Virus record (IMG/VR): IMGVR_UViG_3300024999_000055
Location: 42,331 to 106,330 of that record
From: a virus
Length of the DNA: 64,000 nucleotides
Strand: one strand, 5' to 3'
Shown here: piece after piece, positions 1-64,000 of the stretch
Position numbering within the stretch: the stretch's first letter is position 1
How the letters are laid out: each line of letters begins with the position of its first letter
Translations under genes and position numbers: made by a program
The notes under the pieces: generated by a model
The model's database searches: none
What the model was told of the DNA's origin: nothing
The model's input: the letters and a program-made list of their open reading frames with translations, nothing else

Positions 1-1505
1 AAATAATTTCTCTTAAACTTTCTTTAATTTGCATTGTTAATTCTTCTAAATTTATACCTTTTCATCTATATGTTTCTTTCCTTTTTCTGTAATTTTAAAA
101 TTTAATTCAATATTAAATTTCATTTCTACTACAATTGTTTCATTTGTCATAATTAATTCCTCCTTTGATTAAATTTAATATATTTATTAATTTCAAATAA
201 TAATATTTCTAAAATATCTTCTCTGCCTTTCTTATAATTACTATTTTGAAATAATTCATTTTCTTTAATTAATTTATTTACTATTAATTTTATTCTATCT
301 TTTTCTGCAATTCTTCCTTCCTCAAATGCCTCTTTTCTATGTCTACCTAACATACAACTTAATTCACCATGACTAATTTCTGCCATTATTTACTCCTTTC
401 TTATATTTAAGATTAAATTAAACTGGTTTTAATGTTAACACTTCTCTATTCCAACACTCTTTACATTTATTTATATTATCTTCAAAATTATATTTACATT
501 CATCTTTTTGTTTCTTATATTTAGAATATGGATTTTCATATGGTGTATTTTTTAAACATTCAAAATATGATGGGCAATAACTATCAAATATATAATCTTT
601 TAATGTGATTTTATGATACTTTGCAAAAGATTTTATATCTTCAATTTCTTCGCTGGTTTGTATAATATAATCAATTAATTTCATGTATTAATCTCCTTTA
701 ATTTCTACTTTCTTATTCCTTCTTTTACATTCATTTAAAGCATCTTGATATGAAAAATGTAAATATTTATCCATTTCATAAAAGAAAGAATCTTTATCCT
801 TCCAGTATCGCAATTCACCATCTTCATCTCGATCAATTTTATCTATTGAAACTAATTTCTTACTAACTTCCCATTTTTGCTTAGTTTTATTATGTATACC
901 TTTCCCACCACATTCAGAACATTTTTCATCTACTTGACCGTTTTTGTAGCATTTATTACAGACAACTTTTATTTTATAGTCTTGTAGTTTGATGTGATAC
1001 ATTTGAAGATTAGTATTATAATATAGATTATTTTTATATTCTTTTGCTATAATTTCTTTTTCTTTTACTATTTCGCAATCTTCTCTTAAAATAAAATGAC
1101 TATAATATTTAGATGCTTCATCAGTAATTATATAATCTACAGTACCACTTTCTTCTACTATAAATTCTTCATTAATATAATTGCTATACCAATAATCAAT
1201 ATATTTTGCTTTTATAATTTTAACTTTCATATTAATTCTCCTTTTAGTTTATTATTTTTATTTACTTTCTGGAGATCTACTAAATCCTATTTGAAAGAAT
1301 AACCATCCGCAATGTACAGTATGTTTTTCATTTATAAATTTAGGAAACCACCATATATTCTTAAAATCAATTTCCCATATAATAGAATATTTTTTATTAT
1401 CGAACCAAGTAAACCATAGAAAATTAACACCATTTATTTTGATTAGTTTTATATTTTTCATTTACTATCCTTTCTTAATTATTAAAAGAAACTTTGGAGT
1501 AAACT

Positions 1506-1796
1506 TTATTCCCAATTTATAATTCTTTCATCTGTGATTAAACTTGAAAATCTAACCATAGGATATATAATTTCTTTTATTGTATCCTCATCAATATTTT
1601 TATTTATATATAATTTATCACATCTACAACATCTTGAATTATCTTGAATAGACATAGTATGATAAGAATCTCCATTTTTCATAATTATTCTATTCTCAGT
1701 TCGTTCTTGAATTGCACTATCAATTAATAATTGACTTAATAATTCAAGGAATGTATTTGCTTCTTTTATTGTATTGCTTACAATTATTGCTTTCAT
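1506..1796 (-). CDS. Small protein resembling the central segment of a large-terminase ATPase domain (degenerate Walker B)
   Basis: KAIIVSNT...RIIMKNGDSY...DNSRCCRCDKLYINKNID...IIYPM resembles the TerL pattern KIVIASGT...FxNGSxI...D.ARGxRANxLxxDE...VLxxF, but the DE is absent. Confidence 0.4.
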   Translation of the reverse strand: MKAIIVSNTIKEANTFLELLSQLLIDSAIQERTENRIIMKNGDSYHTMSIQDNSRCCRCDKLYINKNIDEDTIKEIIYPMVRFSSLITDERIINWE

Positions 1797-2109
1797 AATA
1801 TTTTCTCCTTTTTATTTTATTTTATTGTTTTATAACCACTTAATAAACATTGTATAGTTCTGAATACTTTCTTTTTATCATTATTACATTCCCATGTTTC
1901 ATTAAATAAACCACATTTAGTATATGATTGTCTTTCTGGAGCACCAGCACCATGTACAGGATGATGCTCAAAATCAATACAACCATAGCATAATTTATCT
2001 TCTGTAGGAGTGTTTACCCATAAGTCTTTAATATCTGTGTTTATTTTTATTCTTAACTCTTGATGATTTTGATATTCTTCTAATGTCATATGATTATTTC
2101 TCCTAAATA

Positions 2110-2670
2110 TTATTTAATATGCCATGCTTTTGCTTGCTTTTCTGCATTTATTCTATTTTTAATTTGTTTTGCAATAATTTCTGTACTTGCCTTTTCACCT
2201 TTAATAACTTGATATTTTACTTCAAATTCATCTAACATTTTTCTTAATTTAATATCGTCTTGTTTTGCTTCTTCTGCTGTTTGAAATCTACCAATAGGAT
2301 TAAAAGATTTAACTCTTTCAAGAAAGTAATTTATATTATTGAATTGATTAAATTTATTAAGTATATTTTTATTAAAATCTTTATCTATAGGATTATTATA
2401 AAATGCGGATAATAAGATTGGTGAATCTGTAATTATTACATCTAATTTTCCACAATCAACAAGACGTTTTATACTATATTTTTGTTTTCCAAAGATATAA
2501 TCTTGGTCTTTAAAAATAGCAGACCTTTCTTCATATAATTGGTGTTTGACATATTCACTACAATACTCTACATTAATTCCACCCATCCATTTTAATTCTG
2601 CTGATACATCCCAAGATATAGATGTTTTTCCACATCCACTTCCAGCAAAGAAATTAACTACAATTGTCAT
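2110..2670 (-). CDS. P-loop NTPase/kinase, NadR/Ttd14 (AAA_28)-like
   Basis: N-terminal VVNFFAGSGCGKTS Walker A, SEYVK, IITDSPIL; size typical of phage nucleotide-kinase-like proteins. Confidence 0.7.
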   Translation of the reverse strand: MTIVVNFFAGSGCGKTSISWDVSAELKWMGGINVEYCSEYVKHQLYEERSAIFKDQDYIFGKQKYSIKRLVDCGKLDVIITDSPILLSAFYNNPIDKDFNKNILNKFNQFNNINYFLERVKSFNPIGRFQTAEEAKQDDIKLRKMLDEFEVKYQVIKGEKASTEIIAKQIKNRINAEKQAKAWHIK

Positions 2671-2712
2671 ATGTATTTCCTCCTCTATTATAAAGTTTGA
2701 TCTAAACTAATT

Positions 2713-3219
2713 TTATTTTAACTTTCTAAAAACTACAATCATACTTGGGAATGGGGCAGAATCTTCACACCCACTAAATTTTAATCTACCTTCAATAAAT
2801 CTAATTTCCATCTTATTATATATGTATTTATGGAAAAATTTAGTATCTGTCCTTGATGGAAGTAAAGCAACTACTATTATATCTTTTTGACTTTCCTCAT
2901 ATGCTTTCTTAATCCAATCTTCTTGTCCTGGTTTATATTTATCAATATGATAACCACGTTTTTGGCATCCTTTTTTCTTACAATTGGGTTTACATGGTTT
3001 CTCTGGTTTAGAGTAAGGTGGATTCATAAATACTATTTCATTTGACCAATCTTTAGATAATCCATCATCTTCTATAGTATAATATTTATCACATTTATGA
3101 TTATCATGTGTGGCACATGGATCAAGTGTAAAATTAAATTCTTCATTAAGTTTATCAAAGAAATTTTGGGGTGTTTCCCAGGAATCTGATTCGCTAGAAA
3201 ACATTAATTCTTTATTCAT
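2713..3219 (-). CDS. Phage DNA N6-adenine methyltransferase (Dam-like)
   Basis: WETPQ, FTLDPCA, DGL, FMNPPY, LLPSRTDT, GRLKF, APFPS motifs. Confidence 0.92.
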   Translation of the reverse strand: MNKELMFSSESDSWETPQNFFDKLNEEFNFTLDPCATHDNHKCDKYYTIEDDGLSKDWSNEIVFMNPPYSKPEKPCKPNCKKKGCQKRGYHIDKYKPGQEDWIKKAYEESQKDIIVVALLPSRTDTKFFHKYIYNKMEIRFIEGRLKFSGCEDSAPFPSMIVVFRKLK

Positions 3220-6200
3220 GTATTATCTCCTTTATTTTTATAATTTATTAATTAATTATTTTCCAATATTTCTTTATAATAATCAATCCAATCTTGATTT
3301 TCTAATTTTTTCTTAACAACAATATCAAAATATTCTTTTCTCATATCTTGTAATGAAAATTTAGTTATTCCTTTCTTTTTAAGATTCTTATTTACCATTT
3401 TAATTATTTCTGTTCTATTCATTGGATAAAGTTTAATCAATCTTTCCTTCTCTGCTTTTTCTTCTTCCTCTAATCTAATTTTCTCTTCTTCGATTCTTTT
3501 TCTTTCTTCTTCTTGTTCATCTACAATACTATCCAAATCAATCTCTAACCTATTCCATTTACTCTCCATATGAGCAGGTATAACTACTTCTGGCACTAAC
3601 ACTTCTTTAATTTCAAACATCTCATAAGGTTCATAATCATAATTATAGTCTGTGAAATATGAACCATTTCTTTGTACAGAACGAGAAATTCCAAAATTAA
3701 ATTCTTGTATTTCCTGATAATCTCCATCCATTTCTATTAATTGACCTTGCTCAGTTTTGTATTGATATTTTCCTTGATCATCCCAATTATCATCTCCGAC
3801 ATCTTTAAATCCATAGATTTTACCATTGTGTGTATATGCAAAATTTTCTAAATCTTCTTTTCCTAGTTTCTTTACTATTTTTGCAAATAGGGTAATATTC
3901 ATATTTGAATTCTCCTTTTATTATTTATTTTTAAATCTACACCATTTAGGACTAAATATTGCTTGTAATTTTGGAATGCCTCTACCATAAATTTGTGCGA
4001 ATGAATTAAAATCAGGGTTTATAGTATCCATACAATGACCATATACTCCAAATATTTTTTGTTCTAAATTACCATTTGACCAATCATCTTTTTCAAAATA
4101 TTCACATTTACTACATTTAAAAATTTTCATAATATCCTCCTTTTAATTTAATATTGTAAATCAACACCAAATTTCTCTTTGGTTCAAATATTGAGTGTCA
4201 CAAACACAGTAATATCAATGGTTTGTGAATTGGTGATTTTATGATTTTTATACTTTATAAGCTAATTTTTTTCATTTCCAACCTATACAATTATAAACAT
4301 CACATAATAAATGTAAATTGTCATAAATAAGATTTTCTACTCTTGATTGTTTAGGTATTGTACAACCACTTAAACATCCTAAAATTGATTTTCTAAAAAC
4401 TGAAATACCTTCTTTAATCTCATTAATATAATCTTCCCAACTTTCTACTTGTATCACTCTTGATTGATGGTCTATTATATTATCATTATCATTATCATCT
4501 AATGATAAATTTGTTTCTATTATTTTAATCATATTACTTACTCTCCTTTTCCTCAAATATTTCTTTATATTTATCCACATTTATTTTACATTTATAATAT
4601 ATTTCATAATCTTTCCATTCACATTCCATAATATCTCTAATAGAAGTTATTCTTTCTTGAAAATATTCACATCCATAACAATTATCATCAGAACCTTTAT
4701 CATAGCATTTTTGATTGTATTCTCCAATAGCACCAAATGGACACCAACTATTTTTTGATTCATCATCATAAATTCTATTAGCAGGATGTTCACATTTAGG
4801 GAATCTCTCTTGATATGCTTGAATTTCTTGCAGTGAGTAGTAACCGTATTCTTTACATTTTTCATGTGGTAGAATTCCTAGTGTATAATCAATCCAATCC
4901 TGACTACGCATAAGATCTGAACGAGCACCTTGACCAAATCTAGCATAGAATAATTCTTGACCTGCTAATGGCATTTTGTTAATGAAATCTAATATTTCTT
5001 TTTCGTATTTGTAATTTAATTGCATCATATTATCTTCTGAATATGATTTTATAATTTCTAGTTTCCACCATTCTTGATTTGTTAAGGATAGGCAATTATC
5101 GCATAAATTTAGTCTACTTGAAAAGTTCGTAAATATAGAATTATGATTAAGTGTAGGAATGAGTATTTCATGTATTTGAGGGTATGATTGTAGACAATTG
5201 AAACATATAGAATCTGGATTTTCTATTGCAATGTGGTGAGGATTGATTGAATTGGTTGTTTCAATTAATTTTGTTGATTCATGCATATTTTATCTCCTTT
5301 CTAAATATATTATTATTGTATTAACTATTTAATTAGTTTTAAAGTTCCAAATTCTTTAAATTTTTCACTTTCTAATTCTTCTAATTCTAATTTATCAAGT
5401 TCTTCTTGTAATTCATTAATTCTATTTCTTAAAAATTGCTTCTCTTGCTCTAGTTTAAATTTTTCAATCTCTTTATTTATATTTTGTTCATTTGATTCAA
5501 ACTGTTCTTGATATTTCCAATAATCTCTCTCTTGCCCTTCCCATGCATAACTGCCTAAACTAATAACTTTTTTTATTCTAAATGCAGAAGCCGTAAAATC
5601 ACAACCATTACCACAACATCTATATTTTTCATTATATCCTTTATCTTCAGGTTCACATTCACAATATCCCCAATGTCTTTCATCTTTAGTAAATTCTATA
5701 TAATAACAATAATCATAATAAACATCTACCATATATTCACTTTCTTTTTCATTGTCTGGTTTTTCAATTAATATTCTAATTTTGCCATTTGTATAACCTC
5801 CAGAGTAATCTTCGTCATAACCGTTAATATAATATGTATGCTTTGTAATATCGTCTAAGAATTCTTTACAATTTTCAATTTGTTGGTCTATTACTGAAAT
5901 TATATATGGGATATCTAAGATTTTTTTGTTATAATTAATTCTGTTTTCATTTTCATTGTTTAAAGTGCTAATTAGATTTTGGATAAATTGGTCTTTGGTT
6001 GAAAGGTTAGATGTAGTCATAGGATAGTGTCTCTCCTTTTATTTTTTATTTTTATAATGTATTTTTAATTTCTTTCCATAAGAAATCACATAATTTATTT
6101 ACTCCATTAACTCTTACTAGTGGAGCATTATAATCATCTAATAATTCAATCATTTGTCCAATATTTAATAACGGATAATATTCATAATATACTTTTGTCC

Positions 6201-6687
6201 TTTCAAAACTTAATCCATTGCAATTATGTGTAAAACATTCAATACTTTCTTTTCCATTAACATTTAAATAATAAATATCACCCATTTTAATTCCTTTTGA
6301 TATCCACCATTTATATAGTTTTATTTTTTGCTCTTTTAATAATTCATTAAGTTGATTTATAGTAATTATTTGTTTCATAGAAAAACTCCTTATTTATATT
6401 AGTTTATTGAATATCTTGATTATTTCTTATTAATTCTTCCAATCCATTTAAACATTCTAATTCTTCAACTAAGTTTGCAATTTTACAAACAATTATTTCT
6501 TTTTTGTTAGGTATTTCAGATAATCCATAGCAATTGTCTAATAGAACATATTTACTGACTAGTTGGCAAATTTCAAAATAATTATCGCTTTCATGGTAAA
6601 ATCTACAATTCCATTTTATACATTTTAATTTTGTTGAATCTTTTTGTTCTTTTATTTCCATATAGTTTGTCCCTTCTCTTATGGTTA

Positions 6688-6716
6688 ATTATACATTTAT
6701 TTTTTTATTCTGTCAA
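6688..6716 (-). promoter_or_regulatory. sigma-A promoter
   Basis: TTGACA-17 nt-TATAAT on minus strand, upstream of ORF 6404..6661. Confidence 0.85.
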
Positions 6717-6804
6717 TGATAATTTTCATTATTTTTCATTATATTTCTATTTTTATTTGATTTTTAGCAGGAATGGTTAGTCCCTGCTAAATAGAGTAAA
6801 TTAA

Positions 6805-7266
6805 TTAATTCGTACTTCCTATGCCACCTTTACGTTCTTCCTCTGTATTTCCATTATCAGAAACTAAAAATGGAATAAAAATACCTTGTGCGATTCTTTC
6901 AAATTGTTCAATATGTACTGGTTCATCTGTCATATTATATAAACAAATTCCAATATTCCCATCATTATTTATATTGGAAAAATAATCCTGATCTACAATA
7001 CCTATTGTATTTGCCAACATTAAACCTTTTTTAATTCCAATTGAACTTCTTACGTCAAGTATAAGAACTTCACCTTCTTGCATGTATGATTTTACATCCG
7101 TCCAAATTATTTCTTTTGATTTTGGTTGAATAGTTATAGAAATTGGAGATGAAAAATCATATCCTGCGGAAATTTTAGTTGCTCTAATGGGAAGTTTAAT
7201 TTCTACATCTTTGTGCTTTCTGAATGAATCAGATACTACTTCAAAACCTCTAATTTTTGTTTGCAT
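6805..7266 (-). CDS. dut: Trimeric dUTPase
   Basis: SAGYDF, RSS, GIVDQDY, ERIAQGIF, RKGGIGST motifs I-V. Confidence 0.96.
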   Translation of the reverse strand: MQTKIRGFEVVSDSFRKHKDVEIKLPIRATKISAGYDFSSPISITIQPKSKEIIWTDVKSYMQEGEVLILDVRSSIGIKKGLMLANTIGIVDQDYFSNINNDGNIGICLYNMTDEPVHIEQFERIAQGIFIPFLVSDNGNTEEERKGGIGSTN

Positions 7267-7299
7267 AATATTTTATTCTCCTTTTGTTTTTATTATATT

Positions 7300-7962
7300 T
7301 TATACTTCTTTCATAATAAATTCATTTAATATATATGGTGTATTTTTTTTATATTTAATATTTAATTCCTCTATATAATTTTTATTATCTTCAAATACAC
7401 TTTTATCCAAGAAAGGATATTTCACTGTTCTTATTTGATTCAATCCTTTATCAAATTGAATGGTATACTGCAAAGATAATAATATATTTTTAATTATTTT
7501 TTTTGAAATATTTACACCAAGAGTTTTTAATATGATATTTTTATCAATATCATGTTGCATATATTGAAAAGGCAATTTCATATCTATATGTACACCATCT
7601 ATAATATTACATTGCAATATATTTTTTATTTTAAGTGGGAATGTACCATTTGTGTATATTATTATTGGTAAATTTGTTGTATTTTTAATTTGTTGTATAT
7701 CATGTAATATATCTACTATATTATTAATTAAATATTCACCACCACTTATAACTATATAATCATAAAGAAAAGAGTTTAATTTTAATAATTTAACAATTTC
7801 TTTAATGTCATAAAAATTATTATGTTTTTTTATTATCAATTCGTCATAATTAATGCAGTTGTAACATTTTAAGTTACAACCACACAAACTATGGATTAAT
7901 AATGTTGGTGAATTATTTATTTCAGATACAGATGTGATAAATTTATTATAATATTTTATCAT
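7300..7962 (-). CDS. nrdG: Class III RNR activating radical-SAM protein
   Basis: GCNLKCYNCIN CxxxCxxC, ISGGE, YTNG, DMK; directly downstream of nrdD. Confidence 0.88.
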   Translation of the reverse strand: MIKYYNKFITSVSEINNSPTLLIHSLCGCNLKCYNCINYDELIIKKHNNFYDIKEIVKLLKLNSFLYDYIVISGGEYLINNIVDILHDIQQIKNTTNLPIIIYTNGTFPLKIKNILQCNIIDGVHIDMKLPFQYMQHDIDKNIILKTLGVNISKKIIKNILLSLQYTIQFDKGLNQIRTVKYPFLDKSVFEDNKNYIEELNIKYKKNTPYILNEFIMKEV

Positions 7963-9891
7963 TTATAAATCTAATTCCGTAAATTTTTTTCTTATATTCC
8001 AATCATATCTTCTTGCTTTACTCCAAAAATTATATTTCCCTTCATATATTTTAGATTTATTTAATTTTATATTTTTTCTAGAAATCATTTTAACATATCC
8101 TATAACTCTTGAAAAAGTAGCTATATCATCACTACCACATACATTGCATTTTTCAATATTTTTACCGTCAGTTGCTTTAAATTTTTGTCCACAATTCATA
8201 CAACTTGTTAATGTTGGTGTAAAAGTAATATAGTTAATTGGTTTATCAAATAATTTATTTAAATACTTTGCTAATTTTAATGGTTCAATTTTTGATTCGA
8301 TAAAATGGTGTAGAATTGAACCACTTGTTGCATAACCTTGGTATTCTGCTGCGTTTTCTATTTGTTGAGTAAAATCTTCTTCACTAAATGGCAACATACA
8401 TCCAGAAGTTAAATATATATCTTTACCAATTCCTTGAACAAATATTTTTCTATTATTTTCTTTTGCCCATTTTAGATCATTTCTGGCTAATTTAATACCA
8501 GCATTTTCTGCTGGTGCATATTCGATCCCACAAGCAACTTTATCTCTTACAATAAATTCATTTACAATTTCTGTAATATATTGCATTATTTCATGAGCAA
8601 ATAATTTACCTTCTGTATTTTTAAGTCCATCTTCATATCCTATATTAATCAATGCTTCATGCATACCAGTAACCGCAAATACATTAAAATAATTTTTTAA
8701 ATCTTCATTAAATGAGAAAAACGTAGGGAATAAATCTTTATTTTGTTCAATAAATTTTCTTTTAGCCATATGCCCTTCTTGCATTATTTCAAAATATTCA
8801 CGAATTTTTGATTTTAATAATTCTTTATCATGCCCAAACTCAATGAATACTCTATTTAAGTTTAAATTAAGAACTTGAATAGCACCTGTATTGCCAATTG
8901 ATGAACCAAATATTCCTCCTCCTACTTTTGATAATAAAGAAAGATCAATTTGTAAGCGACAGCATAGACTTCTTGATACTTCTGGATCTTTTGGTTTAAT
9001 ATTAGGATTTAGTTTTCTGTAATATTCATTTTTAAAAGGTTTAGTTTTGAAATTTTCAAAATAAACTCCACCCCAAGAATACATTTTATTTAATAAATAT
9101 AAAAACAATTCATTTTCATAGTTAAAATTATCATCAATTTGCACAGTAATTAATGGAAAAGTAAATGGAATACCTGCTCTTGTTCCTTCTGCCATTACAT
9201 CAATAATAGCATTATTAATTCTATCGAAATATTTTGATGGTATTTCTGAATATGTAAAATCACAAACATCGCCACTAATTATAACTAATTCATCTTTAAT
9301 TTCTTCTGAAGGTTTCCCAAATTCCATTGTAATATTAGAAAAAGCGCTTTCACTACCAGAACGAAGTGGTAGGTTTAATTCGTAGATTAAAGATTTAAAC
9401 ATTCTTCTAAGTTGTTTATCTGAATATTTTATATCATTAATTTCTTCATTATATAAATAAGAAGCAGAAATTGTTGTCATTTGAGATAACATTACTGCAC
9501 CTGATACTTGTTGAGACATTAAAACAACTATATTACTAAAATGTCTTAGCAGTACATCTAAACTAGAACATGGTTCTGATTCTAACATATTTTTTGCACG
9601 ACTTGGGATACCTAATGTGGCAATATCTTTACAAGAAACTGATTGACAATATGAACTTAATTGTTTGTCATGTATGTATATAACTCCATCTTTATATAAA
9701 TCAACAAGTTTTTTAGGAAATATTTTTGTCATTAAATATTCTTCTTCAGATTTATTACAAATATTCTTTCTTAATAAAGGTAAGGAATATACGAAATTAC
9801 TATTTTCCCTTTTTAAATAATCTGTTTTTATATCATCGTCATTTGCAATAAATTTACTAATTAATTCATTTGTATTCTTAAACATTCCCAT
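7963..9891 (-). CDS. nrdD: Anaerobic (class III) ribonucleotide reductase, no ATP cone, CC-type finger loop
   Basis: IYIHD..SYC, RSLCCRL, PAEN, CMNCG/CNVCGS Zn site, SRVIGY glycyl-radical motif. Confidence 0.95.
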   Translation of the reverse strand: MGMFKNTNELISKFIANDDDIKTDYLKRENSNFVYSLPLLRKNICNKSEEEYLMTKIFPKKLVDLYKDGVIYIHDKQLSSYCQSVSCKDIATLGIPSRAKNMLESEPCSSLDVLLRHFSNIVVLMSQQVSGAVMLSQMTTISASYLYNEEINDIKYSDKQLRRMFKSLIYELNLPLRSGSESAFSNITMEFGKPSEEIKDELVIISGDVCDFTYSEIPSKYFDRINNAIIDVMAEGTRAGIPFTFPLITVQIDDNFNYENELFLYLLNKMYSWGGVYFENFKTKPFKNEYYRKLNPNIKPKDPEVSRSLCCRLQIDLSLLSKVGGGIFGSSIGNTGAIQVLNLNLNRVFIEFGHDKELLKSKIREYFEIMQEGHMAKRKFIEQNKDLFPTFFSFNEDLKNYFNVFAVTGMHEALINIGYEDGLKNTEGKLFAHEIMQYITEIVNEFIVRDKVACGIEYAPAENAGIKLARNDLKWAKENNRKIFVQGIGKDIYLTSGCMLPFSEEDFTQQIENAAEYQGYATSGSILHHFIESKIEPLKLAKYLNKLFDKPINYITFTPTLTSCMNCGQKFKATDGKNIEKCNVCGSDDIATFSRVIGYVKMISRKNIKLNKSKIYEGKYNFWSKARRYDWNIRKKFTELDL

Positions 9892-9896
9892 ATATA

Positions 9897-10094
9897 TTAT
9901 ATCTCCTTTACATATTTAATTGCTTCATTGAATTTCATAATTTTTCCATCTACTTGTAACATAGGCATACTTAAAAAACCCTTCTCCATCATAATATTTA
10001 TATCATTACATTCCTTATATGTAACTTGTTTTTGGTCTAATTTTTGTTTTAATATTTTACATTTGGAACAGTTATTAGAGTAAAGTAATATCAG
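9897..10094 (-). CDS. Glutaredoxin/NrdH-like redoxin (missing from ORF track; CTG or ATT start)
   Basis: Own translation (M)ILLYSNNCSKCKILKQKLDQKQVTYKECNDINIMMEKGFLSMPMLQVDGKIMKFNEAIKYVKEI*: CxxC and cis-Pro SMPML; AAAGGAGG RBS 8 nt upstream; stop lies 5 nt before the nrdD start. Confidence 0.88.
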   Translation of the reverse strand: MILLYSNNCSKCKILKQKLDQKQVTYKECNDINIMMEKGFLSMPMLQVDGKIMKFNEAIKYVKEI

Positions 10095-10140
10095 AATAAA
10101 ACCCTCCTTTTGATAAATTTATTTTAAATTTATTTTAAAA

Positions 10141-10341
10141 CTAACCACTAACTTTGCTTAATTTTTTATTTAATTTATCTCCTTTCTTCACCTTAATAAA
10201 CTCTCCATAGTCATTATTCCTATTACAAATCTTCTCCATTCTCATATTATAAAGTTGTTCAGCATCAGGTTTTGCCAAATATCTAAAACACTCATTAATT
10301 TTCACACAACTACTATTTAGACAAAGAGCAATACTAGGCAA
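10141..10341 (-). CDS. Small Cys-rich protein, paralog 1
   Basis: LCLNSSCVKINECFRYLAKPD. Confidence 0.7.
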   Translation of the reverse strand: MPSIALCLNSSCVKINECFRYLAKPDAEQLYNMRMEKICNRNNDYGEFIKVKKGDKLNKKLSKVSG

Positions 10342-10373
10342 AATCTCACCACCATTATATTTATTTTATTATT

Positions 10374-10553
10374 CTAACATCTTTTCAACATTTTCACCTC
10401 TAAATAATACTCATAACCATTATTTTCATCACAATCATCATTTTCATTTATATATTTTTGATATTTGTCTGGTCTTGCCAGAAACCTAAGACAATTCTGT
10501 GCTTTCTTGCAATTATCATTCTTACATAATGTCAAATCACAGATAATTTTCAC
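10374..10553 (-). CDS. Small Cys-rich protein, paralog 2 (below ORF-track cutoff)
   Basis: Own translation ICDLTLCKNDNCKKAQNCLRFLARPDKYQ...; AAAGGAGG RBS; promoter just upstream. Confidence 0.7.
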   Translation of the reverse strand: MKIICDLTLCKNDNCKKAQNCLRFLARPDKYQKYINENDDCDENNGYEYYLEVKMLKRC

Positions 10554-10585
10554 CTCCTTTATTTAATACTTTTTAATTTATATTT

Positions 10586-10614
10586 ATTTTAACATTTTGT
10601 TACTCAATTGTCAA
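10586..10614 (-). promoter_or_regulatory. sigma-A promoter (extended -10) for the nrdD/nrdG/dut operon
   Basis: TTGACA-17 nt-TAAAAT with TG at -15/-14. Confidence 0.8.
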
Positions 10615-11896
10615 CAATTATTTTTATTATTTCCAAAATAATTCATGAAATATATACATGTCAATCCATCCAAAAGGGGTTACTAATAAAACTAATAGAA
10701 AACTAACAATTAAAAATACTACATTTGATATTATTTTGCCCAAAATACATCAATCATTTCTATTCTTCTTTCGGTCTACAACAACCACATTCAGGATTAT
10801 GCCAATCACAACACCATTCACCATTAAAACGCCAATAATTATCTTCACCTAAATAAAAATCATCTTTGTTACCAATATAACATTTATTATTTCTTAATAA
10901 TTCACATTCATAATTTATATACTCACCTTCTGTATATGTACATTTCCCTAATTTTTCTTCATCTTGTACATCTACTTTAAAATAATTTCTAAAATTTTCA
11001 ATAGGATAATCAGTAAAATTTAAGTCTATTTTATCATGCCAATTAACTTCAACCTCTTGTGCATTAAAAGGAACAAGACTACAATCTGTAGAATTCCCTA
11101 TGTCATGCATAATTTCGTTTAAATTGCTATAGTTATCATTTATATCTATAATATATAACTCTACTTTGTGTAACTTTGCCATAATAATTCTCCTTTTTAT
11201 TTTTTTAATAATCTACTATTAAAAACCCCCAGTGTCAAATAATGTATCTTCATTTTTATTTATTATTAATCGTTTGGTTATTTTTCTTAATATAGTTTTA
11301 TTAATATCGTCCATAATTTTCTCCTTCAATGCATTTCATTACAATAATATTTTTATTTAATTATTCCCATCCCCAACCACAATGATCAAATGTACATCTC
11401 CAATTTTCATAAAAACTAATCCATACCACTTTACTTCCACATACAGGACATCTTTTTTCACCATTAATAATTTTAGGTTCTGCCATAATTAAACTCCTCC
11501 TTAAATTTTATATATCTTCATATTTTCTTCATAATTTATTCTACCCCATAAACATCTAGCAATACTATAAAGTTTATTATTATGAGTGTCCCTGTCAATT
11601 TTCTTATCAATTAAATCAATATATAATTTTTTACATACATTAATTCATTTTTACATTCTGGACATTCAATATTAGTATTCATTAATTGTGCCTTTTGTAT
11701 AAGTTTCAATATATTATCATTGTGTTCATTTATTGTTTTCATATTAATTTTCCTCCTCGCAAACGTATATAGGATGATACTCTATATTTAAACAATATAT
11801 ACATATATTACATTTATTTTTCTTTTTACAGTTATAACATAAGCAACCTTCGCATTCTATTGGAATATTTTTATTTATAATATAACTCATTATCCC

Positions 11897-12211
11897 TTAC
11901 AAAAATTCAATAACATCTTTTAAAGCAAAATTTCTTTCTGCACATTTTTCTATATCATAAGCACGAAATAACCATTGTTCTTTTGGATGATATTCCGTAC
12001 TTCCAAACCAAATATCATAAGGGATTACAATTCTATTATTTGTTTCACCTTTATAGTTTTTATATACAAATTGTAATATAGGTGTATATTCTGTATTTTT
12101 GGGTTCCCAAATTTCATATTCAATACATTCATTTTTATCTCTGCAATTTTCACAATTAAAACCTTTACTTTTACACCTTAATCCATGATCATACATTGCT
12201 TGTGTTGTCAT
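11897..12211 (-). CDS. Stand-alone WYL-like domain with Cys-rich N-terminus
   Basis: LQFVYKNYKGETNNRIVIP...WLFRAYDIEKCAERNFALKDV matches the WYL pattern (Y...G...R.V.P...W.L.A.D...R.F.L). Confidence 0.7.
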   Translation of the reverse strand: MTTQAMYDHGLRCKSKGFNCENCRDKNECIEYEIWEPKNTEYTPILQFVYKNYKGETNNRIVIPYDIWFGSTEYHPKEQWLFRAYDIEKCAERNFALKDVIEFL

Positions 12212-12486
12212 GTTTTATTTCTCTCCTTTAATGTACTATATAATCCAACTCTAATATATATCCTTTAGATTTTACTTGTGCTACAATTCCAATTAATTTA
12301 ACATAATCACCATTAGGTTTAATACTATTTTTATTACAATTAGGTGAAGCAAAATATAATTTATCTACTATTTTCGTACTAGATACTTTATATAAATAAT
12401 AACATTTATTTCCATGTATCCATTGTACTTCATCTCCGGGGTTTAAATCAATATTAGGATATGTGTTTTGTTTTACTATTAGCATG

Positions 12487-12795
12487 TTATTTAATATTCT
12501 CCTTATGCTCAATTTTTCTAATAAAAACACCTTTCTCATATATCTCAATTCCTTCTTTAGTCCATATATTAAAATCCATTTCCATTGTTTTCATATATTC
12601 TAATTGTCCTTTATATAGTATTGTTTTCCCATATCTATAAGGAGTGAAATATGAAACAATTTTATCTTTTGCAATTATAGTTTTTAAATATAATCTTTGC
12701 CATGATTGTAGTTTAACATTGTAAAATTTTTCAATAAAAGCAATAGGATTGTTTTGATACTTTTCTTTAAAATTTAATTTTTCTTTATTTGTCAT
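12487..12795 (-). CDS. Small protein resembling the N-terminus of a large terminase (Q motif + Walker A)
   Basis: YQNNPIAFIEKFYNVKLQSWQRLYL...YRYGKTIL; only 102 aa. Confidence 0.5.
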   Translation of the reverse strand: MTNKEKLNFKEKYQNNPIAFIEKFYNVKLQSWQRLYLKTIIAKDKIVSYFTPYRYGKTILYKGQLEYMKTMEMDFNIWTKEGIEIYEKGVFIRKIEHKENIK

Positions 12796-14201
12796 ATTTA
12801 TTACCTCTTAACTTTTTTCGTCATATTCCCATTTTAATCCTAATTCACATTCATTACATATTTCTTTACTAAATTTATGTTTACAATTACTGCAACTACT
12901 ATATAGGTTATTATAATCTTTCATATTAAATTGACTTCACTCTAATTTATTTATTATAAGGACATTTATGTAGTTTACATCCACAAATATCATGTGATAT
13001 GCATACATTATGTAAAAAAGGATATTCAGGATGATATGTTTTTAAATCATTGAGTACTTGCGAATAACATCTAGATATCATGCGCATTCCGCATTCAGAA
13101 CAATAATAACCTGCATTACCATTTCCTTCTGCTTCTAAATTATAATTAGTAAATTCGTGACAATTTAAACAATAATATTCATTATGAATTTTAATCACCT
13201 TCTTTACTTATTTTATTTAAATAAATGTTCATGATTACAATATTTCCAATCTAAATTTATATTGTGCATTAAATTCTTTAAATAATCATCTAATTGCTTA
13301 TGACTTTTAATAGGTGGTGATATTCTAATATTAGGATTACAAATAAATAACATTGTTCTTCTTAGATATAATAAATAATTTAAATGGAATTTATCATCCT
13401 TTCTTGCATCTTTATGATGAAAATCAAATATACCAGCACATTCATTATCAAATATAAAACCATTTTTATTAATTATATTTACTATTTTATCTCCATTCCA
13501 TTTTTTAAAAGGTGAATTAAGATAATGTCCTATTGGTTTCATATATTCCTCCTTTGAATAATACAAACAAACAATTCATTATATCTTTCCTAAATAAGAA
13601 TAATTAATTAAATATAATTTACTCGTATCTATATAATTAATATGATGTTTAGATTTTAAATACTCAATAAATTTATCTTTTGCCTCATCAACATTATTTG
13701 CTTTAGTTCTTACACAATGATTCATTATCCATTCTTCATCATAAATACAAACATATTCATCCATACAGTTAATCTCCTTTCTTTATAAAATGAAAGTTTT
13801 ATCATGATTTAATTACTAGATGTAGTATATAATTAATTTTAATATACAAGATATAGTATTTATAAATTTTGATACATTGTGGGTGGTTATACATAATTCA
13901 CTATTTTTATTATCTTGTAAATATTTTTTTATATTCTTATTTATTATTTCTTTATTAGTTTTATAATCATCACTTGAATAACAGCAATATGTTATTATTG
14001 CCTTCCCACAATTTTCACATGATTTTTCATGTGCTCCTTTATAGCAAGCGACACATTCAGAATTTTCTGCACCACATTCACTTTTATCATTATGTTTAAA
14101 ACATTCTCCATAATAATTTAAATTAACATCTTTTCCACATAAAAAACATTTACTATATTTCATAATATTTTATCTACTTTTTATTTAATATTACTTAAGT
14201 A

Positions 14202-14576
14202 TTACTTAAATCTTTTCTTCATTTCACTACCAACTAATTCACCAACAATATCTTTCAACTCATTCTTAATCTCTGTATCTGATAAAATATTAAATTGCTC
14301 TTTTACTTCTTTGTATTGTTTAGTTTTAACATATTTCTTACTTAAATCATCAACTAAACTATTTTTAACTTCTTCCTTGAAATCAGTATCCATAATATCT
14401 AACATCATTCTCTTTACTTCATCTTGTAGTTTTTCTTTAAATGATCTACCATAATGTTCATATCTATTATTCATAACTTCATTAATTAATTGTTTTGCTG
14501 ATTCATAAATTATTGCAGATTCTATGTCACTAATATTATCATTATAGTCTAATTCTACTGTGAAATTTAATTTTAT
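14202..14576 (-). CDS. Hypothetical protein, probably extended to an ATA start
   Basis: Frame open upstream of the track ATG to ATA AAA TTA AAT TTC (xKLNFTVEL), 10 nt after AAGGAG. Confidence 0.6.
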   Translation of the reverse strand: MKLNFTVELDYNDNISDIESAIIYESAKQLINEVMNNRYEHYGRSFKEKLQDEVKRMMLDIMDTDFKEEVKNSLVDDLSKKYVKTKQYKEVKEQFNILSDTEIKNELKDIVGELVGSEMKKRFK

Positions 14577-16552
14577 GATTATTCATCTCCTTTTGTTTAT
14601 ATTATATTTTATATTTCTTAATAATGGACATTCGATCACTTCTTCACGTTCATTGAAATATGTATCAACTATTTCTGAAATTTTATTATTGTATAATTTA
14701 CATCCGTATTCAACCCAATATCTTATCCAAGTTCTAGTAGAATATTCACATTCAAAGCACATTTTTTATTCTCCTTATAATTTATCATAAGTCTTATCTC
14801 TTTCTTTAACAATTTTATATAGATAACTAGGTTTATTAATCGTATCCATAATTATTTCTTCTGTGATTTCTATTTCATTATCACATTCAGAACAATATTC
14901 ATAAGAGTAATTTAATATAGGTTGTAAACTATCAAATTCTGCTTCTTCACTATCTGATAATTTTTCCTTTTTATTTAATTCAAAATATCTAAGATACCTA
15001 TTTATCTTTTTTTCATCCATAATAATATAATTACAGCATATATACATTTTGTAGTATCTTTCTAATATTTGTTTTGATACTAAAAATTCTAATATTTTAT
15101 TTATATTCACAATCTCTTTTGACCAATTTTTAAATATTTTAGTTAATTTAGGTGTGTATTCATGTAAATAAGAATGAAATCCCCATTCCACTAAAAATTT
15201 ATCTAATTTAATCTTATCTCCTTCAGATATAAAGTTTAATTCTTTAATCTCAGGATAATGATGTACACCTAATAGTTCTGAATATTCTTGTAATTTTTTA
15301 TTGTCTATAATATCATTGATTTCTGATGTTAAATATCTGAATGAAAAATATGAAGGTAGTATTTTAGTAAAATCAGTCAATTCTTCTCTTGAGAATTGCT
15401 TAAATTCTTCAATGTTAATTTGTTTTAAATATGTATTAAATTCAGTGTATTTATTTATAATTGTTTGTAGATAATTATTCATATTTTAATCTCCTTTATC
15501 CTTTTCTTTCTGTTTCTTCTTAACTTTCTTAATTTCTAATGCTAATTTACTATCTCCTTCACCATTGTCTTCCTTTTTATCTTTCTTTAACTTTTTATCA
15601 CACCATTTTAATACTCCACAACAACCTACATAACCTTTTACAGTTTTATCTTTACATGTTGATCTAGGGAATTCCATATACATGTCATAACCTTCTTTTG
15701 CTGTCCAATTCATTTTAACAATTTCTGTGATTAGATTTGGACAATTGTTTTGGTTAGTTGTGGATTCTGTGGGGTATGTAGAGTCTATATTTTCTATTGT
15801 ATTGTCATTATTTTCGTTTTCTTCTTCGATATTATGTATGAAAGATACCTCCTTAAACTTCTATTCTATCAATTATCTCTTTTGGTTTACAATATCCTAT
15901 TTGACATTTACCACATAACCATTTCTTATCTAATTGATGCTCCCAACACCATGTACCATTATCTCTTCCTTCTTTTTCATCTGTAATATATCCGCAATGA
16001 GTACATGGATGAAATGATATTCTGTATCTTGTTCTTTTTAACATGATTTTAATCTCCTTTATTAATCTGCACACCTATCACATTTACCTGAATCAGTATA
16101 ATCAGCAAACAATACTCCGCATACTGGACAATGCTCTAAACAATCATCACAAAAAACATCATTATATTGTTCATATTTATTGTGTGGTTTTAATTCTGAT
16201 AACTTTAATAGTTTACCACAATCAGCACATTGTTTGTATTCGTCCATAATTTTATTCTCCTTTTTATTCTTATTATTTTATTAATTCATATTTTGCATTT
16301 AAATTGCTAAATGTTAAAGGGATAACTCCATTAACTATACCAAATTGATCACAATACCATATAACCCCATTCATTTTAGTTATATACCAATATTCATTTA
16401 TTGCATAATTTGCTTTAAATATTTGTCCTTCTTGAATTATATTGATAACTTCACTTAAACTAATAGGGTGATACATATTTATTCTTCCTTTCTTTTTTAT
16501 TTTAATTTCATCACCAATCCTCGAATTTATTCAAATATTCCTATTTGATTTG

Positions 16553-17767
16553 TTAGATTATATTAACTCTAACTGGATGTAAACCTACACCCTCTATTCC
16601 CTCTGCAAAAGCATCAGGAAATACTTTTTTAATAATCTGGTATGCACCATTTAAGTCTGCATTAATAAATTCACCTCCATTACTTTGAAATAATCCTCTT
16701 GCCACTCTTCTACTTTTATTATAATTTTCTTTACATGGTATTTCACCATCAAGAAAACTTGTACCAGAAGTATATGATTCTTCTGTTTCAATAAAATTAA
16801 TACCAACATTCTCACATTTGTATTTAATCTTTTCAATAAATAAACTATGTGGAATACCAACAAAATTCTGATTAACTTTCCTACTCATATTACTTTCTTG
16901 TTTCCAATCTTTATTTTTACCTACTACCACAGTATCGATATTATTCTCAATGCACCAATTAATTATGTATTTACTTGTTTTATGTATATAATCAGTTATT
17001 TTATTATTTCGTTTATTAGTTAATTGCTGTAGTTTATTACTCCAATTTTTATCATGTTTTAATTTTAAATCAGATTGTTTTTTAGATTTTTCTTTATTAT
17101 AATACTGATTTATAGATTTCAATGGTTTACCATTAATTATGAATGATTGTAATCCAATATTATTCCCTACAGTCGCCAAATTATCTATTCCAATATCTAT
17201 CCCTATTATATTGTTATTATAACTTATTTTTTCTGGAACATCAATTTCGTAAACAATTTCCATTATATATGTATCACTTTTTGGTATAAATCTCACTTGC
17301 ATAAGTTTACCATTTACATTAGTTCTTATTTTATTATTTAATGGTTTTAATTTACTCCAACTAAATCTTAAATAACCATCACTTATACTGAATTTAATAT
17401 TATCAATTATTAAATTATATCTTCCTTCTTTTTCTTTATAATTAGGAAGTTTAGGTTTACCTAAAAATTTATCTTTGTTTTTATTCCATTCTTTAATACC
17501 TGCAAAAAATGACCTCCAATTTTGATCAAGTAATTTTAAAGTTTGTTGACCTACATTGCTCCCTATTTCTTTATATGGTTCAGATTCTTTACACAACTGA
17601 AATAATTCATTATATCTAATCCATTTTTTATTATTTATAAATTCTTGACGAATTATATAATTAGCATAATTATAAAGATTTTTAGATTTAAAACATAACT
17701 CATCTATTAATTTCCATTGTGGATTATTCTTTTTAATGATATGTTGTTCAACTCTATTTGTTTTCAT
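16553..17767 (-). mobile_element. tnpB: TnpB (IS200/IS605-family RNA-guided nuclease), no TnpA, no Zn ribbon
   Basis: SKNLYNYANY, PKLPNYK, IGIDIGIDN (RuvC-I), EESYTS, INADLNGA (RuvC-III). Confidence 0.92.
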
Positions 17768-17957
17768 TTATATGTCCTTATATAATTATTTTAATTTACC
17801 ACGTTTAGGTCATATTTTATAGTTAATTATTCTAAAATTTAATCTATAAATTTTAATAAGATATAATCTTCTTTGGGTAAGACCCATACCCTCTATCTTC
17901 TTATAATAATTGAAGATTACTTTTTGTTTTAACTACCACCCTCTTCCCTTGGATATT

Positions 17958-17986
17958 ATTATAATTGTTTTCAGTTTGATTGTCAA
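17958..17986 (-). promoter_or_regulatory. sigma-A promoter upstream of tnpB
   Basis: TTGACA-17 nt-TATAAT. Confidence 0.85.
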
Positions 17987-18029
17987 TATTTATTTTTATA
18001 TTTTGTTAATATTAATTTATTTAATTTAT

Positions 18030-21000
18030 TTAATTTAAACATTTTATTAACATATCTTTTAAATGTGTTTGTTTGGTCGAAACACTGGTTTGTTTAATTG
18101 CATATCTCAATGCTCTATTTTCAGCACATAATACACAATATTCTTTTGCTCTAGTTAACATTGTATACACCATTTCCTTAGTTAATAATTTATAGTGAGA
18201 GTAATCCAACGCTGCTATTACATATTTTATTCCAGAACCCTGTGCCTTATGACAAGTCATTACATAGCCAAGAGATATTTTAGGTAAATGAGACTTAGGA
18301 ATATATATATTACCTTTATTATTAAAATTAACAATTAGAGTATTTCTTATATAATCAATATCAACTACAATTCCTAAATCTCCATTGAATATTGGAATTT
18401 CATCTCCATATTCATTTACTGTTTTATAATTATTTTTATTATTTAAGACTTTATCACCTATATAAATTGTGAAAGGATATTTTGAGTTATCTCCAACAAT
18501 TAACCCTTTTTTATTTTTAGTATCAATAACAATTTCCTGCAATAAATTATTTAAGTAGTAAGCACTTGCTTTTCCTCTTTCTTTCATTGGTACAATGACT
18601 TGAATATCAAATATGCTTTCAGTTTTTGGTAATAATTCTTTAAAGTGTTCTACAACCTTTGTATGAGTATTATTTTTGTCTTTATATATATCTAATTTTA
18701 AGTCTTGTAATTCTCCTCTAATTTCTATACCTGTGAAATCTTTATCAATAATTTGTTCTTGATTTTTAATTTTAATACTTTCTGTAATAATTGCTGATTT
18801 TTCTGCTTGTCTATGAATTTTTGTAAGTTTTACAATTTTTATATATCCACTTTGAATCATATCAAACATAATATTTCCGACACCAATAGATTCCAATTGA
18901 TGCTCGTCACCTAACATGATTAATTTTGATCCAGTTTCTATAGCTTGAATTAATTTATAAAAAATATCTGCCCCATCCATAGATATCTCATCATGAATAA
19001 TTATTTTTACAGGAAGTTTATTGTTTTTATTATATGTAAAACCAGTTTCAGGATTATATCCTAATAATCTATGAATTGTATAACCATCTTCACCAGTTAT
19101 TTCACTTAAATTACACGAAGCTCTACCTGATAATGCGGTTTGGGCAAAAGAATAGTTTTTCTTAAACACTTCTAATTCCCCTGCTACTGTGCTACTCTTT
19201 CCACAATTTCCAGTAATAAATATTTTATTATTCCTTCTTAATATTAACATTCCTGAAGGTACAGTGAAACAATATTTATATCCATCTAATGTTTTATATT
19301 TAGTTATTGGTGTTTTTGTGTGAGGATTAACAATAGTGATGTCTATATTATTTGTTGGTAAAACGCAATAACAAGGATTATCATATCTTTCGTCAATATA
19401 TATTGTCGCTCTAATACCACAAGCAGAAAATGCAAACTGCATAAAATCTGCACTTTCTTTTTCTATTGTAATAAATCTAGGCAGTGAATTTTTTGGACTT
19501 GAACTATCCCAATATTTATATTCATCAATTATTATTTTTAATTGATTATTTGAACATTTATACCAGTAACTATCAAATATTTTACTTCTTTTAGGAGCAT
19601 CAAAATAAATATATGTAAGATTATCTTTTGTAGTAATAGAATAATTAATATTACAATCATTTAATAATTGTAATGCTCTTTTTATTTTTCTTTCTTTTGA
19701 AAAACATAACCTACATCTATTTGTTGAGGTAGTATCGTGAAAATAACCGTCAGCATGTATACAAACCATTAGTCTAATTTCATTATCTGTTAAATCTATA
19801 CCATTTGATGAATAATTAAATGTTGTAATAAATTTACCGTCAAAACCATTTTTCTTTTTATTGTGCTTTTGAATCATCTCAGACATTTTAATATTTATAA
19901 TATTATTTTTATAATTTTTATATATTACTTTGTGTTCATCACATAAACACTGATTTGCCCCTCTTGTTTCAAAATGCCATAGGTATTCAGAAGGATATTT
20001 ATGATATTTTAACGGATTAACTAATTCAGAATTTCCATTTTTATTATATTGTAATACTTTATCACTCTCTTTATAATTTGATATTTTCGCCCATTTTACA
20101 CCATTGAAATATTCTGTATCACAATCTACACAACCTGCCGATCCCGTAATCATTACCACTTGATTTTCAAGAATAGTTTTAATCCCTTCTATTTGTTCTT
20201 CTGTAAATTCCCATCCTTGTCTTTGTTCTAGTTTTTGAATTCTATCTTCCCAATCTTTAAATTCAAAATAATTTTCTACTTCATTTAGCCTTTTTAACTC
20301 TTTGGCAATATTTTCTTCCAAGTTATAATATTTCATTAAGCTAATTTTATCTTGGTTTTCACTTGTCCAAATTATGTTTTGATTCTTCATTTCACGCAAT
20401 GCCTGTGTTAGAGTTTCTTGTGGTAATTCACATCCAATTGTCCCATCTACAGCATCTAGAAGATTATCTATATCCACCCATGTATTACCAATATATGCTT
20501 CCTGATGTAAATAGTATTTAACATACGCTTTTACTCTATTAATTGAATATTCCCCTAATCCACTATTTAAAGCCATTTCATCTGCTTTATCCCATCCAAT
20601 TCCATCAATTTCATCAATTAATATATATGGATTTTCCTCTATTTTTGCAATTACTGTATTTGGACTTCCATAAAAATCAACTAATTTTTCGATTGTATTG
20701 TTACTTAACCCATATTTATCTAATTTTACATATGCTTCTGAATAATCTTTACTGTTTTCATATTTTTCTATTAGTTTTAAAGCAGTTGGAACACCAATCC
20801 CTTTTACTGTGCATAATGCTTTAATATCATTATCTTCCAATACTTCAATAGGATTTTCAAAAGTTTTAAACAATTCAATACATTGTTTTTCAGGTAATAT
20901 TTTTTCTAAAAATTTATATTGATCTTCTTTATTATTTAATTTTATATCTATACACATGAAAATTATTTTATATTGTATGCCAAATCTTTCATTTTCTACT

Positions 21001-21227
21001 TCTTTGCCAATAATTACATAAATTTCATCATCATTTATTTCACACATACATCCAGTTAATGTAATAGTTCCCCATTTATTTATTCGTGGTTCTCCTTGCA
21101 ATGTATCTAAGATAGTAACGGAAATTATACCAAAATCTCCGTTACCAATAATCTTATTTTTAGGAAACATTTGTTTAGATAAACGACATTTGCATTTAAT
21201 CATTATATCGTCTTGATTTTGTTCCAA
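18030..21227 (-). CDS. recD2: RecD2-like SF1B helicase containing an intein
   Basis: HhH region ENPY.L...GIG, GSAG/CGKSS Walker A, DEISM, GDEHQLESIG, LTKIHRQ, TCHKAQGS, YTMLTRAK. Confidence 0.93.
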   Translation of the reverse strand: MEQNQDDIMIKCKCRLSKQMFPKNKIIGNGDFGIISVTILDTLQGEPRINKWGTITLTGCMCEINDDEIYVIIGKEVENERFGIQYKIIFMCIDIKLNNKEDQYKFLEKILPEKQCIELFKTFENPIEVLEDNDIKALCTVKGIGVPTALKLIEKYENSKDYSEAYVKLDKYGLSNNTIEKLVDFYGSPNTVIAKIEENPYILIDEIDGIGWDKADEMALNSGLGEYSINRVKAYVKYYLHQEAYIGNTWVDIDNLLDAVDGTIGCELPQETLTQALREMKNQNIIWTSENQDKISLMKYYNLEENIAKELKRLNEVENYFEFKDWEDRIQKLEQRQGWEFTEEQIEGIKTILENQVVMITGSAGCVDCDTEYFNGVKWAKISNYKESDKVLQYNKNGNSELVNPLKYHKYPSEYLWHFETRGANQCLCDEHKVIYKNYKNNIINIKMSEMIQKHNKKKNGFDGKFITTFNYSSNGIDLTDNEIRLMVCIHADGYFHDTTSTNRCRLCFSKERKIKRALQLLNDCNINYSITTKDNLTYIYFDAPKRSKIFDSYWYKCSNNQLKIIIDEYKYWDSSSPKNSLPRFITIEKESADFMQFAFSACGIRATIYIDERYDNPCYCVLPTNNIDITIVNPHTKTPITKYKTLDGYKYCFTVPSGMLILRRNNKIFITGNCGKSSTVAGELEVFKKNYSFAQTALSGRASCNLSEITGEDGYTIHRLLGYNPETGFTYNKNNKLPVKIIIHDEISMDGADIFYKLIQAIETGSKLIMLGDEHQLESIGVGNIMFDMIQSGYIKIVKLTKIHRQAEKSAIITESIKIKNQEQIIDKDFTGIEIRGELQDLKLDIYKDKNNTHTKVVEHFKELLPKTESIFDIQVIVPMKERGKASAYYLNNLLQEIVIDTKNKKGLIVGDNSKYPFTIYIGDKVLNNKNNYKTVNEYGDEIPIFNGDLGIVVDIDYIRNTLIVNFNNKGNIYIPKSHLPKISLGYVMTCHKAQGSGIKYVIAALDYSHYKLLTKEMVYTMLTRAKEYCVLCAENRALRYAIKQTSVSTKQTHLKDMLIKCLN
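19206..20132 (-). mobile_element. Intein (309 aa) with LAGLIDADG-like endonuclease, inserted in the RecD2 P-loop
   Basis: Begins CVDCDTEYF, block B CDEHKV, IHADG, ends YCFTVPSG...IFITGN followed by extein Cys; removal restores GSAG-CGKSS. Confidence 0.92.
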
Positions 21228-21241
21228 AACTCTACCTCCTT

Positions 21242-24200
21242 TTATTCTACTAATTGAACTCTATCACTTTGTAAAATCAATGTTCCGTCTTCTTTAACTT
21301 CTATTATTCTTTGAATACTATGTTGATAAATAGAATTTTTATATCTTTTTGGTTTGAATATATCTCCTCTTCTGAAACCAGTTACCAATAATAATTCTGA
21401 TCTTTTAAACCATCCGTTTTCTAAAATTATTTTTTTAGTTTTTCCTTTATCATCTATACCATTGTCTTTAGAAATTGTTTTATCATAAAAAGAAAATTGT
21501 CCTGAATAAAACTTCAAGGTTACAACACCTTCGGGAGTTAGGATAGTTACTGAATGTTTATTTTTATCTCTATCTAAAACAGTTCCTATAATTCTATCCA
21601 ATTGAAACTTGGGATATTGTAATCCTTTATATTTTGTAAACCCAATTACTATGGGTTCTTCAGGTAAAGAATAAAAATCGACTATTCCATATTTTTCTTT
21701 ATTAACATTTGCTAATTCATGTCCAGATTCTTTACTATAAAAACTCATACTTTCCATTTCCCATGAACTGATATTACCTTTCATATATTGATTTTTGATA
21801 TTTTGAAAAATAATATTAGTATATGTTTTTATACATTCCTCCGTAGTTATCCACTTATTTAATTGAACAACTTTATTTTTGTAAACAGATTCAAATGAAC
21901 CTTTACGTGATGTTCCCAATGCTACAAGCAAATATCCTTCATCATCATATTTATAATCTTTATCTTCCTGCATATCATTTGCAAAATGTTCCAAGAAAAA
22001 ATTATTTGCATGTTCTGTATCTTCATCATTATATATATCTTTTATTTTGTGCCAAGCAATTGTTTTTGATTGTTCATCTGTTATTTTCTTCATACTTATT
22101 AAATATTCTCTAAAATTATAAAATCTTAATTCGTCTTTTAGTTCAATTGGTATAATTCCTAACTCAGCAATTTTACTAATATCTTTAGAATTTAGTTTCG
22201 TTTTAGATGGATTTAATAATCGCAAATAATCCTCTAATATTTCTTCTCTTGGTTTATTTTCAATTTTATCAAATGATCCTGCTTTAATTAACATTATAGT
22301 CTGACCTTCTGCTACTAATGATCTCATTTGTGATTTACCAGTCTTTAATGTTGTTTCCTTTTTTATCAATACTAATCGTTCATGAAAATCTTTTAAATTT
22401 TTGTATGGTCTATTCTGCATAATGGTTTGTGCTGTTTCGTTATTAATTTTCATAATTCCTTTGAATCCAAAAATAATTTCATTATTTTGTTCATCAGGTA
22501 AAAAACCTTGTTCTGCTTTATTTATATATGGTAATGATACATTGATATCTTTAGATTGTAATTTACCTATTGCTTTTGCAATTTCTCCGTAATTTGTTGT
22601 TCTTTCTTTTGCTTCTATATCAGAATCTTCACATGTTTCTCTATCAACTGCACCTGATTCAACCATTAATACTGCTGTATTCCAATAAATAGGAGGATAA
22701 TAATAAACTAGATTTAATTGTTGAATGAGAATAATAGTATAGGCCACGGCATGTAAAATACTAAAACTGTACCCTAACTGCAATGCTATTTGTTCATTCC
22801 AAATATAATCCAATAAAATTTGCGGTGCATTTGCTTTTTTGCCCCATTCAAAGAACATTGTTTTAGCATCGTCAATTAATTTTTGTTGTTTTTTTGCTAC
22901 ACCTTTTCTTAATTTATTACTTTCTATTACTCCAAATCCTGCAATATTACTGTCCATAGTCAATAACATCATCCGTTCTTGACTTGAACATACTCCATTA
23001 TCTTGAAGTAAATGTCTTTCCATTATTTTAATTTGTTCTTTATTTAATCCAAACTTTTTCATATCCCTATACCATTCAGAAATATTATTTTTATATCTAA
23101 CAAATTTTTCTAATGGTTGCTCTCCACTATCTACCATTAATCTCATAACTGTATTTCCATTAGAAGCATCAATTAAATTTTGTGGTTGAATTAATTTAAT
23201 TGCTTGTTCACCTACACTTGATTCAAACTGAAATGCTGAAAGTATTTCTCCTTTACATAAAATAGCCCACATTTCTTTTGATTTGAAATCTATAACGTCT
23301 GGATGTAAATATTTATTATATGTTTTTCTTAAACTACCTTGCCATTCTATTTTATTATTTTTTACTAACATTTCCATAGTTAATTGAAGCATTGATTCTG
23401 TTTTAGTATTTAGAAAATCATATTTTAGATTTGATACTTGTTCTGAATCGTGTAATTCATAGGCAGATATTAATTCTCCACTTGGACTTCTCATTACTGA
23501 ATTATGTTTTGTGATTGGTTCATTTAAAATAATTACTCCACAAGCATGTGTTGATCTTTTATTAATTAATCCTTCAATACCTAATATAATATTTAATAAA
23601 TTTTTATCCGCATATTCACTGACCATATTTCTAAATTCAGTTACTTGTTTTCTTCCATTATCTAAATCTCCATAAAAACAATCATGAATACTCCATACTT
23701 TTCCTCTTTCTATAGGTACTAAAGAACTTAAATATAACGCAACATCATTGTTGATATGCAAACCTCTACAGCCAGTAAGGATTGCTGACTTAGAAGTTTC
23801 TGTTCCAAAGGTACATACTCTTATTGCATCTCCACCAATACTTTGATAATATTTTACTATTTTATCCATTACTACATCTTTTTTATGAGAACTGTAATCA
23901 ATATCAATATCAAAAATATCTGGTCTTTCTGCTGACATAAATCTCCAATGAGGCATTTCTACACCTTGTTCTAAAGGATTTACTTGAGTAATGCCCAATA
24001 AATAATTGATAATATATCCATTAGCACTACCACGACCTGGGCCGACGAATGATTCGGCTTCTTCCCAGATAATATCTATATTTTTTTGCATAGTATTTAA
24101 ATATGCTCCCATTGGTTGATGTTTAACTTTACTTGCTCCTGTAATTTCTTTACATTCAATATTAACTCTTTCTAATACATCGTCTAATTTTTCTTTTTTA

Positions 24201-25339
24201 ATTTCTCTTTCTTCTATTCCTTTAAATATTTGAGTAATCAAGAAAGTATGTTGATTCTCAATGTCTTCATAAAGTTCTTTTATATATGGATATTTGTCTA
24301 ATATTTTTTGATTAACTGAATACCACTCTGATTTTTTGGGTAATTTTCTCAAAGGAATAATAGATTCTGCAAAAAAATCATATCCTTTAACTTTATCAGT
24401 AATTTCTTTAGTGTTTAATATTGCTTTTTCAATATCCTCAATTTCTAAATAATCCATATTTTTAAATATTTCATCAACGGTGAAGAAATGAGTTGTACTA
24501 TAAAACATATCTACTTCACGATTACCATTGGAATCTTCTTCTGATGTTAAGAACGCTTTATGAATTTCTCTATCTTTAGATGTAAGATAATGTGCATCAG
24601 TTGTTACTATCCATTTAATCCCATATGCTTTTGCTATTTTAATAGCCATTATATTAAAATCTATTTGTTCCTGTTGAAGAGATGGTTGTAATTCAATATA
24701 AAAATCTTCACCAAATAAATCCAAACACCAATTTATAAAATAATCTATCTCGTCTTTTATTTGCTCTTGTTTTTCCTTATTTTCTTCTTGTAATAAATTT
24801 AATATTAAATTTGGCAGTCTACCTCCTAAACAGGCAGAAGACACGATTAAATGTCCTCTGCATTCATTAATAATCTCTTCTATATCACTATAAAATGTAG
24901 GAACTCTTTCTATACCTTTATAATTAAACATTCTTTTCCATGCTTTTGTAGATAATTTCCTAATTTGTTCATGACCTTCATTGTCTTTAGCCAACAAAAT
25001 AAAATGATAAAATTGAGTTTTTCCTTGTTCTTTCATTTCTTCATACATTGTTTCTTCATCAACTAAATAAATTTCATTTCCCAATATTGGTTTAAAATCT
25101 TTATGTATTTTTTCTTTAGATTTTAATTTTTCTACTGTATTTAAAAATTTTACATGAGAACTAAGACATTCATGATCTGTAATAGCCATTGCAAGATTAC
25201 CTAATTTATTTACATATGTAATCATATCCTCAATTTTATTAATTGAGTCCAAAATTCTTATATTTGAGTATTCGCTATGAACATGTAAATGTACAAATAT
25301 TTCATTTAATTTATTTAAATATTCTTGGGAGTAAGGCAA
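21242..25339 (-). CDS. dnaE: DNA polymerase III alpha subunit (SPbeta YorL-like)
   Basis: PHP motifs HLHVHSEYS and AITDHE, GPGRGSA, DIFDIDID, KYDFL, GYSFS..HA..Y. Confidence 0.96.
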   Translation of the reverse strand: MPYSQEYLNKLNEIFVHLHVHSEYSNIRILDSINKIEDMITYVNKLGNLAMAITDHECLSSHVKFLNTVEKLKSKEKIHKDFKPILGNEIYLVDEETMYEEMKEQGKTQFYHFILLAKDNEGHEQIRKLSTKAWKRMFNYKGIERVPTFYSDIEEIINECRGHLIVSSACLGGRLPNLILNLLQEENKEKQEQIKDEIDYFINWCLDLFGEDFYIELQPSLQQEQIDFNIMAIKIAKAYGIKWIVTTDAHYLTSKDREIHKAFLTSEEDSNGNREVDMFYSTTHFFTVDEIFKNMDYLEIEDIEKAILNTKEITDKVKGYDFFAESIIPLRKLPKKSEWYSVNQKILDKYPYIKELYEDIENQHTFLITQIFKGIEEREIKKEKLDDVLERVNIECKEITGASKVKHQPMGAYLNTMQKNIDIIWEEAESFVGPGRGSANGYIINYLLGITQVNPLEQGVEMPHWRFMSAERPDIFDIDIDYSSHKKDVVMDKIVKYYQSIGGDAIRVCTFGTETSKSAILTGCRGLHINNDVALYLSSLVPIERGKVWSIHDCFYGDLDNGRKQVTEFRNMVSEYADKNLLNIILGIEGLINKRSTHACGVIILNEPITKHNSVMRSPSGELISAYELHDSEQVSNLKYDFLNTKTESMLQLTMEMLVKNNKIEWQGSLRKTYNKYLHPDVIDFKSKEMWAILCKGEILSAFQFESSVGEQAIKLIQPQNLIDASNGNTVMRLMVDSGEQPLEKFVRYKNNISEWYRDMKKFGLNKEQIKIMERHLLQDNGVCSSQERMMLLTMDSNIAGFGVIESNKLRKGVAKKQQKLIDDAKTMFFEWGKKANAPQILLDYIWNEQIALQLGYSFSILHAVAYTIILIQQLNLVYYYPPIYWNTAVLMVESGAVDRETCEDSDIEAKERTTNYGEIAKAIGKLQSKDINVSLPYINKAEQGFLPDEQNNEIIFGFKGIMKINNETAQTIMQNRPYKNLKDFHERLVLIKKETTLKTGKSQMRSLVAEGQTIMLIKAGSFDKIENKPREEILEDYLRLLNPSKTKLNSKDISKIAELGIIPIELKDELRFYNFREYLISMKKITDEQSKTIAWHKIKDIYNDEDTEHANNFFLEHFANDMQEDKDYKYDDEGYLLVALGTSRKGSFESVYKNKVVQLNKWITTEECIKTYTNIIFQNIKNQYMKGNISSWEMESMSFYSKESGHELANVNKEKYGIVDFYSLPEEPIVIGFTKYKGLQYPKFQLDRIIGTVLDRDKNKHSVTILTPEGVVTLKFYSGQFSFYDKTISKDNGIDDKGKTKKIILENGWFKRSELLLVTGFRRGDIFKPKRYKNSIYQHSIQRIIEVKEDGTLILQSDRVQLVE

Positions 25340-25357
25340 TATATCATCACTCTTTCT

Positions 25358-27172
25358 TTAAAATCTAAATTCTTTAGCATTTTCCACATTAAAATCAATA
25401 ATATTTATTTGTGGAAAATCATTATTATTCCATTTATTAATTTCAAATTCACCAATAACATCTATTTTTACCTTGTTAGTTTTTGATTTGGATAATCCTT
25501 TATGTGATTTCATAATCATTTGATTATATGTATTTTCACCAGAAAACTTTTTAATAAATGAAATTTTATTAGTACCAATAATCTTTTCAAATTTTATTAA
25601 GTTTCTTTTTTCTCCAAGTAATTGTATATCTTCAATTTTCAATACTATATTTGTAATTGCAAAAATAGGTTTTCTCAATGTATTGCCCCAAATATCTGCC
25701 CATTGACCAACTTGAAGAATATGTTTTTCTTTTAATTTTCCTACAGGTATTTCATAATCAACTAAATATACATCTTCAATATCTACATCTTTAAACATCT
25801 CGTTTAACTTATTTTGTGTCTCTTGAATTTTACTTTCTTTAATTTGAAATCCACCTGCATTTGGATGTCCACCTAACATTATAAAAGTATCAATTTCTTT
25901 TAATATATCCATAAAAGATATTATGGGAAATAAATTATAACTTCTAAAACTCCCTCCAAATATTGTTTCTTGTTCTTTATTCTTTAATTCATTTTTTTTC
26001 ATTTGTTTTAAGATAATAATGGGACGTTTATAAATACTTGCTAATTTATTTGCAACTAATCCAGAGAATGATTTTTCTAATATATCTGTAGCATTTATTA
26101 TAATTACTTTATTATCATTTAATTTTTGTGTTTCAATTATCTCAACCAATTCTTCCATTGATTTTTTGACTATTTTATCTTGTCTAGCTTTGATATTGGT
26201 AGTTTCTCGAATCATACATTCTTGTAAGGTTTGTATTATAATTTCTGGTTTGGGATCTTCTTTGTGTTTCCTTCTTGGTTGATATTCTTTTGTCTCTTTT
26301 TTCCCTAGAAAAGCATTTATTAAATCCATTCTTTCTTTGGCATTCCCTATTCTTGTAGTTGCATTAATAAAAGGAGCAATCTTCCATCCAACAAATGTAA
26401 AATTAATATTTTCTTCATCTACAATTTTATTTTTTATTAAAAATTGATTTATAAATTTATTATTAATAGTTTTTAAACCTTCGATGGCTAAATACCTTGT
26501 TTCGTAATTTCTCAAATCCATAGAATCTGCTATCATACCTATTGCTACTAAATCTAGATAATTATCTGCAAAATTATATTTATATTTTTTATCATATTCT
26601 TTAATAAATTTATAAACCACTCCTGCACCAGATAATGTAGTATTGGGGTATTGTCCATCTTGGCAATTGATAACCACAGCGTAAGGATTATCTTCTTCTA
26701 TCTCATGATGATCAAGAATTAATATATCCACATCTCTAGTCTCTACTAATTCCTTGCATTGTTTTACATCTGATGTTCCAGCATCAGGAACTATTAATAA
26801 ATTAAAATTATATTCTTCTAAATTTTTTACTATAATTCCATGTATTTTATTGCTATTCATTGAATGAGTAATAATTATATTTGGATTTATATTTAATATA
26901 TAATTATCAATTTCCGTAGCAGATGTTAATCCATCAACATCAACATCATCTATAATATGTATTTTACTATTATTTTCTATATGCCAATTAAGCATATTTA
27001 AACCTCTGTCCATATTTTTAAGTAACATTCCATCATGTAAAACTGATTTATTGATATTTAACATCTCTTTTGGATTCTCAACGCCTCTATTTTTTAATAA
27101 AATATCCAATAATTCATTCTCACTAATTAATTCATAACCTTTATTTAAAACTCGATACTTTATTACAAACAT
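25358..27172 (-). CDS. recJ: RecJ-like DHH ssDNA exonuclease (YorK-like)
   Basis: DVDVDG, PDAG, ILDHH, LSGAGVVYK, GGHPNAGG. Confidence 0.92.
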   Translation of the reverse strand: MFVIKYRVLNKGYELISENELLDILLKNRGVENPKEMLNINKSVLHDGMLLKNMDRGLNMLNWHIENNSKIHIIDDVDVDGLTSATEIDNYILNINPNIIITHSMNSNKIHGIIVKNLEEYNFNLLIVPDAGTSDVKQCKELVETRDVDILILDHHEIEEDNPYAVVINCQDGQYPNTTLSGAGVVYKFIKEYDKKYKYNFADNYLDLVAIGMIADSMDLRNYETRYLAIEGLKTINNKFINQFLIKNKIVDEENINFTFVGWKIAPFINATTRIGNAKERMDLINAFLGKKETKEYQPRRKHKEDPKPEIIIQTLQECMIRETTNIKARQDKIVKKSMEELVEIIETQKLNDNKVIIINATDILEKSFSGLVANKLASIYKRPIIILKQMKKNELKNKEQETIFGGSFRSYNLFPIISFMDILKEIDTFIMLGGHPNAGGFQIKESKIQETQNKLNEMFKDVDIEDVYLVDYEIPVGKLKEKHILQVGQWADIWGNTLRKPIFAITNIVLKIEDIQLLGEKRNLIKFEKIIGTNKISFIKKFSGENTYNQMIMKSHKGLSKSKTNKVKIDVIGEFEINKWNNNDFPQINIIDFNVENAKEFRF

Positions 27173-27177
27173 CTCCT

Positions 27178-28314
27178 TTATTTTATCATCTCTTTTAATT
27201 CTTCTATATCATCTATGTAATACCGTTCTCTATATAATTCTTCAAATGTATTTTTTCCAAAATCTAGAGGCGAGTCCTTGTATCTAATGCGATTATCCCA
27301 ACAAACTACTATTGATACATTACAATATGACATAAACATTTCTGAGATTTTTATTAATCTTTTTATATAATTTTCATATTCTTTCCATGCTTTTGAATTT
27401 TTATCTATATTCTCATTGTCTATCAATTCAATTTGATATTGTTTGTCAAATGCAATTGCAATCTCTTCTATTCCTAAAGACAATAATAAATCTCTTTGAT
27501 AAAGACTTAAACTCATCCCACATAGTGCAACAGTAATGTTATTTTTTTGACCATAATAACTTCCATATAACATTACTGCCTTTTCTGATTCAACGATAAT
27601 TACTTTTTTAAATTGCTTTATGTTATTTTGATTTTGAAATATTCCATAAAGATTAAAGGACATTGGATATTTATAAGTTAATCTTTGAATAGTAATTGGC
27701 ATATATTTCTTACCACTTTCAGTTTCATGTTTAAAAAATGCTCTTCCTCTTATACCTACTAGATTGCCATTAATATCATAATGAGGAATTATTGTTTTGT
27801 TTTGGCTTATATAAAATTTAATTTGAAAGAATGAGGCAATTTCATCATTTATACCTTCTGTATACCAAGATAAAGGAATATAATCATCAAACATATTTAA
27901 TATATATTTATCATAGGTAGGAAGTTGTATTATCCTATTTTCTTTTTTATAAAGATGAAATTTCAAAAAATCTAAATCCTTATTTTGTATCTCTCGTTTC
28001 TGTAATCCTATTTTTAATTTTTTAAATCTTGAAATCCCTTTAAAATTACAAATGTAGTTATAAGATTCAATGAAATCAATTCCTTTAGCAGACATAACAA
28101 CATCAAACAAACTTAATGATCCACAACAAGTAAAACATTGAAAAAATTTAGTATCTGAAAAATAATATAATTTATTACTATCTCCATTATGACAAACTGT
28201 ATTAAAATATATATTCCCTTTATCATCTAATTTATAATTATTTGAACCTAAATCTTTTAATATTTCAATAATGTCTTCAGTAGTAATTAAATTAATTAAT
28301 TCATCTCTGTCCAT
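27178..28314 (-). CDS. DNA primase (YorJ-like)
   Basis: TVCH...CFTCCG Zn finger, IIPH..GIRGR, NLYG, TOPRIM VESEK...AFDKQ. Confidence 0.88.
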   Translation of the reverse strand: MDRDELINLITTEDIIEILKDLGSNNYKLDDKGNIYFNTVCHNGDSNKLYYFSDTKFFQCFTCCGSLSLFDVVMSAKGIDFIESYNYICNFKGISRFKKLKIGLQKREIQNKDLDFLKFHLYKKENRIIQLPTYDKYILNMFDDYIPLSWYTEGINDEIASFFQIKFYISQNKTIIPHYDINGNLVGIRGRAFFKHETESGKKYMPITIQRLTYKYPMSFNLYGIFQNQNNIKQFKKVIIVESEKAVMLYGSYYGQKNNITVALCGMSLSLYQRDLLLSLGIEEIAIAFDKQYQIELIDNENIDKNSKAWKEYENYIKRLIKISEMFMSYCNVSIVVCWDNRIRYKDSPLDFGKNTFEELYRERYYIDDIEELKEMIK

Positions 28315-28315
28315 A

Positions 28316-29902
28316 TTAAATCACTCTTTCGGTGATCTTATCTTCTAACTCTATAATCGTTTTATCTATAGATATTGGTTCATATTCTCTATTTGTACAA
28401 AACATATCTATCGTTCTCATATTTCCTAAGTTTTGATGACACCATATTTTAACTTCTTCTGTAATTTCACCGAATCTATTTTTATATATTGAATAACACA
28501 TATTAGGTAATAATGTTTTATTTAATCCTTTCGCCTTTTGAATTAATGGTTGTATATAATCAAGTTCTTTTTTTGTAGGAGCAAAAACAACAATTCCTAC
28601 ATCAGCTTTATTTGGTAATGATCTAGCTCCTTTTACTGCTCTTTGATCTCTAACACTGTCTCTACGTGCTTCATCTGTTGTTTGTGTGAAACCGAAAATT
28701 ACAATATCATAATCTGTAGCTAATTTTTTAGTATTAGCAGAAAGATTTAACAATACTTGATCTTCTCTTGCTGACATTCCTTTAGTTAATTGAACATATT
28801 CTGCAATCAATGCTTGTGTTAATTCAAGGTAATCAATTGCAAGAACATCTAATCCTTCTTTAAATTTATATCTATCTACAGTATTTCTTAGATATGCTAA
28901 GTCATAATTAGATTCGTCTTCTAAAAAGATTTTTGCTTGTTTTACATATTCTATTGCTTTATCAATTCTTTTTTCTTCTTCTTCAGTTAAAGTATTTTTT
29001 TTGATTTTATATTCTTCCACTCCACTAACAAATGCCCACATCATAGGTTCTAACTCTTCATATATTTTCATTTCTGTTCCTATATATAATCCTACATTAT
29101 TTTGACCATTAGGATTAGGTAAAAAATTTTCCTTGTCATGATCCCATAAATAGGGACTACAAACTAATAATAATCTTTCAATTGCAATTCTTGTTTTGCC
29201 TTTCCCACTATCCCTTGTTTCAAGAAAAAATCCTCCTTTTAATGCACCTCTTGTAAGAGTATTTAAATACTTACTTTCAATTCCATATCCATAGCATGGA
29301 GATTCCTTCATTTTAATTCTTAATTCTTCTGCATTATCTCCAGATTTTCTTCTTTTAGATGAATCTTTTATAAAGAATTTCTCTTTAACATTGAAATTTT
29401 TTCTATCGAAATGTTGTTGTATTTCATTTAATGTCATAGATTCAAATTTTTCTTGTTGTTGCTTAATGATTATATGATCTATTTCTTCCATGTCTAAAAT
29501 TTCAGATACATTTATACCTTCACTTATGTAACTTCTTAATAAAGATAATTTTCTAATTTTATTATAGTAATATTCATAGTTAAGAATATTAGCATCTTCA
29601 TATACTTGAGATAACCATTCAAGATTCTTTTCATTTTCAAATAACAAGATATATCCTTTTGGATCATTTGTATTTAAATATGTTTCAATATCTGAGATTC
29701 TAATTTCTTTTAATTCCTGAAGATATAGATTATAAATACAAGTGAAAGTTAACTTATGTATGCCATTTGGAAAATCTTCATCTACATTCAGTATAAATTT
29801 TTTATCTTTTAATAAATAAGGATCTTTCATTAAACATCCTAATACTTGACAAGATGCTCGTTTATCAAAATATTTCTCTATTTGTTTTTTAGTTATTCTC
29901 AT
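28316..29902 (-). CDS. Replicative DnaB-like helicase (YorI-like)
   Basis: SGKGKTR Walker A, YIGTEM, AIDYL, FTQ, KADVG, KNRFG. Confidence 0.88.
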   Translation of the reverse strand: MRITKKQIEKYFDKRASCQVLGCLMKDPYLLKDKKFILNVDEDFPNGIHKLTFTCIYNLYLQELKEIRISDIETYLNTNDPKGYILLFENEKNLEWLSQVYEDANILNYEYYYNKIRKLSLLRSYISEGINVSEILDMEEIDHIIIKQQQEKFESMTLNEIQQHFDRKNFNVKEKFFIKDSSKRRKSGDNAEELRIKMKESPCYGYGIESKYLNTLTRGALKGGFFLETRDSGKGKTRIAIERLLLVCSPYLWDHDKENFLPNPNGQNNVGLYIGTEMKIYEELEPMMWAFVSGVEEYKIKKNTLTEEEEKRIDKAIEYVKQAKIFLEDESNYDLAYLRNTVDRYKFKEGLDVLAIDYLELTQALIAEYVQLTKGMSAREDQVLLNLSANTKKLATDYDIVIFGFTQTTDEARRDSVRDQRAVKGARSLPNKADVGIVVFAPTKKELDYIQPLIQKAKGLNKTLLPNMCYSIYKNRFGEITEEVKIWCHQNLGNMRTIDMFCTNREYEPISIDKTIIELEDKITERVI

Positions 29903-30407
29903 TACCTACCTCCCAATTTTTTTGCAATGGTAAAGGTTTTTTGATATTAATTTGTTTACTTGATATTTGTGTTTTTATATTTATAATTTGTTCATTATTA
30001 ATAAATTCTTCAGATTTATCTTCTAAATTAAATACCTTATTATAATGATTTTTTGCTTTCTCATAATAATAAGGTATAATACCTAATCCAGTTTCATCTA
30101 AAACTTTATTTTCTAATACATCATAGTAATATAATAATGTATAATACATCCCTATATTAGTATAATTATAATTATCTCTATAGGTTTTTAATTGTTGAAA
30201 CATCATACCCGTTGGAACTTTTATATTGTATATCTTACATATGTATTGAAATAATAAATCCCAGTCATTTTTATATTTATCAGATTCTATTTCTTTTGTT
30301 TCTAAGCATTTACTACAGTATTTTTTATTACTTTTAACAGTTAAATCTTCTTTATTGAAAGATTCTTTGCATATATAACATTTTAATTGTCTTTGTTTTT
30401 TTTCCAT
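29889..30407 (-). CDS. YorH-like replication protein (Zn-binding N-terminus; possible helicase loader)
   Basis: CYIC...YCSKC, GLGIIPYYYEKA; position between AAA ATPase and helicase as in SPbeta. Confidence 0.6.
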   Translation of the reverse strand: MEKKQRQLKCYICKESFNKEDLTVKSNKKYCSKCLETKEIESDKYKNDWDLLFQYICKIYNIKVPTGMMFQQLKTYRDNYNYTNIGMYYTLLYYYDVLENKVLDETGLGIIPYYYEKAKNHYNKVFNLEDKSEEFINNEQIINIKTQISSKQINIKKPLPLQKNWEVGNENN

Positions 30408-30428
30408 AAATCAACCTACCTTTTAATA

Positions 30429-30458
30429 AATAAAGAGGTAGTTTCCTACCCCTTTATT
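30429..30458 (-). terminator. Rho-independent terminator
   Basis: AAAGGGGTAG-GAAA-CTACCTCTTT followed by a U-rich tail on the minus strand. Confidence 0.7.
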
Positions 30459-30473
30459 CTTTTTATAATATTA

Positions 30474-31499
30474 TTAATCTTCCATTTCTTCTAATAATTC
30501 TTCTAAATCTTGTTTAATCCGCATTAAAGGTTGAATTTGTTTTTTAGTAGATTCACTAACAGTAACATCTTCCCCAAGATGTTCAGCAACAATATCTGCA
30601 TATTCTTCAAGTTTATCAATTTCTTCAAATCGTGTAAATAATTCTCCGATGGATTCTTTTAATTCTTCATGTGTAGGTTCTTCACCTTCATAAATTTCTC
30701 TTTGTGCTTTATAATCAATATCATCTTTTTGACCAGACATTTCCTTTTCTTTAATTAAACCTGCAATAATAACTTTTTCTAAATTTTCTGCTGTAAAATC
30801 TTCAATATAACGCTCAGTATAAATATTTCTGCATCGAGCAAAAAACTCATCTGTTTCTGCTAAATAACCACTAGAATGAATAGGATTCCCTTCTTCATCT
30901 ACACCATTTGATTTTAGATATACAATATAATCAGAATTATTTCGGATAGGTGCAATGTTTCTTTCGTCACCTTCAATAACAAATTTTTCTTTATCTTTAT
31001 CAAATTTTTCATGACCAAGAAAGACTACTGTAAACCCAAGTTTTAATAATTTATTAACTTGATTAAACATTTCATCTTGATATTCTTGCCACAGACCATA
31101 ACCTTTATTTCCTGTTTTGATACTTGTTGAGCCAAATTTCTCAATTATATAATCTCTACACCATCTACCCATAGTTTCCATACCATCACATATAATAGTA
31201 ACTTGTTCTTGTTCAAGAATTTTACACCATTTCTTACCACCTAAAGTTCTTAAATGTCCTGTAAAATCACTCCATTTATTTGCTTTTAAAACAATAGCAC
31301 CACTAATACCATTTAAACCTTCTTCAAAAGGAATAAAAACTGGATTTTTAAATTTAGATGCTTGATAGGTTTTCCCCAAATCATTATATCCATATATTGT
31401 AATAATTTTTCCTCTTAAATCAGTAGTAATTTTACTTACTTTAGCTTTGTCTCTAAAAGTTGTTTCAACCAAACTTAATAAATCACTTGAAATTGCCAT
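30474..31499 (-). CDS. AAA_24 / Sak4-like ATPase (YorG-like)
   Basis: IYGYNDLGKT, FEEG, GYG.W, VFLGHE. Confidence 0.8.
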   Translation of the reverse strand: MAISSDLLSLVETTFRDKAKVSKITTDLRGKIITIYGYNDLGKTYQASKFKNPVFIPFEEGLNGISGAIVLKANKWSDFTGHLRTLGGKKWCKILEQEQVTIICDGMETMGRWCRDYIIEKFGSTSIKTGNKGYGLWQEYQDEMFNQVNKLLKLGFTVVFLGHEKFDKDKEKFVIEGDERNIAPIRNNSDYIVYLKSNGVDEEGNPIHSSGYLAETDEFFARCRNIYTERYIEDFTAENLEKVIIAGLIKEKEMSGQKDDIDYKAQREIYEGEEPTHEELKESIGELFTRFEEIDKLEEYADIVAEHLGEDVTVSESTKKQIQPLMRIKQDLEELLEEMED

Positions 31500-31593
31500 A
31501 AAATATATTCCTCCAATTTATATTTATTTTATATTTATGTAATAAGCAAATGAGGAAGGGGATTTCTCCCCTATCACTCAATTAAATATCAGA

Positions 31594-32547
31594 TTAGAAT
31601 TTAGGGCGTTCCCTCTTAGTTGTATTTGCTCCTGTCCCTTTTAATCCTTTTCCTTTTTTATCAGTATATTCTTCATTCTTTTTATTTTCAATTTCATTGT
31701 CTCTTTCGATCTTAGCCTTTTTTACAAGTTCTGGATCGAATTCTTTTTCTTCATCTTCTTGAATATCTGCACCAAGAACAATTAACTCATTAACATACTC
31801 TCTATGTTCTTCAATTTTTGCTTTACCTAAAGTTCCACCTTTTTTAGTTTTAACAATTTTACTTTGGTAATTGATGTTGCCCCATAAATTTAATGTCATA
31901 CCTTCTTCAACAGAATTCAAAACATCTGCACCAAAGTCATATTCTTCACCTTCATCATCAATAATTGTCCCTGCAACAAATTCCATAGGAATAACTTTCC
32001 CACCATACACAGGAATCCATCCTGAAATTATTGTCCTACCAGTTTCTTCATCATTTTTTATTTCCTCTTTAATTGACGTAACATACATTTCTACATCAAA
32101 ATCAGCTTTATAATCTTCAGGTTTAATACTATTATCAATTGAAATCGTACCAAAACCTAATTCAATAGTAATTTTAGTTTTTACTTCCTCAGATTCTTTA
32201 ATTTTAAATATTTCTTCTTTGAAATGTGGTACAAAATCTTTATTGCCAAAAACTCTTACCTTAGTTACATTTTCTCGATCTTCATCATTTTTACAATCTG
32301 CAAGTGTTAACTGTTCTTTTTCAATGAATTTATTTAAAGTTTCAAAAACTTTTTTAGCTTTACCATCTTTATTTTTTTCTTTTACAAAAACCTTTACTTC
32401 TAATTCTGAAAACTCACCAGTTTTAACTATCAATGAACCATTTATGTAGTTACCCTCTTTATCTTTGTTAAATTTTAATTTGTGTTCTTTAACTTCACCT
32501 GTTAATGTAACATTGTTAACCGCTTGTCTCAATTCATTATTTGCCAT
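31594..32547 (-). CDS. Single-stranded DNA-binding protein (YorF-like)
   Basis: LRQAVNNVTLTGEV OB-fold start, acidic C-terminal region ending PKF; synteny. Confidence 0.65.
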   Translation of the reverse strand: MANNELRQAVNNVTLTGEVKEHKLKFNKDKEGNYINGSLIVKTGEFSELEVKVFVKEKNKDGKAKKVFETLNKFIEKEQLTLADCKNDEDRENVTKVRVFGNKDFVPHFKEEIFKIKESEEVKTKITIELGFGTISIDNSIKPEDYKADFDVEMYVTSIKEEIKNDEETGRTIISGWIPVYGGKVIPMEFVAGTIIDDEGEEYDFGADVLNSVEEGMTLNLWGNINYQSKIVKTKKGGTLGKAKIEEHREYVNELIVLGADIQEDEEKEFDPELVKKAKIERDNEIENKKNEEYTDKKGKGLKGTGANTTKRERPKF

Positions 32548-33193
32548 ATGTAATATTAGTCTCCTTTAAATTTTAATTTTTATTTTTACAATCTATATAC
32601 TTATTTAATAACTAAACTATCAATCGACTAATTAAATCCTACTCTTCATCCTCTTTCTCATCATCTTCAACATATAATCTCAGACTTCCTTCTTGCATTT
32701 CAACTACATTCCATCTTTCATTATGTTTTCCACCATCAGGAATAAATTCAATTTCAACTTTCTCTGGTTTTGTACCTTTGAATCCAGTTACATTTCCTAC
32801 TTTTAATTCTCCGTTGTCTTCTGAAATAAATCTAATTTTGTTTCCTGTAGAAATGGTTTGCAATTCTCCTGTATTAATTTCTACTTCAATTGATTTGTAC
32901 GGAACTTTTTCAACATTGACCATAAATAAATCATTTCTCCTTTTCATTATAGATTTTATCTTATTTTACACTTTAAAATCTTAGAAGCCTAACTTTTTAC
33001 AAATCATGACCAAATATTCCTTTTATCATGATTTTCTGAAAATTGACATGCTCTAAACCATTATTTTATAGGGGTTTGTGATTTGGTATATTTTGTAAAT
33101 CACCCTTTCTTTGAAATATTTTCTTACCTTTTCGATTTTTTGATGAAATTTGAATCATTTTTGATATTTTTCTTAATTCCTTCCTACATCACT

Positions 33194-33222
33194 ATTATAT
33201 TCCCATTCTGTATAATTGTCAA
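33194..33222 (-). promoter_or_regulatory. sigma-A promoter for the replication operon, overlapping an inverted repeat (33219..33267) after ligA
   Basis: TTGACA-17 nt-TATAAT; TCAAGAGAGAATTTAA...TTAAATTCTCTCTTGA stem. Confidence 0.8.
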
Positions 33223-33275
33223 GAGAGAATTTAATTTATTTTTTGTTTTAGTTAAATTCTCTCTTGAATAGGAAA

Positions 33276-35240
33276 CTAAATCATCTTAATAAATTCATCT
33301 TCGGAAAGCACATAAATACCATCTTTAATTGCTTTATCTACTTTACTACTACCTTTTACACTTCCAACTACAAGATAATCTAAACTCTTAGCATATCCTG
33401 AAGTAAATTCAGCACCCAAACCTTCAAGTAATGATTTTAATTCTTCTTTCTTGTAATTTGCAAACGTCCCAGTACAGTAAATCTTCTTAGAATGAAAAAA
33501 TCCATCTTTATTTGTTGTATTTTCCAACTTAATTTCCTCCTTCTTAACACTCACAACATCTAATAATTCCTTAATTTGTTTCATATTATCTTCATCTTGA
33601 AAATATGAATAAATACTCATTGCAGTAGTTTCGCCAAAATCTTTAATAGTCATAAATTTATAACCTGAATAAGATTCTGTTGCATCTAAAAAAGCATTAA
33701 TATCACTATTAAAATGTTTCTCTAATCTCTTAGAACTACCAAATCCAACATTTTTAATCCCTAAAGATGCAATTAGTGAACACATTTTAATACTCTTAGA
33801 ATTTTCAATCGCTTTAATCATCTTATTATAAGATTTCAAAGCAAAACCAGGAAGTGATATAATATCTTTTTTATATCTTTCTAGTTTAAAAATATCCATA
33901 TAACAATTAATAAAACCTTTGTCAATAAATACTTCTAATGATGCTTCACCAATATCACTAATATTAAAGCATTGTTTACTAACAAAGTGTTTTAATTTCT
34001 TAAGTAACTTTGCATCACAATCAGGATTAAGACAGAATAAATCATGAGTATTTACAACTTTTCTAACTTCTACTTTACCTTTACAAGTAGGACATTCTTT
34101 AGGAATTTCTTCAGTTCCACTTCTTGTAATATTATTTTCAATTGCAGGAATAATTTTGTTCCTCTTCGATATCTCAATCACATCATCTTTACCAAGTTTT
34201 AATTGCCAAAATCTATCTAAATTATGTGTTGTTGCTCTGGTTACTTCTGTACCTTCAATTTGAACTGGTTGGAAGATACCTGTACCTACAATTTTCCCAA
34301 ATCTACTTGTATTCCATTCAGTATATAGATATTTTGATTTATGCCAACTATCCTCGAATTTGAAAGAAATTGATCCATTATAATGATGATTGGTTTTGCC
34401 TAATGATTCTGCATATTTAATATCATTGAATGTTAGCACTAGGCCATCAATTGGATAATCAAAAGTAGGAATATCTTCTATAATTTGATTAATTGTTTCT
34501 TCAAGATTATTTTTATCAACAATCCAATATTGAACAGTATCAAATCCTTGTGATTTTAACCATTCTAATTGTTCAATTTTTGTATTAAATTTATTTCCTT
34601 TAAGAATATTAAAAGCACAAAATTCAATATTCCTATCTTTGCATACTTTAGAATCAAGCAAACCAACTGAACCATTCGCTAAATTCCTTGGATTTGCATA
34701 TCTATCATCTGGATTTTTAATTTTAGAGTTTAATTCATTGAATGAAGAATATTTCATATAATTCTCACCAATAATTTGAATCTCTTGTTCATCATCAATT
34801 GTTAATGGAATATTTTTAATACTATTACCATTATGAGAAATATCTTCTCCAATATTTGTTTCTGAATCTCCTCTAGTTACCAATTGTTTAAATTCTTTTT
34901 GATAAGTTATTTTACCTGTCCCACCATCAATTTTTAACATTAACACACCTTGTTTATCACCTAACCATTTTACCAATTTAGGAATTTCTTTGATCTTGTT
35001 AAGTGACAATAGAGGAATATCATGGTGTACTTTTGGTAGATTAGATACTACTTTATAACCTGCTCTTTGTGTAGGTGAATTAGATAATATGATATTAGTA
35101 GATTCTTCTAATGATTTAAGTTCGTCAAATAGAATGTTGTATTCACGATTCTCCATTATAGGAGTATTTAGATTGTAGTATGCATCACATGCTTTGTTTA
35201 ATTCTTTCACCAAATCTTGAATTCTCTTAATCTTATCCAT
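33276..35240 (-). CDS. ligA: NAD-dependent DNA ligase
   Basis: LLSLNK, KIDG, TRGD, NPRN, IDGLV, CPTC..CLNPDC, HhH, C-terminal BRCT. Confidence 0.96.
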   Translation of the reverse strand: MDKIKRIQDLVKELNKACDAYYNLNTPIMENREYNILFDELKSLEESTNIILSNSPTQRAGYKVVSNLPKVHHDIPLLSLNKIKEIPKLVKWLGDKQGVLMLKIDGGTGKITYQKEFKQLVTRGDSETNIGEDISHNGNSIKNIPLTIDDEQEIQIIGENYMKYSSFNELNSKIKNPDDRYANPRNLANGSVGLLDSKVCKDRNIEFCAFNILKGNKFNTKIEQLEWLKSQGFDTVQYWIVDKNNLEETINQIIEDIPTFDYPIDGLVLTFNDIKYAESLGKTNHHYNGSISFKFEDSWHKSKYLYTEWNTSRFGKIVGTGIFQPVQIEGTEVTRATTHNLDRFWQLKLGKDDVIEISKRNKIIPAIENNITRSGTEEIPKECPTCKGKVEVRKVVNTHDLFCLNPDCDAKLLKKLKHFVSKQCFNISDIGEASLEVFIDKGFINCYMDIFKLERYKKDIISLPGFALKSYNKMIKAIENSKSIKMCSLIASLGIKNVGFGSSKRLEKHFNSDINAFLDATESYSGYKFMTIKDFGETTAMSIYSYFQDEDNMKQIKELLDVVSVKKEEIKLENTTNKDGFFHSKKIYCTGTFANYKKEELKSLLEGLGAEFTSGYAKSLDYLVVGSVKGSSKVDKAIKDGIYVLSEDEFIKMI

Positions 35241-36693
35241 ATGTAGCCTCCTTTAAATTTCTATTCCCATTATATTATCATTCTGTCAAGATTTTTTTTC
35301 ATTTTATAACATTCTGGATTATCTTCTGTAACATAAATACATCTAGGAAACTTAAAATATTTACATCCTTTTAGACTTGTATCACATTCCATATATAATC
35401 TTTCTCCACATCTTGTACAACGATAATGTTTTTCTAATTCGGAACCACAACTACGAATTGCTGTTGCTTCATATTTCCAATCATGAATACCAAGTAAACA
35501 ACGTATATTCATTTTATAATTTTTTCTCCTTTCAACACAAAAGAGGAATATCAAAGCAATATTTTACTCCCTATTCTCTAACATCCATTCTAAACAATAT
35601 TCTTCAGAAATCAAAGTTAAATCATCCAACACATCTGGTAAAAACGGCCCAGTTTGTGGATTATAAATTTCATATACCTTTCCATCTTTAATAATATATC
35701 CTTGTTCTTTAAGATATTTTAAATCCTTTTTATTATTTAAAATAAATTCCCTTAATTCACAAGGATATTCTAAATACCAATTATCACCTTTAATATTTGA
35801 CTTTCCTAAATTAGCTAAATAAATAGCTTTAGTATAATTATTATAAGTTACAAGTGCATAACAACCAATATCTTTTTCTTTGATATGATAATCTAAATAT
35901 TTTTGTTTTTCTTGTTTGTTTTTGATTTCCATAAGTTATCTCCTTTACTTATTTTATCAATTAAAACACTTAAATAATTTGCATCTTTTATTCCTGCTAT
36001 ACTCATACAAATCCATTTATTAATAAATTTATTTTCTTCCGTAGATAATTCATCCCATTTATCAGATATTTTTTTAAGTATTTCTGATAATGATTTCAAT
36101 TCATATTTATCTTTTCTTATATTAATTCCAACATTTAATAATACTTTTTCAATATGTTCTAAATTATTTTGATATGTATTATCTATTCTTTCTAATGTTT
36201 TATCATTTTCCATATTAATTCCTCCTATTTCATTACAAAATCTTTCTTTGGTGTTAATATTATTTTACTTTATTTATTTTATGTAAATAATCACTCATAA
36301 ATGCTTATATATCAAGGGTTTGCAGGTATTGATATGAGTAAAATCATAAATATACCTATTTTACGTATTTTACCCATATCATGATAAAACAGAATTTTTA
36401 TATTAACTAAAATTAACTCAAAATACAATATTAAGATTTATCAACTTTTTTATTAATTATTTACTACCAACTACAAGCACCACATAATGATCCACGATCT
36501 ATGCGACAACCGCATTTTGAGCATCTAGGACTACTGGATGAATTATAGGATGATCTAACTCCACCACAAAATTCACCAATAGTTTGCCCACCATTGCGAT
36601 GTACTTCTCGTCTATTTGCTTCATTAATCCTCCTTTTTTCTTCTTGAATTTTTCTCTCTACATCTTCAAATAAACCCATAATTAATCTCTCCT

Positions 36694-37050
36694 TTAAATT
36701 AATTTTAATTTTTTTAATATAGGCATTATATTTTCTTTTTCTTGTGGATAATATTTTGTCATAGTTTCATAAGCGTTTAATGGTTTATCTAGTTTTGTAT
36801 ATCTGGCACACTCCCAATCTATAATCATTTCTAAATAATTCTTCTTTCTTTTAGATTCTACATGATGTCTTGAGTATTTACGATGAATATTTCTAATTGT
36901 TTTCTTATTTAATGGTAATAAATATAGAATTAATTTATCAACATCATGTAAATATCCCGATATAGTATTTTTACCTAATAATTGTTTTTCTACTTTCAAA
37001 AATGCTTTTTTATGATTCCATGTGTAAAATATTAATTTTAAATTAAACAT
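36694..37050 (-). CDS. Small HD-superfamily (DUF5662-like) protein
   Basis: HKKAF...LHDVDK...HRKYSRHH...EMIIDW. Confidence 0.65.
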   Translation of the reverse strand: MFNLKLIFYTWNHKKAFLKVEKQLLGKNTISGYLHDVDKLILYLLPLNKKTIRNIHRKYSRHHVESKRKKNYLEMIIDWECARYTKLDKPLNAYETMTKYYPQEKENIMPILKKLKLI

Positions 37051-37066
37051 TTTTATACTCCCACAT

Positions 37067-38506
37067 TTAATTAATCTCTAATGCATTAAATCTTTTTGCT
37101 ATCTCTTTAAAAGATGAATTATAAGCATTTATAAATCTTTCGTTATTATTTAAGTCATCTTCATTAAGATATTTTTTATTACGTCCATCATAATCATCAC
37201 AAACTACTGGTTCAATAACACTCCTATCATATGAATTTTGTATAGTAATAGTTTTAATCATTCTTGGTTCATTGTTTTCTTTCTCATATTCAAAAATTAG
37301 ATTTAAATTATTTGATAATTCTATAGGGAATATAGTATTATATCTTCTGTTCCAATACTTATTATATCTTCTATTATTTAATTCCTGTATATTCTTTTTA
37401 ATAATTTCTAAAATATACTTATATCTATCCATAATTTTATTATAATCCAATGTAAAATTTTCTTTTAACATTTTAGATTCTATATTTATAGGATTAATTT
37501 TTTTAAAATCATCTTGTATTATTAAAGTATTCTTCATTTCAAATATAATTTCATCAATATCCTTTCCCCAACATAATCCAACTACAGAAGTTATATCATC
37601 ATTAGTAATGTCAATATTTTCTGGTACAGCAAATAAAATAGGATCTAATCTGCAATATAAATATTCTATTTGTTTTTGTTGTTTAAGAATAGTATTTTGT
37701 AATTGTTGGTTTTGTGATTCTAAATTCATTTGTACTTGTCTATTTCTATATTTTTCATTTATGAATTCTGTTTCTAATTTATTTAATTTGTTTGAAATTG
37801 AATTTATTTTATCACTTAATGTTTTTATATTTATATCAAATGATTGTGCTAGTGATTTTAAATTTTCATCATTGGTTTTCGTTGCCATATATAAATTTTT
37901 CTGTGTAGGAATTATTAAATCTAATGTTTGAAATATATTTTCAAAGTAATCAGAATAATAAATACCTTTAATTACATCACTTTTAATTTGTTCCCATACA
38001 TTATAATAGTCTATAGGGCATAATAAATAACATTGATAATTGGTTGTTGTATCCTGTCTTAATAATTCATTAAAATATTTATACCCTTTCTTTAATTCAT
38101 ATGAATTATCCTCTATATCAAATAGTTTATCAATTTCAGTATATTCAACAGGAATTATTACCATATTAAAAATATTTGCAAGCGTTCTATATTCAGATAT
38201 TTTAACTTTGGGTAGATGATTTAATGCTGTTAAAATATCTGAATATTCTCCATCACAACTAGGAATCTTTTTTAATTTAGGAGGTAATCTTCTTTCCGTT
38301 ATCCAACTATTTTTTCTTATTTCTAAACTTTCATTTTTTAATTTATTATTTATTTTATTTTTTAATTCTGGTGTTTCTCCTAGATATTCTAATGATTGTT
38401 TATATAAATCAATCACTTTTCCAAAATTGTTTATAATGTCATTATCTTTTTCTAATAACTTAACAGGTTTATTTTCAAATTTAACTGCCTGTAATAAATT
38501 AGGCAT
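37067..38506 (-). CDS. Hypothetical protein with central coiled coil
   Basis: 479 aa ORF, heptad-like segment LSDKINSISNKLNKLE...LQNTILKQQKQ; own promoter. Confidence 0.75.
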   Translation of the reverse strand: MPNLLQAVKFENKPVKLLEKDNDIINNFGKVIDLYKQSLEYLGETPELKNKINNKLKNESLEIRKNSWITERRLPPKLKKIPSCDGEYSDILTALNHLPKVKISEYRTLANIFNMVIIPVEYTEIDKLFDIEDNSYELKKGYKYFNELLRQDTTTNYQCYLLCPIDYYNVWEQIKSDVIKGIYYSDYFENIFQTLDLIIPTQKNLYMATKTNDENLKSLAQSFDINIKTLSDKINSISNKLNKLETEFINEKYRNRQVQMNLESQNQQLQNTILKQQKQIEYLYCRLDPILFAVPENIDITNDDITSVVGLCWGKDIDEIIFEMKNTLIIQDDFKKINPINIESKMLKENFTLDYNKIMDRYKYILEIIKKNIQELNNRRYNKYWNRRYNTIFPIELSNNLNLIFEYEKENNEPRMIKTITIQNSYDRSVIEPVVCDDYDGRNKKYLNEDDLNNNERFINAYNSSFKEIAKRFNALEIN

Positions 38507-38536
38507 TATATCGCCCTCCTTTTAATTGTTGTATTT

Positions 38537-38565
38537 ATTTTAACATTTTGTTGTTAGTTTGTCAA
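38537..38565 (-). promoter_or_regulatory. sigma-A promoter (extended -10)
   Basis: TTGACA-17 nt-TAAAAT; shares ACAAAATGTTAAAATAAATA with the 10586 promoter. Confidence 0.8.
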
Positions 38566-38578
38566 CTATTATTTCTTA

Positions 38579-38652
38579 ACGAAATGCGTCTTTGGTAATG
38601 ATATTTATACTACATATAGTATATTGTAATAATTATATACTATATGTAGTAT
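38579..38652. repeat. Composite site: palindrome A + tandem NrdR-box-like pair
   Basis: ACGAAA-TGCGTC-TTTGGT, then ATACTACATATAGTAT (38607) and ATACTATATGTAGTAT (38637). Confidence 0.8.
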
Positions 38653-38991
38653 TTATTCTATAATTCATTCAATGTATTTCTAACTCTTCTTACCAACCAA
38701 AACCATTTTTCTGTTTCATATTTTTGTCTAAGCAAATCATCAATATCAAACCAATAACTTTTAAAATTACCACTATTCATAAATTTAATCATTGCTAAAT
38801 ATGCTTCACTCTCTGTTAATTCTTTGTTTTCAAATTGTTTATTAATAATTATTGCACTATTCATTACTATTGGTGCTTTTCTAGCAACAATTTTTACTTT
38901 ATCTCTTCTTGGCATAATAATCACCTCTTTAGGCAATTATATCACTTATTATTATATTTATCAATATATATTTTTCTCATATGTATAATAT

Positions 38992-39717
38992 TTATATTAC
39001 TATTTTATAATTCATTTTTAAATATAATTCATCTAATTCTTTTTTAAATCTATTTTCTAGATCCTGAACACTTTCTTTTGCTCTAAATTGATTCCAAGAC
39101 CTATTATCCATATCTTTAAGTTGTCCCCATAAATCAGGATAATATATGTATAAATTTCTTAATTCTCTTAAACTAGAGAAAGGACAACACCAACAACTTA
39201 CTCTATTAAATTTAGTATATAGTCCACCCCAATCAAAACCTTTATCATAACAATATTTTAATGCTTCCCCTTCTGTCATTTTCCAATCAATTAATGGATA
39301 TCTTTTAAATTGATTATCATCTACTCTATTTAATTCATCCATACCAATTCCTATATATTGAATATAACTACCATTTCCATATTTTTTATTTAAATATGAT
39401 TTTATTAAATCTCTTTTTAATACTGAAGTACACCATCTATTTTGACCTTGAGATGCCCATGCATATCCTTTTTGTCCTTTATTTTTACCTCTCGTTTTTT
39501 CATGATCAAACATCCAATAATCAAATGTCTTATTCTGAAGAATTGTAATTGGCATACTTGTATATTGTTTTATTTTTTCAATGTGTTCATAAAGTTGAGG
39601 AAACTCTTTTGTTGTATCTGCACAAACAATTTCGTCTATTCGCATATCTTTTTCCTTCATTAATAGGAAAAGTGCTGTTGAATCTTTCCCACCAGAAAAA
39701 CTAACTATATGGTTCAA
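38992..39717 (-). CDS. PAPS-reductase-family (PP-loop) protein
   Basis: VSFSGGKDS, DT..EFP, RWCT..LK, YPL.DW, RVSCWCCP. Confidence 0.9.
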   Translation of the reverse strand: MNHIVSFSGGKDSTALFLLMKEKDMRIDEIVCADTTKEFPQLYEHIEKIKQYTSMPITILQNKTFDYWMFDHEKTRGKNKGQKGYAWASQGQNRWCTSVLKRDLIKSYLNKKYGNGSYIQYIGIGMDELNRVDDNQFKRYPLIDWKMTEGEALKYCYDKGFDWGGLYTKFNRVSCWCCPFSSLRELRNLYIYYPDLWGQLKDMDNRSWNQFRAKESVQDLENRFKKELDELYLKMNYKIVI

Positions 39718-39754
39718 ATAAATTAATCCTCCATTTATTATATTTTAAGTTGTG

Positions 39755-39829
39755 ATAAATTTTATGTTTTGTTGTGATTTTTATACTACATATAGTATTC
39801 ACAATCTATATCTATATTATATGTAGTAT
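39755..39829. repeat. Composite site: palindrome A + tandem NrdR-box-like pair
   Basis: ATAAAT-TTTATG-TTTTGT, then boxes at 39783 and 39814 (31 bp apart). Confidence 0.8.
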
Positions 39830-39848
39830 CGTAAAAACATTAAACCTA

Positions 39849-40295
39849 CTAAATCATTGACTCAATTTCTTCAATTGCTAAAGATACTTGTCTTTCGCTA
39901 GAGAGAAGAACATGAAGTTTACTTTCAAGTAATTTCAATTTCCTATCTTCTTCTTCATATTTCAAAATCTCTAATTTTAATTTAATATCCGTAATCCATT
40001 GATCAAATACATAACCGGAAATAACATATTCTTCATCTAGTCCCAAATCAACGGCAGATAATAAATATGAATTTAATTTAACTAGTAAATGAGTTAAACC
40101 TTCTCTATTTAATACTTGTAAATTCAATCTTACTCCATCCAATTCAATACTACAATTTGTTAATGGTGAAAATTTCTTTTTAGTTTTTAAACCTTTCTTC
40201 TTCTCTGCAATCTGCGATTTTAACAACATAATCTTATCATCATTTGTCATTTGTTTTTCACTCATATTATTTTCCCTCCGAATATAATTTTCCAT
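39849..40295 (-). CDS. Hypothetical phage protein, adjacent partner of 40267..41361
   Basis: Long ORF overlapping the end of the upstream gene. Confidence 0.7.
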   Translation of the reverse strand: MENYIRRENNMSEKQMTNDDKIMLLKSQIAEKKKGLKTKKKFSPLTNCSIELDGVRLNLQVLNREGLTHLLVKLNSYLLSAVDLGLDEEYVISGYVFDQWITDIKLKLEILKYEEEDRKLKLLESKLHVLLSSERQVSLAIEEIESMI

Positions 40296-41361
40296 TTGTT
40301 AGATATGTGTTTTTATACATTGGTTTATATTTATTGTATATTTCCTCCAAAGTATACTCTACATATATTCTATTATTATTAAGAAAACCATAAGTGTTAC
40401 CATCTCTAAGATAATATTTACCTGTATTATTATACATTTTTTCTACAGAAATATATCTTTTATCTGTATCATAAAAATATGTCCCTCTATTTGTTGCCTT
40501 TTTACTAAATTCTTCAAAAGTATATTCTATATATTCATCCTTACTATCATCAACAGGAGAATAGTGTTCGTTACATTCAAGTTTATCAAATAATTCTGCG
40601 TAATTATCGACACATTCTGAAGATATAATTGATATAAATCTTTCTCCTAGACTTTTTAATGTTAATAAACTAATCCATTTACTATTATATTTATCATTAT
40701 CATCATACTTTCTGATAAAATAATGATGTTTGCCTTTGTTTATTTTATTCGTTACCCATTCATAATCATAACGACTGTTTGATTTATATATTCTTTCATT
40801 TTTAGTATCATAATAATCAAATCTACCCATATAAATATATTCTTCATCTGATTTAGTTTTATATGTACCACCTAATACTAAATCTTTTACTTTAACATAA
40901 TTCTTCTCATGTAATATTTCATTATATTGGATGATTTCTTTATAGTCTGGTGAATCTATAGGCAATAATAATAAATCCTTGCCTGAGTAAGCATAAAGAA
41001 ATTGCCCTTCTAACCCTTTTCCTTTAATACTGTTATTATTTTCCAAAATATATAATAAATTCTCTATTGATATTTCTATTTCAAAATTACGAGGATCGTA
41101 TACTCTGCAATATGCATGTCTATAATTCCAATTACTCTGATAATCCCCAACTTTCTTATTTAATACAAATCCTGATGTTGGCTCATTTACAAATTCTTGT
41201 GGTTCGATATTTTTATCGCGCCAGCCGTTCCAGGATTTTTCTTTACGCAATACATTTTTTTGATCATAATAAATTACATATGCTAATTTTTGAGTATATG
41301 TATCAGAACGATTTTGATAACCTACTTTAATAGTTTTGGGAATGAAGATATTTGTTTTTAT
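40267..41361 (-). CDS. Hypothetical phage protein, N-terminally extended to an ATA start
   Basis: AAGGAGG-8 nt-ATA AAA ACA AAT ATC TTC ATT CCC, open into the track ORF (xKTNIFIPKTIKVGYQNRSDTYTQKLAYVIYYD...RKEKSW). Confidence 0.7.
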   Translation of the reverse strand: MKTNIFIPKTIKVGYQNRSDTYTQKLAYVIYYDQKNVLRKEKSWNGWRDKNIEPQEFVNEPTSGFVLNKKVGDYQSNWNYRHAYCRVYDPRNFEIEISIENLLYILENNNSIKGKGLEGQFLYAYSGKDLLLLPIDSPDYKEIIQYNEILHEKNYVKVKDLVLGGTYKTKSDEEYIYMGRFDYYDTKNERIYKSNSRYDYEWVTNKINKGKHHYFIRKYDDNDKYNSKWISLLTLKSLGERFISIISSECVDNYAELFDKLECNEHYSPVDDSKDEYIEYTFEEFSKKATNRGTYFYDTDKRYISVEKMYNNTGKYYLRDGNTYGFLNNNRIYVEYTLEEIYNKYKPMYKNTYLTNGKLYSEGK

Positions 41362-41581
41362 AAGATTAACCTCCTTTCTTATTTTTAAGAATTAATTATT
41401 TCATCAAATTTTTCACCGCAATTACTACAATATTTATTCATTGAACTTTGATTACTACTATTACAATTAGTACAATAATACACAGTTATCTTTTTCCCTT
41501 CAAAAGTATCATAACAACATTCTTCTTTAATTAGTATTTTTGCCATAATATGATTGCTCCTTTATTAATTTATTTTATTTA

Positions 41582-42823
41582 TCATTCTCCTGCCTTATAA
41601 TTATAAATAGGTTTAATAATATCTAATATTTCAACAGTATTATTAATATTATTAATAATTTCTTCTATAGGTTTATAAGCCATAGGTGCTTCATCAAGCG
41701 TATGTGTACTTACAGAATTAGTAAAAATATCTTTCATAGATTCTTGATAATCTTCCATAGATATATTTTCTTTTGCCTTACTTCTACTCATTAATCTACC
41801 AGCACCATGAGGAGCAGAATAATTCCAATCTGCATTTCCTTTGCCTACAGCTAATATTGATCCATCACGCATATTAATAGGAATTAAAACTTTTTCACCT
41901 TCATAAGCAGAAATAGCACCTTTACGAATAATATTATCTTTAAAATTAATGTAGTTATGAATTGTTTCAAATATTTTAATATTATGATATTCTTTTGCAG
42001 TTATTTCTCCTATTTTTATAAGTTTTAATAAAATAATATCTGCTATGATATATCTATTTAAAGTAGCATATTCTTGGCAAAGTTTCATATCATGTAAATA
42101 TTTATCTCTCCATTCACCAGAAAGAAAACATAAATCTTTTGGATAAGATGGATGTAAATTATTATACCTTTTCTCTAATTCTTTTAATGCACTATGAATT
42201 TCATTTCTCTTTCCTTGTTGCTTATAATCAGCAATTAACTTTTCTTTTTGTTCATAAAAATCACTTTTGCCACTACATAAATCTATAGCAATGTTTTGAT
42301 AATATTCTGCTACTTGTTTTCCTAAACTTCTACTTCCTGAGTGAATTACAAGATATAAATTATCATTGCTATCTTTATTTACTTCAATAAAGTGATTTCC
42401 TCCACCAAGAGTACCTATACTTTTTTCTATTCTTTTTGTATCTTTAAGTGACCTATAGCAATGTAATTCTCTCATTTCATCAAAGTCAGATATTCTATTT
42501 TTATGTGTATTTCTTCCTAATGGGACAAATTCACGAATAATATCATCTAATTTTTGTAAATCAATATTTACTTTTCCTAATTCAAAAACTCCCATACCAC
42601 AACCGATATCTACCCCTACAATATTAGGAATTACTTTATCTCTTAAATCAGCAGTAAATCCTATTACACAGCCTGACCCATAATGACAATCTGGCATAAT
42701 ACGAATTTTACCACCTTCTACAAAAGGTTGATTACATAATTCAATTATCTGAGATATAGCAGTTTGTTCAATATTATCAGTAAAAACTTTTGCAGTATTG
42801 TATTTTCCTTTTAATTCTAACAA
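41582..42823 (-). CDS. rtcB: RtcB RNA ligase (3'-phosphate/5'-OH)
   Basis: MPDCH, VGVDIGCG, GTLGGGNHFIE, IHSGSR, HNY, HGAGR, DEAPMAYK; likely TTG start at 42823 after AAGGAGG. Confidence 0.95.
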   Translation of the reverse strand: MLELKGKYNTAKVFTDNIEQTAISQIIELCNQPFVEGGKIRIMPDCHYGSGCVIGFTADLRDKVIPNIVGVDIGCGMGVFELGKVNIDLQKLDDIIREFVPLGRNTHKNRISDFDEMRELHCYRSLKDTKRIEKSIGTLGGGNHFIEVNKDSNDNLYLVIHSGSRSLGKQVAEYYQNIAIDLCSGKSDFYEQKEKLIADYKQQGKRNEIHSALKELEKRYNNLHPSYPKDLCFLSGEWRDKYLHDMKLCQEYATLNRYIIADIILLKLIKIGEITAKEYHNIKIFETIHNYINFKDNIIRKGAISAYEGEKVLIPINMRDGSILAVGKGNADWNYSAPHGAGRLMSRSKAKENISMEDYQESMKDIFTNSVSTHTLDEAPMAYKPIEEIINNINNTVEILDIIKPIYNYKAGE

Positions 42824-42850
42824 GTTTTCAACCTCCTTTATCTTAATGAC

Positions 42851-42879
42851 ATTATACAATTATTTTTATATTGTGTCAA
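42851..42879 (-). promoter_or_regulatory. sigma-A promoter of rtcB
   Basis: TTGACA-17 nt-TATAAT. Confidence 0.85.
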
Positions 42880-43457
42880 TACCTAAAATCGTTACCAATC
42901 TAATTATTTGACATGATTTATTAATCCACTTTAATAAAATACTCAATACTAGATATTTCACTTCCTATAATTGCAACATTCTTTTCTGCACAATCTATTA
43001 ATTCAAAATGTGATAATTTAATTTCATTAGTTTGTTTAGGCATTATATTCATAATTAATTCCTCAAATTTAAGTTGTGTTTTAATCTTATATTCCTTACC
43101 GCTTTTCATGCAAATGATATAATCATACATAATATATTTTCTCCTTTTTTAACTATTTATAGAGTAATCTAACCTAACTTTTTTAACTTTATATTTATCC
43201 ATACTATCTCTTTCTATCCATTCTCTTACATATTCATTTGCTTCTGCTCTGGTATCAAAAGTAATTGCTTCACTAATTAACTTATTAATTTCATATTCAG
43301 TTTTAAAATCATTCATAGATTCAATTCTTGAGTAATATCCATCTTGGGTTATATTATATATAACATAATAAATATATGTTTCTGCTATTTTCATATATTA
43401 TCCTTTCTTAGATATTGTGTATGTATATTTAATATTATTTTTGAGTATAATCTTATT

Positions 43458-43545
43458 AGAGAAGTTGGTAGCAAGTTTAATATATAGTAATATTACCTCC
43501 TATGTTTTATTGCATATATTACACTACCAAATTCTCTTTTTGTTT
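43458..43545 (+). ncRNA. Putative hairpin sRNA with an anti-Shine-Dalgarno loop
   Basis: AGAGAAGTTGGTAG...TAATATAT / ATATATTA...CTACCAAATTCTCT stem, loop contains ACCTCCT, TATAAT at 43446, T tract after the stem. Confidence 0.45.
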
Positions 43546-43783
43546 ATCTAAACTTATTCTTCAATTCTTTCTTATACAAATCCAATACTTCTTCTTGATT
43601 ACTATCAATATAATCATAAATAATTTCTTCAATTTGAGATGAAAAATTAATTCGTTTAAGTTGATCTCTCATTTCATCTTTAATTAATGATTTAATTTCA
43701 TCATCTATGATAGAGTTTGCAATCTTATTAAATCTTTCAGCGATAGATTTTAAGATTATGTAATTTTCTGTTTGATTTTTTAT
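43544..43783 (-). CDS. Hypothetical helical protein with ATA start (absent from ORF track)
   Basis: AAGGAG-9 nt-ATA, 79 sense codons xKNQTENYIILKSIAERFNKIANSII...KNKFR*. Confidence 0.65.
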   Translation of the reverse strand: MKNQTENYIILKSIAERFNKIANSIIDDEIKSLIKDEMRDQLKRINFSSQIEEIIYDYIDSNQEEVLDLYKKELKNKFR

Positions 43784-44550
43784 GGTTTCATTCTCCTTTA
43801 TATTTATAATTTCTTCTCATATGAAATGGTCTACTATCTTCAGGATCATATGGATAACATTTTTCACATATAATTGGCGTATTACTTTCATTTACAATAC
43901 TTTTTATTAATTTATCTCCATATTTACATTCAGTACAATAAACATGTTCAAACATAATATTTATTTCTCCACATTTAATATCTTGCATATATTAAATCTC
44001 CTTTATATTTTAATAAAATGTGTATGGTTATGATTTTATTCTATTACTTCAATTTTAACTTTCTTACCATTTAATCTTCTGCATAACTCCCATATACTTA
44101 TTCCATCTTTTCTTCCTAATAAAAACCATTGCCCTTCCATGTCATTATAAATTTCACCCTCATATGTAATATCAAGATATGGAATTATTAATTCATCTTC
44201 CACATATTTAATAAATATTTCTTTAGAATAATCTAAACCCCAATATGGGTCATCATAGTCAATTTTATGTCCATTATTTAGTATGCCATGTATACCAAAT
44301 TGAATATTTTCACTAACCCATCCATTACAATTAGAAGGATAAATGGTAGCATAATATTCAGTAATAGTTATAGAATATTTTTCTCTAATATATTCTATTG
44401 CTTTAGTTAAATTAATATTGATTATATCTTGCTTATTCATACATTCAATTTCATGTTGCACACAATTATAATGATCTGTAAATTCTTTATCACATTTTTC
44501 ACATTTATAAATTTCTTTTGGCATAATAATTTAGTCTCCTTTTTATTAAT

Positions 44551-44652
44551 ATGAAAGCAAAATTTGGCTCAAATATTACCAAAGATTCCTTTGATCATGA
44601 TTTCTATACTATATGTAGTAGATATATGGTTTTGTATCACTACATATAGTAT
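44551..44652. repeat. Two palindrome-A sites + tandem NrdR-box-like pair
   Basis: ATGAAA-GCAAAA-TTTGGC; ACCAAA-GATTCC-TTTGAT-CATGATTT; boxes at 44606 and 44637. Confidence 0.8.
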
Positions 44653-44661
44653 ATTATTAAC

Positions 44662-46362
44662 TTATCCTACCTTATATATTTCTTTTTCATTAATAACTAT
44701 AAATTTACCACCTTCTCGCAATAATTTACTATCTTCATTTACAATATTACATTCAAAGTCTTTATAAATATTTTTTTCATAACTATAACCCTTAATACAT
44801 CCATCGCTTGGTTTAAATATTATATTATTATAGAAACATAAATTTCCTAAATCGTTAGTGTATTTTATTGCTTCACTTTCATATATTACATTATTTTTGT
44901 TTAAAACATAAGTATTAAATAATCCTTTTTGATTTTCAGTAATAAATAACCATCTCTTAGTTACTATATCATAATGCAAACCATAATTAATAATTTTATC
45001 AGTATTCATTAATGTGTAATTATATCCTGAAACATTAATGATTTTCATATTGTCATATATATTGCAAACAAAATATGTCTTATCATCAATAATTTCAAAA
45101 ATATTATTAAAAGAAACTTTACTAATATTTTTATTATAGTTTCCATTTTCATTAATGGTTAATTCAACCAAACTATTACTTAAATTAATATAATATACTT
45201 TATTATCAATTATTCTTACATCACTTTTATTAATCTTCTCAAATGTAAAAATATTATTTGATGTTTTAATCTGAATTTTATTATTAAATATTCCATAGAT
45301 AATACTTCCATCATTAGAAAAATAATATCTATTCTTCTTATTTTTCACCTTATATTTTGATTTAATATGAACGATATTATCATCATTATCTAAATATAAG
45401 TCTAAACTCAATATAGTTTTAATACTCTCATTTGTAAAATACAAAAATACTGGTATCCCATTACTACTTTCAATTTTAATAGGTTTATCTATTATCTTTG
45501 CTAAATTATTGCATATTGGACATTCCGTAAATTTACCATAGTAATATTCTTTATCTTTCTGACAATATTTTAAATTATTAAAATAGTCATCTAAACTATT
45601 ATCTATGATAAATCTTTTTTTATTTTCAAATACCTCTTTTAATTCTTCTAACATTTTAGGTGACATATAATTCCATTTATTTATTGTTTTAGGAATAGTA
45701 ACTTTATTATTATCAATAACTGATATACCTTTATTCATACGTTCTAATATATTTATATCTGGAGTAATTGTTCCTCCAAATGGATGTATCCTAGTTAAAG
45801 ATTTAAATATTAATATTCCAAAAGCATAATCATCTGTGTCAGAAGAAAAATTATTACTTGTTAATAACGGATCTTTAAATGAATCCATACATACTAAACC
45901 TTTGTATTTATCTATAGTCCAACTATCACAATCAATAAAATATATATTAAAATATTTATCAAATAAAATATTACAATCATTTAAGTCACTAATATATATA
46001 TTTTGATTGTGTAATTTTATTAGAGTATCTTTAATATTAACCAACATTTTAAGTATATCTTTTGATTTAATATTATTTGTTTGTAAATATTTCTTATTAG
46101 ATAGTCTTTTAAATTCTTCACCTTCAACTTTATCCATTAAATATCCTACAAACTTACCTTTATTATAAACAATATCATTAGGAATGATTACGTTATCAGG
46201 TAGTGTTTTAGACATTAATAACTTTACTTTTTCTAATTTTTCATTTTTATCAATATTACTTTTGTATATTTTAATAATCTGATTTTGATATTCATAAATT
46301 ATTCCTTCTCCACCTTCGGCTAGTGGATTTTGTTTTAAGAACTTATCATCTACCTGAATCAT
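44662..46362 (-). CDS. Ser/Thr protein kinase (TerY-P-type) with Zn knuckle and beta-rich C-terminal domain
   Basis: LAEGGEGIIY, IIKIY, ISDLNDCNIL, FIDCDS, HPFGG, CQKD...CPIC. Confidence 0.88.
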   Translation of the reverse strand: MIQVDDKFLKQNPLAEGGEGIIYEYQNQIIKIYKSNIDKNEKLEKVKLLMSKTLPDNVIIPNDIVYNKGKFVGYLMDKVEGEEFKRLSNKKYLQTNNIKSKDILKMLVNIKDTLIKLHNQNIYISDLNDCNILFDKYFNIYFIDCDSWTIDKYKGLVCMDSFKDPLLTSNNFSSDTDDYAFGILIFKSLTRIHPFGGTITPDINILERMNKGISVIDNNKVTIPKTINKWNYMSPKMLEELKEVFENKKRFIIDNSLDDYFNNLKYCQKDKEYYYGKFTECPICNNLAKIIDKPIKIESSNGIPVFLYFTNESIKTILSLDLYLDNDDNIVHIKSKYKVKNKKNRYYFSNDGSIIYGIFNNKIQIKTSNNIFTFEKINKSDVRIIDNKVYYINLSNSLVELTINENGNYNKNISKVSFNNIFEIIDDKTYFVCNIYDNMKIINVSGYNYTLMNTDKIINYGLHYDIVTKRWLFITENQKGLFNTYVLNKNNVIYESEAIKYTNDLGNLCFYNNIIFKPSDGCIKGYSYEKNIYKDFECNIVNEDSKLLREGGKFIVINEKEIYKVG

Positions 46363-46373
46363 TTAATCATCTC

Positions 46374-47018
46374 CTAAAATGCAATTGTAATATCATCTTT
46401 AAATAATTTATGTTCTCTATTTATTAATCTTTTAATAGCAAATTCTTTTCTGTTAATTAAACTTTTTTCAAATTCCTCTTTAAATTCACTATTTAAAATA
46501 TATTGCAAACCATCTGAAGCAATACCTATAGATTTATACTCGTCTTTTTTATAATATCTTAAATCAAAATTCACTCCATTTTTATAATCAGATAAATATT
46601 CTTCTGATATATAATTATAGGCATAATATTTAGGTTTATTATTTTGTTCTATTGTTTCATATTCTAAAATATCATCATATTTTTGTTTAATAATAATTCC
46701 GTCTCCACATGAATAAACAACAAAATGTTCTTCTAATTCTTCAACAAATAAAATAGTAAATAATAAGAAATCCTTAATATTATTTGGTTTATTATTTATA
46801 ATATTACTATTAAATATAACATTAAAAAAATCTTTTGTGCTAATAATAGGACATCCTAAATCTTCGTACATGTGACAAAACAATTTAACTCCCACTTCTG
46901 AATGTAACCCTTCCGAACAACCATCTACAACACATTTAATGTTATTATGTATAAATCCATAATCTTGATTATTTAAACCTTTTTCTAAATGACTATATCC
47001 TATTTTATTTATAAACAT
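46374..47018 (-). CDS. PP2C-family protein phosphatase
   Basis: GYSH...NQD, VVDGCS, CGDG, ASDGL, DDITI. Confidence 0.88.
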   Translation of the reverse strand: MFINKIGYSHLEKGLNNQDYGFIHNNIKCVVDGCSEGLHSEVGVKLFCHMYEDLGCPIISTKDFFNVIFNSNIINNKPNNIKDFLLFTILFVEELEEHFVVYSCGDGIIIKQKYDDILEYETIEQNNKPKYYAYNYISEEYLSDYKNGVNFDLRYYKKDEYKSIGIASDGLQYILNSEFKEEFEKSLINRKEFAIKRLINREHKLFKDDITIAF

Positions 47019-47036
47019 ATTATAATCTCCTTAATT

Positions 47037-47075
47037 TATACTAAGGTAAGAATTAATATATCTTACCTTAGTATA
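47037..47075. other. Perfect 15-bp inverted repeat between the vWA and PP2C genes
   Basis: TATACTAAGGTAAGA-9 nt-TCTTACCTTAGTATA. Confidence 0.85.
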
Positions 47076-47091
47076 TTTATGTTTTTATTTA

Positions 47092-47766
47092 TTACATTGT
47101 AAAGAAATCATCTGTTTTATTTACTACATTTTTAGAACTTTCAATAACAGATTTTGATAAACAATTAAACGCCTTTCTTAATTCTGATGCAGAACTCTTA
47201 ACATCAAGTATATTTTTAAAATCTAATTGTTTAGCAATACTTGTTGCTCCTCCACCAAAACTTATAAATGCAGTTGTAATTTCTTCATTGTTAAGTGTCT
47301 GGATACTTCTTTTAGCATCTGATATTACATTTCTTGAAGAAGTATTATCACCATCACTAAATATTGCAAATACTGCTTTAACCCTCATTCCTTGATTTTT
47401 TAGAAATGTTATATAGTTAGTTAATTTCTCACTACCTTCTACGATTACATCATATAATGCCGTCATGCCATTTGAGGAATAAGCAATATCAAAATCTGAT
47501 ACTTTTTTATATCCTCCAACATTAATATAATCTGCAAAATCTGCTCTTGCTACAAGGATTTCGTCAATTTCTTTTGAATCTAATAGTGCATTTTTAAATT
47601 CATTTAATGAAAATTTCATGTCAGATACAAATGGATACATTGAACCAGAACCATCAATACCTACAAAGATAAGATTTACACTTTCATTATCAATTTCTTC
47701 TACAGAAGTATTCTCAATTTCAATTTCGTCCATACCTAAAATATCTAATTCGTTTGTCATAGTCAT
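47092..47766 (-). CDS. vWA domain protein (TerY-like)
   Basis: MIDAS IDGSGSM, TALYD, IFSDG. Confidence 0.88.
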   Translation of the reverse strand: MTMTNELDILGMDEIEIENTSVEEIDNESVNLIFVGIDGSGSMYPFVSDMKFSLNEFKNALLDSKEIDEILVARADFADYINVGGYKKVSDFDIAYSSNGMTALYDVIVEGSEKLTNYITFLKNQGMRVKAVFAIFSDGDNTSSRNVISDAKRSIQTLNNEEITTAFISFGGGATSIAKQLDFKNILDVKSSASELRKAFNCLSKSVIESSKNVVNKTDDFFTM

Positions 47767-47812
47767 AATATATTCCTCCTATTATTTTTATTATTTTATA
47801 TTTTTATTATCT

Positions 47813-48721
47813 TTAAAGTTTTAAGTCTGTTGATTTAAGTATATTTACTTTATATTGCTTTTTAAAAGATTTAAAAGCATTTTCTGTTGTTTGTTCAAAA
47901 CTTGGAATAGAAGACATACAATCTTCAAGAATGTAAATTTTCTTAGTTACTTCAGGTTTATTTTGATAATACTCAAGAATTTGTTTAATTGATTCTAAAC
48001 AACAGTGTGATTTTGCCTCACCCAAAACAACAATCTTATCAAACTTTTCAATCTTATTAAGAAAATCAATATTGATATAGTTTTTTGTATCATATTCTGG
48101 CTTAATCACCCCGTACATCTCGCTCAAAGGGTCTTGACCTTTAACAAGTCTAAGTGTCATACTTTTCTTTGCTACTGAATGAAAATAAACCATATTAGCA
48201 AATTGATTTTCTAATGCACAACCACTTGTACCTTGTAGGCAATGATATGTCCATATAACTAAAACCTTTTTACCTTGTTTTTCTAAATTCTCCACATATT
48301 CTCTACTTGCTTTAGGATTAACAACAGGCATCCATTTTCCAGAATCTAAATCTGCCAATGTAATTGCTGTAAATGGAGTAGGATTATTGCCTTTAGCATC
48401 TACCCACCAGCAAGGATGGAAAATTTGGAATGGGTTATGTGTATCAATTGATACAGCAATTTGTGAGATTTTATCCATATTATCATAAATAAATCTTGTG
48501 GAATTTTCAACATCTTTAATTGCTCCAGGTACACCCAACGCTCCATTATCCATAAAATCTTGTTGAACATCAATTCCGATTACTAATACACTTTCTGAAT
48601 TTTTACTTGCAGGAATCATTTGCTCATTGTTTGCTAATACTAACAAGTCATTCATCTTGATTGGATTTTCTGTTGCCCCGATAGATGATACATTTACGAT
48701 TTCCTCAAATTTTGTTTTCAT
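47813..48721 (-). CDS. Nicotinamidase/isochorismatase-family cysteine hydrolase
   Basis: IDVQQDF, GALGVPGA, SIDTH, WTYHC, VKG, GEAKSHC (Asp-Lys-Cys triad and metal ligands). Confidence 0.88.
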   Translation of the reverse strand: MKTKFEEIVNVSSIGATENPIKMNDLLVLANNEQMIPASKNSESVLVIGIDVQQDFMDNGALGVPGAIKDVENSTRFIYDNMDKISQIAVSIDTHNPFQIFHPCWWVDAKGNNPTPFTAITLADLDSGKWMPVVNPKASREYVENLEKQGKKVLVIWTYHCLQGTSGCALENQFANMVYFHSVAKKSMTLRLVKGQDPLSEMYGVIKPEYDTKNYINIDFLNKIEKFDKIVVLGEAKSHCCLESIKQILEYYQNKPEVTKKIYILEDCMSSIPSFEQTTENAFKSFKKQYKVNILKSTDLKL

Positions 48722-48774
48722 GTTTTTAATCTCCTTTTTATTTATATTTTTTATTTGTTTTATTTATTGATGTT

Positions 48775-48803
48775 ATTCTACCATACTAGTTAGTGACTGT
48801 CAA
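48775..48803 (-). promoter_or_regulatory. sigma-A promoter of the four-gene operon
   Basis: TTGACA-17 nt-TAGAAT with extended TG. Confidence 0.8.
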
Positions 48804-48851
48804 CATATTTATTTTAATATTCTATTAATATTATACTTTATTTAGATCATG

Positions 48852-48925
48852 ACAAAACCAATATTTTATATTGAAATTTTCCTACATATAGTAGTATTTA
48901 ATTATTTAACCACTATATGTAGTAT
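48852..48925. repeat. Composite site: palindrome A + tandem NrdR-box-like pair
   Basis: ATCATG-ACAAAA-CCAATA-TTTTAT; boxes at 48879 and 48910. Confidence 0.8.
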
Positions 48926-49147
48926 ATAAAAACTATTCTTCTACAATCTCATATTCATCATCAATTAAATATATCCATTCGTTTCCTTTATATTGAACAA
49001 ATACTCCCCTAATATTACCTTCCCAATTATAATCACCTATTGATTCTTTAGATTCTTCTATAGTTAACTCATTATATATTTTTGCTTCAACAATTTCTCC
49101 AACTTTCTCATTGAAATAATTAGATAATATTTTAACTTTCATATGTA

Positions 49148-49771
49148 TTATTCCTCCTCTTCATCCCATTCTTCTAACAATTCTATTGCTTCACTATAAC
49201 CTTTCCAGTTATCCACTCCTGCACATTTAAGTGCTTCTAAAAAATTACTATCTTTTAATAATTTATTATATTCTTCTAACGTAATATTTATAGTTTCATT
49301 ATTATATGTATTAAATTTCTCAATCAATTTAAAACATCTAGGTTCAATACTCTTATCAATATTAACACCAGGAACAAATGTTAATCCTTCGGCCACATTA
49401 TCTCCTTGTTGAGTAGAAACTTGAACTAAACAACCATTAGGTAAATTGCATACCTTTGTTGATTTCATCCATTTTTGATTTTTAGAACTTGCTTTACATA
49501 ATAATGCAAAAGTATCTCCGTCACCATAAACTTTAATATCATTAATTTTCTCTTTTGCTTGCTCAACGTTTTGAATGTTTAATGTTTTACTATTCATATT
49601 ATTTTCCTCCTCTTTATTATTTGATATTTTTCTTTTAAATTCTTTACATCCACCAGGAGTGCAATCACCTTTGCCACAATTATTATCATTTCTACAATAA
49701 CCCATACATAAATTATCATTAAATTGCTTTGCACAATCAAAACAACAATCTACTTTATTATATTTATTCAT
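49148..49771 (-). CDS. Three-part fusion protein (Cys-rich / WMKSTK domain / GVDNWxGY domain)
   Basis: Distinct segments; an internal RBS-like GAGGAGG before MNSKTL suggests a second start. Confidence 0.6.
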   Translation of the reverse strand: MNKYNKVDCCFDCAKQFNDNLCMGYCRNDNNCGKGDCTPGGCKEFKRKISNNKEEENNMNSKTLNIQNVEQAKEKINDIKVYGDGDTFALLCKASSKNQKWMKSTKVCNLPNGCLVQVSTQQGDNVAEGLTFVPGVNIDKSIEPRCFKLIEKFNTYNNETINITLEEYNKLLKDSNFLEALKCAGVDNWKGYSEAIELLEEWDEEEE

Positions 49772-51496
49772 ATGTATTCATTATCTCCTTTACATTTTTT
49801 TAAAATCTCAAATGCCATGCGTTCATCGCTCCACTTAACGCACCATTATCACCAAGCAATAAATATCCACAAAACATAATAAAAGTAGTAGTTACAATGT
49901 GACTTACCTCAATACTACCAATAACCTTTGTGTTTAATAATTCTTTCATAATAATCTCTCCTCTTTATTTTTATATTTTTCAAATATCATAATATATTTT
50001 ATTATCTTTAACTGCACCATTAACATCTTTTATTTCTTTAATATAATATCTACTATCACAATCATTCTTACTACTAAAAGTATGAATAATTGTTGTTATA
50101 TAATATTTATTATTATCTATATCTTTAACTTTTATCTTATAAGTATGTGCCCAATAATTATTATTACCATAAATATAAATGATAATATTAATTTTATAAT
50201 CAAAATTTTCACCTCCTATATGTTTTATTAATTTTAACTTTTTTATTAAAATCAGGATAATATACTTTTGCTAATTTCCTATGTTGTTTATTAACTATAT
50301 TAAAATCTTTTGTATTGAGTGAAAATTCTAATGTTTTATATTTATTTTTATTTAATGTAGATATTATAAATACTAATAGAAAATGAATTGCAAATATTGT
50401 TAACCACAATCTAAAAAGATTAATAATATCAATAAATAACATTCCTATAATTATAGCACAAATAAAATTTAAAAAACAAAATAAATTAATTTCTAAATAA
50501 TTATTATGAATAAATTTAACTCTATCATTATAATTAAGATATAAATAACTTAACCAAAATTCTAGTAATATCATTGAATTATTCCTTTGTATTAAGTTTA
50601 ATATCGTCACGAAACATTCAATTGATTAAATTTGCACCGTCCAAATATTTTCATCATTATCTTTTAAGCATTCTGCATCTAATTTATTTTCATTATTAAG
50701 TTGTAATAATTTATCAATTAATTTCATAATCTTATTCTCCTTTCTCTTCTCTACATAAACTTTCATGAATACTACTTGCAATACTAATATACTCTGCCAT
50801 TTCATGTAATTCTTCTCTTAATTCTAATTGATCTGCTAATTCTTCGGCAAATCTTTTATATTCTTGCCATGTAATATTAGAAATAAAATTTTTAACTACT
50901 TCTTTATCATGTTCTAAATCAACTGCCATTTTTACAATGAATTCTTTAAATTCATCAATTGCAATATTAATATTTTCTTCTCTTTGTTCTTTAGACATCT
51001 CACTAAATTTCATAGTGTTTATCCTTTCTATTTCAATATTAAAGTTAGATATTTCTATATATTGTGGTCGTGTATATAACCACAATATATAGAATACATA
51101 TACTTTTATGTATAATTTTACTTTTCCTTCTTACTCTTACTCCCTACACTATTTGTAACATTACTAATTGATTTTTTCATATTATCAATATCAGTAAGTA
51201 AAAATACCATAGCCTGCTCTTTGGTAAATCCAATTTCAACATAAGCGTCGAATTGATTCTTTCTTACTTTTGCTTTAGCAGTAAAATATTCAGTATTATT
51301 TGAAAAGTCCTTGTATACTTCTAATAATTCTTGACCAACCATATAAACTAATGGTTTAAATTGATCTACCTGCTCTTTAATCATCCCCTTTAATTCATCT
51401 GGATTCTCCAATAAATTGTATAATAATTTGTTCATATTAACATTCTCCTTTTCGTTTTTATATTTTTATTTAATAGCAATACATTATAACGTATCA

Positions 51497-52063
51497 CTAT
51501 TTTACACACTCCATAAACACATCAATATTATCATCAATTATTTTAACTATCTGACACAATTCATCTAACATACTAGCAGTTAAATGATTATCCATTGTAT
51601 CCGTATCAATATAAGCATATTTTTCTTTAACATTGATTACAATAGAAATTTCAGTTTCATAGATATAAACACATATCTCACTAAAAGGCCAAATATGTAA
51701 TGACAATTTGCTACCTTCATAATCTCCAATTATATTTAATATTTGTTTAATTATGCTTTGTAGATTTGTATTGCTATTAGGTAAAATATTATTATTTACA
51801 TTTTCTTTAATTTTATCTTTTTCTTCATTTTTACCTATAAACTCCAAATTATCTATAGCAAAACATAATTTACCTTTTTGTGAATCAATGTCATTTACAT
51901 TTTTATCATAGAATTCTATGATAAATCTATTGTTAAACCCATAATTATGATCAATTTTAATTATTCCTATTTTACCTATGTACATTTCTAATTCAGTACT
52001 GTCTTGAAATTGAAATCCATCTGTATTTATTACTTTTACTACTTTATCTATGTATTTAGACAT
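51497..52063 (-). CDS. Hypothetical protein sharing its N-terminal domain with 54458..54985
   Basis: KVINTDGF...NRFIIEF.D...GKLCFAIDNLEFI versus RIINTKGF...NRLSIKFDD...GRLCFRIDSVEFI. Confidence 0.7.
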   Translation of the reverse strand: MSKYIDKVVKVINTDGFQFQDSTELEMYIGKIGIIKIDHNYGFNNRFIIEFYDKNVNDIDSQKGKLCFAIDNLEFIGKNEEKDKIKENVNNNILPNSNTNLQSIIKQILNIIGDYEGSKLSLHIWPFSEICVYIYETEISIVINVKEKYAYIDTDTMDNHLTASMLDELCQIVKIIDDNIDVFMECVK

Positions 52064-53618
52064 ATTGTATTCTCCCTTCTATTTATCTTTAATATTTCTA
52101 TTCAACCAATCGCAATATTTTTGACATTCTTCTTTACTTTTAAATCCTAGTCTCTCGCCATATGATTTATTTTTATGCAATTCAATAATACTTTCATCAA
52201 ATTCATCAACAACATTATAAATTTTAAATTCTTGATAATCATAATCATAACTATTTCTATCTTTACTAGGAGAATAACTTCTACTAAAATAAAATTTTCT
52301 TTCTGAAGAATATCTACTATCTCGTTTACTAAATTTAATCATTATAATTACACTTATAGCAGGAACATATTTACTTAACATTTTTGCACAAGCACATGCA
52401 GTTTTAGTGATTTCACCATTTGGAAATTTTGCAACTAATTTTCTCTCTTTATTACATAAGTTACATTTTTCATTTTGGTAACGCTCTATATCAGCAAACC
52501 ATACTTCACACTCTTCTATATATTGCTTTAAAGTATCACCGATATTACTTTGATAAAATTCATTAGTGACTTCTCTTTTAAGATTTTCTTCTTTATATTT
52601 TAGATCATTTTCTTTATTTAAAATATCTCTTTCACGTTGTTTATATTTATTATTTTCTTCTTTTAATCTTACATTTTCATCCTTGATATTCTCAATTTGT
52701 GACTTAACACTATCTAATAAAGCATCTTTCATTTTTTGTTGATATTCTATTAAAATTTCATCCGCTAAAGTTGGTTCATAATAAGGTGGTTCTTCATAAT
52801 AATCGTACATATTTTCAATCTCCTTTTTTATTTATTAAATTATTACAATTTTAGATTCATGCAATATCCAAGTGCCATTATTTAAATTATTATAAACTTG
52901 TTTTCCTACATAATTATTATCATATGTAATTCCATTGTCAACAGCAGTTAATAAATATCTATCTTTATCTGAATTTTTTGAAACAATATAATAACTTTTA
53001 CCATCACAATGAGATAGAAAGAATGGTGTTTCTGGTATTTCTATTTTTTTAGAATTATTATTATTTTCTATTTTAATTTTATACATATTCATTTTCTCCT
53101 TTTTTTGTTTATTAAATTAAAACCAAAGATAAGTTTGATCATATATTAATTTATTTTTAATTTAATCTATATAATCACATTGCAAATTATCTGTTTCCTT
53201 GCCACATATAGGACAATCAAATATCGCAACTTCTAATCCTTCATACTCTGTAGTTTCTTTTACAGCAATATCCATAGAATTAAATAAACCATTACACTTA
53301 TTACATTTCATATTAGGCAATTCCATATTTTCTCCTTTGTTCTATATTATTCTATTCTTCTACAATTTGAATCATTTCAACAGTATTAGGTGAGAATCCA
53401 ACACCCATTAAAAAACACTTAAACTCTTCTACTAATAACTCAATTTGAGTTTGAATCTCTGAATCTACTTTCATAAGTGTTTTGATAAGTCTACTTTCAT
53501 TATTAAATTCGTCAATGTAAGCAAAATCAATTTTAACTTTAGATTCATTTTTATGTTCTATATCAATCATATGTATTTTTTCTCCTTTCGTAAGTTTTAT
53601 TATTTAATAACTGATTAT

Positions 53619-53647
53619 ATTATACAATTATATTTATATTCTGTCAA
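53619..53647 (-). promoter_or_regulatory. sigma-A promoter
   Basis: TTGACA-17 nt-TATAAT. Confidence 0.85.
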
Positions 53648-53930
53648 GTACCTATCTAGGACAATCCCTATTCACTCCACCATTCTTTTCTACCTTAACT
53701 TCTTCTGGAGCAATACCATTTCCAATAATTTCAACTCTCCCTTCATCAAACCAGTTAGTGTCATTTACCTTACCATCTTTACTTTTTGGTGCTATTCCAT
53801 ATTGAGCACAGCCGAATAAATAATTAATTTTGCCAATAATGATACCTTCAAATCCTGTAATTTTGTCTTTCGCTTCTTTGCCTAAATTTTTCATGTAGTT
53901 TTATTCTCCTTTTTATTTTAATTAATTATT

Positions 53931-54985
53931 TTATCTAACCAATCCTTTTAACTTTTTCTGATAAGATTTAATCATCGCTTTGGTGTAAGCGATATCTACC
54001 CCTCTATCTAAGTCATACTCATCACTAGGCAGACACTTTGAAACACCCTTACATCCATCATCTAAAATCACAATGGTAGTATTTCCATTAGTTATTAATT
54101 TATATGATTCGCTACCAGAATCAATTACTTGATTAACAATTTCACCATTATGTGTAATTTTCCAATTGATTTTATGAGGCATCATTTCGTATGTATAAAT
54201 TTTATTTATTGGTTTTTGTTTTGTCTCTTTAATATCTTCGTTTTTAACTTCTTCATGTTTAATATTAATTATTTCAAATTCATCGGAACCATATCCCCAA
54301 ACTTTATTACCTATACAATATGTTTTTAAACTATGCTCTGATATTATTGTTGTTACATTTTCTTTTGTAGATATATCTACTGTTCTATAGTATTGTGGAT
54401 ATTTTTCATCTATACATATTTCCATTTTTAAACCATTAAATAATTCTACAATATCACCTAATTTAGCATGACTTTTAATTTCTTTTCTTCTTCTTTTTCT
54501 TTAATTAACTCAAGATTTTCTATTTCACATGTATGTTTAGTACCATCTTTAGATTTAATAGTTATATCTCCTTCATTAAATTCATTTATCCCACATATTT
54601 CCACTTCTTGACCTTCTATATTTATTATATCATCACATGAACCATAACAAGTATCTCTATTTTTTATTATTCTATATTTTTTACCAATTTTAATATCTTT
54701 TATATCCAGAGTTTTATTCTCTTTTTCTATAGGTTTTTCATATGTATCTTCAATAAATTCAACACTATCAATCCTAAAACATAATCTCCCATTACTATCA
54801 TTTATATTATCTAATACTTCATCATCAAATTTAATTGATAATCTATTATCGCTACCTTCAAAATCCCATCTAACAATTCCTGTTTGATCAACATACTTTT
54901 CTAAATTTTTATAATCATCTCTGATAAAACCTTTAGTGTTGATAATCCTTACTTTTTTACCTTTGTGATTTAAATTAATATTCAT
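53931..54985 (-). pseudogene. Probably one gene split by a 1-nt frameshift near 54485
   Basis: The -1 frame reads KEIKSHAKLGDIVELFNGLK into the second ORF, which lacks a clear RBS; total length is 3n+2. Confidence 0.5.
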
Positions 54986-55034
54986 ATTTATTCTCCTTTA
55001 TAATTATTTTAATAATAATTTTTACCTTATACTA

Positions 55035-55355
55035 TTACATTTTAACCTCAATCTCAATTGGTTCTTTAAGTTTCTTTAACATATCTTTTACTATTTTATC
55101 TTTATTATTATTTTTTGCCTTTTTCATTTTATCATTAATGACTTCTCTCATTAATTCTTCTCCAGACATTTTTATATTATTGATATCTGATAAATACTTA
55201 ATTACTTCATCATAAAATTCTTCATCTGTCTTATCCCAATGACTGACAACAATATCAGAATGCCGATAAAACCATTCGTCTTCCATTTTTAAATATATTT
55301 CTAACCATTCAGTATAATCTCTATCATGTAGTTTTAATTTAATTTTCCCTTTTAT
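55035..55355 (-). CDS. Hypothetical protein, extended to an ATA start
   Basis: AGGGGTG-7 nt-ATA AAA GGG AAA ATT, open into the track ORF. Confidence 0.6.
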   Translation of the reverse strand: MKGKIKLKLHDRDYTEWLEIYLKMEDEWFYRHSDIVVSHWDKTDEEFYDEVIKYLSDINNIKMSGEELMREVINDKMKKAKNNNKDKIVKDMLKKLKEPIEIEVKM

Positions 55356-55411
55356 AATTTTTCACCCCTTTTTAATATTATTACAAATGTAACAACTTGT
55401 AACAATTATTT

Positions 55412-55972
55412 TTAACCATTACCTGCAAATTCTCCGAATATTTCTTTCCTTTTTACTTCTGCAAAAGCACATGCCTCATCAAATTGGTCAAATGGGAATT
55501 TCCAATTGGATCTTTCTCCATTTCTGCAAAATTGAACCCAATATTCCTGTTCTCCACCATATGTTTTACATAAATTTACATTCCTAACACCAGTTTTGGA
55601 ATTCTTATTGGCTCCTTTTCTATGAGCCGAGTTTTCGCTGGATTCTGATACCCTTAGATTATAACGTCTATTATCCAATGTTTTCTTCATATTAATATGA
55701 TCAACTACTTGACCTTCTTTTGCTCTCATTATGTAATTATGCAAGTATGTTGTTTCCGAAATTGATTTTCCATTTTGAACACCTATATATTCACTATGAG
55801 CAACATAAAAATTGTCTATATTAGGTCTATAAACTACATTCCATATCGTATTTTTAATTCTTTCATAATCTTCTATATCAATTAAACACTCATATAAACC
55901 TTGAAACTTACCTCTGTTTCTTGGTATATAAAATTTTACATATTCATCTTCATATTTATAATCAACAATCAA
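55412..55972 (-). CDS. HNH homing endonuclease with AP2-like C-terminus
   Basis: YLHNYIM...VDHIN...DNRRYNLR...NSKTGVRNV...EIFGEFA. Confidence 0.88.
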   Translation of the reverse strand: MIVDYKYEDEYVKFYIPRNRGKFQGLYECLIDIEDYERIKNTIWNVVYRPNIDNFYVAHSEYIGVQNGKSISETTYLHNYIMRAKEGQVVDHINMKKTLDNRRYNLRVSESSENSAHRKGANKNSKTGVRNVNLCKTYGGEQEYWVQFCRNGERSNWKFPFDQFDEACAFAEVKRKEIFGEFAGNG

Positions 55973-56304
55973 TATTTACTCCTTTTTATATTAATATTAT
56001 TTTGCTCCAATCTTATTCAACATTCCTATATATCTATTTCTTTCATTCATAACATAGTTTTTAAATCCACCTATTTTTACAATAAATTCTTCATCATAAT
56101 CTTCTGAATTATAAACTACATAATCATTAAATTTAACTATGTCAACAAATCCATCTGTTAAATAAATATATCCTAATCCATTCTCATATAATTCAGGACT
56201 ATCTTTATACAATTCATTATTTAATTCTGTAACTATATTTATAATTTCTTCTGGTTTCATGTGAATTCTCCTTTTAATTTTATTTATTTTAATATTTTAA
56301 TGTT

Positions 56305-56571
56305 TTATTTCTTCAACATTGCAAAACCAGGAATAACCAAAACAAATGCACTTAACCATCCTGCTAATCCTGCAAACATTATTTTTACTACATCAATAGC
56401 AACTACCATTCCACTAATTCCATGTCCTGCTACTGCTCCAACAACTACATTAATCAATCCTGCAATTCCACCTATGAACATTAACCATAAACCAACATAT
56501 AATCCTAAAACGATACCTGTTATAATCATTGCAATTCCTAAAATAGTTTTCATAATTTTCACCTCCTTCAT
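56305..56571 (-). CDS. Small membrane protein
   Basis: Long hydrophobic Gly-rich segments. Confidence 0.75.
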   Translation of the reverse strand: MKEVKIMKTILGIAMIITGIVLGLYVGLWLMFIGGIAGLINVVVGAVAGHGISGMVVAIDVVKIMFAGLAGWLSAFVLVIPGFAMLKK

Positions 56572-56593
56572 TATTTAATAAATATTATAATTT

Positions 56594-56872
56594 TTATTTT
56601 ATCTTATCAATAACAAGAGTACCATCAGAATTATATATTGGAGTTAATGCTTTTCCATGACCTGAATTTACCCAATAATAATTAATCCCAGATTTTTTAT
56701 CTACAACTATAGTTACATTAGAACTAAGTACACCTAGACTTTTAGTTTCTTCTTTTACATAGAAATAATCTCCTAAAATATTATCATTTTGTTTTACTTT
56801 ATTGCAACCAGTTGTTAGAGCTATTAAAACAATAATTAAAAATGTTAATATTATTTTCATAATTAATTTCAC
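56594..56872 (-). CDS. Lipoprotein
   Basis: Signal peptide with lipobox LTTGC; VDKKSGINY...LTPIYNSDG. Confidence 0.75.
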   Translation of the reverse strand: MKLIMKIILTFLIIVLIALTTGCNKVKQNDNILGDYFYVKEETKSLGVLSSNVTIVVDKKSGINYYWVNSGHGKALTPIYNSDGTLVIDKIK

Positions 56873-58964
56873 CTTCTCAATTATAATTTATAATTTTTCT
56901 TACATTCTATTTTTACTTCTTCACATACTTCCTTTCTATACATATTTATTTTACTAATTTCATTCCTATTAACAATTAATAAACCACCGTTTGTATATCG
57001 TAAACAATATAATTCACTATCTCTACAAAAATACCAATTAAGCAATTTACGATAATCTAAAGGTAAAGTATCACCATCATCAATAAATGAATTCATTGTA
57101 TTATTATTATAATATATATCTAACACATATTTTTTTACGATAATAGTATTATCTAATTTGTTTCTTTTCTTCTTGAAAATATTAAACATATGTATTATTC
57201 ATCCCTCCTAATCATATCCATTAATTGACTATAAAATTTATCATGACATTCACTACTGCACAATCTTCCCTCGCAACAATAGTCAATGAAATAAGTTTCT
57301 TCTTTGCACATAAAACATTGATCTAAATTTTTACTTTTGATTAATGTGTATTTGTCTAAATCACTATCTTGAAATTTCATAATTTCACCTCATTTTTGTT
57401 TTTAAAATAATATTTTTGTGCTTGATGTAAATCCCATTTATTTTTACTTCTTAATTCTCTTATATCATTTATAATAGGTTTTAATTTTTCACATGGTTTT
57501 CTTTTACATTCGTCAATAATGTCACATTTTAAATAATCTTTACAAATATTCATTATATCTTATATCCTCCTTTAATTTAAATACTCATTATTACCACAAT
57601 CAAACATAACCATATTGAATTTTTCCATATCTTCAGGAGTTATTTTATTTTCTTTACCATCCTTTACTTTAGTATATTTATATCCGCAACATTCACCATT
57701 ATTAGTATTTATACTATTATTAATTATACTTAATATTTCTTTGTGTGATTTACCTTTTAACATATTAACATCCATATTGTAATAAATATTATAGTCGCTT
57801 GTTGTCCCAGTGATTTGTGACCAACTAACTACTATATTTTTATTTATGTTTAATTCATTGATCAAATATAAATATGCTTCATCTCTTATAGAACCACAAA
57901 CAGAATCAACAGTACAATTATCGTATGGACTAAATACTATAAGATTATTATTTATAGTGTTATGATAAACCGTATATTTTCTTTTCTTATCAAGTTTATA
58001 ATATGTATTTTTACATCCTCTTAGATATAATTTTTTCATTTATTTACTCCTTTTCTCATTCTTCTTTTAATTTCATCTAGTAATTCTTCATCACTAAATT
58101 GTAATAAATTATTTTCCAATACCTCTTCCTCTTCTTCAACTTCTATTTTACTTAATTCTAATTGTCTTTCATATAATCTAATTTCTTCCTTACCTAACCA
58201 TTTAATCCACTTACCACATTTAGAACAATATAAACCAGTTTGTGTATTATTCTTTTTGATAAATGTATATGTCCCATTACACTTACTACAAATAAAATTG
58301 TTAATTAGATTATCCATAATTTATTTTCTCCTTTCTGAATTAAATCCTAATTTTTTAAAATATTATTATTTTTAAATATAATTTTTTCATCTCTTACAAC
58401 TTCTTCAATAAACCATTTTCCCACATACTGTCTCCAACCATCCCCATAAACTTCTACACCATCTTTATAAATATTTTCTTCTTTAACTTCTCCTTGTTCA
58501 ATAAAATATTTCCCGTTTTCGTGGGTCAAATAATGAACTATATCGCCTATTTTCAATGTTGTTACGTCAAATGCTACATCAACTTTATTATCCATATAAC
58601 ATATCACCTTTCTATTTTATAATAATCAAAACCAATCTAAGATTTCAAATCAATATTCTTTAACATTCCTGCATACATTTCATCATCAGGTCTATTGTCC
58701 ATATGCCATTGTTCAAATTCTCTTAACTTAATAATATCTTTTTCAGTTGTTTCATCAAGATAAAAATACCAGTTCTAAGTACATTGCAAGAAGGAGTTGA
58801 AAATTGAACAATAGAATTTAATGTCCCATAATTTGCTTCCGTACCTTCTAAAGCAACAATTCTTCCATATACACTTTTATTAAGAACTACTGGTTGTCCT
58901 AAATATGTTTTATTTAACATTTATTTTCTGCTCCTTTTTTGTTTGTTATTATATTTAATTTTAA

Positions 58965-59128
58965 TGTATAGCAAAATACCCGATTACGTCCAGTAACTCA
59001 CGGTACGGTCTAATTTAGTTCTACCATGTCACCTTTCATCTATCGCATGGATTCCCTGGGAACAGGATACTTGTCTGTTGACCCTTACTAAATCAAATAA
59101 TCCCCACTGGTTTACCGTTTGCTATACA
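58965..59128 (-). ncRNA. Putative structured ncRNA (about 165 nt)
   Basis: GC-richer intergenic island closed by TGTATAGCAAA/TTTGCTATACA; nested helices need G-U pairs on the minus strand. Confidence 0.6.
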
Positions 59129-59155
59129 ATATTAATATCTTAAATTTTATTGAAA

Positions 59156-59367
59156 TTAACGATCTTCATTATTGCATTGGAATCCTTTTACTCTGTAATT
59201 ATCATTATCGTCTATATCCCATATAATCAACCATTTTAATTTACAATTATTACATATAGTTTCAGATTCCAAATAATCTGTTTCAATTATTTTTAATTTT
59301 TACCACAACTAGGACAAAAAGCAATTGGTATATTAGTTAAATTAAATTTAATTTTACTTAAATCCAT
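59156..59367 (-). pseudogene. Zn-ribbon protein gene with a 1-nt frameshift in an A run
   Basis: MDLSKIK...FCPSCGK then shifted frame KLKIIETD...CNNCKLKW...; length 3n+2. Confidence 0.6.
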
Positions 59368-59408
59368 ATTTATTCCTTCTTATATTTATATTATATTTCT
59401 TAATCATT

Positions 59409-59437
59409 ATTATATTTATAATCTGTTCCATTGTCAA
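59409..59437 (-). promoter_or_regulatory. sigma-A promoter
   Basis: TTGACA-17 nt-TATAAT. Confidence 0.85.
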
Positions 59438-60157
59438 GCATTATTTTACTATATTTTAAAATTTATTATGCATATCAACCCGTTCTATTTTATAGCCAAG
59501 ACCACTATAATGCCGTTCAAAATAATCTGCATTCCAACCACCTTGAAAACTTATTTCCTCCCCATCAACTTCTAGTATCCATGAGAATTGTCCATTGATT
59601 ATTTTACATATTTTATCCATAATATAATTCCTCCTTAAATATGTTTCTTTCCGCTAAAAGATATAAAATCAGGATGCTTTGAATTTTCTTCACATCTTTC
59701 ATACCATTTTTTATAACTCCACTTTGGATAAATGGCAGTTATAAATATTAAAAATATAATAGACAATATTATTTTCATAACATTATTCCTCCCATTTCAA
59801 TTTCTGTCCACATTCACAAACCTTCAAATTATACCAATGTTTATAATATCCATCACCTAAATGTTCACTTAATTCTTTATCACATAACGAACATAAAGCA
59901 GGAGTCCAAGATTTAATTTTAGGACTTGTTGGTATTTGCTTGTTTAAAGATTTTACCGCTAATTCACACGCTTTAACTAAATGCTTTCTAGGTCTAAAAT
60001 CACCATTTGACTTCCCTAAATTTATTTGTTTTTGAATTAATTCTATTGCCTGTTCATATGTCATATTACTAATTTCTTCATCAGAACTTTTCCAATTAAT
60101 TTGTGTTTCTTTCATGATTTTATTCCTCCTTAAAGTTATGTTAAAATAATGTTCTTA

Positions 60158-60355
60158 TTAAAACTGTCCTTCAATATATTCCTTTGCCCATTCTATTGCC
60201 TCTATAACTTGTTCTTTTGTCAAATTAAACTCCTCACAAATTTCACTGATAGTCATTTCTCCTGCTAAATAACCAAGTATATTATATACTGTGATTCTTC
60301 TTCCATCAATTCTAGACGAACCTCCACATGTATCTTTAGTTATAACTATTGACAT
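60158..60355 (-). CDS. DUF433 domain protein
   Basis: KDTCGGSSRIDGRRITV...EICEEFNLTKEQVIEAI. Confidence 0.85.
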   Translation of the reverse strand: MSIVITKDTCGGSSRIDGRRITVYNILGYLAGEMTISEICEEFNLTKEQVIEAIEWAKEYIEGQF

Positions 60356-60558
60356 ATTTATAATCCTCCTTAATACCCATATCCATTCCCAAATTGAATT
60401 CTCTCAAGAATATGATATGCTTCATTTTCAGAAACACCATGAACTATTATAATTTCTTTAATAGCACAATCTCCACATATTTTACAATTTCCACTTTGAA
60501 ATAATTCCCATTCTTGTTTTATAATTTTATCGCAACATTCGCATTTATTTTTCATAAA

Positions 60559-60924
60559 TTAATCTCCTTTCTTTTTCCTATACCTTTCCATTCTCATATC
60601 CAAACATCTTCTACAATAACTCCTATCTTCTTCTGCTTTCTCTCCACATTGAACACATAAACCTAATATTCGTCTTTCAGCATTTCTTATCCTTGCTTTA
60701 AATCTAGAATTCTTACAACATTCTGAACAGAACAACTTTTCACGATCTAATGGTTTACCACATTGAGAACATAATGAATTTTTAATTAGAATTGTTCTAT
60801 ATTCATTTTTCCATGTATTATATTGATTATTGCAAGATGTACAGTGAATTCCTTCTCTATCTATTTTACTGCCACAATAAATACACAGACCTTTTTGTTT
60901 TCTTGATTCTCTAAGTTTTTGCAT
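60559..60924 (-). CDS. Protein with three tandem CxxCG...CxxC Zn repeats
   Basis: GLCIYCG..CTSC; SLCSQCG..CSEC; GLCVQCG..CRRC. Confidence 0.8.
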   Translation of the reverse strand: MQKLRESRKQKGLCIYCGSKIDREGIHCTSCNNQYNTWKNEYRTILIKNSLCSQCGKPLDREKLFCSECCKNSRFKARIRNAERRILGLCVQCGEKAEEDRSYCRRCLDMRMERYRKKKGD

Positions 60925-62295
60925 GATGATAATTTCCTTTAATTATTATTCCTGATCGATCGTCTAATTTATTTAAATTTAGGCACTTCAAAATATTCAC
61001 TTTCAGACCAAAACCAAATACCAAAATCATCTTCAATTTTAATTTTATATCCTATAACTTTTTTATCACCATTAATACATTTTTCTAAAATAGGATATCT
61101 CCATTTTTCTTTAAATATTAATTCTTTATTCATATGCCAATTTTTAATACATAAACAATTCATAATATTATTCCTCCTTTAATCAATAAATCTATTTCAT
61201 TTTTTGAAAATCATGTTTACCTAACAAATACGCATCTATTACTTTTTCTTGTATTTTATTAATTATTTCTATATTAGCTGTAATACCATTTGCTATTAAT
61301 ATATCATCAATTTCATTTACTATTTCTATAATTGTTTTCATATTTCCTGCTCCTTTATTAGAAAATATCAAAATTACCTAAATAATTTAATAATAAAATT
61401 TATTATCTTTTCTTTAAAACTTTTTTCTTTTTCATAACCAGTACATTCTTTACATCCAATTTCCCAAGTTTCATTGCCATTATTAATAAAAGGTCTCCTC
61501 ATACTTCCAAAATGAATACATCCAAAACATTTTTCACAATTAGGTGGGTACATATTTTTCATAAATCAATTCTCCTTAATTTCCTGTGATTATATAGTTA
61601 AAATAATTCATATTTTATCTCCTTATTTAATTATTCCTTTATTAACCCATACTCTATATTGTTGTTGAGAAATTCCTAAAAATTCATAAATAGTTATATC
61701 ACCTAAATATTCGCTATCATGCCAACAATCAATAAAATCATCAATACTATCTGCAATAATTAATCCCTTTTTATATAATTCATAAAACTTTTCTCTAGGA
61801 ACAAATTCACTACGCTCATCTATATTACAGACAGAACATGGTTCAGTTAAATCACCTTCTTCGTTAGTAGGATTATTTTCAAACCAACAATTATGACATG
61901 CTTTTTGCATTATAATTCCTCCTCTCACATATTTTAAAATAAAGAATTTAAATCTTTACTCAATCTCTTATATATTATTTCCCTCAAGAATTTCTGATCC
62001 CAGTCCATAAATCCTACTGGATATTTTGTCAATTCAAAATATTTATTCATAGTTATTTCATGTTCTTCAAATACAAAACAAATTTCATCAATAGACAATT
62101 TACCTCTAGACACCAATACTCTTAATGCTTGAATAATATTACTTGTAGAAACTTTAATGATTATATCCCTATTATTTTGTTTAATCTTCTCTTGATATTG
62201 ATCTATTATAAATTGTGCATTATTAAGAAGATTAAAATCTGAGTATGAATTTCCTTTTTCACAATAAATTATTTTAAGCATAAAATATCTCCTCC

Positions 62296-62907
62296 TTATC
62301 TCCATAAATGTTTACAAACTTCATCATACAACTCAAAATCCACATTTCTTATACTACTAATATAACTTTTTATAGTTTTTACATCTAACTCAAATATTTC
62401 ACTTGTTGCTTTTAAAGTTAATTTATCATTAACAATAGTCTTGCAAAGATTCAATCTTTCTTTAACATTTTTCATTTTTCTTATTCCAGAACGTATTTTG
62501 ATAGATTTAAGTTTATTTAATTCTATCATTTCTAATACCATAACATATAATTCAGGGTCATTATATTTAACATAGTTATGGAATAAATAATATATAGAGC
62601 GATTACTAGAATCAAAATGTATTCCAGTTTGTTTCATTGTACTTCCACAAATAAAATATTCACAAATTTCTTCATAGATACTGTTTAAGTTTTTCAATAA
62701 ATGATTTTGATGTTTTTCTTTTCTATCTTTTAAACAATTTTGGACTTTTGTATGTAATTCGGAATCAATATTTTCAATCATTTGTGTATAATTAAAAACA
62801 GTTTTAAAATTGATCCCGAATATATCTGCTGTTTTTCTATAAGAAAGATTGTGTTCTACTATATGTTCACATACTTTAATGATTAGTTCTTTGTTTATAG
62901 GTTTCAT
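62296..62907 (-). CDS. Triple SpoIIID-like HTH repeat protein
   Basis: Three units of IV..x.T....A..FG....TV......I...D.EL...V...L. Confidence 0.65.
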   Translation of the reverse strand: MKPINKELIIKVCEHIVEHNLSYRKTADIFGINFKTVFNYTQMIENIDSELHTKVQNCLKDRKEKHQNHLLKNLNSIYEEICEYFICGSTMKQTGIHFDSSNRSIYYLFHNYVKYNDPELYVMVLEMIELNKLKSIKIRSGIRKMKNVKERLNLCKTIVNDKLTLKATSEIFELDVKTIKSYISSIRNVDFELYDEVCKHLWR

Positions 62908-64000
62908 TATATTATATCACCTAAACTTACTTTTTAAATTCAATATATACTCGCAATAACCTTTCATTTTCATAATATCAAAATTTAATTTATCATTTTT
63001 AATTCCTAAAAAATATTCACATGTCTTGCCATTTAGTCTACAATCACCTTTTTTGATTACTTCTTTTGGACATCTATAATCTAATGTTTCAATGTTACCC
63101 AAATTATCTCCTGAACAGATAATATATGCTTTGGATTCATTGTTTTTTGTGGTCATTTGAATCATTCCTTATCATATATTTTCCCACTATTCTACCACAC
63201 CATAATGCCTTTTCGCAATTTCAAATGTTATTTCATTCACTGTAAATAAACATGGCATATCCCAATATTGATTATTAATTTCTTTTGCATATTCATCTCT
63301 GATATTTCTAACCAATGCATCTAAAGGAAGTGTACATTTCCTATTATATTCCATAATTTCATCAAATGCTTGCTTAATTTCTTCCTCTGTTAAATTTTTA
63401 ATTCTCTGTGCAATTGAACTTAGTTTTCTCATTATTAAAGTCCTCCTTAATTTTTAATTATTATGATAATATCTATTCTACAAATGTTTTATTTATCCTT
63501 CTTATAATTGCCTTTCTTTTTATTTGTGCATCCCTCAAGATATTTACAATCTTTACAATTTAAATTATGTAATCTCGGAGGATTCATACAAACACCTTTT
63601 GGTGGGATTAAAAGTTCAGGTCTGTCATGTATACTACTCATTAAATCATTCACATTTCCTTAATATTTATTTCATTTACTTTTACCTTACGCATATAATA
63701 ACACAATGTAAAAATAAATACAAGCATTATTTTAAGTTTTTTTTGCAAAAATATAACTCAGCACAAAAGAGTTATTTTATCATGATTTCCGATCCCGCAA
63801 ATCCTTATAAATCAAGGGTTTCTGAATATAGGAAAATAAGATTTCTAATGTTTTTATTGATTTTTACCATATATTTCTATATATTATCATATATTACCAT
63901 CAAAACTACAATATCTCTTATAATATTCCCAAAATATTAACTTAATGATATAATATTAATTAATATTCAGCAAATTCTTATAAATATCGACAAAAAACAA

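Follow-up and report, generated by a model that had tools for sequence, protein, structure and literature searches.

The window (the whole 64,000-nucleotide stretch analysed here) comes from a phage of an uncultured groundwater clade with 25% GC, and all of its genes lie on the minus strand. Its DNA polymerase shares 41% identity with SPbeta YorL across 99% of the length and, on sequence grounds, the phage is a member of the SPbeta/phi3T lineage. An earlier examination of the letters alone (the sequence-only reading) had reported some 15 dif/lox-shaped palindromes sharing an 18-bp core, AYVAAW-N6-WTTBRT, at gene junctions. These recurring palindromes are real, and the core is the centre of a 34-bp motif with two-fold symmetry, hereafter the dyad, composed of two 14-bp arms around a fixed 6-bp spacer. 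On the coding strand, its consensus reads AAATYAT-N-AYMAAA, any 6-bp spacer, and then the mirror image.

The leftward arm starts at a 'head' dyad (63755..63788; matrix score 26.6), with a copy of a 25-nt stem-loop repeat (63798..63822, minus strand; 2 mismatches to consensus) exactly 9 nt upstream. Further left are dyads at 53114..53147 (score 23.4; 21 nt before a start codon), 50601..50634 (17.3) and 48844..48877 (23.5). The last has an NrdR box pair at 2 nt (48880..48924), and 40 nt after it sits a sigma-A promoter (48803..48775) that heads isochorismatase-like, PP2C and kinase genes. Another NrdR box pair (44607..44651) lies 3 nt from the dyad at 44570..44603 (24.4), and a 12/12 sigma-A promoter (42879..42851), upstream of RtcB, begins 6 nt after the dyad at 42886..42919 (18.0). 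The PAPS-reductase-family gene (38992-39717, Pfam) is preceded by a dyad at 39747..39780 (22.9), accompanied by an NrdR pair (39784..39828) in which the critical C4/G13 position is missing from one box. At 38571..38604 (23.8), a near-consensus sigma-A promoter (38565..38537) begins 5 nt after the dyad, and an NrdR pair with two perfect boxes (38608..38651; 18-nt perfect inverted repeat) lies 3 nt from it.

Two dyads follow at 36376..36409 (19.4) and 36227..36260 (core 36235; 25.2), the second 13 nt before a start codon and with a stem-loop copy (36298..36322, minus strand) 37 nt upstream. The best copy, at 33001..33034, is as the sequence-only reading described it, with near-perfect 14-bp arms; it has the top matrix score (30.3) and forms the sole stable hairpin (-9.6 kcal/mol). 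The replication block at 18030-32547 is indeed free of dyads, its single regex match (26145) being coding and below threshold. Beyond it, a dyad at 16505..16538 (21.9) comes directly after the TnpB gene 16553-17767 (Pfam). Next is a dyad at 13777..13810 (core 13785; 20.9), 12 nt before a start codon. The degenerate NrdR pair found 3 nt from it (13814..13858; 31 bp from one box start to the next) overlaps the 3' end of ORF 13816-14163, and both of its 16-mers retain C4, A6, A8, T9, T11 and G13. The leftmost copies are a weak dyad at 10088..10121 (core 10096; 14.0), absent from the earlier list, and one at 4158..4191 (core 4166-4183; 26.3), 27 nt before the next start codon and with a degenerate stem-loop ahead of it on the coding strand.

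Over the whole window, AYVAAW-N6-WTTBRT is marginally enriched, with 18 matches against 11.4 ± 3.4 expected (5 of 100 shuffles reach 18). The intergenic enrichment proposed as a check is clear: 14 of the 18 matches are intergenic against 1.72 ± 1.26 expected from dinucleotide shuffles of the window's own intergenic regions (about 13% of the window), and none of 500 shuffles reaches 14. Across four related genomes, 66 of 106 core matches are intergenic, intergenic DNA being 12-19% of the sequence. A symmetrised 34-nt matrix (threshold 14; about 0 matches per genome by chance) identifies 19 dyads in the window's genome (G000) and 8-35 in each of three related phages (35 in G002, 16 in G003 and 8 in G001; null about 0), counts that are partly circular for these training genomes because the matrix was trained on regex-selected sites; the matches in phi3T and SPbeta and the spacer test are free of this circularity. 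In 177 kb of loci from unrelated phages the matrix has only four matches. Of the 15 strong sites initially listed, the matrix recovers 14, all but 44551; it picks up no weaker copy, missing all five (1481, 17793, 35550, 44011 and 60141). One match outside the window, at genome position 14542, is an ordinary terminator.

Several properties bear on the kind of site the dyad represents. When the spacer was scanned from 0 to 14, 66 intergenic matches were found at N6 versus 6-21 at each other spacing; coding matches stayed flat. As first noted, the arms are conserved and the spacers all differ: every spacer is distinct within each of four genomes (19/19 in the window's genome, and 35/35, 16/16 and 8/8 in the relatives). 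The two halves show mirror-image base frequencies, weakly conserved positions included, and conservation extends into the flanks (-7 A, -4 T, -3 Y, +22 R, +23 A, +26 T). Arm covariation is absent in 58 oriented sites, the pair L-3/R+22, for example, occurring as CA 15, TA 13, TG 12 and CG 12 times, and the hairpins are weak (mean -2.8 kcal/mol, most copies 0 to -4). Because the arms do not covary, the hairpins are weak and only the 6-bp spacer is enriched, the dyad is best read as a site in double-stranded DNA that a symmetric protein would recognise. To judge from these features of the letters, the dyads behave as places where a paired DNA-binding protein docks, that is as a gene switch, and not like recombination sites.

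The dyad ends 16-37 nt before a start codon in 33 of 58 sites. A sigma-A -35 hexamer begins 5-6 nt after the dyads with cores at 38579 and 42894 and after one at genome position 37680, outside the window; around most dyads, no sigma-A promoter can be recognised within 90-110 nt. A symmetric site directly before the ribosome-binding site, often with no promoter nearby, would be an unusual place for a classical operator.

The upstream side of the dyad carries further modules at fixed distances. NrdR pairs precede a dyad with a gap of 2-3 nt in 10 of 12 cases, five pairs lying in the window; 10 of 19 copies of the 25-nt stem-loop precede one at exactly 9 nt; and an SroF box is found at -17 of two phi3T dyads. 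These offsets could also result from whole-module spread by duplication instead of functional coupling.

[quoted passage not shown] The pairs described here match the published search expression and spacing (PMC12051234): the distances between box starts in the window are 30, 31, 31, 31 and 31 bp, so that 14-15 bp separate the two boxes, and all six conserved positions are retained in 9 of 10 window boxes, box 39814 having lost C4. The identical paired box adjoins RNR genes in 8 of 10 bacterial loci tested and precedes nrdD, nrdJ and nrdB in Clostridium, Romboutsia, Anaerococcus and other genomes, with the same six positions, partial palindromy and 14-15 bp between 16-bp boxes. Because the identical pair stands beside bacterial RNR genes, the window pairs are, by sequence, genuine NrdR-type operators in a new setting. 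Unlike the RNR-operon pairs, they are fused to a dyad at a fixed 2-3 nt and stand before the PAPS-reductase-family gene, the isochorismatase-like/PP2C/kinase set and unknowns. No RNR or ATP-cone was found in 106 kb of the window's genome, the genes downstream of the pairs are not RNRs, and no NrdR gene was seen in the phage.

The dyad is also conserved outside this clade. The matrix finds 10 sites in phi3Ts (null 0), where the spacer scan peaks at N6 (28 versus 4-12); the phi3Ts dyads keep the same flanks and even the same downstream ribosome-binding-site context, and no NrdR box pair was found in that phage. SPbeta has 8 dyad sites. We found no description of the 34-bp dyad as a distinct element in the accessible literature.

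The explanation we favour, to which we give about an even chance, is that the dyad is a predicted symmetric-protein site used throughout the SPbeta lineage as a per-gene control point, with signal-specific operators attached upstream. More specifically, we infer that the dyad is bound by a symmetric (dimeric) protein which phages throughout the SPbeta lineage have conserved. Sitting beside the gene and abutting the ribosome-binding site or, less often, occupying about -41 to -75 relative to a strong sigma-A promoter, the dyad would serve as a transcription control point for that gene, as an operator or a roadblock. Its upstream side would take varied operators, NrdR box pairs or the 25-nt stem-loop in this clade and the SroF box in phi3T. 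At the five NrdR composites, host NrdR with dATP and ATP would keep the downstream genes off, and these would be released once phage DNA replication alters the nucleotide pool. Whether this amounts to an SPbeta-lineage system undescribed to date, with one symmetric factor, interchangeable upstream operators and clade genes wired to host NrdR, is a more tentative proposition, which we regard as possible but doubtful. If true, one factor would read a 34-bp dyad before dozens of early and accessory genes in phages that range from those of Bacillus subtilis to the groundwater clade, and phage genes with no role in nucleotide reduction would be tied to the host dATP/ATP sensor NrdR and switched on when replication perturbs the dNTP pool.

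A related reading assigns the dyad to a protein already known from the lineage. One of the two options in the sequence-only reading was that the sites are operators and that the gene for their recombinase-fold regulator lies outside the window. The operator part of this proposal is supported by mirror halves that vary independently, a rigid spacer and a lineage-specific distribution. In its concrete form, the dyad would be the operator of the clade's MrpR/SroF recombinase-fold master repressor, two subunits occupying the inverted 14-bp arms in the ancestral core-site geometry; we consider this rather unlikely. The 14-6-14 layout is typical of recombinase-fold proteins, and MrpR of SPbeta has a dispersed operator (PMC10516654). 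Genes of this kind do exist outside the window, as had been suggested: an MrpR homologue is present in the relatives G002, G003, G005 and L106; it scores 42-53 bits with PF22822, whose cut-off is 27, and matches PDB structures 9rd5 (E 1e-22) and 8a0a/8bj6 (E 1e-10 to 1e-15) over about 300 residues, with YopQ-YopR synteny retained. The 106 kb of the window's genome contain no MrpR-family gene; the alignment of the window with G003 continues as far as the end of the contig, stopping 1.2 kb before the MrpR-like gene, and synteny predicts the gene 1.2 kb past that end. Furthermore, the head dyad, spacer included, is conserved about 1.4 kb downstream of the MrpR-like gene in G003, G005 and L106. 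An HU-family gene is not present, and MrpR/SroF is the only recombinase-fold or regulator candidate in common with SPbeta, but its known box differs.

The published boxes, SPBRE and Phi3TRE, read by the MrpR (YopR, SroF) master repressor, resemble the dyad in belonging to the same lineage and in being a conserved element repeated between genes along the early arm, with about 10 ChAP-seq peaks in SPbeta. They are asymmetric, 15-26 bp long and bound by one monomer, SroF binding a 26-bp box (bioRxiv 10.1101/2025.11.27.690993), whereas the dyad is a symmetric 14-6-14 site; the SroF box sequence is unrelated to it. phi3Ts carries both elements, with about 25-30 box-like copies, and 9 of 13 dyads there have no box within 80 nt. 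By layout and letters, the dyad is thus judged an element separate from the SPBRE/Phi3TRE box. None of the 8 SPbeta dyads precedes a ChAP-seq target of MrpR (ten genes, PMC10516654). MrpR/SroF proteins are only about 25% identical between lineages, yet the dyad sequence is conserved, and G002 has no dyad within 4 kb of its MrpR-like gene. Because the box is different and asymmetric and no SPbeta dyad lies at the ten MrpR-bound promoters, MrpR is probably not the protein that reads the dyad.

Alternatively, the dyad might be a core promoter-type element for a lineage-specific transcription machinery, such as a phage factor redirecting host RNA polymerase, with the NrdR and SroF boxes as its operators. 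This would account for a constant element beside the gene, for known repressor operators (NrdR pairs, SroF box) abutting or overlapping it as operators do promoters, for the scarcity of recognisable sigma-A promoters around most dyads, and for conservation across hosts as different as Bacillus and the host of a 25% GC groundwater phage. However, promoters are directional and the base frequencies of the dyad are mirror-symmetric; no arrangement of its blocks yields a sigma-A-like -35/-10 spacing or the key -11 A/-7 T; and several dyads have a strong sigma-A promoter on their downstream side. YonO, the lineage's own polymerase, for which one late transcript is reported (PMC8270828), was found in G001 only. 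We consider a promoter-type element unlikely.

The dyad could also act as an RNA or single-stranded DNA hairpin, that is a 5'-UTR stabiliser, processing site, weak terminator or translational element. It is part of the transcribed sense strand, immediately ahead of ribosome-binding sites, the copy at 33009 forms a good fold, and coding-strand folds are slightly stabler than those of the opposite strand (-2.8 versus -2.0 kcal/mol, p = 0.04). Core positions 3/16 and 6/13 pair slightly above independence (p = 0.03 and 0.012), and coding-strand G-U pairs outnumber A-C pairs (15 versus 7). This pairing excess and G-U bias leave room for a minor structural contribution, although the bias can be explained by the G>C strand skew. 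Against a hairpin, the variable positions show no covariation and the folding energies are low, the loop is exactly 6 throughout, unlike in hairpin families, and the dyad has no Rfam match. A scan of the dyad sites for intrinsic terminators (G+C-rich stem plus U-tract) found none, and the dyads have no U-tract. A hairpin function is, in our view, quite improbable.

The other option of the sequence-only reading was that the dyads are site-specific recombination core sites, integron-like or Xer/dif-like, bounding exchangeable cassettes. The geometry fits: dif and loxP likewise have inverted arms of 11-14 bp around a central region of 6-8 bp, and the dyad has 14-bp arms exactly 6 bp apart. A homology block ends at 9 of 10 informative motif junctions versus 25 of 40 other junctions, homology spans none of the 10 motif junctions versus 10 of the 40 others, and at the core 53122 homology with G003 begins at the left edge of the dyad (53114..53147). 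Two TnpB genes end beside a dyad, and the relative G001 encodes an Xer-sized tyrosine recombinase. However, gene-content and homology breaks are not significantly commoner at motif junctions (p = 0.14-0.56). dif and loxP need identical central regions and an active recombinase, whereas every dyad spacer differs within a genome, so that no two sites could recombine by a crossover-homology-dependent mechanism, and no active enzyme was found. No PF00589 protein is encoded in 106 kb of G000, in G002 (82% complete, and with the most sites, 35) or in G003, all incomplete genomes. The MrpR-like proteins lack the HxxR box (no His/Arg there), and a low-confidence alignment suggests that their Arg I and Lys have been replaced. 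Furthermore, dyads come in 15-35 copies and hug start codons, a placement that recombination does not require. Exchangeable cassettes are therefore very improbable. The integron attC, a 57-141-bp imperfect hairpin conserved in structure, variable in sequence, with R/L boxes and served by the IntI integrase, does not resemble the dyad: the dyad is 34 bp, conserved in sequence and unconstrained in pairing, and no integrase was found in the 106 kb of the window's genome.

The per-gene control point favoured here has partial counterparts in other phages. The promoter-early stem-loop (PeSL) cassettes of T4-type phages, like the dyads, are repeated regulatory modules between small accessory genes in plastic regions, tending to lie at mosaic boundaries. 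They contain a recognisable early sigma-70 promoter and have been shown to mediate shuffling, whereas the dyad is a symmetric site without a recognisable promoter, whose association with breakpoints is only a non-significant trend. The C1 repressor of phage P1 acts at well over a dozen operators scattered over a genome of about 100 kb, before many genes and operons. These operators are asymmetric 17-mers read by a monomer and show no homology to the symmetric dyads; what they have in common with them is the arrangement, dispersed copies before many separate genes.

The window is the final 64 kb of a 106,330-bp IMG/VR phage record (24.9% GC) whose completeness is estimated by CheckV at 57%, and all of its real genes lie on the minus strand. 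Their products include a RecD2-like helicase, Pol III alpha, an NAD-dependent ligase, RtcB, a PAPS-reductase-family protein, a Ser/Thr kinase, PP2C, a TnpB and many small unknowns. Among the 50,697 isolated phages compared, SPbeta YorL and phi3T provide the best matches to the polymerase (41% identity across 99% of the length), and the core genes of the window have no megablast match. A large serine recombinase (543-aa ORF; Resolvase domain, 89.5 bits; homologue at phi3Ts ORF 102-1676) is encoded from position 32171 of the whole record onward, about 10 kb ahead of the window start, where two gene arms diverge, and indicates a temperate lifestyle. Given this gene and the polymerase match, the phage belongs to the SPbeta lineage as a distant and probably temperate member. 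Its source is groundwater/sediment metagenomes, and the 14 sequence sets containing it are all DNA metagenome contigs from groundwater, sediment or soil. Within the window, neither the Rfam nor the tRNA scan returned a match. A 207-aa protein encoded at 49148-49771 (minus) matches at its C-terminus the RecBCD-inhibitor domain of phage T7 gp5.9 (PF25708, 61 bits).

A sequence-only reading of the window had listed 15 strong and five weaker palindromes sharing the 18-bp core AYVAAW-N6-WTTBRT. Counted across the whole window, this degenerate core barely exceeds chance (18 matches vs 11.4 +/- 3.4 in shuffles); because this test was only marginal, intergenic-only and spacer-length tests were used instead. 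Fourteen of the 18 matches are intergenic, in 13% of the window, where dinucleotide shuffles of the same regions give 1.7 +/- 1.3 and none of 500 reaches 14. The palindromes are therefore real and concentrated between genes, and the same pattern is found in three related contigs compared at full length (G001, G002 and G003), with 66 of 106 core matches intergenic when the four genomes are summed. A symmetrised 34-nt matrix (two 14-bp arms and a 6-bp spacer, hereafter the dyad) detects 19 sites in this phage, 35 in G002, 16 in G003 and 8 in G001, for a chance expectation near zero. Of the 15 strong palindromes it recovers 14; the five weaker ones are all missed. The sequence AAATCATGAT is not enriched as a free-standing motif and matters only as a flank of the dyad.

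To define the element, we aligned 58 sites, each oriented by its downstream gene. Conservation extends well outside the core, to A at -7, T at -4, Y at -3, R at +22, A at +23 (53/58) and T at +26, and the base frequencies of the two halves are mirror images down to the weak positions (for position 0, A18 G16 T14 C10; for its mirror, A20 G16 T13 C9). Variable arm positions are nonetheless independent of each other within a site: the combination L-3/R+22 is CA in 15, TA in 13, TG in 12 and CG in 12 cases, with a slight pairing excess at two core positions only. Predicted folds of the dyad are weak (mean -2.8 kcal/mol), the exception being the copy at 33001-33034; a strand-asymmetry folding test gave only a small difference, confounded by G>C skew. 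Finally, only the N6 spacing is enriched, with 66 intergenic matches vs 6-21 at each other spacing from 0 to 14, while coding matches stay flat. Taken together, independent arms, weak folds and a fixed 6-bp spacer indicate a site on double-stranded DNA for a putative rigid, two-fold symmetric protein, rather than a hairpin. The 6-bp spacers are all distinct within each genome and, over all dyad sites of the four genomes, richer in G+C than the genome (42% vs 25%). Position 12 of the site avoids T as well, so the centre of the site is constrained by something other than sequence identity.

The location of the sites is equally regular. In 33 of the 58, the core ends 16-37 nt ahead of a start codon, so that the 34-bp site abuts the Shine-Dalgarno sequence. 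The best explanation of the dyads is that they are sites, immediately ahead of gene starts, for a putative symmetric DNA-binding protein that belongs to the SPbeta lineage. A minority is followed by a near-consensus sigma-A promoter, whose -35 hexamer begins 5-6 nt past the site at 38579, at 42894 and at one site outside the window, and 40 nt past it at 48852. Neither the dyad nor the adjoining NrdR region (described below) reads as a sigma-A promoter itself, as a consistent -35/-10 register is absent. Two other repeats adjoin the upstream side of the dyad at fixed distances. One is a 25-nt stem-loop repeat, counted by fuzzy consensus search since a strict hairpin search proved too strict; it has zero matches in shuffled sequence, and at 10 of its 19 sense-strand copies a dyad lies exactly 9 nt downstream. 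Upstream of the best dyad, window positions 33194-33267 look like a separate operator-promoter unit, in which a sigma-A promoter matching at 12/12 positions (33222..33194) overlaps a perfect 16-nt inverted repeat (33219-33234 / 33252-33267).

The second adjoining repeat consists of paired 14-mers, TACTAYATRTAGTA, whose starts lie 30-31 bp apart. Five such pairs occur in the window, each fused to a dyad, and of the 12 pairs counted in three genomes, 10 have a dyad downstream at a distance of 2-3 nt. Single boxes of the TACTAYATRTAGTA type are also over-represented in the window (13 matches vs 3.8 +/- 1.9; none of 100 shuffles reaches 13). The pairs satisfy the search expression and spacing published for NrdR box pairs (PMC12051234, section 4.6), and 9 of the 10 window boxes, read as 16-mers, keep all six highly conserved NrdR-box positions C4, A6, A8, T9, T11 and G13 (PMC13584703). 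Furthermore, the exact paired pattern is found in 33 bacterial genomes from several phyla, where 8 of 10 adjoining ORFs tested are ribonucleotide reductases (RNRs; five NrdD, two NrdJ and one NrdB). On these sequence matches, the paired boxes are predicted NrdR operators. The exact pattern is also present in 32 viral contigs before a variety of genes, among them those for NAD-dependent ligase and HNH endonucleases, and none of the genes downstream of the window pairs encodes an RNR; an NrdR box pair therefore need not mean an RNR promoter. Since no NrdR-like gene was seen in the recovered record or in the relatives, any reading of the boxes would fall to the NrdR of the host. The host NrdR regulon is reportedly derepressed during lytic infection (PMC6755750), which offers a plausible rationale: disturbance of the dNTP pool by replication would turn on the phage genes behind NrdR pairs. 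Our literature search found no description of NrdR boxes in phages, and such wiring of non-RNR phage genes appears undescribed in the literature searched.

Several observations adjoin this system. The gene run downstream of the composite at 48852 (44662-48721, minus) has its own sigma-A promoter (48803..48775) and encodes an isochorismatase-like protein (weak match), an unknown protein, a PP2C phosphatase (PF13672) and a Ser/Thr kinase (PF00069). At 51053-51094, a perfect 16-nt inverted repeat has arms that satisfy the six NrdR-box positions; its box starts are 26-28 bp apart, outside the tolerated spacing, and no dyad adjoins it, so it may be a decayed or non-functional pair. The relative G002 carries a strict NrdR-type pair at 119876, at the 5' end of its own ATP-cone RNR gene (781-aa ORF, ATP-cone 119741-119995), and further strict pairs at 36851 and 73238.

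We then considered which protein might read the dyad. The sequence-only reading had suggested operators for a recombinase-fold regulator encoded outside the window, and such a protein does exist in relatives. Contigs G002, G003, G005 and L106 encode a protein with the N-terminal core-binding domain of MrpR, the SPbeta-family master repressor (PF22822, 42-53 bits vs a cut-off of 27), which matches the solved MrpR/YopR and SroF structures near full length and sits in the SPbeta YopQ-YopR gene order. Wider sampling of such loci yielded these four contigs only, all of the same clade; the G002 copy lies at 47187-48251. Alignment of the window to G003 (89% identity) continues to the contig end and stops 1.2 kb before the G003 MrpR-like gene, and the arm-head dyad at 63755-63788 is conserved together with its spacer about 1.4 kb downstream of this gene in three relatives. 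Comparison with model phages, however, argues against MrpR as the reader. The target of SroF is an asymmetric 26-bp box, to which a monomer binds (bioRxiv 10.1101/2025.11.27.690993). Phage phi3Ts contains about 25-30 copies of this box and, separately, the dyad (10 matrix sites, null 0; N6 peak 28 vs 4-12), with the same flanks as in the clade and in places the same downstream ribosome-binding context; a SroF box abuts the dyad at two places, and 9 of 13 dyads have none within 80 nt. SPbeta has 8 dyads, and the ten MrpR-bound promoters found by ChAP-seq (PMC10516654) are preceded by none of them; copies lie, for example, ahead of yosG, mtbP and yotJ. Given the asymmetric SroF box, its coexistence with the dyad in phi3Ts and the position of SPbeta dyads away from MrpR promoters, the dyad is an element in its own right, present across the lineage, and the MrpR/SroF box is among several modules added on its upstream side.

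Two other candidates were set aside: an HU-family protein, as the clade lacks an HU gene, and YopQ/SroE, which has no Pfam or PDB match and no known relatives or function. The 'palindrome' features annotated in SPbeta (NC_001884.1, 77856-77871 and 82394-82411, near yopM and yopR/yopS) are unrelated to the dyad in sequence. Two genes upstream of its YopQ-like/MrpR-like pair, G002 encodes an AgrB homologue (PF04647, 127 bits; 44585-45271, L084:4585-5271), roughly where SPbeta phages have the arbitrium peptide system; it may provide a different peptide-signalling input to the lysis-lysogeny switch.

Dispersed operators of a phage master regulator are a known idea, as in SPbeta MrpR and P1 C1. The closest known system is the dispersed set of MrpR operators (SPBRE boxes) of the same phage family, of which the dyad is not a member: it is a distinct second repeat of the SPbeta lineage, conserved more widely than the MrpR boxes. 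We found no description of it in a literature search that included SPbeta reviews. Should the dyad prove to be bound by a protein, a model temperate phage family would have a central regulator yet to be found, and because the motif is present in SPbeta and phi3T, the question is answerable in Bacillus subtilis. Both are genetically tractable model phages. In NrdR pairs fused to non-RNR genes, a phage would clearly have co-opted a metabolite sensor of its host for gene timing.

The alternative that the dyads are recombination sites bounding exchangeable cassettes is, by comparison, very improbable. Junctions carrying the motif do tend to be mosaic borders, with a homology block ending at 9 of 10 and spanning none of 10, but ordinary junctions behave similarly (block end at 25/40, spanned at 10/40; p = 0.14-0.18) and junction-level breakpoint tests give p = 0.35 and 0.56, so that the comparison with related phages provides trends only. 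The spacers, moreover, all differ within each genome, and a search for tyrosine recombinases (PF00589) found none in the recovered record (57% complete), in G002 (82% complete, with the most sites) or in G003. As for the MrpR-like proteins, His/Arg are absent at the expected HxxR box, and in a low-confidence profile alignment to a true integrase (13% probability) Arg I and the catalytic Lys seem to have been replaced. Geometry resembling lox or dif is by itself no indicator of recombination; the conserved dyads may serve as microhomology for ordinary recombination.

Two TnpB genes, one at window positions 16553-17767 (minus; OrfB_IS605, 94 bits, with a Cas12f1-like TNB domain) and one outside the window at genome positions 23216-24505, each precede a small stem-loop with a dyad site beyond it. 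Their 3' flanks have about 23 nt in common, reaching into the left arm of the dyad, and some dyad copies may have been spread by IS605-type elements or may be landing places for them.

Follow-up and report, generated by a model that had tools for sequence, protein, structure and literature searches.

Five pairs of 16-bp boxes with the sequence and spacing of NrdR operators, each at a nearly constant distance from a separate palindrome (A), have been located in the window, the whole 64,000-nt stretch of viral DNA analyzed here (positions 42,331 to 106,330 of record IMGVR_UViG_3300024999_000055). The explanation that we favor, at roughly even chances, is that these boxes are genuine operators for host NrdR that an SPbeta-like phage has taken up, and that the boxes and A together would form a regulatory cassette that gates accessory genes. 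Judged from the sequence, the phage probably ties its accessory genes to the dNTP state of the cell in this way. A literature search found no publication that describes the cassette of box pair and A, and the NrdR literature searched treats NrdR solely as a repressor of ribonucleotide reductase operons and does not mention phage sites.

No strand is assigned to the box pairs or to the A palindromes. Pair 1 (boxes 13813-13828 and 13844-13859; 31 bp start to start) scores 15.0 bits with the NrdR matrix described below and pair 2 (38607..38652; 30 bp start to start) scores 32.5 bits, and in both pairs each box has six of the six bases critical for NrdR. Pair 3 (39783..39829) scores 22.6 bits, pair 4 (44606..44652), located directly 3' of the stop codon of a kinase gene, 34.0 bits and pair 5 (48879..48925) 32.9 bits. 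The linkers of these five canonical pairs are 15, 14, 15, 15 and 15 bp long and are mutually unrelated in sequence. A sixth pair of strong NrdR-type boxes (51052..51095; 30.5 bits) has a 12-bp linker, a start-to-start distance of 28 bp and no A. The preliminary description had placed four tandem pairs exactly where pairs 2 to 5 are found, with spacings of 30, 31, 31 and 31 bp, and had noted a looser pair without A at 51052+51080 (28 bp). All of these are present, but the count of four was too low, as the canonical pair at 13813+13844 had been overlooked. In a motif scan with up to two mismatches allowed, 9 occurrences of the box motif were found vs 0.72 expected.

Mutagenesis has determined that six bases, C4, A6, A8, T9, T11 and G13, matter for NrdR binding (PMC13584703). 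All six are present in 11 of the 12 boxes, the exception being the second box of pair 3 (39814), which lacks C4. Four pairs have two complete boxes that are 30-33 bp apart vs 0.027 expected. The linker of NrdR pairs is 15-16 bp long and unconserved in sequence, and pairs with linkers of 14-17 bp are bound tightly (PMC12051234). The canonical linkers are within this range and the 12-bp linker of the sixth pair falls outside the range that binds well (PMC12051234). The NrdR matrix was found de novo in the regions upstream of nrdD in 29 bacterial genomes, where the box partners are located at 30-32 bp. When the 106-kb contig was scored with this independent matrix the phage boxes took ranks 1-8 and 10, and the likeness to NrdR operators that was originally proposed is borne out. 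The best pair score in 200 simulated contigs was 18.3 bits. Host nrdD pairs score 25-37 bits, and three phage pairs, at 32-34 bits, are within this host operator range. The boxes pass every sequence test applied (matrix, six critical bases and linker length), and binding of NrdR to them is predicted.

The identical pattern occurs in bacteria of many phyla, where it flanks NRDD genes (24) and class I/II large-subunit genes (16) among 107 neighboring ORFs, and NrdR is encoded in five of the five low-GC genomes that have such boxes. Multi-copy versions of the pair, with a repeat that reaches into the linker, are present in some bacterial genomes. Like bacterial NrdR operators (PMC12051234, PMC13584703), the phage sites have two partial-palindrome 16-bp boxes, the six bases, an unconserved linker of 14-15 bp and equal scores. 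Unlike them, the phage pairs are located away from reductase genes, the canonical ones are always fused to a phage-specific palindrome, two lie far upstream of a recognizable promoter and binding to the phage sites is predicted. The genes downstream of the phage pairs are family-less or accessory and the pairs are not found at ribonucleotide reductase promoters; none of the 115 ORFs flanking phage pairs encodes a reductase, and a reductase gene is present anywhere in the locus in 8 of 118 cases. The window does contain a class III reductase gene, nrdD (7963..9891, minus strand), which served as a negative control. Its upstream region was scanned and has no NrdR box, as had been noted earlier for this operon. 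A search for an NrdR homologue and for an N-terminal zinc ribbon match found no NrdR gene in this contig nor in 44 box-bearing phage records. A phage-encoded NrdR was ruled out, as the only matches are ATP-cones of phage reductases. Because no phage checked encodes NrdR, the host NrdR is the likely binder of the boxes.

The A palindromes of pairs 1 to 5 are located at 13785..13802, 38579..38596, 39755..39772, 44578..44595 and 48852..48869. The first box starts 11 bp beyond A at pairs 1 to 4 and 10 bp beyond A at pair 5. The gaps of 11, 11, 11 and 10 bp, always on one side, had been described for the A cores that end at 38596, 39772, 44595 and 48869, and with pair 1 the 10-11-bp gap is found at five of five canonical pairs. 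By itself the degenerate 18-bp A pattern is marginally enriched (18 found vs 11.4 expected), and the significance of A rests in its fixed adjacency to the boxes and not in its own frequency. A consists of 6-14-bp arms that flank a 6-bp center, and approximately 9-15 copies are placed 5' of -35 elements or of ribosome-binding sites. The boxes keep an invariant distance to A, while A itself is anywhere from 20 to 130 nt away from the promoter or start codon, and joint action of NrdR and an A-binding protein fits the data best. Other roles for A were considered. An RNA hairpin was ruled out for the box-linked copies, as no fold is found next to the boxes, including at the A of pair 2. A third NrdR box was ruled out as well, as A has no C/G frame and its phase is off by about 4 bp. 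As far as we are aware, LexA, cre, CodY and Rex boxes fit poorly to A or to the third motif found beside box pairs in phages, and they were dropped.

The distance between the boxes and A is kept in related phages, a check that had been set for the association. In the close relative G004, five of seven sites have the 10-11-bp gap to A and one further site is shifted by one extra helical turn. The variant of pair 1 is conserved in G004 at 115545, and an orthologue of pair 3 is located at 128514 in the same genome, pair 3 being present in L092 also. Phages of about 150 kb form a second group in which the spacing is also maintained, there with another third motif. Across 208 phage flanks, with 52 distinct linkers, the third motif occurs at one fixed offset in 69 (and one base off in 2 more), compared to 1 of 236 bacterial flanks. 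The box motif is constant across viral contigs of 24 to 55% GC, while the third motif varies with lineage. This is the pattern expected of a universal host factor that is paired with lineage-specific phage factors.

The source phage is uncultured, temperate and SPbeta-like. No cultured phage matched in a megablast with 16 kb of the sequence. SPbeta is the nearest cultured relative by protein search, and SPbeta-like features include a YorL-type polymerase, the synteny of the replication module and a large serine integrase. The master repressor of Bacillus phage SPbeta, MrpR (YopR), has a recombinase fold, acts as a pure repressor and binds the operator SPBRE, a repeated intergenic element (PMC10516654). 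A is likewise repeated between the genes of an SPbeta-like phage, at its promoter regions, and both elements have about ten copies, located just 5' of the -35 element or between the promoter and the ribosome-binding site. However, A differs in sequence from the SPBRE copies taken from SPbeta, and the NrdR pairs are absent from SPbeta itself, such that the likeness concerns A and not the boxes. A general SPbeta late (YonO-type) promoter was ruled out as the role of the box pairs, as such pairs are absent from 10-134 kb of SPbeta. No MrpR homologue was found in this 57%-complete contig. G004 carries a yopQ/yopR-like pair, in which a YopR-like protein (24% identity, E 4.6e-12) is encoded after a yopQ-sized gene, and this region would fall beyond the end of the present contig. 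No match to YopR was obtained in the 32%-GC phages. In shape and placement A resembles the SPBRE operator more closely than a Xer site, and it is predicted to be a DNA site for a second protein, most likely the MrpR-type recombinase-fold repressor of the lineage.

The cassette of box pair and A is about 80 bp long. At pairs 2-5 it starts 5-19 nt past the stop codon of the preceding gene and is followed by a variable accessory gene; at pair 1 there is an overlapping, unverified ORF. The genes that follow are all on the minus strand. Cassette 2 is followed by a 479-aa gene with no Pfam family (37067..38506), cassette 3 by a PAPS-reductase-like gene of 241 aa (38992..39717) and cassette 4 by a 162-aa gene with no family (44036..44524), and the first gene after cassette 5 encodes 302 aa with a weak isochorismatase-type match (47813..48721). 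A strong sigma-A-type promoter (repeat D15; 38537..38565, minus strand; 11 of 12 matches, with TG) is located downstream of A and ahead of the 479-aa gene. Another, that of a nicotinamidase-like/PP2C/kinase operon (48775..48803, minus strand), is 49 nt downstream of A. The statement that the boxes overlap no promoter holds for sigma-A promoters of the consensus type, of which the two strong examples (38565-38537 and 48803-48775) are downstream of A. The boxes of pair 2 are centered near -85 and -115 relative to the estimated transcription start of the 38537..38565 promoter, and at pairs 2 and 5 the boxes are about 85-150 bp upstream of the sole strong sigma-A promoters. Simple steric repression fits poorly at these two pairs because the boxes are too far upstream. 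No convincing or consistent -35/-10 was found inside the cassette on either strand, by eye and by scan, and pair 2 alone has a decent plus-strand promoter match there.

Comparison of related phages indicates that the downstream gene is exchanged at junctions marked by the cassette. In the 32%-GC phages one upstream gene is followed by one cassette and then by at least six different downstream genes. When the present phage is compared to G004, the upstream genes match at two sites (89% and 48% identity) and the downstream genes match at none. The composite promoter/stem-loop elements (PeSLs) of T4-like phages (PMC4122927, PMC2839356) are also short conserved regulatory motifs that border variable accessory genes, and there too the upstream gene is kept and another gene takes the downstream place, the breakpoint coinciding with the motif end. 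PeSLs differ in sequence, phage family and host, and here the motifs are NrdR-type operators and A is no stable stem-loop.

Site-specific recombination, with A as a dif/lox-type core for cassette exchange and NrdR as an architectural accessory factor, is very improbable; the preliminary description had likened A to Xer sites, with NrdR as an accessory factor for recombination or repression. At Xer-type sites such as cer and psi a tyrosine recombinase acts on an arm-spacer-arm core that is flanked by sites for accessory proteins, and ArgR and PepA are the architectural accessory factors at cer. The arms and 6-bp center of the A core are compatible with such a role, and the cassette is located exactly where the downstream gene differs among related phages and the upstream gene is conserved. 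However, no tyrosine recombinase was found in the 106-kb contig, and the one recombinase identified there is an SprA-type large serine integrase like that of SPbeta. Homologous recombination accounts for the swapping of genes at conserved regulatory motifs, as it does at the T4-type PeSLs (PMC4122927), and MrpR is a recombinase fold that serves as a pure repressor (PMC10516654). The earlier proposal stands in that NrdR would be the partner of a factor at A, with the invariant gap and the variable distance to promoter or start pointing to joint action, but the recombination role is not supported and A is better likened to SPBRE. There is even less to be said for a nucleic-acid structure, in which the box pair would be a long RNA or DNA hairpin or cruciform that signals processing or termination and the likeness to NrdR operators would be incidental. 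In four of the five pairs one box mirrors the central asymmetry of the other, such that each pair is a 16-bp inverted repeat, and the repeat extends into the linker in the multi-copy versions of some bacterial genomes. But the boxes of pair 1 are complementary at just 12 of 16 positions and one G004 pair is a direct repeat. It is sequence that is conserved, compensatory changes were not observed, the pairs are not followed by a T-run and just one terminator-like site was found in 15.6 kb. A genuine host reductase promoter (L204) has mirrored boxes as well, an arrangement that suits a two-fold symmetric tetramer.

Two further explanations are unlikely, each to about the same degree, though less so than the preceding two. 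The pairs may be decoys without a function in cis, such that multiplying phage DNA titrates scarce host NrdR, the host reductase genes are derepressed and the dNTP supply is increased. The phage sites score like host operators, those of pairs 2 and 5 lie clear of the strong promoters, five to seven pairs were counted per genome, the phage's own nrdD escapes NrdR and host NrdR regulons rise in lytic infection, that of S. pneumoniae being strongly derepressed (PMC6755750). A decoy could be at any distance from, and in any orientation to, another motif or a gene start, whereas A is 10-11 bp away at each of the five pairs and the third motif has one offset in 69 other phage flanks, and some complete phages have a single pair only. 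Titration may occur as a side effect of the cassette. Alternatively, the boxes could be operators of a phage-encoded protein with NrdR-like specificity, for example the lineage's own repressor. Cassettes that include the third motif are specific to phages, the link to reductases is missing at the flanking ORFs and nearly so at the loci, and the SPbeta operator is loosely similar in outline. However, neither an NrdR homologue nor an N-terminal zinc ribbon match was found in 45 phage records, the boxes have the six NrdR-critical positions and the NrdR linker length, and it is the third motif, not the box motif, that depends on lineage.

The favored explanation, host NrdR acting together with an A-binding protein, would operate as follows. 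When dATP is plentiful, the NrdR tetramer loaded with ATP and dATP would occupy the box pair. NrdR would be on the same face of the DNA as the A-bound protein, one helical turn apart, and would help to silence the downstream gene by preventing either initiation within the cassette or read-through. Phage replication would drain the dNTPs, NrdR would depart and the accessory genes would be released. Some temperate phages pair host LexA with a phage factor, namely gp7 in Bacillus phage GIL01 and RstR at the CTX-phi rstA promoter. These systems also have a site for a host sensor-repressor beside a site for a phage factor, and phage genes follow host physiology. Here, in contrast, the sensor would be NrdR, which responds to dATP/ATP, and not LexA, which responds to DNA damage, and the targets would be accessory genes at several loci.

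Because NrdR proteins also bind heterologous operators (PMC13584703), the NrdR claim can be tested directly with existing reagents. Should NrdR bind the phage sites, many large phages would be using a dNTP sensor that is nearly universal in bacteria to time or gate genes unrelated to nucleotide reduction, and the operator would be a portable unit that moves together with accessory and counter-defence-type genes. It was hypothesized in the MrpR study that an additional factor is perhaps needed for specific SPBRE binding in vivo (PMC10516654), and NrdR may be this factor. It is suggested, tentatively and with far more doubt than confidence, that host NrdR is a physical co-repressor with an MrpR-type recombinase-fold repressor, such that the silencing of a subset of early or accessory genes, and perhaps the stability of lysogeny, would follow the dATP/ATP ratio in SPbeta-like phages of anaerobic Bacillota. 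If this is true, NrdR would be a dNTP-sensing arm of a prophage switch.

The regions upstream of nrdD in 81 genomes drawn from the order of a Terrisporobacter genome were used for de novo motif discovery, and the motif recovered was the box of NrdR, the bacterial repressor that senses dATP/ATP, with partner boxes 30-32 bp off. When the 106-kb contig was scored with the resulting matrix, which was built independently of the phage sequence, the phage boxes took ranks 1-8 and 10 (14-19 bits), in keeping with the preliminary description, which had called them NrdR-like. The five canonical pairs score 34.0, 32.9, 32.5, 22.6 and 15.0 bits and a further pair at 51052+51080 scores 30.5 bits; the best pair among 200 simulated contigs reaches 18.3 bits and host nrdD pairs 25-37 bits. 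A mutational study has determined that NrdR binding depends on six positions, C4, A6, A8, T9, T11 and G13 (PMC13584703). All six critical bases are present in 11 of the 12 phage boxes, and pairs at 30-33 bp with both boxes complete number 4 against 0.027 expected. The low score of pair 1 (13813+13844) in this small matrix is due solely to a G at position 7, a base also found in S. coelicolor operators (PMC13584703). NrdR is known to bind tightly with linkers of 14-17 bp and to give no repression at 13 bp or less (PMC12051234), so the canonical pairs, whose linkers measure 15, 14, 15, 15 and 15 bp, lie within range and the 51052 pair, with a 12-bp linker, lies outside it. These comparisons show the canonical phage pairs to be operator-grade NrdR sites in sequence.

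The virus record (106 kb, 25% GC) is estimated to be 57% complete, and its final 64 kb, the window, holds nearly all plausible genes on the minus strand. The 16-mer motif was found at every box reported earlier; with up to two mismatches it has nine matches where 0.72 are expected, and in a scan of the whole contig only these box sites stand out. The pairs already listed, 38607+38637, 39783+39814, 44606+44637 and 48879+48910 (pairs 2-5), stand, but pair 1, with 31-bp spacing and its own core of palindrome A at 13785-13802, had been missed. All box pairs are intergenic except where a putative 115-aa ORF (13816-14163, minus strand) would read through pair 1; unless this ORF is spurious, the boxes are within coding sequence at this site. 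On the minus strand, which is the coding one, pairs 2-5 follow the order stop codon of the preceding gene, distal box (5-19 nt after the stop), proximal box, a gap of 10-11 bp and A, after which pairs 2 and 5 have a strong sigma-A-type promoter and pairs 3 and 4 a ribosome-binding site.

By itself, the degenerate 18-bp pattern of A shows hardly any enrichment (18 found, 11.4 expected). However, each of the five canonical pairs has an A core whose end lies 10 or 11 bp ahead of the first box, in every case on the gene-proximal side, and a rough estimate puts the chance of this adjacency, given how densely A matches were observed, on the order of 1e-16. A lies anywhere from 20 to 130 nt from the start codon; it is the box-to-A distance that is constant, not the box-to-promoter distance. 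In RNA folding the box-linked copies of A have energies between 0 and -5.4 kcal/mol and z-scores that never improve on -1.1, and in three of the five the stem is not formed at all, so A is read as a DNA site. The best copy of A, a 30-bp near-perfect palindrome at 32995-33040, has no NrdR boxes and, unlike the box-linked copies, would also fold into a hairpin that is stable (-10.7 kcal/mol, z -3.2).

Conservation of the spacing in related phages had been proposed as a check, and the geometry does recur both in the close relative G004 and in a second and larger phage group. Of the seven pairs in G004 (143 kb, 26% GC), five lie 9-10 bp from an A-type palindrome, a sixth lies 20 bp from one, an extra turn away, and the last has none. 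The second group (~150 kb, 32% GC) carries a different palindrome, composed of a GAAA-type arm, six bases and a TTTC-type arm; its start keeps one constant distance to the proximal box in 69 of 208 unique phage flanks, plus two that are one base off, with 52 different linkers, and the arrangement occurs in 1 of 236 bacterial flanks. The sequences show a conserved one-turn coupling of box pairs to a phage palindrome. Constant boxes with a partner motif that varies by phage lineage are the pattern expected from a universal host protein and lineage-specific phage proteins. The sole bacterial locus with the full phage-type cassette among the matches listed, in Konateibacter massiliensis (L191, ~6450-6550), probably belongs to a prophage and hints at Lachnospiraceae as hosts of the 32%-GC phages. 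Some 150-180-kb phages have three in-phase boxes, 31 bp apart, instead of two (G003, 23299-23372 and 24352-24426; G007, 123404-123477).

Public collections were searched for exact matches to a pair of 12-nt cores separated by 18-20 nt. The bacterial matches listed span many phyla, and their neighbouring ORFs include NRDD in 24 of 107 and class I/II large subunits in 16 of 107. NrdR is encoded in all five low-GC bacterial genomes tested, and Peptostreptococcaceae-type low-GC reductase promoters share with the phage a box type that is AT-flanked and mirrored. Viral contigs gave at least 118 loci. Among the matches listed, none of 115 ORFs flanking viral pairs is a reductase, only 8 of 118 loci have one anywhere in the retrieved stretch, and the neighbours are mixed: gp5.9-like RecBCD inhibitors, NAD ligases, one Tad4, one methylase and many unknowns. 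Since the phage nrdD (7963-9891) likewise has a plain promoter with no box, the earlier statement that these operators lie far from nrd genes is correct. No NrdR gene was found in this contig or in 44 other box-bearing phage records, where the matches were only ATP-cones of reductases; the protein binding the boxes would therefore have to come from the host. In three phage loci (L033, L103 and L116) the cassette precedes an NAD-dependent DNA ligase with a reductase gene ~1.4 kb further on, and NrdR control may reach the reductase through an operon. Several bacterial genomes have a multi-copy longer inverted repeat, mostly away from reductase genes, whose arms start with NrdR-type boxes and run into the linker (L139, L172, L200, L155 and L226 in Anaerobacillus; L133, L150 and L165 in a Halanaerobiales MAG; L160, L176, L177 and L182 in a Peptostreptococcales MAG); these may form a family of repeat elements or be prophage cassettes.

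The sequence contexts show that the cassettes are placed before variable accessory genes. At two cassettes the upstream genes of this phage and G004 are orthologues (89% and 48% identity), and no downstream genes are common to their cassettes. At least six different genes follow one conserved upstream gene and the same cassette among the 32%-GC phages, with similarity stopping right after the palindrome. This pattern resembles that of PeSL, the regulatory promoter/stem-loop cassettes by which T4-like phages shuffle genes through homology (PMC4122927). TnpB (16553-17767; OrfB_IS605 with a Cas12f-like TNB domain), RtcB RNA ligase (41582-42859) and a Ser/Thr kinase with PP2C phosphatase (44662-47018), all on the minus strand, are accessory cargo of the early region. 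A 207-aa protein (49148-49771, minus strand) matches the T7 gp5.9 RecBCD-inhibitor family at its C-terminus (E 9e-17), and this family also lies directly downstream of NrdR-type cassettes at four other phage loci.

Three lines of evidence from sequence place the phage among the SPbeta relatives: a DNA polymerase with 41% identity to SPbeta YorL over 99% of its length, the SPbeta gene order helicase, primase-like, RecJ and polymerase, and an SprA-type serine recombinase of 543 aa. In SPbeta the master repressor, MrpR (YopR), is folded like a tyrosine recombinase but has no recombinase activity; it binds SPBRE, an intergenic element repeated at ten promoter regions (PMC10516654). The SPBRE sites inspected in SPbeta lie just upstream of the -35 element, over the -10 element or between promoter and ribosome-binding site, and A sites likewise lie upstream of -35 and just before the ribosome-binding site. 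The arm-spacer-arm shape of A had prompted the earlier comparison with Xer sites; the target of a recombinase-fold repressor would also be expected to have this shape. Neither a tyrosine recombinase nor a YopR homologue was found in this 57%-complete contig. In G004 a gene for a YopR homologue (24% identity, E 4.6e-12) comes after one of yopQ size, in a region that by synteny falls just past the end of this contig. Because A does not match SPBRE in sequence and SPbeta is without NrdR pairs, A is inferred, with moderate support, to be a site for an MrpR-type protein.

Host NrdR loaded with ATP/dATP would occupy the box pair and, together with the A-bound phage protein, silence the downstream gene; as replication lowers dATP, NrdR would leave the pair. 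Lytic infection of S. pneumoniae strongly induces host NrdR regulons (PMC6755750). No convincing promoter was found inside the cassette, and at pairs 2 and 5 the boxes are ~85-150 bp upstream of strong promoters, which argues that the cassette may act as a read-through roadblock, or in cooperative loading of the A-binding repressor, and not by simple occlusion. The decoy role proposed earlier, in which replicating phage DNA titrates NrdR, is plausible as a side effect, but it does not explain the fixed box-to-A geometry. A strong sigma-A-type promoter region occurs in two copies, 85% identical over 46 nt, heading the glutaredoxin-like/nrdD block (10578-10623) and a 479-aa gene (38529-38574), and appears to be a reused promoter module. 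No mention of phage NrdR sites was found in the literature searched, and the proposed analogy of the partner palindrome A with SPBRE and MrpR is a contribution of this analysis.

Follow-up and report, generated by a model that had tools for sequence, protein, structure and literature searches.

Why should a phage place the gene for a nicotinamidase at the head of an operon whose other members look like a protein phosphorylation switch? The window examined here (the whole 64,000-nucleotide stretch of DNA that was analysed) belongs to a 106-kb record, estimated to be 57% complete, of a large AT-rich phage with no cultured relative. Four genes running in the same direction on the minus strand (44662-48721) form one operon, encoding in turn a nicotinamidase, a vWA protein, a PP2C phosphatase and a Ser/Thr kinase (Table 1). 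A Shine-Dalgarno sequence precedes each ORF, the intergenic gaps are 46, 73 and 11 nt long, and a search for terminator-like sites gave none. The promoter that the initial annotation had placed upstream of the four is the top sigma-70-like match in 43900-49300 (11/12, with an extended -10); as a class, promoter-like matches are no commoner than chance in this AT-rich DNA (42 seen, 55 expected). The hairpin in the vWA-PP2C gap is possibly a processing, stability or attenuation element.

Table 1. Features of the nicotinamidase-vWA-PP2C-kinase operon and its flanks (positions in the window)
Feature	Position	Strand	Details
PncA-type nicotinamidase	47813-48721	-	302 aa
vWA protein (YegL/TerY-like)	47092-47766	-	224 aa
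PP2C-family Ser/Thr phosphatase	46374-47018	-	214 aa
Ser/Thr kinase, whole ORF	44662-46362	-	566 aa
Kinase domain (YegI-like), residues 1 to ~255	45598..46362	-	
Kinase C-terminal part, stop codon included: Zn-ribbon-like motif and beta-propeller	44662..45597	-	
Sigma-70-like promoter TTGACA-17-TGnTAGAAT	48775..48803	-	~54 nt upstream of nicotinamidase start codon
15-bp RNA hairpin, no U tract, in vWA-PP2C gap	47037..47075	-	-19.6 kcal/mol, z -7.0
NrdR-box-like inverted-repeat pair, directly past kinase stop codon	44605..44653	-	
Inverted-repeat pair, upstream of operon promoter	48882..48922	-	

On both sides of the operon are inverted-repeat pairs of the NrdR-box-like CTACATATAGT (48882-48922 and 44608-44650), each followed by TCATGATC. 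There are 11 matches to CTACATATAGT in the window, against 2.0 expected, and the pair past the kinase gene could form a 19-bp hairpin as RNA (-19.7 kcal/mol, z -4.9). These sites had been taken to bracket the operon as a cassette. They are real, and they do bracket it, but further pairs occur in two other intergenic places (38610/38639 and 39786/39816) and the closest relatives that have the cassette lack them, so they do not define it, and are instead a feature of the intergenic regions of this phage. The operon itself is situated in the early region, with a replication module (NAD-dependent ligase, PolC-like polymerase, primase and DnaB) and an RtcB ligase gene downstream of it, and, directly upstream, a gene for a protein with a T7 gp5.9-like RecBCD-inhibitor domain.

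The first gene product carries the W-x-x-H-C and D-x-H metal motifs specific to PncA, and when a profile of its family was compared with the PDB, all six matches were to nicotinamidases (best E 1.2e-11). Across 35 sequences, D51, K194 and C240 are invariant and align to the catalytic triad of solved nicotinamidases, and the metal ligands D93, H95 and H160, aligned to 1ILW, are also invariant. The canonical enzymes (Pyrococcus horikoshii 1ILW/1IM5, Mycobacterium tuberculosis 3PL1 and yeast Pnc1, 2H0R) thus have the same Asp-Lys-Cys triad, Asp-His-His metal site and W-x-x-H-C motif. Orthologues found apart from the triad of signalling genes, in Ectobacillus, Solibacillus, Sporosarcina and Paenibacillus, are encoded in NrtR-PncA-PncB-NadD-like-NadE operons. 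By gene context, then, the hydrolase is a nicotinamidase of predicted activity, and it would have the same role as canonical PncA in the first step of nicotinamide salvage. Some of its close relatives bear the annotation PF00857.

The other three active sites are likewise intact, bearing out the initial assignment of all four genes and their catalytic motifs. The vWA protein has no Pfam match, and a Foldseek comparison of its AlphaFold model gave vWA/integrin I domains as the sole matches (probability 1.0); its MIDAS is complete (D38, S40, S42, T102 and D138, all invariant in the alignment), and both its ends are conserved, the N-terminal one as an acidic peptide and the C-terminal one as a Ser-rich helix that finishes in DDFF. 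The phosphatase (PP2C_2, 36 bits, above the Pfam cut-off of 24) retains every metal-binding Asp (D19, D32-G33, D106, D169-G170 and D208-D209 are invariant). In the kinase (Pkinase, 34.9 bits, above the Pfam cut-off), the G-loop reads EGGEG, K31, D126, N131, D144 and D146 are invariant, and DFG is replaced by D144-C-D146-S147, the equivalent of the DSD loop of YegI, of which D144, D146 and S147 are invariant. Beyond the kinase domain is a Zn-ribbon-like motif (C267 and C281-P-x-C284, with only three invariant Cys, in a part of the model with pLDDT 57-66), and then a C-terminal beta-propeller of ~270 aa (model pLDDT 87.9; a structure search gave propeller matches only), which is presumed to be a sensor or docking domain.

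How general is this arrangement? When PncA was used to find loci, all 11 from viruses and about 28 from genomes had this gene order; an independent search with the vWA gene gave 78 viral loci, of which 66 had it, and these 66 group into about 13 clusters at an identity of 80% and 6-9 at 50%. Starting from the hydrolase, the triad accompanies it at 38 of 59 loci. The co-occurrence on which the initial annotation had made its own reading depend is therefore near-obligate. Three megaphage records (462-595 kb) include the cassette, as do the approximately 28 cellular genome contigs, which are mostly of Lachnospiraceae, so that Bacillus subtilis, earlier suggested as a host for expression, is not indicated. 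As had been supposed, no published description of the cassette was found. In several bacteria it lies beside conflict-type genes (IbrA/IbrB-like ParB with PAPS reductase-DUF3440, and MoxR with DUF5682).

The proposed tie to nicotinamide and NAD metabolism is upheld by the neighbouring genes, among which are those for NrtR, PncB, NadD, NadE, NadV and Prs. The complete 167.7-kb phage genome G001 has the order NUDIX, PncA, (AP2 + Dcm), vWA, NadE, PncB, DFP-domain protein, PP2C, kinase. An NMNAT-like gene is directly upstream of the cassette at three loci, NrtR-like genes adjoin it at four, and Prs-like and NadV genes are near it at five. From this recurrence beside NAD+-making genes, in phages and in gut bacteria, it seems that NAD+ recycling is probably under the control of a phosphorylation switch, a kind of regulation that has so far gone unstudied. 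The best explanation of the conserved order is that the four genes are one inherited functional unit, common to phages and Firmicutes chromosomes.

What might such a unit do for a phage? On balance it seems probable, if only somewhat so, that it provides a phospho-regulated entry into Preiss-Handler NAD+ salvage, serving NAD+ supply or counter-defence. Nicotinamidases convert nicotinamide to nicotinate, the entry step of that pathway, and nicotinamide is freed by cleavage of NAD+, of which Sir2/TIR-type defences are one cause. The first gene would thus specify an active PncA-type enzyme feeding the pathway, and its most likely job in the phage would be to turn nicotinamide into nicotinate, from which host enzymes or, elsewhere, phage-encoded PncB, NadD and NadE would remake NAD+. 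No PncB/NadV, NadE, NadD/NMNAT, NUDIX or Prs gene was found in the 106-kb record (57% complete), so here the rebuilding would need the host or the unsequenced 43%. NAD+ would thereby be kept available for the replication of a phage that itself bears an NAD-dependent DNA ligase. The next three genes would determine a YegL/PphC/YegI-like (TerY-P-type) phospho-switch, gating the salvage pathway or a partner protein: the kinase would use its propeller as sensor or docking domain; the vWA adaptor would bind a partner at its MIDAS site and offer its Ser-rich C-terminal tail as the likely phospho-acceptor; and the phosphatase would undo the action of the kinase. It counts against this explanation that a constitutive nicotinamidase would have no obvious cost, so that the kinase switch lacks an explanation. 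Of the four-component phospho-switch linked to NAD metabolism envisaged in the initial annotation, the gene identities, their co-occurrence and the NAD context stand, but the cassette bracketing does not, and the membership of anti-phage TerY-P systems is unsupported.

The removal of nicotinamide would starve the NARP1 and NARP2 pathways and relieve the product inhibition of sirtuin-type NADases, and so fits defence as well as counter-defence. The cassette may accordingly be a defence or superinfection-exclusion system of (pro)phages and genomic islands, with infection sensed by a TerY-P-type switch and the nicotinamidase serving as effector, destroying nicotinamide so as to block NAD+ reconstitution by competitor phages and to remove a product inhibitor of host Sir2-type NADases. 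It has been reported that TerY-P-like triads can act against phages on their own (Gao et al. 2020, via PMC11090510), and nicotinamide is the substrate of NARP1 and NARP2 (PMC13464706). The cassette also occupies an accessory position in 40-85 kb phage contigs, with a Ro/TROVE-like gene on one side and the portal gene on the other, and on Lachnospiraceae chromosomes it is found by the ParB-PAPS reductase/DUF3440 and MoxR-DUF5682 genes mentioned above. Nevertheless, we consider this explanation unlikely, though well short of negligible: PADLOC has no model that recognises either the vWA or the PP2C family, the OB fold found in the defence version is missing from this kinase, and here the cassette lies within the early region of a large phage that carries replication genes of its own, beside a gp5.9-like anti-RecBCD domain. 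Moreover, in phages and bacteria alike it is interleaved with NadE, PncB, NMNAT-like and NadV genes, which argues for the making, and against the withholding, of NAD+.

It is rather more doubtful that deamidation is secondary, and that the surge of nicotinamide from an NADase defence is signalled by PncA or the propeller, the kinase then phosphorylating the vWA adaptor or other targets to bring about a response. The linkage between PncA and this vWA/kinase subfamily is near-obligate, which does suggest more than co-expression, the propeller is of a sensor type, and the conserved disordered peptides at the two ends of the vWA protein would suit docking. However, none of the other three proteins is as conserved as PncA, whose full catalytic set is identical to that in the housekeeping-type operons; this implies selection as an enzyme, and any physical contact would be hypothetical.

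The NAD reading would be wrong if the hydrolase acted on some other substrate (a modified base, a nucleotide or another amide). The chemistry of the isochorismatase-like superfamily is varied, and the protein scores below the cut-offs of both Pfam Isochorismatase PF00857 (18.1 bits; cut-off 27) and NCBIfam PRK11609 (NF008623; 30 bits; cut-off 174). It is also longer than canonical PncA (~300 aa, compared with 180-235 aa), having a 45-aa N-terminal extension and a ~60-aa insert (residues 96-156) with invariant residues of its own (H102, W105, W106 and D108) that are not seen in solved PncA structures. Yet orthologues with this same insert fill the PncA slot of NrtR-PncB-NadD-NadE operons, and this, together with the uniformly nicotinamidase PDB matches and the two PncA motifs, makes another substrate very improbable. 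Lastly, although the early regions of large phages gather many unrelated accessory genes, the chance adjacency of an auxiliary metabolic gene and an unrelated signalling triad is now close to refuted, the order being kept across lineages whose proteins are only 23-40% identical, as well as in bacteria from several phyla, and G001 having PncB and NadE inserted within the unit.

Phospho-regulated salvage thus remains the preferred explanation, and it can be set beside three known systems. To judge by sequence comparison, YegL-PphC-YegI of Escherichia coli is more closely related to the triad than any other characterised system, the TerY-P defence systems modelled in PADLOC included. We know of no physiological role or substrates for the E. 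coli triad, which has the same three proteins in the same order (vWA, PP2C, Ser/Thr kinase) but, unlike the phage operon, no nicotinamidase. YegI is homologous to the phage kinase family (hhalign 98.6%, E 5e-16), the alignment taking in the D-x-D-S loop and reaching the CPxC motif past the kinase domain. There is moderate support for the homology of YegL to the vWA family (78%, E 1.8e-5, 168 columns, including the Ser-rich C-terminal tail), whereas the similarity of PphC to the phage PP2C is not significant (E 0.054, 44 columns only). Both YegI and PphC have shown enzymatic activity in vitro (10.1101/819920; 10.1101/303594), and YegI requires the DSD loop and its Ser residue for kinase activity (bioRxiv 10.1101/819920). 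According to its description, YegI crosses the membrane twice and lacks a sensor domain, while the phage kinase has a soluble beta-propeller.

The TerY-P triad, to which the initial annotation had assigned these genes, also comprises a TerY-like vWA protein, a PP2C and a kinase encoded in one operon, the kinase having a C-terminal Zn-ribbon-type motif, of which the phage kinase has a possible counterpart, and the proposal is that the triad acts as a switch dependent on phosphorylation (Anantharaman, Iyer and Aravind 2012, via PMC11090510). The resemblance holds for the vWA protein, with its intact MIDAS, for the PP2C and for the kinase domain, but membership of the anti-phage version is unsupported. 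In the suggested check against PADLOC, the phage vWA protein, a set of 28 members of its family and the phage PP2C were all without a match, and the kinase matched only other kinase models (PD-T4-6, mad6 and MkoA); the beta-propeller takes the place of the OB fold described in that source for the defence kinase. Moreover, the phage triad is fixed to a metabolic enzyme and NAD salvage genes rather than to tellurite-resistance or restriction genes.

NARP1-3 all lack a nicotinamidase, and none is reported to have a kinase/phosphatase/vWA switch (the word 'kinase' is absent from PMC11662467). The three pathways consist of Adps + Namat, Nampt + Nmnat and PnuC + NadR, respectively; the families looked for in the 106-kb record (57% complete) were NAPRTase-family, cytidylyltransferase-like, Prs-like and NUDIX genes, and none was found. 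The NARP pathways are nonetheless, like the phage operon, cases of phage-borne NAD+ metabolism amid NAD+-depleting immunity, and in jumbo phages of the gut pncB-nadD-nadE Preiss-Handler clusters have been reported, with mention of pncA (PMC13464706, 10.1101/2024.02.11.579819 and PMC11662467).

The four genes form a unit in which a TerY-P/Yeg-type triad (vWA protein, PP2C phosphatase and Ser/Thr kinase) is fixed to a nicotinamidase (PncA), and this unit is widespread. In a hydrolase-anchored search, the order hydrolase, vWA, PP2C, kinase was found at 11 of 11 viral loci and on about 28 genome contigs, mostly of Lachnospiraceae and also from MAGs labelled Prevotella, Treponema, Spirochaetes and Clostridia. 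An independent vWA-anchored search returned the full order at 66 of 78 viral loci, many of these loci being near-duplicates from one metagenome (about 13 clusters at 80% identity, six to nine at 50%); among the 78, one has PncA after the kinase, and one triad was found without PncA. Distant versions (vWA identity 23-33%, contigs of 100-390 kb) also hold the gene order, and three GenBank megaphage records of 462-595 kb have the four genes in order, contiguously in L063 and with inserted genes in L064 and L065. The phages in which the unit is conserved belong to many lineages and span about 40 kb to about 600 kb; it is conserved in gut Firmicutes too. Linkage of the hydrolase to the triad, for which the initial annotation had proposed just such a survey of other genomes, is on these figures real. 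Among the cultured phages of the phage collection no four-gene unit was found: megablast of the cassette region against that collection gave no match, and tblastn hit only four records, all of them uncultured.

The neighbours of the unit vary. On the common phage contigs of 40-85 kb it lies between the gene for a DUF2828/DUF7788 protein and the portal gene. Chromosomal copies adjoin, downstream of the cassette in L017, L019 and L028 (all Lachnospiraceae) and upstream of it in L015, L017, L020 and L022, genes for a MoxR-type AAA_5 ATPase and DUF5682, and for a ParB_N protein and PAPS-reductase/DUF3440 (IbrA/IbrB-like), both gene sets being typical of conflict islands.

The record under study is clearly that of a phage. 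The 64 kb at the 3' end of its 106,330 bp (CheckV completeness estimate 57%, with 43% missing) make up the window, which has a G+C content of about 25% and carries almost all of its genes on the minus strand. The genes downstream of the cassette code for DNA polymerase (PolC-like), exonuclease (RecJ-like), primase, helicase (DnaB-like), exonuclease V/helicase, NAD-dependent DNA ligase and reductase (NrdD-like); since the phage encodes a ligase of this type, its replication consumes NAD+. The neighbouring RtcB ligase (Table) may repair tRNAs cut by anticodon nucleases. The 207-aa protein encoded on the other side of the cassette matches Pfam PF25708 (E 9e-17), phrog_4790 and phrog_6234, and its first 150 residues gave no match.

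The four ORFs lie exactly at the positions first assigned to them, all on the minus strand. Each ORF is preceded by a good Shine-Dalgarno sequence, the intergenic gaps are 46, 73 and 11 nt, and no terminator-like site was found inside the operon. The top promoter match within 5.4 kb is TTGACA-17-TGnTAGAAT at 48803..48775, promoter-like matches as a class not being enriched in the AT-rich DNA of this region. The hairpin between the vWA and PP2C genes might cause the first two gene products to be made at different levels from the last two.

Table. Features of the window and of related loci (window coordinates unless a locus or record is named)
Feature	Position	Strand	Remarks
Hydrolase ORF	47813-48721	-	
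vWA ORF	47092-47766	-	
PP2C ORF	46374-47018	-	
Kinase ORF	44662-46362	-	
Perfect 15-bp hairpin between vWA and PP2C genes	47037-47075	-	-19.6 kcal/mol, z -7.0; U tract absent
Four intergenic CTACATATAGT pairs	38610-38649, 39786-39826, 44608-44650, 48882-48922		11 matches vs 2.0 expected
207-aa protein directly upstream of operon	49148-49771	-	Last ~50 residues match the T7 gp5.9 RecBCD-inhibitor domain
RtcB-type tRNA-splicing ligase, flanking the cassette	41582-42859	-	phrog_1075, E 4e-138
NAD-dependent DNA ligase	33276-35240	-	phrog_3869, E 3e-154
Transposase-like ORF just downstream of replication module	16553-17767	-	phrog_506, E 3e-49
NrdD-like gene	7963-9891		
DUF2828/DUF7788 protein	L120 3545-4996; homologues e.g. 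L035 4325-5848		phrog_850 'RNA-binding protein', Ro/TROVE-like
Split-open unit of G001 phage	L010 7208-16901 and L066		DFP-domain protein is CoaB-like
Unannotated megaphage records	L063 (LR756500.1), L064 (LR745208.1), L065 (LR756511.1)		Diverged copies of all four genes

The identities given to the four genes in the initial annotation, and the integrity of their motifs, are upheld by conservation of catalytic or metal-binding residues in all four families. The hydrolase alone, at 18.1 bits, is below the Pfam Isochorismatase cut-off of 27; the profile of its family (35 members) had six matches in the PDB, all of them nicotinamidases (best E 1.2e-11). The Asp-Lys-Cys triad (D51, K194, C240) and the metal ligands (D93, H95 and H160, the last in W-x-x-H-C) are invariant. 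Members of the family are about 300 aa long and have a 45-aa N-terminal extension and an insert of roughly 60 aa with invariant residues of its own. In a maximum-likelihood tree (run in quick mode, and supporting the clade placement of PncA only), the PncA of the window belongs to a subclade of viral sequences only, nested in a clade whose members are mostly linked to the triad (SH-aLRT 88-92); PncAs with a triad are found elsewhere in the tree as well (L026, L031, L059, L060). The vWA protein of the window has no Pfam match of its own, and four to five of its relatives match VWA_2, VWA or VWA_CoxE (down to E 7e-8). As searches of the PDB with its sequence and with the family profile gave no more than marginal matches (TRAP vWA at E 0.12), its fold was settled instead by structure prediction: the AlphaFold model, with a core pLDDT of about 90, was matched by Foldseek only to vWA/integrin I domains (probability 1.0). 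Invariance extends to its MIDAS residues (D38, S40, S42, T102, D138), to an acidic peptide at the N-terminus and to a Ser-rich C-terminal helix that ends in DDFF. The phosphatase exceeds the cut-off for PP2C_2 (36 bits) and conserves all the metal-binding Asp motifs, its family profile finding nothing in the PDB at E <= 0.1. The kinase exceeds the Pkinase cut-off (34.9 bits) and has invariant K31, D126, N131, D144, D146 and S147; the kinase domain is followed by a C...CPxC motif and then by a C-terminal domain of about 270 residues (model pLDDT 88), which resembles only beta-propellers in structure. A complex prediction for the vWA protein and this C-terminal domain with PncA as partner scored 0.01 against a mark of 0.32, which has no bearing either way.

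As described in PMC11090510, the TerY-P type combines a vWA protein with a PP2C phosphatase and with a Ser/Thr kinase that carries a Zn ribbon at its C-terminus. The assignment of our triad to this class in the initial annotation stands as far as architecture is concerned, the kinase having a Zn-ribbon-like motif; it does not extend to the OB fold, which the validated defence version has and our kinase lacks, or to the PADLOC models, against which the vWA and PP2C components gave no match, PADLOC as a whole yielding nothing specific. Judged from family profiles, the kinase is clearly homologous to YegI of Escherichia coli K-12 (98.6% probability, E 5e-16, the alignment reaching the CPxC motif) and the vWA protein moderately so to YegL (E 1.8e-5, Ser-rich tail included); the match of the PP2C family to PphC was not significant. 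YegI is an active kinase that requires its unusual DSD loop and the Ser next to it (10.1101/819920), and the phage kinase retains D-C-D-S.

Inverted-repeat pairs of CTACATATAGT, with 29-32 bp between centres and a good resemblance to NrdR boxes, flank the operon: one pair is a short way upstream of the promoter, the other comes immediately past the stop codon of the kinase gene, and each of the two is followed by TCATGATC. They had been taken to bracket the operon as a cassette, and the idea that they are the ends of a mobile element is ruled out: further pairs occur at 38.6 and 39.8 kb, and the flanking pairs are absent from the closest cassette-bearing relatives, L004 (91% PncA identity) and L006 (84%). 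This makes them regulatory or transcript-boundary elements belonging to the phage. The four tandem-NrdR-box-like pairs are far from the NrdD-like gene. Such pairs can fold as long RNA hairpins, and since the one after the kinase gives a 19-bp RNA hairpin (z -4.9), a role at the transcript end is an alternative to an operator role for this downstream pair.

The proposed link to nicotinamide and NAD is borne out by the salvage genes found around the hydrolase and the cassette. The hydrolase occurs without the triad at 21 loci; in Ectobacillus, Solibacillus, Sporosarcina and Paenibacillus there is an operon for an NrtR-like NUDIX regulator, the hydrolase, PncB, a NadD-like adenylyltransferase and NadE, a gene set that covers the complete Preiss-Handler route, the hydrolase taking the place of PncA. 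NrtR-like genes adjoin the cassette at four loci (L025, L032, L034, L038), genes for Prs-like proteins and NadV are present at five triad-bearing ones (L015, L022, L033, L059, L060), and an NMNAT-like gene lies directly upstream of the cassette in phage contigs L011-L013. The most telling case is G001, a complete 167.7-kb phage with direct terminal repeats, in which NAD+ enzymes lie inside the unit: the order is NUDIX, PncA, an AP2-domain protein with a Dcm methylase, vWA, NadE, PncB, a DFP-domain protein, three small ORFs, PP2C and kinase. The other NAD enzymes of these loci (PncB, NadE, NadD and so on) were not found in the 106-kb record of our own phage.

The best-supported reading of the unit is as a phospho-regulated entry into nicotinamide salvage. 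Enzyme identities and gene linkage are demonstrated, and the entire signal flow is inferred: PncA would deamidate nicotinamide, and the YegI-like kinase and PP2C would control phosphorylation of the vWA adaptor, whose Ser-rich tail is the probable site, with the beta-propeller of the kinase as input and the MIDAS site of the vWA protein, via partner binding, as output. NAD+ depletion is among the commonest bacterial anti-phage strategies, and the phage would benefit by keeping NAD+ available, most plausibly once NADase defences have released nicotinamide. The observation in the initial annotation holds, and its interpretation, a phage-borne phospho-switch coupled to NAD metabolism, is supported in part.

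The polarity may be the opposite, the unit being a defence that removes nicotinamide and so blocks the NAD+ reconstitution of rival phages and de-inhibits sirtuin-type NADases; in favour of this, the cassette in bacteria sometimes lies beside conflict-type genes. If the nicotinamidase does withhold nicotinamide from rivals, it would represent a novel form of defence, one directed at NAD+ reconstitution. A fuller scheme, which we think improbable, has the switch triggered by nicotinamide itself: a burst from Sir2/TIR NADases would be detected by PncA or the propeller, the YegI-like kinase would phosphorylate the vWA Ser-rich tail, and the MIDAS target would be engaged, turning on NAD+ rebuilding or counter-defence in phages or an immune response in bacteria. 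Were it true, the TerY-P/Yeg triad family would have its first metabolic input and output, and phages a fourth way of recovering NAD+, this one regulated. The four-gene unit itself couples a kinase/phosphatase/vWA switch to the enzyme that opens the deamidated salvage route, which suggests that NAD+ salvage can be gated by Ser/Thr phosphorylation in infection. Because the nicotinamidase is tied to the triad, and conserved, in both phages and gut Firmicutes, it gives the TerY-P/Yeg family a concrete, testable metabolic partner.

No relevant paper came up when the literature was searched for nicotinamidase or isochorismatase together with vWA, PP2C or TerY, and we found no published description of the nicotinamidase-triad unit. 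Gut jumbo phages are reported to have pncB-nadD-nadE clusters, in a survey that mentions pncA and no kinase (PMC11662467); phage G has an annotated PncA-like gene (PMC12484599); and nicotinamidase goes unmentioned in a large survey of viral NAD+/ADP-ribose systems (PMC9503650). The known phage pathways NARP1 and NARP2 are without a nicotinamidase (10.1101/2024.02.11.579819), as is NARP3, which consists of PnuC and NadR (PMC13464706). These three routes of NAD+ rebuilding are unregulated enzyme sets, none of which starts with a nicotinamidase, whereas the unit described here has both a nicotinamidase and a switch.
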